From the IMG/VR virus record IMGVR_UViG_3300033146_007472: a stretch of DNA of 24,117 bases; one strand, 5' to 3'. Below are positions 1-24,117 of this stretch, piece by piece. Origin of the DNA: a virus. Its lineage: Duplodnaviria > Heunggongvirae > Uroviricota > Caudoviricetes. How positions within the stretch are numbered: position 1 is the first letter of the stretch; each line of letters begins with the position of its first letter. The notes under the pieces were generated by a model, which saw only the letters and a program-made list of their open reading frames with translations, searched no databases and was not told the DNA's origin. Both the position numbers and the translations under genes were made by a program.

Positions 1-974
1 CGGAACTGATGTAGGTCATACGTAGTAGCATTAGCATGTTTTTCAAGACCTGCAAAGCTACGGAGTTTGTAGATAATACTATGATCAATAATAAGCTTTG
101 GCATAAGTTTCATAATTGTATTCGTAAACGTAAATGCTTCCTCTAGATCGCCAGCCACCAGTTTATCTGCAATTAGTTTCGCAGCATTTTCAGAGATCTC
201 AAGAAATGAATTAGGAGTTTTCGGCAAAGAAAGAAGACCAGCGTTAGTTAGGCAGCTAAGATTTGCGATGAAGCGATCATAGCAGTTACTAGTCGGATTA
301 GAGAGTCTAGCTGAGACCCCAGAGAGCTGTTTAATATAATAAAGATCAGCTGTATTCTGTGACAGCAATTGAAAAGCCTTTCGGTAACGTGTTAAAGCCG
401 ATGTAGAAATTTCGGCTTCGACGGCTGAGGCAAAGAAACTTGGAGTCGCGGTGTAGAGCTCAGCAGCTAAGGCTGAAAAAGTCGAAAACTGAAACTGCAG
501 TGCTGAAGTTTCAGTAATAGTAAAGAATGGAAGTGCGCGTGTAATAGTTGTAAAATTATCGAATGAGTCATCAAGCTGTGGTGGAAGTTCGTGGATTTTT
601 AAAGATTGCGGAAGAAGCGTAGTATAGACTTCCGAAGAATCTGTGAGCGAAATAGCGAGTTCAAGAAACTCCGAGTTTTGAGTAAATGTAGCAGTACCGG
701 CCATAATCGGTAAAGAACCATCCGTGGTAGCGTTAAACAGTACAAGTGATGGCGTTGAAAGGTCGTTGGATGTAGTTGTAACGGTAAGCAAAAAATATTT
801 TTGATTCTCAATAGATACGTGAGCGCAGAAATCAGAGGCTGAGTCAAGACTTCGCGTGTAACGCGTGTAAACAATGCTAAGGCTAGTCGTAGAATCTGTA
901 AAAGGCTGTATAGCTGAAATATGTTTCTCGAGTGTTGGTATAGTCTCATCAAGGCTTTCGAAAAATCTAGACAT
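1..974 (-). CDS. Hypothetical protein, 3'-partial (runs off the window start; at least 324 aa, MSRFFESLDETIPTLEKH...)
   Basis: Translated by hand: ATG at 974 preceded by GGAGA, and no stop codon in frame down to position 1. It is not in the ORF track. No family recognised. Confidence 0.85.
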   Translation of the reverse strand, partial: MSRFFESLDETIPTLEKHISAIQPFTDSTTSLSIVYTRYTRSLDSASDFCAHVSIENQKYFLLTVTTTSNDLSTPSLVLFNATTDGSLPIMAGTATFTQNSEFLELAISLTDSSEVYTTLLPQSLKIHELPPQLDDSFDNFTTITRALPFFTITETSALQFQFSTFSALAAELYTATPSFFASAVEAEISTSALTRYRKAFQLLSQNTADLYYIKQLSGVSARLSNPTSNCYDRFIANLSCLTNAGLLSLPKTPNSFLEISENAAKLIADKLVAGDLEEAFTFTNTIMKLMPKLIIDHSIIYKLRSFAGLEKHANATTYDLHQF

Positions 975-1236
975 TGCTATAGAATCTCCGGTTATCGCTA
1001 AAGCGGCTAAGTATTTAGAAGTATAAAGTAATTGAAAATAGTCGTTAGAGTCGTTAATAGTAATTTAACCGTGTACTCGAGACAAAACGAAAACTAAAAA
1101 TGTATAAGAATCAATAGGGAAGCATCTCGAAGTGCCGAGAAGATCGGCTGAGAGTAACACATTTAGCCAAGAAGCTGTTTTAGAAAACGTAATGTTCTAG
1201 AAAACCGACTAATTAATTAGTAAGTCTAGCATAAGA

Positions 1237-1461
1237 TTAATTAGTCTCTAGCGCAGCGTAGAAAGCTAAGACATCAAGGCAAGTTAAGTTACGTTTGTGT
1301 ATATCGAAAATACCGAACTCAGAGGCCATCGTACGGACAAAAACGGAATTGTTTTTAAATCTATAGATAGTCTGAAATTCTTGGCTTATCTGTTGTTCGT
1401 CAGCGAATAGCGCGAAAAAGCCAGATTTTGTAATTTGAACAGTTATGTTAGTCAACATCAC
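1237..1461 (-). CDS. Small hypothetical protein (74 aa)
   Basis: AGGAAG just upstream of GTG-ATG. It starts 22 nt after the stop of the upstream same-strand gene. Confidence 0.65.
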   Translation of the reverse strand: MMLTNITVQITKSGFFALFADEQQISQEFQTIYRFKNNSVFVRTMASEFGIFDIHKRNLTCLDVLAFYAALETN

Positions 1462-1483
1462 TATCTTCCTAGCTGATTAAGTA

Positions 1484-2188
1484 TTAAAGTCGGTTAGCAG
1501 TCGGTAACAGCGTGACTAACGCCTGTTGTGACTTATGTACATTTCGTTGTGCAGCGGCTAGCTGAAGATAAGTATTGAAAGTTAAACCACTAAGCTCTTC
1601 AGTTGAAGTATCAAAAATCTGAAAAGTACCATCGGCAATTGAAACAATAAGCTTAGTATCGATGGCGAAAAGTATCGAAGTAAAGATTGGACTAACTTGT
1701 ACTGAATCTTTAATAATGACGAAATAACCATCGGCGGTTATAGAGATTTCATAAGGGCGGTTCTTGTGTTGTCTAAAAATCGAGACTGCGGTCGACATTG
1801 TTGTATTATTAGCGGAAAAAGCTGCCATATGACAACAGCTATCGAAGTGGAGTTCTAAGTAGTTCTCAAAGTCTCCAGATTTTGTCCATCCTAATCCAAT
1901 ACATTCAGTAGATTTGACTAAAGACTGTACCATAAGCGTATCAATGTCTGAGCCGGCCTGTATTGCTTTTACTATTAAACTACGTAGCTTAGGCTTCGTA
2001 GTTATTCGATATATTTGATATGTTTGATCGACGTCTGGTAAACTTATAAGACTCGTTAAAATGCCGATTATATACTCATCAACATCCTCGATTTTGAAGT
2101 ATATCAGATGTTCTGAAGTTATCGAGCACTGCAGCATCATAAGCTTGCCGACTTCAAGTTTTTGAGTTTCTGAATTTACTCTATTCAA
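1484..2188 (-). CDS. Hypothetical protein (up to 234 aa; the start may be the internal ATGATG)
   Basis: Long ORF with the T-ending codon bias of neighbouring genes. No recognisable motif. Confidence 0.75.
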   Translation of the reverse strand: MNRVNSETQKLEVGKLMMLQCSITSEHLIYFKIEDVDEYIIGILTSLISLPDVDQTYQIYRITTKPKLRSLIVKAIQAGSDIDTLMVQSLVKSTECIGLGWTKSGDFENYLELHFDSCCHMAAFSANNTTMSTAVSIFRQHKNRPYEISITADGYFVIIKDSVQVSPIFTSILFAIDTKLIVSIADGTFQIFDTSTEELSGLTFNTYLQLAAAQRNVHKSQQALVTLLPTANRL

Positions 2189-2345
2189 AAAATAGCCTTA
2201 TGTTTGGTCTTACACAAGATATGCGCTTCTTAGACAGCATTATACATTCTAAAAAATAAAAAAAGAGAAATCCTTCGATATACACAGTAGTACCAGGGAG
2301 TTTTTTACAAAAACTTCTTGGAGCTACAAATAATTTCAAACTATC

Positions 2346-2682
2346 CGCGCGTGTTTGTAATATTTACAGGAACCCTTCAGGGTTAAAAGTCTTTCAGGGT
2401 TCCTTCAAGAATCAAAAATTTACGAAGATTTGCAGTTTTTTAATCCGCCTGATTTTTATTTAAAAATTTTCTGATTCTTTTACTACAACGCACTCTTCTA
2501 GTGCTTCGTTGCAGTAAATCACAGGCGGTTCTTTTTGACGCCGTATCTACGATAGTCAAAGCCGAACTTATCGTCTTGTCAAAATCTTCAAGCTGAGAAT
2601 ATACAAAGCCGTTAGTCTTCGATAATTTGTTTAACTTTCGATATTAGGGAATCAAACGCGCGGCACACGCGCGCTACGCGGG
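2346..2682. other. Inverted-repeat-rich intergenic segment (candidate oriT, replication origin or structured RNA)
   Basis: Inverted repeats: CGCGCGTGT 2346-2354 / ACACGCGCG 2665-2673; AGGAACCCT 2368-2376 / AGGGTTCCT 2396-2404; CCGCCTG 2445-2451 / CAGGCGG 2522-2528 enclosing a hairpin at 2479-2518; TTTGAC 2534-2539 / GTCAAA 2555-2560. The repeats are directly visible; the function is a guess. Confidence 0.4.
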
Positions 2683-2797
2683 GCTTTAGGCTAGGAGATT
2701 TAGAATTTTGAATTAGCATATCTGCATAGCGTCTCTTTTACGAAAGACACTAAAGAATCTACCTGAATAGAATATCAACTACTGGAGTTAAGAGCTT

Positions 2798-5338
2798 ATG
2801 ATTTCTTCTAAAAAAGTTCGAGCTAATTTTACGATTGACGAGAGTTCTTTCGAAACTTACTTAAACTACGAAAAATACGAAGACGGTCTTTTTTGGATGA
2901 ATGATCGTGTTTTCTTTATGCTCGAAATCGTCGGCGGAATTTATTACTATTCTAGTGAAGAAGATATTCTTGATTATTATACGAGACTGAAGCTAGTGCT
3001 CAAGTCGATTCCACCGGAAGCGAATGCTTCAATTCAATCATTTTTTATGCCGTATCGTGATATTGACTTTGATCCGCCGCCATCGAAGTCAACGAACTCC
3101 GCGGTTAACGGCTTCTATGACGAAACGGTTAAAAAAATTAAGAACGCGCCGAAAACCGGGTACTATGATGATAAATCACTGCTCCGTGATATGCGAAATT
3201 TTTTAATCGTTATTTTTCCGCTAAAAGGATCCAATATTCTCGGGAAGATCGAAGATGTCTTGGATCAACGTGGATCGCGATTAGGTGGCTCCGCAACTGA
3301 GACTTATTTATTATGGAAGAAGTCATTTCTAACATCATTGCGCTCGATGAACTGCGATGTTACTGAAGTTGACGGTGATGATTTTCTCTATATGATGTTT
3401 ACATTGCTGAATCAAGATTTTGATCCGCTAAAACTAAAGTACAATACCTCGATACCGTTAAAACGACAGCTCTTGTATAATATCATAACGACTGATCATC
3501 ACGAAATTGCGTATTCTAAAAAGCGCTGGGCTATGGGCTTTCTCGAGAATCTTGAGCGTGTCAAGCTCGGCTTCCTGGTTGAGCTAATGGCGCTAAAGAG
3601 ACCGTTTTTCTTTTCCGTTACTATGCATTCACTTAGCACGCTTAAATTACAAGCTGTTCTTCAAGGTCGTAAACGTGCGACCATGAATAAACAAAAAATA
3701 GCTAATATCGATTCTGCACTTCAAGTTTCCGGTACTAATGACGCTTTTGAAGCCGAAGCGTATATGGGTATCTTACTCGATGATTATAAAGAAGTCGGCG
3801 AAGTCCATTCCGAATTAACTGGTTTCTTCTCAAAATATCGTTGGGACTTTCAATTTGAAACGTCCATCGCGGCGGACATGCTTCGCTCTGCACTTCCAGC
3901 GCATTTCAATACTAAAGCTGCTCGACGCTTAATGATCTTCGATGACCATGCTATTAGTTTCTTGAACTTTCGTAATTATCGCCGAAAATTTTCAGACCAA
4001 GGAATTATGTTCGCCGGCGAAGATCTTTCACCGAAGATGGTAGACATCTTTGACTCGACGGCATACGGCACTATGATCTCCGGCGGTTCTGGTTCCGGTA
4101 AAACAATGTTCTCACAGTATATGGCGATGTCCGAACTTGCACAAGGCCGCAAAGTTATCATTATTGACCCGGTTGGAAACTTTGAAGGCCTCTGCGAAGT
4201 TGTTGACGGTCAGTACTACCGGATAGGCTTATCGGACCGATGCCGTGGTATGGATTGTTTTCCGAACCTAACTTATGCGGAACTAATACAGAATAAAGAA
4301 GTCAGTTCCATGACACTTGCATTACTCGAAAAACTTATTACTCTCGGCTCAAAATCCATGGATATGTCGCCACGAGCTAAATCTGTACTTCAAAAAGCTT
4401 TCTATTTGATGTACAAGAATACTCCGGATCCGGATCTAACAATTTTTGTCGAGGTTCTAGAGAGCTTACATGCCGAGGCTGTAGACGCTGGCACAGACTC
4501 TATTGCCGGCGAGTTTGCCGCAGCTCTTGAAATGTTCTTACCTGACGGAGTGTATGGTAACCTTATTGCTAGTGATTCTCTTGATCTTGATGCGCAATTT
4601 ATTGTCTTCGACATTGGCGAACTACGTGATCGCGCCGAGCTTGCACAACTTGCTATTTATGGCTTAATGACGAAGATTTCATCACTAGTTATGTACCTTG
4701 CAACTCAGAACCAAAAGTGTATCTTGTTTATTGATGAAGCTCATTATCTTATTGCTGATCCAGGCTCCGTCTCTTTTATTAAGAATGGTGTTCGTGTTTG
4801 GCGGACTTACGGCGGGTCTCTTGTTTTAATTAGTCAACAACTTACTGACCTTTTGGAGAACCGTGAAGTTGGCGAAGGCATCTTTAAAACGCTTTACAAC
4901 TTCTTCATTCTTGCGCAGTCTCCGTCTTCGATTTATGATGCTCAAGAATTTATCGGCTATAATGACACCGAAGCAAACGCTATGACGGATCTCCGAACTG
5001 TCGCCGGCGAATATAGCTTTATGTCATATTATACACGTGGAATGGCTTCAGATGGCAATCCAGCTTTTGGTAGGTTTTATTTATCAATACCACGATATTT
5101 TTATTGGATGATGACTAGCCATCCGGACGAGAAAAGCCAGCGATTGACACGAAAGCAGCATTATATCGATAAGGGATTTACGCCGCTGGATGCCTTGCAC
5201 CATGCACTTCAAGACTTAGTTGAAGCTGAAAAAACTAAACAAAAACAGCCTGAGCCTGTAAAGTTAATCGGTATAAACCCAGATGCTCTTGCGTCGGCCG
5301 AGTCTACGGCTACTAAAATACCTGAAGACTCAGCTTAA
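2798..5338 (+). CDS. traC: Conjugative type IV secretion ATPase, TraC/VirB4 family
   Basis: 846 aa. Walker A GGSGSGKT followed by 'RKVIIIDP', then 'FIVFDIGEL', Walker B 'LFIDEAH' and 'RTYGGSLVLISQ'. Size and layout are typical of F-type TraC. GGAG upstream. Confidence 0.88.
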   Translation: MISSKKVRANFTIDESSFETYLNYEKYEDGLFWMNDRVFFMLEIVGGIYYYSSEEDILDYYTRLKLVLKSIPPEANASIQSFFMPYRDIDFDPPPSKSTNSAVNGFYDETVKKIKNAPKTGYYDDKSLLRDMRNFLIVIFPLKGSNILGKIEDVLDQRGSRLGGSATETYLLWKKSFLTSLRSMNCDVTEVDGDDFLYMMFTLLNQDFDPLKLKYNTSIPLKRQLLYNIITTDHHEIAYSKKRWAMGFLENLERVKLGFLVELMALKRPFFFSVTMHSLSTLKLQAVLQGRKRATMNKQKIANIDSALQVSGTNDAFEAEAYMGILLDDYKEVGEVHSELTGFFSKYRWDFQFETSIAADMLRSALPAHFNTKAARRLMIFDDHAISFLNFRNYRRKFSDQGIMFAGEDLSPKMVDIFDSTAYGTMISGGSGSGKTMFSQYMAMSELAQGRKVIIIDPVGNFEGLCEVVDGQYYRIGLSDRCRGMDCFPNLTYAELIQNKEVSSMTLALLEKLITLGSKSMDMSPRAKSVLQKAFYLMYKNTPDPDLTIFVEVLESLHAEAVDAGTDSIAGEFAAALEMFLPDGVYGNLIASDSLDLDAQFIVFDIGELRDRAELAQLAIYGLMTKISSLVMYLATQNQKCILFIDEAHYLIADPGSVSFIKNGVRVWRTYGGSLVLISQQLTDLLENREVGEGIFKTLYNFFILAQSPSSIYDAQEFIGYNDTEANAMTDLRTVAGEYSFMSYYTRGMASDGNPAFGRFYLSIPRYFYWMMTSHPDEKSQRLTRKQHYIDKGFTPLDALHHALQDLVEAEKTKQKQPEPVKLIGINPDALASAESTATKIPEDSA

Positions 5339-6187
5339 TTTCGGCTTTTCAGCTTTTGCGGCTAATTTTTTCTTCACTAAACCGGCGCTAATTTCGTAAG
5401 TTGATTGCGAATTTAGCGCCGACCAGTCAAACAAATAGAATGATGGCAAATCTAATTCATCATAAAACTCACCATCACACGTTGCTTCCGAAAACGAGAA
5501 AATTAAAAACGGGAACGGGTTTACTTGCAAGACGATTTTTGACAGAAACCCACGGATCGTCCGGCCTACTACGCTATCTATTGACGCTTCATATACTTGG
5601 TCTTCAATATGCCGTAAATAAACTTTCGGGAATCCTGGAGTCTTGAAGACCAGCTGATTTTCTTCCATAAAACAAGTCTGATACGGCGCCATTGATCGAT
5701 ACAGCAACGTCTCGTCTTCATCCACTAATAATTCATAGACTAATCTATCCGGTGATCTAAAATCATACTTATCTACGATAGCCGAGACATACGATAGATT
5801 CGGATCTTCGGTTATTTGAAATGTTGCTTCTGACACTTTCAACAGCACACGATGCGGGAAATATAGTGATGTAATGTTATCTCCATTACTGTCTATAATT
5901 TTTAGTCCCCGTGGTGACGAGACTGGGAAATGCGCTGTTCCTTCTCCGCGTTCAAACTGCTTCAACAATCCGCTATCAATTAAACTATATGCCGCGCCGC
6001 ACGCCGACTGATAAATTACATAATCTGCTGGCATGTCTTTAATATTATGGTAGATTACTACTTCCTCGACTTGGAAACTTTCGGCAATTTTTCCGAGTGC
6101 TTCAAGATCTTTCGCGAATTCGCGTGTTTTTTCTGCGAGGAATCGGTCATATTTCATATACTTTGGAGGGTATGTAGAGACTGCCAT
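5330..6187 (-). CDS. Hypothetical protein (285 aa, acidic, Lys-rich tail)
   Basis: Strong RBS (AAGGAG). Converges on TraC with a 9-nt overlap of the 3' ends. No family recognised. Confidence 0.8.
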   Translation of the reverse strand: MAVSTYPPKYMKYDRFLAEKTREFAKDLEALGKIAESFQVEEVVIYHNIKDMPADYVIYQSACGAAYSLIDSGLLKQFERGEGTAHFPVSSPRGLKIIDSNGDNITSLYFPHRVLLKVSEATFQITEDPNLSYVSAIVDKYDFRSPDRLVYELLVDEDETLLYRSMAPYQTCFMEENQLVFKTPGFPKVYLRHIEDQVYEASIDSVVGRTIRGFLSKIVLQVNPFPFLIFSFSEATCDGEFYDELDLPSFYLFDWSALNSQSTYEISAGLVKKKLAAKAEKPKLS

Positions 6188-6328
6188 TCGAACTCCTTCG
6201 ACTATATAATCAAAATGGTTAATATGCTCTTCCTCTTATTTTATTTAACTGGAAAGAGATTATAGATGTCGTCGCTTTTATCTAGCACTCTAATATAAAA
6301 TTGATTTTCTTTACAAAAGGTTTTTCAA

Positions 6329-7465
6329 ATGCTGAATATGTTTGAGTTGTTGGACTCACGATATGACCTAGCGTTATCCGATAATGAATTCACAATGCTA
6401 ATTTCAAAGAGCCGTCTTGCTAACGTTAATTCGAATCTTGAGCGTTTCGGTTTCTTAGCCGCAAGTATTATTACGGCTGATGATATGAAAGCCGAATCAC
6501 TCCATGCAATTCTGGCTGGTCAGCCATCTCTACTTTCACTGTCCGGTCAGAATGCTCTACATGATCTTCTTCCGCTTCTTGAAGATTCACAAGCTTTAAT
6601 TAGCGAATTTCTCTGCTGGCAATATGTCTCTAATTTTACGCCGCTTGATTTTACTCCACCGGAGAACTGGCGTGATGTTTTATACTTGTTCGAAGACAAT
6701 GAAACCAAGCGTCTTTTAGAAGCCGGCTATGCCGATTCACTCTTTCAGCTTCGGCAAGCTGTCCCGGATGACACGGTTGAAGCGCTTATTGCTTACGAAA
6801 CCGTTCTAGCGCTACGCTTTCGTCCGCGGATTCCATCAAAGAACCCGGCCTTTTATTCACACCCGCGAGTGTTAATTTCGCCTGGTGATACGGTTCTAGA
6901 CTGTGGTGCTTGTGCGAATGCATACGGCGGTCAGTTCGTTACTGATTTCGCAACTTTATGCCAGCCAGCCGGCAAGGTAATTGCATTTGAGCCAATGCAT
7001 GAGGTTTTTCAGGCACTTGAAGCGGATGTTGCAGATATTTTCAATGTTGTATTAGTTAATGCGGCTGTCTGGAGCCGACCGACAACTCTTACTTTTGCTG
7101 CAGACGGTATTCAAAGCCGAAAATTGCTTGAATCTGAAGAACAGCCTGCTTCAGCTTCTGATCTGTCTTTGATGGCCAGCCATGTAAGTGTCCGTGCTGA
7201 ACGCATCGACGACCTGGATGCCGAGCAGCCGATTAATTTTATCAAAATGGACGTTGAAGGCGCCGAGTATGACGCTTTACTTGGCGCTCAGTCTATCATA
7301 CAGCGTGATAAACCTAAATTATCCATCTGCCTTTATCATTCACCGGCTGATTTTGTTCGTATTCCGAAGCTTATTCATGAGTTCTGTCCAGAGTACAAAA
7401 TGTGGATTGAGCTTAATGAAGGACATTCTTGGGCCGGCATGAAACTCTTTGCAAGTGTTGAGTAA
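6329..7465 (+). CDS. FkbM-family SAM-dependent methyltransferase
   Basis: Motifs 'VLDCGA', 'VIAFEP', 'NAAVW', 'INFIKMDVEGAEYDALLGA' and 'KPKLSICLYH'. Confidence 0.9.
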   Translation: MLNMFELLDSRYDLALSDNEFTMLISKSRLANVNSNLERFGFLAASIITADDMKAESLHAILAGQPSLLSLSGQNALHDLLPLLEDSQALISEFLCWQYVSNFTPLDFTPPENWRDVLYLFEDNETKRLLEAGYADSLFQLRQAVPDDTVEALIAYETVLALRFRPRIPSKNPAFYSHPRVLISPGDTVLDCGACANAYGGQFVTDFATLCQPAGKVIAFEPMHEVFQALEADVADIFNVVLVNAAVWSRPTTLTFAADGIQSRKLLESEEQPASASDLSLMASHVSVRAERIDDLDAEQPINFIKMDVEGAEYDALLGAQSIIQRDKPKLSICLYHSPADFVRIPKLIHEFCPEYKMWIELNEGHSWAGMKLFASVE

Positions 7466-7471
7466 TAACTA

Positions 7472-8506
7472 ATGCGTACTGAATTTTACAAATTACTTCT
7501 TAAATATGGCGCGGTTATTTTCCTTACTGCTTTCTGCGCGTATGGCGCAATTATTGCGCAACAGCGCTCGAACTCATATCAACTTTCAACGTATCTCGGC
7601 GTGCTCGGACGAAATCTTTCTGCCGATCTTGAGTTGAACTCTGAAACCGAAATCTTAGACGCTGTAGAAACTGGAATACGCGAAAAAGACAAATATTTCC
7701 GAATCCTTTATACTGAAGACGAATTTTTACAATCCTTATCTGCGTTATCTATAGCCGCAGCTAAAAAATACGGCGTATTCTTTGATCCAAAAACTGGCGT
7801 TATCAAAGATGTTCTTCGTCATTCTGCGAATTACACTAAACTCAACTCAAACGATGTTCTACTCCAAGTCGGCGAGGCTACCATACCTTCAGAGTTTCTA
7901 CGCGCTTTTCAAGCTACTAGTTCTATCACCGTCAAAGTTCAAACTCCTACTGGAGTTCAAGAACTAACATTGACAAGCCGTGTTTTACATCCTATTTATA
8001 CCGAGCTAAATGGTACTCACGCAACTATTACGTTCTACTTTTTTAAGACCGAACTTCTTACCGAGCTTACCTCCTTCTTACGTCAGAATGCCGGCAAAAT
8101 TACTGAGCTAACATTAGACCTTACGCAATGTCCAGGTGGAAAAGTCAAAACTCTAGCGGCTTCACTTGGTTTCTTGTTTCCAACTGGAACACCGTTCTTT
8201 TATGAACAACGCAAAGCTAAACGCGTCTATTATTTGAATAACGCGCAGCCAATTCTAGACTTAACTAAGTTTGATGGTCCAATTACTGTGCTGAAAAGTG
8301 CACGAACTGCTTCGTCGGCTGAAATCTTTGCCGGTGTTTTAAACCATTTACTTTTTGATAAACCGAACTTTAAACTAGTCGGCGAGACTACCTACGGAAA
8401 ATGGACTACTATTCAGTTTATTAAGTTTCTCAAAGGTGGAATGTTACACTCACTCGGCCGAGTTCATCTACCGGACGGCACAACCTACGAAGGCAAAGGA
8501 ATTTAG
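7472..8506 (+). CDS. S41-family (C-terminal processing) serine protease with N-terminal membrane anchor and partial PDZ-like region
   Basis: 'LDLTQCPGG' (DLRxNPGG-like), catalytic 'TASSAEIF' and 'GETTYGK'. Hydrophobic N-terminus. Ends at 'EGKGI'. Confidence 0.85.
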   Translation: MRTEFYKLLLKYGAVIFLTAFCAYGAIIAQQRSNSYQLSTYLGVLGRNLSADLELNSETEILDAVETGIREKDKYFRILYTEDEFLQSLSALSIAAAKKYGVFFDPKTGVIKDVLRHSANYTKLNSNDVLLQVGEATIPSEFLRAFQATSSITVKVQTPTGVQELTLTSRVLHPIYTELNGTHATITFYFFKTELLTELTSFLRQNAGKITELTLDLTQCPGGKVKTLAASLGFLFPTGTPFFYEQRKAKRVYYLNNAQPILDLTKFDGPITVLKSARTASSAEIFAGVLNHLLFDKPNFKLVGETTYGKWTTIQFIKFLKGGMLHSLGRVHLPDGTTYEGKGI

Positions 8507-8566
8507 ACTCTTTGGCGTCCATTCTAGGTAGTTACCTTAATACCTTTAATCCTGGAGAGTTTATTA

Positions 8567-10138
8567 ATGCCTGATTATTTTAATGATTTTGCTTCTTTAG
8601 ATCTTTCAAGTGCTCGTGCGCGTATTCAAGATGACTCTGAAGCCGAGAAAATACCTCGTACTGTGTTTTCAAAAGTTTTTCAGCTTGCTCCAGTTACACC
8701 TGGAATTCAACTCTTAGTCGGTGCACCTTCTTCTGGGATTGCTGAGTTCTTATCACAGCTCCCAGATGCTATTCGTTTACGTGGCGGTCAATTCTCATCC
8801 GCTGAGACGTATAATAGCGTTCTCGGCGCGTCAGTCGGTTATACTGGTTCTGATAAAGCAACGAAATTCATCAAAGATCTTGCAGCTAAAAAAAGCAAAA
8901 TTGTTATCATCGACGGTATTGAACTTGGCTCTGAAAGTACGCTCAGCGATTTTGTGTCAATGGTACGTGAAGGTTTTATTACTGACAAAACTGGAATTCA
9001 CGGTGACATTGATGCTTCGGGTTTAACCTTCTATTTCACGCTCCGCGAAGAACTTGCTGCAGATTCTGAGCTAACTTCGTCTATGATCCGTGAGCGGTTG
9101 CTAAAGCTCCGGAAACCTGACGGCTCGGCTGTTGTTCCGCCTGAGTTAACTGACACCGCTACAATTTCACATTTCTATTCCATCTTTCAGCGTCCAGATA
9201 CTATTCTTTCCAAAGTTTCGCAGGCTTTCTCATCACCATCACCAACTCGACTAAAAGAAGCAACTGAGACATTCTTTTTAACTAACCGTGAAATTTTTGA
9301 TATCGCGAGACAGAGCGTAGTTGTTCATCGCGACGAAGATCGCAAAAAACTGCTAGTAGACGGTGCTGTGTATAAAGAGAGCCGTACTTTAGCCAAGTCG
9401 GATTTTTATGACTTTAATGACTCATTAGCAACATACTTCGGCCAAGAAGACGCAATTTCTGTTTTTCAAGACGCACTAGCTTTCAAAGTCCAGAGTTCTA
9501 TTTCGCGGCCTACTTCACTCTTTTGTGTTGGTCCTCCTGGAATAGGAAAAACCGAGATAGCGAAGCGTCTCGGCAAAGCGATCGGTGGTTTTGTTGAAAT
9601 CCAATGCAATGTTATTAGCTCACCTGAGACCTTATTCGGTTCCGCGCGGTCTCCTGGTTTGTTGACACGCGGCTTGACTAAAGGTGAACCAGCGGTTATA
9701 TTATTTGACGAAGCCGAGAAAATGGACACTCCGACCGTTTTAAGTCTCTTACAACTCATCGATGCTGGGTCATTATATGACGCGTATCTAAAAGAAACTT
9801 GGCCGTTAAGCGAAATCCTTATAGTCTTTACCTCTAATGCTATTAAAGATCCAGATATTACGCCGGACGAAGCGCGTAGTGTCTTAAAGCAACGTTTTCC
9901 AGAGGAATATGTAGACCGTCTAGACTTTATTGTACCATTCCGTTTTTTTTCTCAAGAGCATAAAGAGCGCATCGCGCAAGATATGGCAAAAACTCTTGAA
10001 ATCTCATTGTCACCGGCTGAACTCGAAGATGTTACTTCGCCGAATTCAATCCGACAAATTAAACTTGAGCTTCAAGGGATTATGTCTAGAAAAGCTTCAG
10101 CCGAATTAAAACGCACGAGGCCATCACGTATTCGTTAA
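8567..10138 (+). CDS. Clp-type AAA+ ATPase with two D2-like modules; the first is degenerate
   Basis: C-terminal module: GPPGIGKT, ILFDEAEK, VFTSNA, 'YVDRLDFIVPF'. N-terminal module: 'LLVGAPSSGIAEF', 'LGASVGYTG', 'IIDGIE', 'GFITDKTG'. GGAGAG RBS. Confidence 0.8.
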   Translation: MPDYFNDFASLDLSSARARIQDDSEAEKIPRTVFSKVFQLAPVTPGIQLLVGAPSSGIAEFLSQLPDAIRLRGGQFSSAETYNSVLGASVGYTGSDKATKFIKDLAAKKSKIVIIDGIELGSESTLSDFVSMVREGFITDKTGIHGDIDASGLTFYFTLREELAADSELTSSMIRERLLKLRKPDGSAVVPPELTDTATISHFYSIFQRPDTILSKVSQAFSSPSPTRLKEATETFFLTNREIFDIARQSVVVHRDEDRKKLLVDGAVYKESRTLAKSDFYDFNDSLATYFGQEDAISVFQDALAFKVQSSISRPTSLFCVGPPGIGKTEIAKRLGKAIGGFVEIQCNVISSPETLFGSARSPGLLTRGLTKGEPAVILFDEAEKMDTPTVLSLLQLIDAGSLYDAYLKETWPLSEILIVFTSNAIKDPDITPDEARSVLKQRFPEEYVDRLDFIVPFRFFSQEHKERIAQDMAKTLEISLSPAELEDVTSPNSIRQIKLELQGIMSRKASAELKRTRPSRIR

Positions 10139-10156
10139 TTTCAAAAGGAGTTAAGC

Positions 10157-10585
10157 ATGCAATTTATTAAATCTTATGATTCTCGAAAATTATTCAATAA
10201 AACGACGAACATGACAGGCACTTTTTCTCGTGATCAATTAACCGCTGATCTATCTAAAACAGCTGGGTCTTCAATTAACATTTCCAAACTGTTTCAACAA
10301 ACGACTGGGCAGGAACAAAATTATTGGGTTGCAGTTGTAAAGGTTGCTGATACTACTGGCTACATTCAAGGTCTTGTTGGTGTACTTGCCGCAGACGACG
10401 TAGCTGCGACGAGTCTTCAAGCTGAAGTCCAGCGGACTCTAGAGCTTCTCGGTCTTGATGTAGCTCGAAATACTATAGACCTCACAATTCCGGAATCTTC
10501 ATCGGCTTTAACACGACTTCAAGCTACTTATTCAGCCTGCTGTTCAGTCACTACCTCGGGTGCATATTCTATGAAACAGCGCTAG
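10157..10585 (+). CDS. Hypothetical protein (142 aa)
   Basis: Strong RBS AAAAGGAG; starts 18 nt after the AAA+ gene. Confidence 0.8.
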   Translation: MQFIKSYDSRKLFNKTTNMTGTFSRDQLTADLSKTAGSSINISKLFQQTTGQEQNYWVAVVKVADTTGYIQGLVGVLAADDVAATSLQAEVQRTLELLGLDVARNTIDLTIPESSSALTRLQATYSACCSVTTSGAYSMKQR

Positions 10586-10600
10586 CAGCGCATAGGTTGC

Positions 10601-10630
10601 TTGACATACTTCGGCATACTTAGCTGTAAT
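10601..10630 (+). promoter_or_regulatory. Sigma70-type promoter
   Basis: TTGACA at 10601-10606, an 18-nt spacer, then TGTAAT at 10625-10630, upstream of the 73-aa and nuclease genes. Confidence 0.5.
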
Positions 10631-10701
10631 ATATGCTTTAACTCTATCTTTTTGTTTAAACCCAGCATAGGCCTGGATTTACCTATAGCTATTAAGGATG
10701 T

Positions 10702-10923
10702 TTGTCAATGTATTCACCAAATACTATTAGTTCACAAACTACGCCTGTCGCGTTAAAAGCATATCTGACTACGGTAAGCACGCCACAGCTTCTTGAAACT
10801 TGGCGCTCGTTACAAAATATTCGCTGGTCTGGAACTCCGAAAGTACTAAGCACTTCTCCGCCATCTTTTATGACGGTGTATCATTTTCTTAAACTTGAGC
10901 TACGCTTTCGGGGATGCTTATGA
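10702..10923 (+). CDS. Small hypothetical protein (73 aa; the start may be ATG 10708)
   Basis: AAGGA upstream. Its TGA overlaps an in-frame ATG of the nuclease gene (ATGA at 10920-10923), which suggests translational coupling. Confidence 0.6.
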   Translation: MSMYSPNTISSQTTPVALKAYLTTVSTPQLLETWRSLQNIRWSGTPKVLSTSPPSFMTVYHFLKLELRFRGCL

Positions 10924-11480
10924 GACGCTCCGTGTTCATACGTAGTTTTGTATTGTGTATTTTGCTAAGCTTTTTTATTACCGGTTTAAGTTTATCTGCG
11001 GATACTACTGAGATATCACTAGGTTGTTTTGAAATACAAGATGTTATTGACGGAGATACTTTTGATGCTGATCTAAATTCAGATGGATACATTGACCAAT
11101 CGACTGAACGAATCCGAATTCTCGGAATCGATGCTTTTGAATATTTTTCAGCTCGAGATTTACGTGCTCCGGAGGTTACAAATACTCCAAAGTATCATAG
11201 GCTACAAAAACAAGCCGAAACCTACGCTTTATCGGTTACTGAAGCCATTCAGCGCGGCCGTGAGGCTAGGAGCATTGTACGTATAGCTGCTAAATCTAGC
11301 CTAGTTTGCCTAATAACTTCTGGCGTAGATCGCGGTTATTATGGACGTTTATTAAGCTATGCCGAGTTTAACACTGTAGACATTGGCCAAGTTTTGTTAT
11401 CACAGTCTTTGGCATATGTGTACCGTTCAAATAAAGCTCATAACCGATATTCGAGTTATCTCGAGGTCGAGGTGCTATAA
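10914..11480 (+). CDS. Thermonuclease (SNase-like) with N-terminal signal or anchor; probable start at 10920
   Basis: 'VIDGDTF', 'RIRILGIDAFE' and 'YYGRLLSY' match the SNase catalytic Asp, Arg, Glu and Arg positions. Has a DLNSDG loop. Confidence 0.88.
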   Translation: MLMRRSVFIRSFVLCILLSFFITGLSLSADTTEISLGCFEIQDVIDGDTFDADLNSDGYIDQSTERIRILGIDAFEYFSARDLRAPEVTNTPKYHRLQKQAETYALSVTEAIQRGREARSIVRIAAKSSLVCLITSGVDRGYYGRLLSYAEFNTVDIGQVLLSQSLAYVYRSNKAHNRYSSYLEVEVL

Positions 11481-11643
11481 TTTGTATAACGTTGCTGTAG
11501 TTATGCGGCAACGAATCTTTCTACCTCTTAACAATCCTAATTTTCGGCTCTTCTTTTAACTAATAATATCTTCGCTACGAAAATCTAGTTCGGCTTTTTT
11601 ACTACGCTACTTCAACCAGAGTCTTGAAAGTTTTGATAATCTT

Positions 11644-13809
11644 ATGATATCAAATGAAATTTCTCAAATCTTACACTTAGCTGTTCACGAGGCTAAAAGC
11701 CGTCAGCATTCGACAGTAAGTGCTGAGCACATTCTTTTTAGTTGTTTACAAACTACTAACGGAAAACAGATCTTAACTTCATTCGGCGCTGATACTACTC
11801 ACTTACTTCACGAGCTTGAGGTATACTTCCTGACTCTCGATTCTTCGGACTCGAATCTTCTACAGCTAAGCGACGATGATCATCTTAGCGCGCCAGTCTT
11901 CCGAGAACTTTTTCAGTTTTTGATGATACGCACGGCGCAAGTACGATCAACAACTGCGTCTTTAATGGATCTTATTCTAGCACTCTCGGCGACGCAAAAA
12001 ACACGGGCTGCGGCTTTATTGCACAAAAATTGTACATTAACCGAAGCTGATTTAAACATTGACTCAACTGCTGAAGATATCTCATTACCGTATGGACTGC
12101 TTAGGTATTCATCCGTAGATTTTGCAGTTTCTTCACCAGTCTACGGCCGAACTGCGGAAATTACACAGATCTTTAAAACCATGTGTTGCAAATTTACTAA
12201 CAATACTTTAATTCTCGGAGAGACTTCCATAGGTAAAACTAGCTTGTTACACGAGACTCTATATCGCTTGCAGCGAAAAGCTCCTACAGCATTGCTAAGG
12301 CATATTCCAATCTTCTGGCTTGATATTCCACAACTTCTGGCTGGTACTGTTAACCGCGGGCAAATTGAAGATTATCTACTTAATATCTCAGCTTTTTTAA
12401 CTTCACAACCTCTAGCTGTACTGGCCGCGGATGACATACACGGTATTGCGCCTGCGGCTGTTCCTGGCCGTGATTATGGTTTTTCAGCGTTAGCAAATCT
12501 ACTTCCGGTTCTACGAACTCCGAGAATTATTACGCTTTTTACTGCTAAGACTTCTGAATACCGACAAAGACTTTCTTCAAATTTGTCGATCGTTCATGCG
12601 TTCCGACCTTTAATTTTAGAGCCAATTTCAGACGAAGATACCTTGACGACACTTGCGATACATCGCAAAACTTTAGAGGAACATTTTCATACTAAAATTT
12701 CTTCTGAAGTTTTGCAGCAGTGTATTATGACTTCTAAGTCGGTTTTTCCGACTTTACCGCTGCCTACTGCGGCTGTCATGCTCCTTGATTATTCGTTGTC
12801 CACGGCAAATGGAGCTAAAGAACTGACACATGAAACTTTGCAATTGACTGCGAAAGATCTTGAGCAATCTTCGGAAGCTACAACACAACTTTTTTCGAAA
12901 TCTAAAGTTCATGCATCCGCTGACTTTTTGCACTCTAAAGTCTTTGGGCAACCTGAGGCTATCCAAGCGCTCTGTGATGTAGTATATTCTTCTTTTGCTG
13001 GATTATCCGCACCTGGACGGCCTATAGGCAGCTTCTTATTTACTGGGCCGTCTGGTGTTGGAAAAACTGAGCTTTGCATACAATTGGCTGAAGCTATCGA
13101 CTTTAATCTGATCCGCTTCGATATGAGTGAGTATTCGGAGAAGCATTCTATTTCGAAGTTGATTGGCGCACCTCCTGGCTATGTTGGCTATGAACAAGGC
13201 GGACAGTTAGTTGAAAAAATCAAAAAATTTCCGAAATCGGTCATTCTAATTGATGAAATTGAAAAATCACATCCGGAAATTCAGAATTCATTCTTACAAA
13301 TCTTAGATCATGCAACTTTAACAGATTCGTCTGGATGTAGTGTTGATTTCTCGAATAGCATAATTATCTTTACAAGTAACTTTGGCTCTGCGAACCGTTT
13401 TTACCGCCCAGCAACTTTTGTGCCTAGTGCTGAGACTGATATCTCTAACAAAACTTTAGCGAAGTTTTTTACGCCGGAATTTCAGAATCGACTTACCAGC
13501 ATAATAAACTTCAATCTCTTAGTTTCGGAAGATGTTCTACAGATTATAGTTAAAGAACTTGAAGTATATTCAGTACGCTTGGCTACGCGCGGTCTCAAAC
13601 TCTCGTACGATGACTCAGTACTAACTTGGATCTTGAATACTTCATTTAAACCGGAGTTTGGCGCACGAGATATCCGAAGGTTCATTGAAGACTCTGTAGT
13701 TTCAAAAATTGCGACACACTTAGTTTTTGACACGAATGCTTCACTAGCTTCCTCATTACATCTTTTTTATACTGCGAATGAACTGCGCCTTGAGTTTTTG
13801 ACGCGTTAA
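11644..13809 (+). CDS. clpA: ClpA-like AAA+ chaperone (Clp N-domain, degenerate D1, intact D2)
   Basis: N-domain 'LAVHEAKSRQHSTVSAEHIL'. D1 'GETSIGKT'. D2 'GPSGVGKT', 'RFDMSEYSEKHSISKLIGAPPGYVGYEQGG', 'LIDEIEK', 'PEFQNRL', 'FGAR'. No ClpB-type long coiled-coil M domain. Confidence 0.85.
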   Translation: MISNEISQILHLAVHEAKSRQHSTVSAEHILFSCLQTTNGKQILTSFGADTTHLLHELEVYFLTLDSSDSNLLQLSDDDHLSAPVFRELFQFLMIRTAQVRSTTASLMDLILALSATQKTRAAALLHKNCTLTEADLNIDSTAEDISLPYGLLRYSSVDFAVSSPVYGRTAEITQIFKTMCCKFTNNTLILGETSIGKTSLLHETLYRLQRKAPTALLRHIPIFWLDIPQLLAGTVNRGQIEDYLLNISAFLTSQPLAVLAADDIHGIAPAAVPGRDYGFSALANLLPVLRTPRIITLFTAKTSEYRQRLSSNLSIVHAFRPLILEPISDEDTLTTLAIHRKTLEEHFHTKISSEVLQQCIMTSKSVFPTLPLPTAAVMLLDYSLSTANGAKELTHETLQLTAKDLEQSSEATTQLFSKSKVHASADFLHSKVFGQPEAIQALCDVVYSSFAGLSAPGRPIGSFLFTGPSGVGKTELCIQLAEAIDFNLIRFDMSEYSEKHSISKLIGAPPGYVGYEQGGQLVEKIKKFPKSVILIDEIEKSHPEIQNSFLQILDHATLTDSSGCSVDFSNSIIIFTSNFGSANRFYRPATFVPSAETDISNKTLAKFFTPEFQNRLTSIINFNLLVSEDVLQIIVKELEVYSVRLATRGLKLSYDDSVLTWILNTSFKPEFGARDIRRFIEDSVVSKIATHLVFDTNASLASSLHLFYTANELRLEFLTR

Positions 13810-13863
13810 CTACCGCCGGCTATATATGCCTATGTAATTACATAACTCTATGTCTGAAACAAG

Positions 13864-13895
13864 AAAGGCCCGAGAAAGAAATCCTCGGGCCTTTT
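13864..13895. terminator. Bidirectional intrinsic terminator
   Basis: Perfect 11-bp stem AAAGGCCCGAG / CTCGGGCCTTT followed by T, between the convergent clpA-like and DUF736-like genes. Confidence 0.8.
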
Positions 13896-13922
13896 AAAGC
13901 TAAGTCTTGTGTACTGTTTAGC

Positions 13923-14381
13923 TTATAATGCTTTTGGCTTAGCTTTCACAACCGGAGCGTCTACGGCTGCGGCATCAGCTTCTGCGGCTTGTGACGCAAC
14001 CGCAATTTCTTCTGCACCAGACGGTTTGAAAATTGTCATATCAGCGCGATTGCTTTTTTCATCAATGTTCTCATTATTCCGCATTACTGCGGTCAAATAA
14101 ATGCTTGTCTCACCGGCATCCATTTTAATATTGAGTTTTTGGTTATCGTTCTTAGTTTTACCGGACCAGGCTACACCAACCTGGTTTGGCTTACCGTCTA
14201 CGTACTGGACGATATTATAATCCGGCGCTTTTTCATTTGTCTTATCAACATTTTTAAAGCCTGTATAATCTTTGCCGTCCAGGCCAATTCGTAGCATTGG
14301 ATTGCCTTGTTTGTCTTCATGAATCCAAATTGCACCAGCTTCGTTGTCGTTGTTAAATTCTTTTTTTTCTTCTTCAGCCAT
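13923..14381 (-). CDS. DUF736-like protein, paralog 1 (putative nucleic-acid binding)
   Basis: 'APDYNI...VGVAW' resembles the DUF736 PDY...GAAW signature. Strong RBS GAGGAG. Ala-rich then Lys-rich tail. Confidence 0.65.
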   Translation of the reverse strand: MAEEEKKEFNNDNEAGAIWIHEDKQGNPMLRIGLDGKDYTGFKNVDKTNEKAPDYNIVQYVDGKPNQVGVAWSGKTKNDNQKLNIKMDAGETSIYLTAVMRNNENIDEKSNRADMTIFKPSGAEEIAVASQAAEADAAAVDAPVVKAKPKAL

Positions 14382-14562
14382 GATTGTGCTCCTCTCAATG
14401 TTTTAAGGTGTCGTACGAAGTCTTCTGAGTATATCCGAAACTTCCATTAATGCTCGAAATCATCTTATTAGATATCTAGAGCATAGAGACGCTAGCTTCT
14501 AAATATCGTTGAGCTTTTACCTAATAACTTTTCAAACATACTAAAGATCTGCAAACCATTAA

Positions 14563-15288
14563 TTGGAGTTAGCCTGTATGCCGTCTCTGCCAGTGTCTTT
14601 TAGACTTCAAGCACGACAGCTTTTTTCTGAATTATCAATCGATACGAAGATGAAATGTCTAAGTCGTTTTTCCGCTCAAGATCTGCATCAATTATATTCC
14701 ATCTCGGCATATCTAGTTAATTCAATTATCAAGATTGAGTTCAATCTACCGCCGAATAAACATGACCGGCTTGTTAAACGTTTTTTTGACACCTACCGTC
14801 GTGATACGCCAGGCGCTACGACTGAAGACACATTTCTACGCGCGTTATTTTGTGAACTAGTTCCAATCTTATATTACTACGAACACGAGAAAAAACTAGT
14901 CACTACTACGCCGGTTGATCTTGACACGTTTTACATCTTTTTAGTCGATTTTTTCATGCTGTCGTTTAAACCATTACCGGTGACTCGTGAAGTTGAATTA
15001 AAAACATATGAATTAAAGAGGTATCCGAAAACCCGTGTTGATTTAAAACCGGAAGACCAATTCTATGTTTCTTTTGATGATGATCGTTTTGTTATTTTGC
15101 AAGCTTGCGTATTTCAAGTGAATCGTCTCCGAGTGCTATGTGGTTTTTTCGCTAAGAATTGTCATGAAAACTCGCAAGATGTCGACGAATCATCTAAGCT
15201 TAAATGGCGGTCTGAGAAATACGTGTCGGCTGATCAACTATCGCATATTGTTGAGTCTTATGATTTAGTACGCCGCAAGCTAGACTAG
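14563..15288 (+). CDS. Hypothetical protein (about 236-241 aa; ATG start at 14578 likely)
   Basis: Long ORF with typical codon bias. No family recognised. Confidence 0.75.
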   Translation: MELACMPSLPVSFRLQARQLFSELSIDTKMKCLSRFSAQDLHQLYSISAYLVNSIIKIEFNLPPNKHDRLVKRFFDTYRRDTPGATTEDTFLRALFCELVPILYYYEHEKKLVTTTPVDLDTFYIFLVDFFMLSFKPLPVTREVELKTYELKRYPKTRVDLKPEDQFYVSFDDDRFVILQACVFQVNRLRVLCGFFAKNCHENSQDVDESSKLKWRSEKYVSADQLSHIVESYDLVRRKLD

Positions 15289-15330
15289 CAAAGCCATTAC
15301 GCTCGGCATGGACGATTTTCAGGAGCGTCA

Positions 15331-15555
15331 ATGACTCAACCTCAATTAGACCAAATGACTGATTCATTGAATCTCGGTTTAGCTCATGAAGACATACGAG
15401 TGATACTTGATGTCGGATGGAATATTATAGCTAAATTTGCTGAAAGCCATGGCTCTATTGCTAATAAGGACTTCGGTACTATCTGACGTGACGATCTACT
15501 GTACTTAATGATTGCCGACATCTCACACCAAGGTTTAGAGCTAGCTGTTAACTAG
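15331..15555 (+). pseudogene. HU/IHF-like gene lacking the DNA-binding arm, with an in-frame TGA at 15484-15486 (51-aa product, or 74 codons if read through)
   Basis: AGGAG at 15321-15325, ATG at 15331. Sequence: MTQPQLDQMTDSLNLGLAHEDIRVILDVGWNIIAKFAESHGSIANKDFGTI*RDDLLYLMIADISHQGLELAVN*. FGTI at residues 48-51 matches IHF-beta FGSF 48-51, and the C-terminus resembles HU 'LKDAV(K/N)'. Not in the ORF track. Confidence 0.55.
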
Positions 15556-15576
15556 TTTTTTAGCTCTTTTTACTTC

Positions 15577-15936
15577 TCACTTCAGGTAACGTCTCGCTTC
15601 AGCCATTCTTTCTAGACTTTTTAATTTCATCTCAATAACACGAAGTTTTTTTGACAAACCTTCAAGAATGATCGGCAGTTTTATATATTCAGCATATTCG
15701 ACTTCTAGAGACAATATAGCTTCTACCGCTGCTTTTGCTTCAGTTGTTTTCTTACCGAGGTTTAAGGCTGCCGTATATTGGGTTACATACATAGTCTTAA
15801 ACTTAGACTCTAATACTGCGTATGCTGAGTATTTCTCAGTCATTAGTGTATGAATTTCTTCAAGCTGCTCTAATGCCTGTTCTGCGCGGGCTGTGATTTT
15901 TCCGTCAATTTGCATAACCTGTAACCCTTCTTTCAT
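15577..15936 (-). CDS. Helical or coiled-coil protein (119 aa), weakly reminiscent of phage UvsY
   Basis: The ORF is clear. Heptad-like pattern and size resemble T4 UvsY, but identity is low, so the function is uncertain. Confidence 0.6.
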   Translation of the reverse strand: MKEGLQVMQIDGKITARAEQALEQLEEIHTLMTEKYSAYAVLESKFKTMYVTQYTAALNLGKKTTEAKAAVEAILSLEVEYAEYIKLPIILEGLSKKLRVIEMKLKSLERMAEARRYLK

Positions 15937-16002
15937 AAGACTGGACTGATATACTGGAAGGCTAGTCGGAAGAAGTTACATTTTGTGGCTAAGTATTTTC
16001 AA

Positions 16003-17352
16003 TTAACGACGTGACCTATTTAATGAGCCACGTTTCGCGCCGAATTTAATTTCAAATTGCATTAGATACTGTTGATCTTCGGTCAGTGTTGCATAATCAT
16101 AGGCTGTTTTTTTACGACTATCTTTAGTTTGCCGGAACTTTGCGCCCAATTTCTCTAATTCAAGTAATGTCGGAATATCTTTTTTCTGCGCTGCAAACAT
16201 TCCGATTGTCCGTCCCCAGCGATCTGGAAGATCGGCTTTTACGCCGCTTAAGATAATGTCAGCGATACGCTCAATCGGAATAGATTGTTTTTTTAAACCG
16301 ATCTGATAAAGCAGACTTAGGATCGAACGACCACGTTTATCATGTGACTTTGGATCTGCACCGAGATCTAACAATGGACGTACAAGCTTATCATAGTGTG
16401 TTGAAACGACGGCATCAAATAACGGCGTATTTTTTGCTGGCGAGTTATCTGCTCGGTTAAGCCATTGTTTTATATTGTCATTCGTATATTTACTATATAA
16501 TCCGAGAACTCTACGTGCTAATACGGCATTCTGTGACGTGATTGCAGCTTGAAGTAGAGTACGGCTTTGTGCATCAACCTTGTTTAATGAAATACTTCGG
16601 ATTATTTTCGGCTTCTCATCTAAGAGCCACGAAGCTATCGAAGGAAGTTTCTCAATCACAGCGAAGAACGGCGTTCGTTCCTCTTTACTTTGTGCAATTG
16701 CATATTTTTTTGAATTGAGCTCCGATGGCGTTAACTCCGCGTCTTTATACTCATTTACGCCATCCCACGGAATTAAGTCTACAAATTGTTTCGAAACTGT
16801 TGCTTCTTCCGTCGTACCGCTAGCTTTGAGTACAACTGAGGTTTTAAGTAACTCGAGCATCCCAGTGTCGGAGGCTATTTTTTCGGATAATAAACTCAAA
16901 GCTTCAGTAACTGTAAATTGTTGCGGGTCTCGTGCCGCGATTTGTGTAAGAATCTGTGTTAGATATAGCTTATTTTTCGCTGGTTCATCTAACTGACTTA
17001 AGCTCAATATTAAGTTTACGAGGTTTTGTTGTTCAGACACTCCGCCGTAAACTAACTCGCGCTGAGCTCGCAGGTCATTCGGGAAGTGTTCAATTAACAT
17101 TTGAAGTAGCTGCGTTGACTTCAGTTCTTCATGATAGACTTCAGTTTCTTTTAATAACAAGTGTAGTACTTCAGTTCTATTTTTAAGCGGAGTTGTTACT
17201 GCGCTTTCGAATAAATCTTTGATTTCGGTTAATGACATCTTTGTTATTTTTTCATGCACGAAAGCGGTAATGCCGAAATTTTCAGCATGCATAAGTACTA
17301 ACATTATTTCAGATTTCAAGATTCTCACCTCTGATGGAAAAGTTGCGAGCAT
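16003..17352 (-). CDS. Ankyrin-repeat protein (repeats in the C-terminal half; start codon uncertain)
   Basis: Repeats 'DAQSRTLLQAAI', 'NTPLFDAV...LLDLGADP', 'DKRGRSILS', 'DRWGRTIGMFAA...LGA' and 'DSRKKTAYDYA'. Confidence 0.8.
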   Translation of the reverse strand: MLATFPSEVRILKSEIMLVLMHAENFGITAFVHEKITKMSLTEIKDLFESAVTTPLKNRTEVLHLLLKETEVYHEELKSTQLLQMLIEHFPNDLRAQRELVYGGVSEQQNLVNLILSLSQLDEPAKNKLYLTQILTQIAARDPQQFTVTEALSLLSEKIASDTGMLELLKTSVVLKASGTTEEATVSKQFVDLIPWDGVNEYKDAELTPSELNSKKYAIAQSKEERTPFFAVIEKLPSIASWLLDEKPKIIRSISLNKVDAQSRTLLQAAITSQNAVLARRVLGLYSKYTNDNIKQWLNRADNSPAKNTPLFDAVVSTHYDKLVRPLLDLGADPKSHDKRGRSILSLLYQIGLKKQSIPIERIADIILSGVKADLPDRWGRTIGMFAAQKKDIPTLLELEKLGAKFRQTKDSRKKTAYDYATLTEDQQYLMQFEIKFGAKRGSLNRSRR

Positions 17353-17499
17353 TTTTTTTATACGACGAGTCTGCTAACCAATCTAGATTGGTTAGATATA
17401 TCGGCTACAAGTCATCGAAGGTCGTCTTTTCGATTGAAATACTCTTTACAATACTGATACTAACTACTGATCTACCAACCACTCTCGGAGGTAAAACTA

Positions 17500-17892
17500 A
17501 TGAAAATGAAAACACGTCTAGCCCGGTTTCGTAGTCGCGGTTTTGAAGGTACAAATCAACTCACTTCAAATTTTGAAAAATTCTCAGCTCTACGCTCGCC
17601 AATTGTGATGGCGCTAGTTCTTGTGCTTTTATCCGCTGCTGCAGCTTCTGCTCAAACCGCAACTAATACTTTCGGCACAGCCTTTGATGAACAGACAACT
17701 GGCGCTCTTGACGGCTTTACTTGTGCGATGCGCGGTACTTTCGGCTGGCTGATTATCGGCTTCGGAATGCTTCTTGCCATCTGGGATTATTTCGTGCAGA
17801 AACAAGGTCACTTGCTGATTATCGCAGTTGTCGGTGTTCTTGCTGTTATTATTCTCAGCCGTGCATTACCAACTCCTGCAGCTGGTTGTTAA
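17500..17892 (+). CDS. Conjugative pilin precursor (VirB2/TrbC/TraA-like)
   Basis: GGAGG RBS. 51-aa leader ending A-S-A|Q. The mature part has two hydrophobic helices separated by a QKQG loop. 'FTCAMRGTFG' resembles VirB2 'ICTFILGPFG'. Confidence 0.7.
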   Translation: MKMKTRLARFRSRGFEGTNQLTSNFEKFSALRSPIVMALVLVLLSAAAASAQTATNTFGTAFDEQTTGALDGFTCAMRGTFGWLIIGFGMLLAIWDYFVQKQGHLLIIAVVGVLAVIILSRALPTPAAGC

Positions 17893-17928
17893 ATACGTAT
17901 TCTGCGTTTCTATAAAGGTTTATATGAC

Positions 17929-18156
17929 ATGCTAGGATCTTCAAAGTTGGCGTCCGGATTAGTAGCCCTAAGTGTATTAGCGGTAACGATTTCACCAATT
18001 TCCGAAGCCATTTTTCATGTGAAAAAAGCACAGCAGTCAGTTACACAAGCCTCGGAAGATTTTCGGGCTAGTCGTGATATCAACTACGACGCACTGCTTC
18101 GCGAGCTTAAAAAAATTCAAGTCTATCTAGAACAAGAAAACGCAAAAAACAACTAA
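17929..18156 (+). CDS. Small membrane-anchored or secreted protein (75 aa)
   Basis: Hydrophobic N-terminus and a helical C-terminus; directly follows the pilin gene. Confidence 0.7.
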   Translation: MLGSSKLASGLVALSVLAVTISPISEAIFHVKKAQQSVTQASEDFRASRDINYDALLRELKKIQVYLEQENAKNN

Positions 18157-18188
18157 AGATTATGCTGAGCATTTCGTTGTTTTAACTT

Positions 18189-18223
18189 AAAAAAGAGTCG
18201 GCAGATTTTTGTCGGCTCTTTTT
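18189..18223 (+). terminator. Intrinsic terminator
   Basis: Stem AAAAAGAGTCGGCA / TGTCGGCTCTTTTT whose two non-canonical pairs are G-U on the + strand, ending in a T run. It closes the pilin and 75-aa unit. Confidence 0.7.
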
Positions 18224-18251
18224 GTGTAATCTTATATGACTTAGGAGAACT

Positions 18252-18569
18252 ATGATGCGCATTATTAGCTTTTTAGCTTTATTGTTAATGTTTTCATCTT
18301 CGACGGCGTTTGCTGACGGTCGTGGTCTTTCTGACGAAACTCTTAATCGACTCGCGCAGACTAACTACTTATCTGGCGAACAATCTACGCCAGAAGCTGT
18401 TACGCTGCGCCCGACGACACTGACTGGTCGGACTCTCTGTACTGGAGAATGCACGGAGCTGGTTATTACGGTCTTTTCAACTCCAGATTTTCGACGCTCG
18501 ACGTCGTCTAGCAGATCTCTAACTTCGCCATCTGTAAATAAACGAATATCACCGCGCTATTTAAAGTAA
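18252..18569 (+). CDS. Secreted protein (signal peptide ending AFA|D; 105 aa)
   Basis: AGGAG RBS, classical signal peptide, CTGEC motif. Confidence 0.7.
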   Translation: MMRIISFLALLLMFSSSTAFADGRGLSDETLNRLAQTNYLSGEQSTPEAVTLRPTTLTGRTLCTGECTELVITVFSTPDFRRSTSSSRSLTSPSVNKRISPRYLK

Positions 18570-18630
18570 CGTTCGGTTTTTGAATTATAGCCTAGCTTTT
18601 GTGTACAAGTATCTCTCAACTGCAATTTTC

Positions 18631-18644
18631 TAACTCATGAGTTA
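18631..18644. promoter_or_regulatory. Perfect 14-bp palindrome, possible operator
   Basis: TAACTCATGAGTTA, 47 nt upstream of the lipoprotein start. Confidence 0.3.
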
Positions 18645-18691
18645 CTTAAGATGCATTAAGCTCAATACTAAACTCTAAGGAGACTTTAATT

Positions 18692-19468
18692 ATGACGCGT
18701 CGTTTTTTCTTGAATGCCGTTCTGTTTCTTTCACTGCTTGTATTATCAGCATGTGTTGCGAAGGTACCGGTTGCTCAAGTTCCGCCACCTGCTGCGCCTG
18801 TTGTCGATGTTTGCGCGGATTCTGAAGCCGATCGCTGGACGGAGCTCGGTGAATTTTATCGCGGCAAATATACTTCCGACCTTGTTTTTGGCGCGTCGGT
18901 TGAAACCGAAAAACTAAAATCATCTTTGCGTCTCGTAGATAATTTTTTACGAACTGATGTACTGACTGAATATGACGCTGCCGCGACTTCAAATACTATT
19001 TTTAATAAATACGAGAAGAGCTCGGATATTACGCTAAGCTTCCGTCCTCCAGCCTACAAAATTAATGACTCTGAAGCTTTTTATAACGCGGTAATTACTG
19101 ATCGCTTTATGTCTTACTTTTCTCTAAAAAAGAAAGTAGGTACTTGGTGGACGTTTGTAGATCTATCAAATTTAGTAACTTGGGAAGCTTACTTCTGGAA
19201 CGCGTATTTTGTCGAACGAGGCTTAGAACCGGAATTTGCACATGATCTGAATATGTTAGTTCTCGGCAATTTCTCAACTGCCGAAGAAGCTTTGTATATG
19301 AAAGATAATTTTGTTGATTCTCAAATTCCGATTACTGTAGCTTTTGTTGTGTATGACAAATTTCCGGCAGTAGAGTCTTCAGCCTTTGAATCTTTAAATC
19401 TTTCAGCTGGAACTACGGACTCTAATGAAAAATCTTCAGTCTTTACTTTTACCCCGGTCCAGCAATAA
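18692..19468 (+). CDS. Lipoprotein (258 aa) with Pro-rich linker and possible SPOR-like C-terminal segment
   Basis: Lipobox LSA|C21 and AAGGAG RBS. 'MLVLGNFSTAEEALYMKDNF' resembles a SPOR repeat (weak). Confidence 0.75.
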   Translation: MTRRFFLNAVLFLSLLVLSACVAKVPVAQVPPPAAPVVDVCADSEADRWTELGEFYRGKYTSDLVFGASVETEKLKSSLRLVDNFLRTDVLTEYDAAATSNTIFNKYEKSSDITLSFRPPAYKINDSEAFYNAVITDRFMSYFSLKKKVGTWWTFVDLSNLVTWEAYFWNAYFVERGLEPEFAHDLNMLVLGNFSTAEEALYMKDNFVDSQIPITVAFVVYDKFPAVESSAFESLNLSAGTTDSNEKSSVFTFTPVQQ

Positions 19469-19943
19469 CACAGCTTTTATAGCAAACCATGCTAAGCTTG
19501 TATTGCCGCTCCGAACACTTCTAGTTTTATTTTGTCTTCCTGGTTCCGGATGGCTAATTTTAATTCAGCCATCCGAATCATATTTTACGTATTCAAAACC
19601 TTTCGATACACAAAGTATCTCGCAGTACTTCAATTCCATGCTTTCTTCAATGTTAATAATATTTATGGTTCGTCTATGCACGTTTTCCGCTTTCAATATA
19701 AATGCTTATATATACGGCGCAGCGATTCTGTTACTTTTCAGCGCGTCAATTTGGTACTGGAAACAAATATTCCGGCCGCTTAAACATTTGATTATTTTTC
19801 TCAGCGTGTTATATGCTCTTAGGTATGATATGTATAGCGCTCATATCGCGCTCACTATAATCTCAATCATTGTTCTTAAACTTCATTTTCATCAGTATTC
19901 TAGAATATTTCTAGCCCGCGTACCGGAGTCTCGTATAAAATGA
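19425..19943 (+). CDS. Multi-pass membrane protein (start uncertain)
   Basis: Several hydrophobic segments. Its TGA overlaps the next gene's ATG (ATGA at 19940-19943). Confidence 0.65.
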   Translation: MKNLQSLLLPRSSNNTAFIANHAKLVLPLRTLLVLFCLPGSGWLILIQPSESYFTYSKPFDTQSISQYFNSMLSSMLIIFMVRLCTFSAFNINAYIYGAAILLLFSASIWYWKQIFRPLKHLIIFLSVLYALRYDMYSAHIALTIISIIVLKLHFHQYSRIFLARVPESRIK

Positions 19944-20425
19944 AAAAGCATAAACTTATTATAAACAAAGGAATTTTTCAGCATAGTTTTGACTTCTTTT
20001 CATATATGTGGCGTGTTTTGTATGTTGGTGTGGTTGATTCTGACCGCTTAACCGATCCAGACCTACGTACGCCAGGCTTGCATGCCGAAGCGGTTTTATA
20101 TGCTTTTTTAGCTTCTTTTATACTTATTACGCAGCTTAGTATTCTAAGTATTGTTTTCTTCGCAATAAATGCACGAATATTATATTTACAGATCTTAGAC
20201 GCTCCAGGACCTGGACTCGTTTTTGCCGCTTTAGCAATGTTTTTTGGCATACCGACCTTTATTTTCTTTCATCCGTTGACTTTCTTAGCCTATCCATTTG
20301 TCAGTATTGCAATGCTGATACATCTAGGTACAGATGGAGTTCTTAGTTCTAAACTAAAATACCTTGAGAGTTTGAAAGTAGGATTAATCGTTCTTTCCGG
20401 CTTTCTCCACTGGTTCTTGGTATAA
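19940..20425 (+). CDS. Multi-pass membrane protein (about 4 TM segments)
   Basis: Hydrophobic helices; translationally coupled to the upstream gene. Confidence 0.75.
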   Translation: MKKHKLIINKGIFQHSFDFFSYMWRVLYVGVVDSDRLTDPDLRTPGLHAEAVLYAFLASFILITQLSILSIVFFAINARILYLQILDAPGPGLVFAALAMFFGIPTFIFFHPLTFLAYPFVSIAMLIHLGTDGVLSSKLKYLESLKVGLIVLSGFLHWFLV

Positions 20426-20470
20426 ATAGCCAATACTACGACTTTTATAAATGATAGAGGAGATATTTTT

Positions 20471-20908
20471 ATGCGCAGAGTGTTTGTTGTTCTTTTAACA
20501 CTGATTTTGATGACTGTCGCAGTTACTGTGGCAGCCGAGACATCTATGAATCTTGAAGCACAAAAACAAGCTTTTAAAGCTGGCTTTATGTCTCAACAAA
20601 TCAATGGCACAGATCTTCAAACGGAGCTTGAGAAGTATAATACAACTCCTATTGAATATCTATCATATTACCGGCTTCTTGAACAAACTCAGACTGCACC
20701 AGTTTTAGTTGTGCAGTATCATCGCGAATTTGATAGCCTTGGTCAACTTTCTGTGACTCCAGATATGAAATTTAAAGACTTCTCGGCCGCAGATTATCCG
20801 CGAGCCTCTTTTCTGAAGAGTTTATTAGAATACAATAAAGACTTCCTAGATCTTGACGTACTTTCAAAAGCTTCTAAACCTGCGACTTTACAGCTTGGGA
20901 GTAATTAA
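20471..20908 (+). CDS. Secreted or periplasmic protein (145 aa)
   Basis: GAGGAG RBS and a signal peptide. Its stop lies 2 nt before the TraV-like start. Confidence 0.8.
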   Translation: MRRVFVVLLTLILMTVAVTVAAETSMNLEAQKQAFKAGFMSQQINGTDLQTELEKYNTTPIEYLSYYRLLEQTQTAPVLVVQYHREFDSLGQLSVTPDMKFKDFSAADYPRASFLKSLLEYNKDFLDLDVLSKASKPATLQLGSN

Positions 20909-20910
20909 TA

Positions 20911-21369
20911 ATGAAGTTCTATACTATCTTAGTAGCCGGATTGTTAAGTCTGTGTCTTAGTGCTTGTGCGCCAACTGTAAAGCCTCCAGCACAAAATGCT
21001 TTAGACAACATGTTTAATCATGCTCAAGATCGTCAACAAGACAGTCTAGAAATCGAATTAGACGGCCTTCGTCGGAAAGCTGAAATTCTCGAGAAGATCC
21101 ACCAGTACCAACCGATGATCAAAGTTATAAATATCTATCTACCTCAAAAACAATTACCGTCTGGAGTATACACGCATCCTCAGGTGGTATCCGTGCCGCT
21201 AGTTTATAAGCAATCACATCTTAAGTTTTCAGAAGCCGCTATGAACTCATTGTTTGATGACAATAATGACAGCAAATCTGAAGCTGAACGCAAAGCAACA
21301 CTCGGTACTACGACTATTCCAGAGTCGGCCGCTAAACAACCAGCTGGTAATACTACACACAATAAATAA
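20911..21369 (+). CDS. TraV-like conjugative lipoprotein
   Basis: Lipobox LSA|C19. 'VINIYLPQKQLPSGVYTHPQVVSVP' resembles the TraV pattern (IWIAPxxDxxGxLHxxxxVY). Confidence 0.6.
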   Translation: MKFYTILVAGLLSLCLSACAPTVKPPAQNALDNMFNHAQDRQQDSLEIELDGLRRKAEILEKIHQYQPMIKVINIYLPQKQLPSGVYTHPQVVSVPLVYKQSHLKFSEAAMNSLFDDNNDSKSEAERKATLGTTTIPESAAKQPAGNTTHNK

Positions 21370-21398
21370 TTAGCTTTTAGTTTATAGACTCCTAGCCT

Positions 21399-21434
21399 AA
21401 AAAAGCCGACAATCATAAGATTGCCGGCTTTTTT
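21399..21434. terminator. Bidirectional intrinsic terminator
   Basis: AAAAAAGCCGACAATC-ATAA-GATTGCCGGCTTTTTT with one mismatch (G-U on the - strand), between convergent genes. Confidence 0.8.
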
Positions 21435-21465
21435 GTGCCTCTAGTTAGTAGTACTAGATGGAGAT

Positions 21466-21780
21466 TTATTTCGGCGGTGTCGGAGGAAGCACTACCATAT
21501 CTGGCTTGTCATCTTCATCTTCTTCTTTGTCTTGCATGACTGCTGTCATATATGTACCATTTGATAGCTTAATAGACAACTTAACACGATCATTTTTAGT
21601 CGTACCTTTCCAGGCTGCTCCAACTTCATCATTACCTTGAAAGAGACGATAATCTGGGTGAGCGTCGCCATTCTTCCGTTCATTCTTTTTACCGGTATAC
21701 GCGACACCTTGAATCTTAATATCTAATTCTAGATTGTCATCAACTTCCCGAAAAAAGACTGTTCCATGATCTTCGGCCAT
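21466..21780 (-). CDS. DUF736-like protein, paralog 2
   Basis: 'HPDYRLFQGNDEVGAAW' signature and AAGGAG RBS. Clearly aligns with 13923..14381. Confidence 0.7.
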   Translation of the reverse strand: MAEDHGTVFFREVDDNLELDIKIQGVAYTGKKNERKNGDAHPDYRLFQGNDEVGAAWKGTTKNDRVKLSIKLSNGTYMTAVMQDKEEDEDDKPDMVVLPPTPPK

Positions 21781-21809
21781 TTTTTTGCTCCTTTAGTGTG
21801 TTAGTTAAG

Positions 21810-22571
21810 CTAGTTCTTTTTGCTTGCTTTGTTTGCTTTCTCTAGCTTTTTTGTTTCACGGATTTGTTTCCGCTCGAGTTTTCGTTTTTCGTTTTCGACA
21901 CGTTTTGCTTCTTGACGAAGCTGTGTTGCCATTTTTCGTTCTTGTTTTCTTTTTGCAACATCAGCATGATGCTTAGCTAATTTTTCTTCTTTCGTAATGC
22001 GACGGATTAATTCTAATGTTGAGATATTAAATGCTAATCCAGAGTAGTATAGGTATAAGCCGATAGAATCTAGCCAATGATTATCAGTTGTTACAAATTT
22101 TCGGCCTAATGACTTTGACACGAGTGTTTTAAGCGCTAATGCTACGGTCTTTTTGTCACCAGCTAATGCGCGCTTCCAAACTGATGATGTAACGGTTTCG
22201 GCAGTAATTCCGGCATGCTGTAAGTATCCGCGAATAAATGAAATTAATTCTTTCATCTTCGAGATTGTCGCGCCATTCGCTGCAAGTCCGATACGACTCT
22301 TTTCGTTTCCACCTGGAAAACTACTAAAATACACGAAGCTTTCTAGAATAACGACTTTACAATTCCACGTAGTATACAGGTCTAGAATACGCTCGGCTAG
22401 TTCTATTTCCGACAAGGTTTTTCCATCATACACACCATACACCAAAACTTCGCCAGCTCTACAAACTGAATAGCCTAGTGACTTGCGTAATCCTGGGTCG
22501 ATCGCGAGTATAGTATCTGTACTAACAATATCACGACTTTTTTCAAAAATTTGCATATTGAGTAACGTCAC
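21810..22571 (-). CDS. ruvC: RuvC-like Holliday-junction resolvase with a roughly 60-aa Lys/Arg/Glu-rich C-terminal extension (ATG start at 22556 plausible)
   Basis: 'ILAIDPG', 'VILES', 'WKRALAG' and 'DNHWLDSIG' carry the RNase-H-fold acidic residues. Confidence 0.8.
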   Translation of the reverse strand: MTLLNMQIFEKSRDIVSTDTILAIDPGLRKSLGYSVCRAGEVLVYGVYDGKTLSEIELAERILDLYTTWNCKVVILESFVYFSSFPGGNEKSRIGLAANGATISKMKELISFIRGYLQHAGITAETVTSSVWKRALAGDKKTVALALKTLVSKSLGRKFVTTDNHWLDSIGLYLYYSGLAFNISTLELIRRITKEEKLAKHHADVAKRKQERKMATQLRQEAKRVENEKRKLERKQIRETKKLEKANKASKKN

Positions 22572-22666
22572 TTTCTAGTATATAATAGAGGTTAGAATTT
22601 TCAGCACTGTTTAGCTTTTAAGTATCCTTAGCCATAAGCTATTGATACTATTCCCGGAGAAAATTT

Positions 22667-23497
22667 ATGCACTCATTTCAGCCTACGACTTTCAATACTT
22701 TTGCAGAGGCATATAAACATCTTGCTGAGACACTTCTTGATTCACCGACGGCTGAGAGTCGAAATGCTAAGACACGCGAAATCTGCGATGCTCAATTTCG
22801 AATACTACAACCGAATACTTCATTAGCTCTCGTCGGGTCTAGACTACGTTACATGTTTGCCGAAGCATTATGGTATGCAGCCGGAGATTACACGACGCCT
22901 TGGATCACTAACTTTTCGTCTTTTTGGCCACGTATCGCGGATGCAGATGGGTTAATCTCCTCAAATTACGGGCAGCGTATTTTTCGTGCAACTAAAACTT
23001 TTAATACTGCATTCAAAATGCTGTGCGCTGATCCCGGATCACGCCAAGCTATTTGTCATATAAATCAGTCTGCAGATATTTTTGCTACGAATAAAGATAT
23101 TCCGTGCACGATGTACCTTCAATTTTTCATTCGTAAGTCACAACTACATCTCAGCGTACATATGCGTAGCAATGACATTTGGCGTGGCTTAACTTATGAT
23201 GCGCCGAACTTCTTTCTCTTTCAGCAAACCATGCTATATTTTTTACAGTCCGCCGGATATGACATTACTCTAGGCTCATATACACATCATGCTGGAAGTT
23301 TTCATGTCTATGAAACTGAAGTCAAGCAGTTACAGAAGTATTGTTTAGCTCCGCTCACAGACATTCCATTGCAGTTAAAAGCACCTCTTATTAATCTTGA
23401 CGGATCACCAACGACGAAAGCCCTTAAATTTTATAATTCAACGTCTGAAGGTGCCTTCGACGTCTCCAAATTCACGAAACATTTTTTAACTATATAG
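22667..23497 (+). CDS. Thymidylate-synthase-fold nucleotide-modifying enzyme, probably dCMP hydroxymethylase or methylase type
   Basis: 'AEALWY' (E66), 'SSNYGQRI', 'DPGSRQAI', 'DIPCT' (C147), 'MRSNDIWRGLTYD' (D178) and 'GSFHVY'. The pattern matches T4 gp42 better than ThyA. Confidence 0.8.
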   Translation: MHSFQPTTFNTFAEAYKHLAETLLDSPTAESRNAKTREICDAQFRILQPNTSLALVGSRLRYMFAEALWYAAGDYTTPWITNFSSFWPRIADADGLISSNYGQRIFRATKTFNTAFKMLCADPGSRQAICHINQSADIFATNKDIPCTMYLQFFIRKSQLHLSVHMRSNDIWRGLTYDAPNFFLFQQTMLYFLQSAGYDITLGSYTHHAGSFHVYETEVKQLQKYCLAPLTDIPLQLKAPLINLDGSPTTKALKFYNSTSEGAFDVSKFTKHFLTI

Positions 23498-23520
23498 TTT
23501 TTTCTAGAAAGCTTCAATTT

Positions 23521-24117
23521 ATGCCTAAGTTATTATACTCTACTGTACGAATTACTGCTTTTCCAGATATGACGGATGATGCACTGAAAGCCTATTTCAT
23601 ACTATTAAAACTGTTGCCATTTGAGCATGCTGAAAAAGCTGAGTACTTAGGCTGCTTGCAAGAACTAACATTACGGAAAATTGACTCCACGAATATTCTA
23701 GTCCGTGATTTACCGATTACATTAAAAAACCCGACTGAATTGCAATCTAGGCTTTTTGAATTCAAAAAACGATATTTTGCTGCTTTTCACGGTGACAAGC
23801 TTCTAGAAATCGAAAAAGACAAGCAGCAGAAACTAGACCTTGCCGCTGAAAAACTACGCTTAGCTGATGAAGCGAAGCGTTTGAAAGCCGAAGAGCGCGC
23901 AAAAGTTAAAGCAGAAAAAGTGCGCATCGCTGACGAGAAACGTAAGGCTCGTGCCGAAGAGCGCGCAAAAGTTAAAGCAGAAAAAGTGCGCATTGCTGAC
24001 GAGAAACGTAAGCTTAAAGCTAAAGCTTCTGAAGATAAACAGCCATCACTAGACTTTTCGTCTGAGACCTCAACGACTACAGCATCTTCAAAATCTTCAA
24101 AACAATCATCTCTTTAG
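23521..24117 (+). CDS. Hypothetical protein with a charged K/E/A/R repeat region and a Ser/Thr-rich tail
   Basis: Complete ORF 23 nt downstream of the TS-fold gene; contains a 22-aa tandem repeat. Confidence 0.8.
   Translation: MPKLLYSTVRITAFPDMTDDALKAYFILLKLLPFEHAEKAEYLGCLQELTLRKIDSTNILVRDLPITLKNPTELQSRLFEFKKRYFAAFHGDKLLEIEKDKQQKLDLAAEKLRLADEAKRLKAEERAKVKAEKVRIADEKRKARAEERAKVKAEKVRIADEKRKLKAKASEDKQPSLDFSSETSTTTASSKSSKQSSL
23887..24012 (+). repeat. In-frame tandem duplication with a 66-bp period (AEERAKVKAEKVRIADEKRK twice)
   Basis: 23887-23946 and 23953-24012 are identical apart from one synonymous change (ATC/ATT). Confidence 0.95.

Follow-up and report, generated by a model that had tools for sequence, protein, structure and literature searches.

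A lineage of putative large mobile elements combining type IV secretion genes with a predicted dCMP 5-hydroxymethylase

The window analyzed in this study is a stretch of 24,117 nucleotides from a 144-kb contig. Its entire length is collinear with a 95.7-kb marine metagenome contig (the JGI relative) and with two contigs from another sample, and the corresponding proteins are 29-60% identical. The same gene order is found in three independent assemblies from different samples. GC content is even, at 40-41%, in both the window and the relative, and Shine-Dalgarno motifs precede most genes, which fits a bacterial host. The window carries the following features.

2189..2797, no strand: longest stretch without genes, lying upstream of TraC and containing several imperfect hairpins (inverted repeats I1-I3, I8, I15)
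2798..5338, plus strand: TraC/VirB4-type type IV secretion ATPase, 846 aa (Pfam, NCBIfam)
5330..6187, minus strand: conserved protein adjoining TraC, no family, 285 aa (orthologues in the same position)
6329-7465, plus strand: FkbM-family methyltransferase (Pfam Methyltransf_21 1.6e-17)
7472-8506, plus strand: S41 peptidase (Pfam Peptidase_S41 4.7e-15)
8567-10138, plus strand: AAA ATPase with two Clp-D2-like modules (Pfam AAA_2 3.1e-13)
10914..11480, plus strand: SNase-like nuclease, 188 aa (phrog_452 endonuclease 3.3e-6)
11644..13809, plus strand: ClpA/ClpB-like two-ring ATPase, 721 aa (Pfam AAA_2 1.3e-54, ClpB_D2-small 1.2e-13, Clp_N 1.1e-4)
13923..14381, minus strand: DUF736 paralogue, 152 aa (Pfam DUF736 6.9e-6, 26.3 bits)
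16003..17352, minus strand: ankyrin-repeat protein, 449 aa (Pfam Ank_2 3.4e-8)
17500..17892, plus strand: divergent VirB2/TrbC-type pilin precursor, 130 aa (family profile, topology)
17929..21369, plus strand: seven co-oriented small membrane or secreted proteins (read from translations)
18252-18569 and 20471-20908, plus strand: signal-peptide proteins of this cluster (translations)
18692-19468 and 20911-21369, plus strand: lipoproteins of this cluster (translations)
19425-19943 and 19940-20425, plus strand: multi-TM proteins of this cluster (translations)
21466..21780, minus strand: DUF736 paralogue, 104 aa (Pfam DUF736 3.4e-7, 30.5 bits, cut-off 22.1)
21810..22571, minus strand: RuvC-like Holliday-junction resolvase with a Lys-rich C-terminal tail, 253 aa (PHROGs)
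22667..23497, plus strand: TS-fold enzyme, predicted dCMP 5-hydroxymethylase, 276 aa (Pfam, solved relatives, signature residues)
23521..24117, plus strand: Lys/Glu-rich repeat protein, complete, downstream of the TS-fold gene, 198 aa (ORF)

The TraC/VirB4 assignment made in the initial annotation is borne out by Pfam matches to P-loop_TraG (2.8e-20) and AAA_10 (5e-10) and by NCBIfam matches to TIGR02746, the F-type TraC model (3.9e-53, 180 bits, short of the equivalog cut-off of 567), and to VirB4_CagE (9.7e-29, also below its equivalog cut-off). A search of 5.8 billion proteins returned only six close relatives of this ATPase, with 47-60% identity. A VirD4 coupling protein is seen in relatives only: the JGI relative has a VirD4/TraG protein of 671 aa, in which three T4CP domains are recognized by Pfam, as well as a topoisomerase III with DUF3945. 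No relaxase was found among the Pfam hits recorded for the relatives' genes or by a crude His-motif scan, no oriT was found, and equivalents of VirB6, VirB8, VirB9, and VirB10 were not recognizable. The gene-free stretch upstream of TraC may contain a promoter or an origin. The protein encoded at 5330..6187 matches no family and its AlphaFold2 model is unusable (pLDDT 41), and orthologues with 32-39% identity occupy the matching position in both relatives.

The pilin-like protein by itself reaches only E=2.7 against Pfam TrbC, and this call of the initial annotation gained support through additional work. In an alignment of 17 family members (three orthologues and 14 profile-search hits), seven match Pfam TrbC/VirB2, the best at 3.7e-5. 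The topology also fits, with a signal peptide that ends in an A-x-A-type site, followed by two hydrophobic helices linked by a conserved DYFVQKQG loop, and a nearly invariant C-terminal Cys. TrbC is the lead given by a protein atlas (0.89), and both relatives carry orthologues. Judging from their translations, the seven small proteins that follow are candidates for mating-pair-formation components. They match no family in Pfam, PHROGs, or NCBIfam; for three, the JGI relative has orthologues, and its own similar series of small genes closes with an M15 peptidase. One of the seven (20911-21369) had been called TraV-like, which was not confirmed: the protein carries a lipoprotein signal (lipobox LSAC) but has no family match.

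This gene set can be compared with F-type (MPF_F) systems. Among VirB4 subfamilies, F-type TraC gives the best match. In both cases, genes for small envelope proteins follow in a row behind a pilin gene, and a coupling protein is present (here in the JGI relative). However, the window ATPase is only 22-25% identical to plasmid TraC proteins and scores far below the equivalog cut-off, its gene lies 12 kb from the pilin cluster, and the pilin resembles the P-type TrbC/VirB2 kind. Moreover, TraB, TraK, TraV, TraW, TraU, TraN, TraF, TraH, and TraG are not recognizable here, and no relaxase was found.

Several other assignments also proved sound. The RuvC-like protein matches phrog_159 (9.1e-7) and phrog_1770 (3.7e-5), with Pfam RuvC at 0.028, and its IDPG motif and residues D25, E77, D163, H165, and D168 are invariant across three orthologues. 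Both DUF736 copies, which are 37% identical to one another, exceed the Pfam cut-off, and an orthologue of the nuclease (50% identical) has a weak SNase match in Pfam. By contrast, an HU-like gene proposed at 15331-15555 was not confirmed: neither Pfam at E<=10 nor the PDB gave a hit, even when the TGA was read through, and its 51-aa ORF has no match in the relatives (blastp, ORFs >=50 aa, E<=1e-4). The methyltransferase, peptidase, and ATPase genes form a conserved trio (6329..10138) whose order is kept in the JGI relative. Both halves of this ATPase align to the D2 module of the ClpA-like protein, and the ENA relative carries a ClpA-like gene followed by ClpS. Ankyrin genes recur among the relatives (four in L006), which also carry GGDEF and PilZ genes. 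The gene for the Lys/Glu-rich protein contains a 66-bp tandem repeat (23887-24012) and ends with the window, whose final three bases are the stop codon, and orthologues of 220-230 aa occupy the same position in the relatives. Many large ORFs have no recognizable family.

The statement that virion and chromosomal genes are absent holds for the window. Its main ORFs match no terminase, portal, capsid, or tail family, no tRNA or Rfam match was detected, and the sole structural PHROG match is weak (2.2e-4, to a Lys/Glu-rich repeat protein). Terminase and capsid families were likewise not found when the window was considered together with 70.6 kb of the JGI relative, and no tRNA, ribosomal, capsid, or terminase genes were found in the approximately 94 kb examined. 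No capsid, terminase, portal, or tail Pfam hits are recorded for the called genes of the relatives, ten large unassigned proteins of the JGI relative match no virion family in PHROGs, and seven scanned loci of the relatives contain no tRNA. Searches of a viral contig collection gave no relative.

The TS-fold gene belongs to the conserved backbone. It is kept at the same position in both relatives (54-55% identity), within a block retained in two independent relatives that comprises DUF736, the RuvC-like gene, the TS-fold gene, and the downstream gene, which has no assigned function. The enzyme matches Pfam Thymidylat_synt (2.4e-16), and its best matches are the CMP 5-hydroxymethylase MilA (1.9e-23), T4 gp42 (3e-10), and ThyA (near 1e-9). 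Its signature residues (E66, D144-I-P-C147-T148, R125, R167-S168-N169-D170, and D178) were read against published determinants (PMC8670742, PMC5175136, PMC13326640). The PCT motif around the catalytic Cys147 is shared with gp42 and MilA, whereas the corresponding residues are CH in ThyA and CN in the phage TS homologues that we treat as dUMP hydroxymethylases. D178 corresponds to ThyA N177, where Asp marks cytosine substrates (PMC8670742, PMC5175136). D144 corresponds to ThyA L143, where an acidic residue accompanies hydroxymethyl or hydroxy products rather than methyl products (PMC13326640). D170 corresponds to ThyA D169, the position at which 5-hydroxy-dCMP synthases have Asn (PMC13326640). 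Finally, S168 and R125 are deoxyribose-type residues, whereas the CMP-preferring MilA has Ala176 and Lys133 at those ribose positions (PMC5175136). The six closest relatives share all tabulated key positions, apart from a His at the position of Q152 in one of them.

Each of the six diagnostic residues that were checked points to conversion of dCMP to 5-hydroxymethyl-dCMP. The alternative products dTMP, 5-methyl-dCMP, 5-hydroxy-dCMP, and hydroxymethyl-CMP do not fit these residues. The description of the enzyme as T4-gp42-like stands for its predicted chemistry but not for its sequence, which is nearer to MilA and to an uncharacterized homologue clade with the cytosine-type Asp. The next-nearest clade sits in a siphophage. 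The enzyme and gp42 (PDB 1b49, 1b5d, 6a9b) have in common the TS fold, a C-T motif with the catalytic Cys, the RSND motif, the Asp and acidic residue at the ThyA N177 and L143 positions, and the deoxyribose-type Ser and Arg. The two proteins differ in being about 30% identical, and the replicon here carries type IV secretion genes rather than virion genes. MilA, from mildiomycin biosynthesis (PDB 5jnh, 5b6d), is the best-scoring solved relative and has the cytosine-specific Asp and the hydroxymethylase-type acidic residue in common, but differs at the ribose positions noted above.

Beyond the point that matches the end of the window, the JGI relative encodes a DnaB-like helicase, VirD4, topoisomerase III, both type II topoisomerase subunits, a family-A DNA polymerase, and a dCMP deaminase (3.8e-21). 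Directly after the polymerase gene lies a P-loop kinase fused to a dUTPase-like domain (AAA_28 3.8e-13, dUTPase_2 7.2e-9). No homologue of similar length to this fusion was detected elsewhere. JGI annotates it as nicotinamide riboside kinase, and its role in a nucleotide pathway is therefore a guess. In the ENA relative, a thymidylate kinase gene (2.5e-44) directly follows TraC. Further genes of the relatives encode a PhoH-like ATPase, a RecJ-like DHH protein, and an RNA ligase. The polymerase, VirD4, the kinase/dUTPase fusion, and the deaminase are known from relatives only. Of the pathway partners proposed for the hydroxymethylase, kinases are represented in the relatives, whereas a clear dCTPase and a DNA glycosyltransferase were not found. 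The dCTPase/dUTPase-like domain, kinase, deaminase, and dedicated polymerase of the relatives echo the logic of the T4 pathway, which differs in its glucosyltransferase and gp56-type dCTPase, neither of which was recognized here.

With moderate confidence, we propose a rare and deeply divergent lineage of large bacterial mobile elements in which type IV secretion is joined to a phage-like module for replication and cytosine modification, with the window forming part of its conserved backbone. The initial annotation had suggested a self-transmissible element that makes its own modified nucleotides. TraC, the VirD4 of a relative, the pathway genes of the relatives, and the complete cytosine, deoxyribose, and hydroxymethyl signature lend this suggestion partial support, while no relaxase or oriT was found. 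In the proposed mechanism, the type IV apparatus would include the VirB2-type pilin and TraC/VirB4 ATPase of the window and the VirD4 protein of the relative, and the element would carry its own replication and nucleotide-metabolism module. The TS-fold enzyme would most likely transfer a one-carbon unit from methylene-tetrahydrofolate to C5 of dCMP, with hydration yielding 5-hydroxymethyl-dCMP. An element-encoded kinase and host NDP kinase could then raise this product to the triphosphate, the dUTPase/dCTPase-like domain and dCMP deaminase could bias nucleotide pools, and the family-A polymerase could incorporate the modified base. The RuvC-like resolvase would resolve recombination or replication intermediates. 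DNA passing through the type IV system would thus carry 5hmC and might be less sensitive to restriction, and possibly to CRISPR, in recipients. One difficulty for this model is that a resident element making hm-dCTP would be expected to modify the host chromosome as well.

That difficulty is sidestepped if the enzyme acts on nucleotide pools rather than on the element's DNA. Under such a scheme, which we consider unlikely, a type IV secretion plasmid or ICE would use the enzyme to drain dCMP for defence or exclusion or, like MilA and BcmA, to start making a free modified pyrimidine. MilA is indeed the closest solved relative, and ordinary plasmids carry cytosine-type TS homologues beside genes that resemble defence or small-molecule operons (examples are Rhizobium pRCCGE532a, with an AAA ATPase and ImmA/IrrE, and a Streptococcus salivarius megaplasmid). 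Both pRCCGE532a and the E. coli IncHI1B plasmid pEC2_1-4 are conjugative plasmids with a non-ThyA TS-family member, for which a literature search found no published study. However, the IncHI1B enzyme has a uracil-type signature (C-N motif, Asn) and lies beside a MazG gene, the cytosine-type Rhizobium enzyme has a defence-like neighbourhood, and no polymerase or topoisomerase gene is annotated in roughly 10 kb around either homologue. In our elements, the deoxy-type ribose determinants depart from those of MilA (PMC5175136), no MilB-type N-glycosidase or other tailoring or antibiotic-pathway family is recognized among the neighbours, and no PADLOC defence model matches the enzyme. The gene instead has a replication setting, between the resolvase and, in relatives, a DnaB-like helicase.

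It also seems improbable that the lineage represents a novel virus or phage-plasmid whose virion genes are too divergent to recognize or lie in the remaining parts of the contigs, which amount to ~120 kb for the window's own and 25 kb for the relative. M15 peptidases are common among phage endolysins, and one closes the cluster of small membrane-protein genes in the relative. The modified-base pathway, family-A polymerase, both type II topoisomerase subunits, dCMP deaminase, RuvC, PhoH-like ATPase, RecJ-like DHH protein, and RNA ligase resemble the equipment of large lytic phages, to which the type IV ATPases would be an added or repurposed module; the siphophage clade and the abundance of large ORFs lacking a family agree with this. 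Against it stand the absence of virion families from the window's main ORFs, the recorded Pfam hits of the relatives, and the ten proteins compared with PHROGs, the lack of relatives among viral contigs, and the lack of tRNAs in the window and seven loci. TraC, VirD4, the VirB2-type pilin, DUF736, and topoisomerase III with DUF3945 are instead marks of conjugative elements. We judge it very unlikely that the contig is a chimeric assembly, or an element integrated into the chromosome of a bacterium that is uncultivated and probably host-associated, in which case the co-occurrence of these genes would have no functional meaning. Although cellular cargo could account for the ankyrin, GGDEF, and PilZ genes, the same gene order in three independent assemblies at 29-60% protein identity is not what a chimera would yield, the approximately 94 kb lacks housekeeping translation genes and tRNAs, and GC content does not shift.

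If the proposed mobile-element reading is true, these elements may chemically disguise their own DNA, as some phages do.

Approximately 88% of the 24,117 bases are coding (table 11), and GGAG-type Shine-Dalgarno motifs stand ahead of most starts, an indication of a bacterial host. The GC content stays even across the window (35-44%), and scans of its full length for tRNAs and Rfam families gave no match. Profile searches bore out the core of the gene list in the initial annotation. The features assigned in this way, together with one block of small proteins, are as follows.

Main features of the window (window positions)
2798-5338: TraC/VirB4-type ATPase
6329-10138: FkbM-family methyltransferase, S41 peptidase, and AAA ATPase, in a row
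10914-11480: SNase-like nuclease
11644-13809: ClpA-like ATPase
13923-14381 and 21466-21780: pair of DUF736 genes, the copies 37% identical
16003-17352: ankyrin-repeat protein
17500-21369: eight co-oriented genes for small membrane or secreted proteins, in one block with the candidate pilin gene first
21810-22571: RuvC-like nuclease
22667-23497: thymidylate-synthase (TS)-fold enzyme

Two gene names of the initial annotation fared less well. The supposed HU-like gene (15331-15555) has no Pfam match at E<=10 and matches no HU or IHF chain in the PDB, even when its TGA is read through. The gene described as TraV-like does encode a lipoprotein, as judged by its lipobox, and nothing further can be said on its TraV identity. 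The 258-aa lipoprotein of the window drew no informative result from the protein atlas, and a PDB sequence search with the nuclease gave nothing useful. In PADLOC, the two AAA proteins drew nothing but generic Clp-like matches, the nuclease a weak SNase-type match (4.2e-4), and the TS-fold enzyme no match. Both halves of the AAA protein at 8567-10138 align to the D2 module of the neighboring ClpA-like protein, which fits a tandem D2-D2 architecture noted separately at the outset; in its N-terminal half, a GYTG pore-loop-like motif is retained and Walker A is missing.

The secretion ATPase matches Pfam P-loop_TraG (2.8e-20) and AAA_10 (5e-10), and its Walker motif (GSGKT) is invariant across seven family members. 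With TIGR02746 it reaches 180 bits, where the cut-off is 567, over residues 314-800 only, and Pfam TraC_F_IV falls under its cut-off (0.0023). The protein is therefore a divergent relative of F-type TraC, a member of the superfamily rather than an equivalog. Upstream of this gene lies a 609-bp gene-free stretch (2189-2797) with several imperfect hairpins and a 9-bp long-range inverted pair at 2346 and 2665; the collinear JGI contig starts only 660 bp before its own TraC gene. For a conserved 285-aa neighbor of TraC, the AlphaFold2 model was unusable (mean pLDDT of 41).

A putative second secretion component is encoded at 17500-17892 (130 aa). By itself, this protein matches Pfam TrbC (PF04956) at an E value of 2.7. 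A profile built from it and two orthologues and searched against 1.84 billion representative proteins found 15 relatives. All members of this family have a signal peptide and two hydrophobic helices separated by a conserved DYFVQKQG-type loop, and a C-terminal Cys is nearly invariant. TrbC/VirB2 is matched by 7 of 17 aligned members (best 3.7e-5) with no other family near, and the protein atlas also gave TrbC as its lead (0.89). The best reading of these sequence features is a divergent VirB2-type pilin. On that reading, the window holds two type IV secretion components rather than one, namely the VirB4 and pilin parts of a mating-pair-formation apparatus. An M15 peptidase in a relative had suggested that the cluster of small membrane proteins is a phage lysis cassette, but this reading was set aside because the first gene of the cluster is linked to TrbC/VirB2 pilins. 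Equivalents of VirB6, VirB8, VirB9, and VirB10 were not recognizable.

The lineage is very isolated. Among 5.8 billion clustered proteins, the window TraC has only six close relatives (47-60% identity). The window belongs to a contig of 143,966 bp, and its relatives comprise a contig of 95,662 bp, which comes from the metagenome of a Fucus vesiculosus enrichment (the JGI relative), and two contigs from a single ENA sample (the ENA relative). Other routes gave no further relatives: a megablast of the whole window against phage and plasmid collections had no match, an exact look-up of window proteins in the assembly index had nothing on record, pattern scans of viral, genome, and metagenome contigs gave no confirmed relative, and an exact 38-base search of viral and metagenome contigs with the end of the window found nothing. 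A search of sequencing runs returned one DNA run (0.06 share of words) and no RNA run, which is not evidence on habitat.

In a blastp comparison of open reading frames, the window keeps the gene order of these relatives all the way from TraC to its final gene, with identities of 29-60%. The collinear span includes the block of DUF736, RuvC-like, TS-fold, and downstream genes, the last without assigned function. Because the TS-fold gene lies inside the collinear block, it is a backbone gene and not recent cargo. In the JGI record, this gene is called at only 119 aa (L004:8717-9076). The call appears truncated, since the open frame (L004:8228-9076) spans 282 aa and aligns from the N-terminus with the window enzyme, to which it is 55% identical.

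The JGI contig continues past the point that matches the end of the window, and the genes found there are as follows.

Genes past the window's end in the JGI contig
433-aa protein without assigned function
DnaB-like helicase
671-aa VirD4/TraG coupling protein
Topoisomerase III with DUF3945
RecJ-like DHH protein
GyrA- and GyrB-like subunits
998-aa family-A polymerase, with an AAA_28 kinase-dUTPase_2 domain fusion directly after it
dCMP deaminase
A24 peptidase-like genes
GGDEF, PilZ, and HD-GYP-type genes, and a PhoH-like ATPase

Several of the genes that the initial annotation had proposed to look for are thus present, with VirD4, the polymerase, the kinase/dUTPase fusion, and the deaminase documented in relatives only. 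The coupling protein, which has no counterpart in the window, is encoded in the JGI relative approximately 11 kb past the point that matches the window's end. The relaxase sought along with it did not appear: no relaxase family was detected in the window or in 70.6 kb of the JGI relative, a scan for relaxase His motifs in open reading frames of at least 150 aa from the window and relatives was empty, and no oriT was found. A DNA polymerase was likewise sought, and the collinear JGI relative supplies one of family A, whose alignment to known phage and plasmid polymerases covers only approximately 14% of its length. This limited alignment and the 22-25% identity between the window TraC and plasmid TraC proteins place the lineage far from everything catalogued. 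The search for a dCTPase or dNMP kinase was answered in part. The relatives carry the kinase/dUTPase_2 fusion and, right behind TraC in the ENA relative, a bona fide thymidylate kinase, but no clear dCTPase; no glycosyltransferase was seen. A homologue search with the kinase/dUTPase fusion returned only the protein itself, with none of similar length elsewhere. Neither the 973-aa nor the 433-aa protein of the JGI relative gave a useful result in PDB sequence searches, the protein atlas was uninformative for the 973-aa protein, and no tRNAs were found in the relatives' loci scanned.

Other genes of the relatives deserve mention. The ENA relative has a ClpA/ClpS pair and, near its DnaB-like gene, a cluster of four ankyrin-repeat genes (L006:13235-17594); one ankyrin gene occupies a conserved position in all three elements. 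These genes suggest either a host that is associated with eukaryotic cells or resides in them, or effectors secreted by the type IV system. The JGI relative carries a gene with an A24 prepilin-peptidase domain and two separate genes for the A24 N-terminal domain (L027:12856-13608, L027:20228-20620, and L001:9761-10060). Together with the GGDEF, PilZ, and HD-GYP-type genes, they hint at a step of pilus processing or one under c-di-GMP control, and such a set is unusual for a conjugative element.

The 276-aa TS-fold enzyme matches Pfam PF00303 above the cut-off (2.4e-16). Its solved relatives rank in the order MilA, a CMP 5-hydroxymethylase (1.9e-23), the T4 dCMP hydroxymethylase gp42 (3e-10), and thymidylate synthase ThyA (~1e-9), and its catalytic Cys (C147) and general-base Glu (E66) line up with their counterparts in all three, as expected for this fold. 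The window enzyme was aligned with the TS homologues of phages T4, SPO1, M6, ViI, and PhiW-14, the last four of which are taken here as dUMP hydroxymethylases. Cys147 is followed by Thr, as in gp42 and MilA; Cys146 of ThyA is followed by His, and the dUMP hydroxymethylases have Asn. At the position of ThyA N177, the window enzyme has D178, which aligns with gp42 D179 and MilA D186, and Asn is found in ThyA and in the homologues of SPO1, M6, ViI, and PhiW-14. Asp at this position gives specificity for cytosine over uracil (PMC8670742, PMC5175136).

Three residues before the catalytic Cys, D144 replaces ThyA L143, as in gp42 and MilA, and an acidic residue here admits water to give a hydroxymethyl or hydroxy product instead of a methyl product (PMC13326640). 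The enzyme also has an RSND motif with D170 (ThyA D169), where 5-hydroxy-dCMP synthases have Asn (PMC13326640). Retention of D170 therefore argues that it is not a 5-hydroxy-dCMP synthase. S168 and R125 (SRQ motif) correspond to ThyA S167 and R126 and indicate a pocket of the deoxyribose type. The CMP preference of MilA rests on Ala176 and Lys133 (PMC5175136); thus, although MilA is nearer in sequence, the window enzyme differs from it in having a deoxy-type pocket. The six nearest relatives share the key positions compared, barring one His at the Q152 position. Collectively, these residues point to conversion of dCMP to 5-hydroxymethyl-dCMP, the same chemistry as that of gp42, and on sequence grounds the enzyme is probably a dCMP hydroxymethylase.

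The RuvC-like protein encoded beside it matches phrog_159 (9.1e-7) and reaches just 0.028 with Pfam RuvC. D25, E77, D163, H165, and D168 are invariant in three orthologues, which fits the conserved acidic catalytic residues of RuvC resolvases, nucleases with an RNase-H fold. In the gene just downstream of the TS-fold gene, a 66-bp tandem repeat (23887-24012; 1.9 copies, 98% matches) codes for a 22-residue unit rich in Lys, Glu, and Ala. The RuvC-like protein has a Lys-rich tail that resembles this repeat, and both may be DNA-binding tails.

Plasmids with TS genes of non-ThyA type are already on record, so the bare co-occurrence of a TS homologue with a conjugative element is not unique. In the conjugative Escherichia coli IncHI1B plasmid pEC2_1-4 (NZ_CP016183.1; L024:4613-5888), a homologue annotated simply as thymidylate synthase has the dUMP-hydroxymethylase signature (C-N motif and Asn) and directly follows a MazG pyrophosphohydrolase gene; the pair could represent a 5-hmdU pathway on a clinical-type plasmid. 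The conjugative plasmid pRCCGE532a of Rhizobium sp. CCGE532 (MOBP, MPF_T) carries a cytosine-type homologue (L022:4959-5981) in what looks like a defense neighborhood, with an AAA ATPase, hypothetical proteins, and an ImmA/IrrE peptidase on its flanks. The ~10 kb around either gene has no annotation of a polymerase or topoisomerase. Our literature search found no paper on the co-occurrence of TS homologues and conjugative plasmids, nor any account of a pyrimidine hydroxymethylase pathway in a conjugative element.

A further cytosine-type homologue, P0025 (C-T motif and Asp), is found on a siphophage contig (L008:2931-6491, L009:7148-10708). Its immediate neighbors encode a 5-hmdU DNA kinase (HMUDK), a TAGT pyrophosphorylase, and a radical-SAM enzyme. 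These three families have been described for thymidine hypermodification, and the P0025 cluster may act on 5hmC instead.

Taken together, the window very probably represents a mobile-element lineage that bears a type IV secretion system. The rival reading of a virus or phage-plasmid, with virion genes that are unrecognized or located in the remaining sequence of the contigs, draws on a very phage-like gene set and on the siphophage that harbors the next clade of the TS-fold enzyme. The initial annotation had noted a lack of virion genes and proposed a wider search for them, and its outcome agrees: Pfam and PHROG detect no terminase large subunit, portal, or major capsid gene in the window or the parts of the relatives that were covered, and the relatives' recorded Pfam hits and the PHROG scans of 10 large unknown proteins include no terminase, portal, capsid, or tail. 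We thus consider a virus or phage-plasmid unlikely. An integrated element or an assembly chimera is even harder to credit, and we regard it as quite improbable, given that the same gene order recurs in three assemblies.

A different objection accepts the type IV element and concerns the role of the enzyme, which might act on the nucleotide pool or start a small-molecule pathway rather than modify DNA. In its favor, cytosine-type homologues are found on ordinary plasmids in other settings. Against it, the TS-fold gene of this lineage is set in a replication neighborhood. We judge this alternative improbable as well. That the product ends up in the DNA of the element as an anti-restriction device is a tentative proposal, with a chance slightly short of even. 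Palindrome avoidance in the window is weak (|z| up to 2.4) and uninformative alone.

In the mechanism we propose for such a type IV element, the TS-fold enzyme would make 5hm-dCMP, which an element-encoded kinase and the host NDP kinase would raise to hm-dCTP, with the dUTPase-like domain and the dCMP deaminase shaping nucleotide pools. The element's own polymerase would then put the modified base into DNA, the RuvC-like resolvase would serve recombination-linked replication, and the modified DNA, once transferred, would be shielded from restriction in recipients. We hold the chain as a whole, from synthesis of 5hm-dCMP through incorporation to protection, to be evenly balanced. One weak point is that a resident plasmid making hm-dCTP should also mark the host chromosome; the empty searches for a relaxase, oriT, VirB6, VirB8, VirB9, VirB10, a glycosyltransferase, and a clear dCTPase, and the documentation of pathway partners in relatives only, are others. 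The broader proposal of a hitherto unrecognized class of capsid-less, virus-like conjugative elements, with their own polymerase, helicase, and topoisomerases, 5hmC in place of cytosine throughout their DNA as in T-even phages, and pilus-based spread with no virion, is speculative and rather doubtful.

Altering the nucleotide pool so that a base is replaced before replication is generally seen as a lytic-phage strategy, and conjugative elements are known to evade restriction with anti-restriction proteins and methyltransferases. If this lineage indeed makes DNA containing 5hmC and moves it by a type IV system, base hypermodification would extend to a second great class of mobile elements. The replication modules of phages and plasmids would become harder to tell apart, and it would have to be asked how a resident element confines the modified nucleotide to its own DNA.

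Follow-up and report, generated by a model that had tools for sequence, protein, structure and literature searches.

The window analyzed here, meaning the whole stretch of 24,117 nucleotides, covered 24 kb of a 143,966-bp (144-kb) contig. Near its 3' end lies a gene for an enzyme of the thymidylate synthase (TS) fold, P0001, which is divergent from a gene for a RuvC-like resolvase and is followed by a gene for a coiled-coil protein. The features relevant to the analysis are the following.

2798-5338, + strand: TraC/VirB4-family type IV secretion ATPase (PF19044, E 2.8e-20; AAA_10, E 5e-10)
21466-21780, - strand: DUF736 protein (PF05284, E 3.4e-7), downstream of the RuvC-like gene
21810-22571, - strand: RuvC-like Holliday-junction resolvase (PHROG 159, E 9e-7; PHROG 1770, E 4e-5), divergent from the TS gene
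22558-22586, + strand: promoter-like site TTGAGT-17-TATAAT, a consensus match upstream of the TS gene
22656-22659, + strand: GGAG, a putative ribosome-binding site by consensus match, 8 nt upstream of the TS gene start
22667-23497, + strand: TS-fold enzyme P0001, 276 aa, ATG start and TAG stop; predicted dCMP 5-hydroxymethylase
23521-24117, + strand: coiled-coil partner with its 3' end beyond the window; no Pfam or PHROG function

The divergent intergenic region 5' of the TS gene was 95 bp long. On the other side, the TS stop codon and the start of the partner gene are 23 nt apart, and because of this spacing the two genes probably belong to one operon. In the AF2 model of the partner protein, a small N-terminal helical domain (about 90 aa) leads into a single helix or coiled coil, long and charged, with a disordered tail; this architecture pointed to no function. 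The partner gene comes after the TS gene in five loci (the window, L001, L004, L023 and L006). The position of the RuvC-like gene was kept in L001, L004 and L022, with the L001 orthologue matching PHROG 1770 at E 1.4e-11, and the DUF736 gene was syntenic in L001, L002, L004 and L022. DUF736 proteins commonly belong to plasmid and ICE backbones. For the window, the possibility of an alternative genetic code was rejected, with TGA ending 3 of 23 genes and a coding density of 86% under table 11.

Residues and phylogeny of the TS-fold enzyme

The first-pass annotation had read the gene as a TS-fold enzyme carrying an Asp in place of the Asn of ThyA, and both parts of this reading were borne out. 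P0001 matched Pfam PF00303 (E 2.4e-16), and its AlphaFold (AF2) model had a pLDDT of 95.9. In Foldseek searches the best matches were MilA chains (TM 0.75-0.77), followed by ThyA and the T4 deoxycytidylate hydroxymethylase gp42 (T4 dCH), with a Foldseek probability of 1.00 for all three. A phmmer search with P0001 retrieved MilA at 2e-23, the best ThyA at 4e-12 and T4 dCH at 3e-10, T4 dCH standing below the best ThyA in this order. With a profile of the clade, MilA (3e-38) and T4 dCH (2e-23) ranked above every ThyA, the best of which scored 3e-20.

P0001 contains the DIPCT motif (in DIPCTMYLQF) and MRSNDIWRGLTYD. In HMMER alignments, Asp178 was placed opposite E. coli ThyA Asn177 and T4 gp42 Asp179, and Cys147 opposite ThyA Cys146 and T4 gp42 Cys148. 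The aligned reference strings (yqRSCDVFLGLPFN and laPCH in E. coli ThyA; mRSNDVVFGFRND and fMCT in T4 gp42) matched the motifs quoted earlier, including PCT in P0001 versus PCH and MCT, and the catalytic Cys and Glu that had been described as intact were located at Cys147 and Glu66. The key residues of P0001 are listed by half of the protein.

N half: Arg32 (alignment ambiguous by one residue), Glu66, Trp87, Ile90, Ser99, Asn100, Tyr101, Arg126, Gln127
C half: Asp144, Cys147, Thr148, Arg167, Ser168, Asn169, Asp170, Asp178, His213, Tyr215

Cys147 and Glu66 (T4 Cys148 and Glu60) were invariant among 88 homologues. All nine close-clade members (39-51% identity) keep E66, S99, Y101, R126, D144, C147 and T148, as well as R167, S168, D170, D178, H213 and Y215, and the signature D143/T147/S167/D169/D177/R126 (E. 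coli numbering) was observed in 237 of the 254 homologues sampled. The D178 signature is genuine, and is neither chance nor a sequencing error, because of the PF00303 match and the retention of these residues in the clade.

Every reported defining residue of the T4 gp42-type dCMP hydroxymethylase (EC 2.1.2.8) was present in the alignment of P0001. These include the positions for catalysis and cytosine recognition (Cys147, Glu66 and Asp178), for water activation (Asp144, Ser99 and Tyr101, equivalent to T4 Asp145, Ser94 and Tyr96) and for sugar preference (Ser168 and Arg126, equivalent to T4 Ser169 and Arg123'). T4 gp42 (PDB 1b49, 1b5d, 6a9b) has the same TS fold, and 18 of 22 active-site and cofactor positions of the T4 enzyme were identical in P0001, including all those with mutagenesis or structural support (among the identical positions are T4 Glu60, Ser94, Asn95, Tyr96, Arg123, Asp145, Cys148, Thr149, Arg168-Ser-Asn-Asp171, Asp179, His216 and Tyr218). 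Overall identity between the two was only about 24%, and P0001 differs by Gln127 for Arg124, Lys143 for Ser144, Thr217 for Arg220 and a C-terminal extension of about 50 aa with the clade-specific motif PL.L..PLI..DG.PT. The Gln127 position, occupied by Arg127 in ThyA, is also Gln in the active SPO1 dUMP hydroxymethylase.

The phylogeny that had been proposed as a check placed the enzyme in the same way. The element clade holding P0001 had a support of 1.0, T4 gp42 was the first characterized enzyme to join it in both trees, and the Xp12 methylase and ThyA fell outside the hydroxymethylase group with a split support of 0.99; all supports are SH-like values from FastTree, and deep nodes were moderately supported.

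A cytosine deoxynucleotide as the predicted substrate, as first proposed, was in agreement with all computational tests (Asp178, Ser168, Arg126, Thr148). Thr148 and Asp178 are the two TS positions that MetaGPA associated with cytosine-modified viral contigs (PMC8670742). For the sugar, work on the MilA structure gave the rule that Ser169 and Arg123' of T4 select deoxyribose over ribose (PMC5175136), and because P0001 carries Ser168 and Arg126 a preference for deoxyribose is predicted. MilA itself, a CMP 5-hydroxymethylase from Streptomyces rimofaciens (PDB 5jnh, 5b6d, 5jp9), was 28-29% identical to P0001 by fold, was its best solved match by sequence, profile and fold, and shares the Asp at positions 143 and 177 and the Thr after the catalytic Cys. 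P0001 could on these grounds be a MilA/BcmA-like hydroxymethylase acting on CMP or another cytosine nucleotide in a small-molecule pathway for a nucleoside antibiotic or a thiamine antagonist. However, the ribose-preference residues Ala176 and Lys133' of MilA are Ser168 and Arg126 in P0001, which is the very double change that switches MilA to dCMP (PMC5175136). Neither a MilB-like N-glycosidase nor any other biosynthetic gene was found nearby in the window or in the relatives, so a mildiomycin-type neighborhood is missing there, and the MilA-like proteins P0098 and P0090 were located on a separate branch. We regard a small-molecule role as very improbable.

The first-pass annotation had left the product as either 5-hydroxymethyl- or 5-methyl-dCMP, and the residues favored the former half of this claim over the latter. 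In T4 dCH, water is activated by Asp145, Ser94 and Tyr96 (PMC6400193), and the D145N change abolishes activity; because the equivalent triad Asp144/Ser99/Tyr101 is present in P0001, a hydroxymethyl rather than a methyl product is predicted. A dCMP methyltransferase making 5-methyl-dCMP, as in Xanthomonas phage Xp12 (MT664984, L017), would likewise have the TS fold and an Asp opposite Asn177, and the Xp12 enzyme acts on dCMP because of this Asp. According to the passages of PMC8670742 that cite Liu and Santi 1992 and Hardy and Nalivaika 1992, the Asn177-to-Asp change alone turns a TS into a dCMP methylase, and the retained Asp170 is the residue that in TS orients the cofactor for hydride transfer. 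On the other hand, Xp12 and Xoo-sp2 read N-V-P-C-P (Asn143 and Pro147) where P0001 reads D-I-P-C-T, a rule drawn from this one phage lineage only. Asp144 and Ser99 also reproduce the water-activating pair of T4, the bulky Trp83 of ThyA is Ile90 in P0001 and Val85 in T4 (PMC6400193), and Xp12 branches outside the hydroxymethylase group. A methylase is thus judged very unlikely.

Two further activities share the TS fold, namely the flavin-dependent 5-hydroxy-dCMP synthases (RB69 gp48 and DLP3 gp80; PMC13326640) and ordinary thymidylate synthase. The former have Thr147 and Asp177 as in P0001 but carry Asn169 and Glu143 against Asp170 and Asp144, and the D169N change is diagnostic of 5hodCMP synthases (PMC13326640); because Asp170 is retained, P0001 is not expected to be such a synthase. 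E. coli ThyA (EC 2.1.1.45), about 20% identical, shares the fold, the catalytic Cys, Glu58, Tyr94, Arg166, Asp169, His207 and Tyr209, whereas Asn177 is replaced by Asp, Leu143 by Asp, His147 by Thr, Trp83 by Ile and Cys168 by Asn. Moreover, all seven NCBIfam ThyA equivalogs scored 53 bits or less, far below their cut-offs of 108-576 (the best 53 against 327). Either activity is extremely unlikely. Taken together, we infer that P0001 is likely a dCMP hydroxymethylase, under residue rules for substrate and product that derive from a handful of characterized enzymes.

Gene context and the nature of the carrier

The TraC/VirB4 gene identifies the carrier as an element of conjugative type. In tblastn searches this TraC matched at least 5000 plasmid records, at least 4541 of them typed conjugative and with an annotated traC, and 13 "phage" records were among the matches listed. 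Comparisons of the TS loci showed a conserved block, with the TS gene first, in the order TS, coiled-coil partner, unknown, DnaB and type IV secretion system (T4SS) coupling protein, in a family of metagenomic elements of about 95-144 kb. The order from TS to DnaB was kept in L001, L004 and L023, and in L006 a PolA fragment, GyrA and DnaB adjoin TS and its partner. The TS gene is a fixed backbone gene that keeps its place beside DnaB, PolA and the coupling protein across elements with 39-55% identity.

A collinear relative, Ga0502371_0000078, was examined over about 70 kb of its 95.6-95.7 kb and encodes a TS that was 55% identical to P0001, together with a T4SS coupling protein, a family-A DNA polymerase (PolA) and GyrA/GyrB. 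It also encodes a dCMP/cytidine deaminase (PF00383, 4e-21) and a 446-aa fusion of a P-loop kinase with a dUTPase_2 domain. The kinase part was assigned to AAA_28 and to the PHROG "thymidylate kinase" (7e-10); its JGI name is "nicotinamide riboside kinase". The dUTPase_2 domain matched the T4 gp56 dCTPase in a pairwise BLASTP comparison (E 1e-7), and could instead be a plain dUTPase. By these domain matches, PolA, the kinase-dCTPase/dUTPase fusion and the dCMP deaminase constitute a putative T4-type accessory set, and as in T4 the relative encodes a gp56-like NTPase and a dCMP deaminase alongside its TS gene. Unlike in T4, no glucosyltransferase was seen, and the parts of the carrier that were examined contained genes for type IV secretion but none for a virion. 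Within the 24-kb window itself, no dCTPase, dNMP kinase, polymerase or hmC-decorating transferase was found.

The carrier might be a large phage whose virion genes lie beyond the sequence seen, in which case the enzyme would serve as gp42 does in T4. Large lytic phages typically encode PolA, GyrA/B, DnaB, RuvC, the gp56-like NTPase, dCMP deaminase and RNA ligase, a known family is lacking for many of the genes, and the coverage was 24 kb of a 144-kb contig and about 70 kb of a 95.6-kb relative. Against this stand the plasmid and ICE hallmarks, namely TraC/VirB4, the VirD4/TraG-type coupling protein, DUF736 and TopoIA with DUF3945. No capsid, portal, terminase or tail family was present in the precomputed Pfam annotation of the approximately 70 kb of the relative, and Pfam and PHROG searches of selected ORFs of the window gave no convincing virion match. 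Nor did pattern scans of IMG/VR find anything related to the TS clade, to TraC or to the fusion protein. A phage carrier is considered unlikely on this evidence. The sole "head and packaging" PHROG matches in the window were weak and fell on the P-loop of TraC and on the coiled-coil partner. Scans of metagenomes, GTDB genomes and IMG/VR revealed no close relative of the element, whether the query was P0001, the fusion protein or the alignment of the clade or of TraC. An Atlas search with a 538-aa neighbor gave nothing informative (pLDDT 0.44, TM below 0.4).

The same chemistry (dCMP to hm-dCMP) could also serve a resident plasmid in defense or pool manipulation, in which the deoxycytidine pool would be drained or poisoned against phages and the plasmid's own DNA would remain unmarked. 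A system of TS, dNMP kinase and 5hmdU kinase found with DefensePredictor has been experimentally validated as anti-phage (PMC13092281). The identical D143/T147/S167/D169/D177 signature was observed in TS cassettes on plasmids of isolates, two of them typed conjugative: the TS adjoins ImmA/IrrE on the conjugative Rhizobium pRCCGE532a and on the Pantoea plasmid pFC61912-B_D, and an APH-like kinase, a NUDIX hydrolase and an AAA protein on Geobacillus pGeo12a. These cassettes are small, whereas P0001 is encoded in the replication and transfer backbone as a fixed gene and not a movable cassette. None of the partner genes adjoins P0001 or the clade members, nor do the dNMP kinase, 5hmdU kinase or NMAD neighbors of the validated system flank P0001. 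The plasmid-cassette TS genes were on a different branch of the tree, and in a PADLOC search neither the TS gene nor the genes beside it were hit. These observations make a role in defense or pool manipulation an unlikely one.

Proposed pathway and implications

The reading that we favor, by a modest degree of confidence, is that P0001 is a T4 gp42-type deoxycytidylate 5-hydroxymethylase on a T4SS-bearing element whose own DNA carries hmC. 5-Hydroxymethylcytosine may be built into the element's own DNA because the enzyme has the full T4-type signature and occupies a conserved-backbone position beside conjugation genes; for this incorporation step taken by itself, which the first-pass annotation had also proposed, the support is indirect and we hold the chances to be evenly balanced. 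By analogy with T4 dCH, P0001 would act as a homodimeric, folate-dependent enzyme in which Cys147 attacks C6 of dCMP, Asp178 recognizes the cytosine face and Glu66 opens methylene-tetrahydrofolate. After one-carbon transfer, water held by Asp144/Ser99/Tyr101 would add to the exocyclic methylene, giving 5-hydroxymethyl-dCMP and not a methylated nucleotide. Phosphorylation of the hm-dCMP would then make it available to the replication machinery of the element, whose DNA would carry 5-hydroxymethylcytosine as a result. On entry into a new cell, hmC may blunt restriction and possibly other sequence-reading defenses. A resident plasmid that alters the nucleotide pool would modify host DNA too, an unexplained cost.

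As an enzyme, P0001 is an unremarkable addition to a very large family. The unusual feature is its location, fixed in the backbone of deeply diverged, large, T4SS-bearing elements beside replication and DNA-transfer genes, with the rest of the predicted T4 nucleotide toolkit carried by a relative. In the literature searched, pre-replicative cytosine replacement (T4 hmC, Xp12 5mC, RB69 5hoC) is described for viruses only, and the full texts searched did not describe any conjugative plasmid or ICE carrying a dCMP hydroxymethylase. A bolder reading, which we consider less likely than not, is that these are virion-less, T4SS-moved elements that replace their own cytosine with 5-hydroxymethylcytosine through a T4-style pre-replicative pathway (dCMP hydroxymethylase, gp56-like dCTPase fused to a kinase, dCMP deaminase) and their own replisome (PolA, DnaB, GyrA/B). 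They would then be the first non-viral mobile elements known to rely on wholesale base substitution as anti-restriction armor during conjugation.

If the DNA of these elements does carry hmC, enzymatic library preparation and methylation-aware sequencing could systematically miss or mis-measure them, and it would have to be asked how a long-term resident keeps from modifying or poisoning the host. The hmC DNA would also represent a new way for conjugative DNA to escape restriction.

Active-site signature of the thymidylate synthase-fold protein

The thymidylate synthase (TS)-fold protein P0001 is encoded immediately after a 95-bp divergent intergenic region that contains a promoter-like site, and GGAG was found 8 nt upstream of its start codon.

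22558-22586, promoter-like site TTGAGT-17-TATAAT
22667-23497 (+), P0001, 276 aa, ATG start and TAG stop

P0001 was matched by PF00303 (Pfam, E 2.4e-16) and by PHROG 160, 'thymidylate synthase' (E 2.6e-33). It scored at most 53 bits against seven NCBIfam ThyA equivalogs with cut-offs of 108-576, and is therefore not a housekeeping-type ThyA. An AlphaFold2 model was obtained with 88 homologues as input (mean pLDDT 95.9, pTM 0.93). In a Foldseek search of the PDB, seven chains of MilA, a CMP hydroxymethylase (PMC5175136), ranked at the top (TM 0.74-0.77, 27-29% identity), followed by ThyA and T4 dCMP hydroxymethylase (dCH) structures. Single-sequence scores against P0001 were E 2e-23 for MilA, 4e-12 for the best ThyA and 3e-10 for T4 dCH; with a profile of the nine-member clade around P0001 (the element clade) they were 3e-38, 3e-20 and 2e-23, respectively, which placed both cytosine hydroxymethylases above every ThyA.

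Specificity rules were drawn from four papers (PMC5175136, PMC6400193, PMC13326640 and PMC8670742). In the MilA structure, Ala176/Lys133' confer ribose preference and Ser/Arg deoxyribose preference, and cytosine is read by Asp186 (PMC5175136). In the T4 dCH ternary complex, Asp145, located three residues before Cys148, activates water for the hydroxymethyl product together with Ser94 and Tyr96; D145N is inactive, and Asp145 and Val85 correspond to ThyA Leu143 and Trp83 (PMC6400193). In E. coli ThyA numbering, used below for positions 126 to 177, N177D marks dCMP, L143D/E a non-methyl product and D169N a 5-hydroxy-dCMP synthase (the 2026 5-hydroxycytosine paper, PMC13326640), and positions 147 and 177 tell cytosine-modified viral contigs from unmodified ones in MetaGPA (PMC8670742).

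We aligned P0001 and some 250 homologues with reference genes taken from their records (T4 gp42, E. coli ThyA, RB69 td, RB69 gp48, Xp12, Xoo-sp2, SPO1 gp29 and PhiW-14). The strings quoted in the first-pass annotation, DIPCT... and MRSNDIWRGLTYD, were found in P0001, its E. coli ThyA and T4 gp42 reference strings agreed with the recorded sequences, and the cytosine-specificity Asp that it described is residue 178.

Residues of P0001, with those of T4 dCH in brackets
Catalysis and cytosine recognition: Glu66 (Glu60), Cys147 (Cys148), Thr148 (Thr149), Asp178 (Asp179)
Water activation: Ser99-Asn100-Tyr101 (Ser94-Asn95-Tyr96), Asp144 (Asp145)
Solvent access near the cofactor: Trp87 (Trp82), Ile90 (Val85)
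Nucleotide binding: Arg126 (Arg123), Arg167-Ser168-Asn169-Asp170 (Arg168 to Asp171), His213 (His216), Tyr215 (Tyr218)

P0001 agreed with T4 dCH at 18 of the 22 positions compared. T4 Lys28 aligned with Ser31, where the neighbouring Arg32 fits the conserved Arg of the family, a one-residue alignment ambiguity; Arg124 was replaced by Gln127, a Gln also present in the active SPO1 dUMP hydroxymethylase, Ser144 by Lys143 and Arg220 by Thr217. The diagnostic positions set the other classes apart from P0001: 143/147 are Asn/Pro in the Xp12 methylase, 169 is Asn in RB69 gp48, 177 remains Asn in uracil hydroxymethylases, and 167/126 are Ala/Lys in the MilA-like proteins P0098 (E 3e-84 to MilA) and P0090. 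Among the enzyme classes compared, P0001 fits the gp42-type pattern alone. The complete gp42-type residue set, kept across the clade, upholds the cytosine-type reading of Asp178. As for the product, for which hydroxymethyl and methyl had both been proposed, Asp144, Ser99 and Tyr101 are as in T4 dCH and favor the former, and the Asn/Pro of Xp12 speaks against the latter.

Readings of P0001 as a methylase, CMP hydroxymethylase, 5-hydroxylase or ThyA each failed a residue test. The dCMP methylases of Xp12 (L017, MT664984) and Xoo-sp2 (L016, KX241618) read N-V-P-C-P around the catalytic Cys, with Pro at 147 and, at 143, Asn and not the hydrophobic residue of ThyA; the published rule that a hydrophobic residue at 143 means methyl is therefore only approximate.

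Phylogeny and distribution of the enzyme

Phylogeny, which the first-pass annotation had named as a check, was inferred with FastTree on 260 sequences and repeated on a 69-sequence set to which MilA-like sequences, plasmid-cassette TS genes and a relative from JGI were added. In both trees the element clade had a support of 1.0, and T4 gp42 was the first characterized enzyme to join it. MilA-like, plasmid-cassette and dUMP hydroxymethylase sequences joined next and RB69 gp48 later still, although deep nodes had moderate support and sampling was skewed to P0001 matches. P0001 and its clade were thus placed among the hydroxymethylases, with Xp12 and ThyA outside (split support 0.99). Every catalytic residue is kept in the nine clade members, which are 39-51% identical to P0001, and this argues for a functioning enzyme rather than a decaying copy.

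The TS family comprised 6146 representatives at E <= 1e-3 and 3178 at E <= 1e-10, and the six-position signature of P0001 was also present in 237 of 254 sampled homologues. Judged by its sequence, P0001 belongs to a known, widespread type of dCMP hydroxymethylase.

Conjugative-type elements carrying the gene

The remaining genes of the window included the following.

6329-7465 (+), FkbM-type methyltransferase (TIGR01444, E 9e-23)
8567-10138 and 11644-13809 (+), two Clp-like AAA+ proteins
23521-24117 (+), TS partner, a family-specific gene always after the TS gene
Other genes: a TraC/VirB4-family ATPase (PF19044, E 2.8e-20), two DUF736 genes, an S41 peptidase, an SNase-like nuclease, an ankyrin protein, a run of small membrane proteins, and a RuvC-like resolvase divergent from the TS gene

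The TraC/VirB4 gene had tblastn matches on at least 5000 plasmids, 4541 of them typed conjugative, versus 13 'phage' records. The Clp-like proteins matched the PADLOC candidate-defence models PDC-M37B and DolB (E 1e-24 to 3e-39) and the TraC-like ATPase matched mad8 (E 1e-10), which may reflect generic AAA/P-loop similarity. Virion, tRNA and housekeeping genes were absent from the window, as were any dCTPase, dNMP kinase or DNA polymerase and any transferase, for sugars or other groups, able to act on hydroxymethylcytosine.

The nearest TS homologues were located on metagenomic contigs sharing the gene order of the window: ankyrin, small membrane proteins, DUF736 and RuvC-like genes on one arm, and, in divergent orientation, TS followed by a partner of 170-230 aa, a protein of 430-540 aa without assigned function and a DnaB-type helicase. 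No relatives of the element were found among 185,579 GTDB species genomes. Through a TraC homologue (50% identity) we reached JGI contig Ga0502371_0000078 (95,662 bp, surveyed up to 70.6 kb), which is collinear with the window from TraC to the TS partner (29-60% amino-acid identity), with a few genes missing, such as the ClpA-like gene, and some extra. Its TS is an open 282-aa ORF, 55% identical to P0001 with all catalytic residues. The source gene caller marked only 119 aa of it, so precomputed Pfam tables miss the gene and a domain census would undercount the family.

L022:2313-3158 (-), the same as L023:8228-9073 (+), TS ORF
Downstream of DnaB: VirD4/TraG-type coupling protein; TopoIA with DUF3945; DHH (RecJ-like) protein; GyrA- and GyrB-like subunits; 998-aa family-A DNA polymerase
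L037:12999-14339, P0273, 446-aa fusion protein directly downstream of the polymerase
Beyond P0273: 151-aa dCMP/cytidine deaminase (PF00383, 3.8e-21)

P0273, named nicotinamide riboside kinase by JGI, joins a P-loop kinase part (AAA_28, 3.8e-13; PHROG 'thymidylate kinase', 6.8e-10) to a dUTPase_2/NTP-pyrophosphohydrolase part (7.2e-9; PHROG 173, 1.5e-14). In pairwise alignment the C-terminal domain matched the T4 gp56 dCTPase (E 1e-7), its sole match across the whole T4 genome; this domain may also be a plain dUTPase. Such a kinase-dCTPase/dUTPase fusion adjoining a polymerase is possibly of interest in itself. In a second relative (L006), a PolA fragment, GyrA and DnaB directly adjoin TS and partner. 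DnaB, PolA and GyrA beside TS in relatives indicate that the family couples the predicted hydroxymethylase to its own replisome. At least one member, the JGI relative, in which alone the nucleotide accessory genes were seen, would also couple it to functional analogues of T4 gp56, gp1 and cd.

At 21-71 kb (L032, L036 and L038) the JGI relative shows that the element family also carries c-di-GMP and type IV pilus parts, namely an HD/HD_5 protein and GGDEF, PilZ and prepilin-peptidase fragments. A PhoH/PIN protein, an M15 peptidase and several proteins with ankyrin repeats were present as well.

In elements bearing a type IV secretion system, the TS gene is consistently the first gene of a replication/transfer block. 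The carrier is unlikely to be a large phage with its virion genes beyond the parts surveyed: the secretion ATPase, coupling protein, DUF736 and TopoIA-DUF3945 speak against it, no virion families were found in the surveyed part of the relative either, and no relatives turned up in IMG/VR.

The partner matched no known family; it consists of an N-terminal helical domain (about 90 aa), one long charged helix and a disordered tail bearing a QPSLFD-like motif. It was present in relatives at L001:10858-11550, L004:4731-5375, L023:9125-9787 and L006:5040-5546, and might conceivably anchor the enzyme at the replisome. Neither the window nor four relatives had an additional Walker-A protein close to TS.

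Predicted pathway and its consequences

We infer that P0001 would convert dCMP to hm-dCMP, which would then be phosphorylated and used by the element's own polymerase, and that the benefit to the element would be anti-restriction. The FkbM gene is conserved in the JGI relative, where it adjoins TraC, and in the window lies 15 kb from the TS gene; O-methylation of the hydroxymethyl group would link the two, speculatively.

'Thymidylate synthase' genes with D143/T147/S167/D169/D177 were also observed on plasmids of isolates, Rhizobium pRCCGE532a (L033), Pantoea pFC61912-B_D (L034) and Geobacillus pGeo12a (L035), in small cassettes of TS, a hypothetical gene and ImmA/IrrE, or of two TS, an APH-like kinase, NUDIX and AAA genes. 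These cassettes probably serve base modification or defence, with ThyA as a mistaken label. Such same-signature cassettes, and the anti-phage activity validated for a TS-containing system (PMC13092281), are consistent with a defence or pool-poisoning role for the TS gene, which we nevertheless consider unlikely: ImmA/IrrE and kinase/NUDIX partners are absent beside P0001, PADLOC gave no match for the TS gene, and the gene is element backbone, not cargo.

The literature searched contained no account of a dCMP hydroxymethylase pathway on a conjugative element, which does not prove absence; the novelty is the setting, a conjugative-type element, not the enzyme. In a resident plasmid, a pathway acting at the level of the nucleotide pool would modify host DNA as well, which implies expression limited to cells competent for transfer, a host that tolerates the modification, or an element that does not stay resident in the long term.
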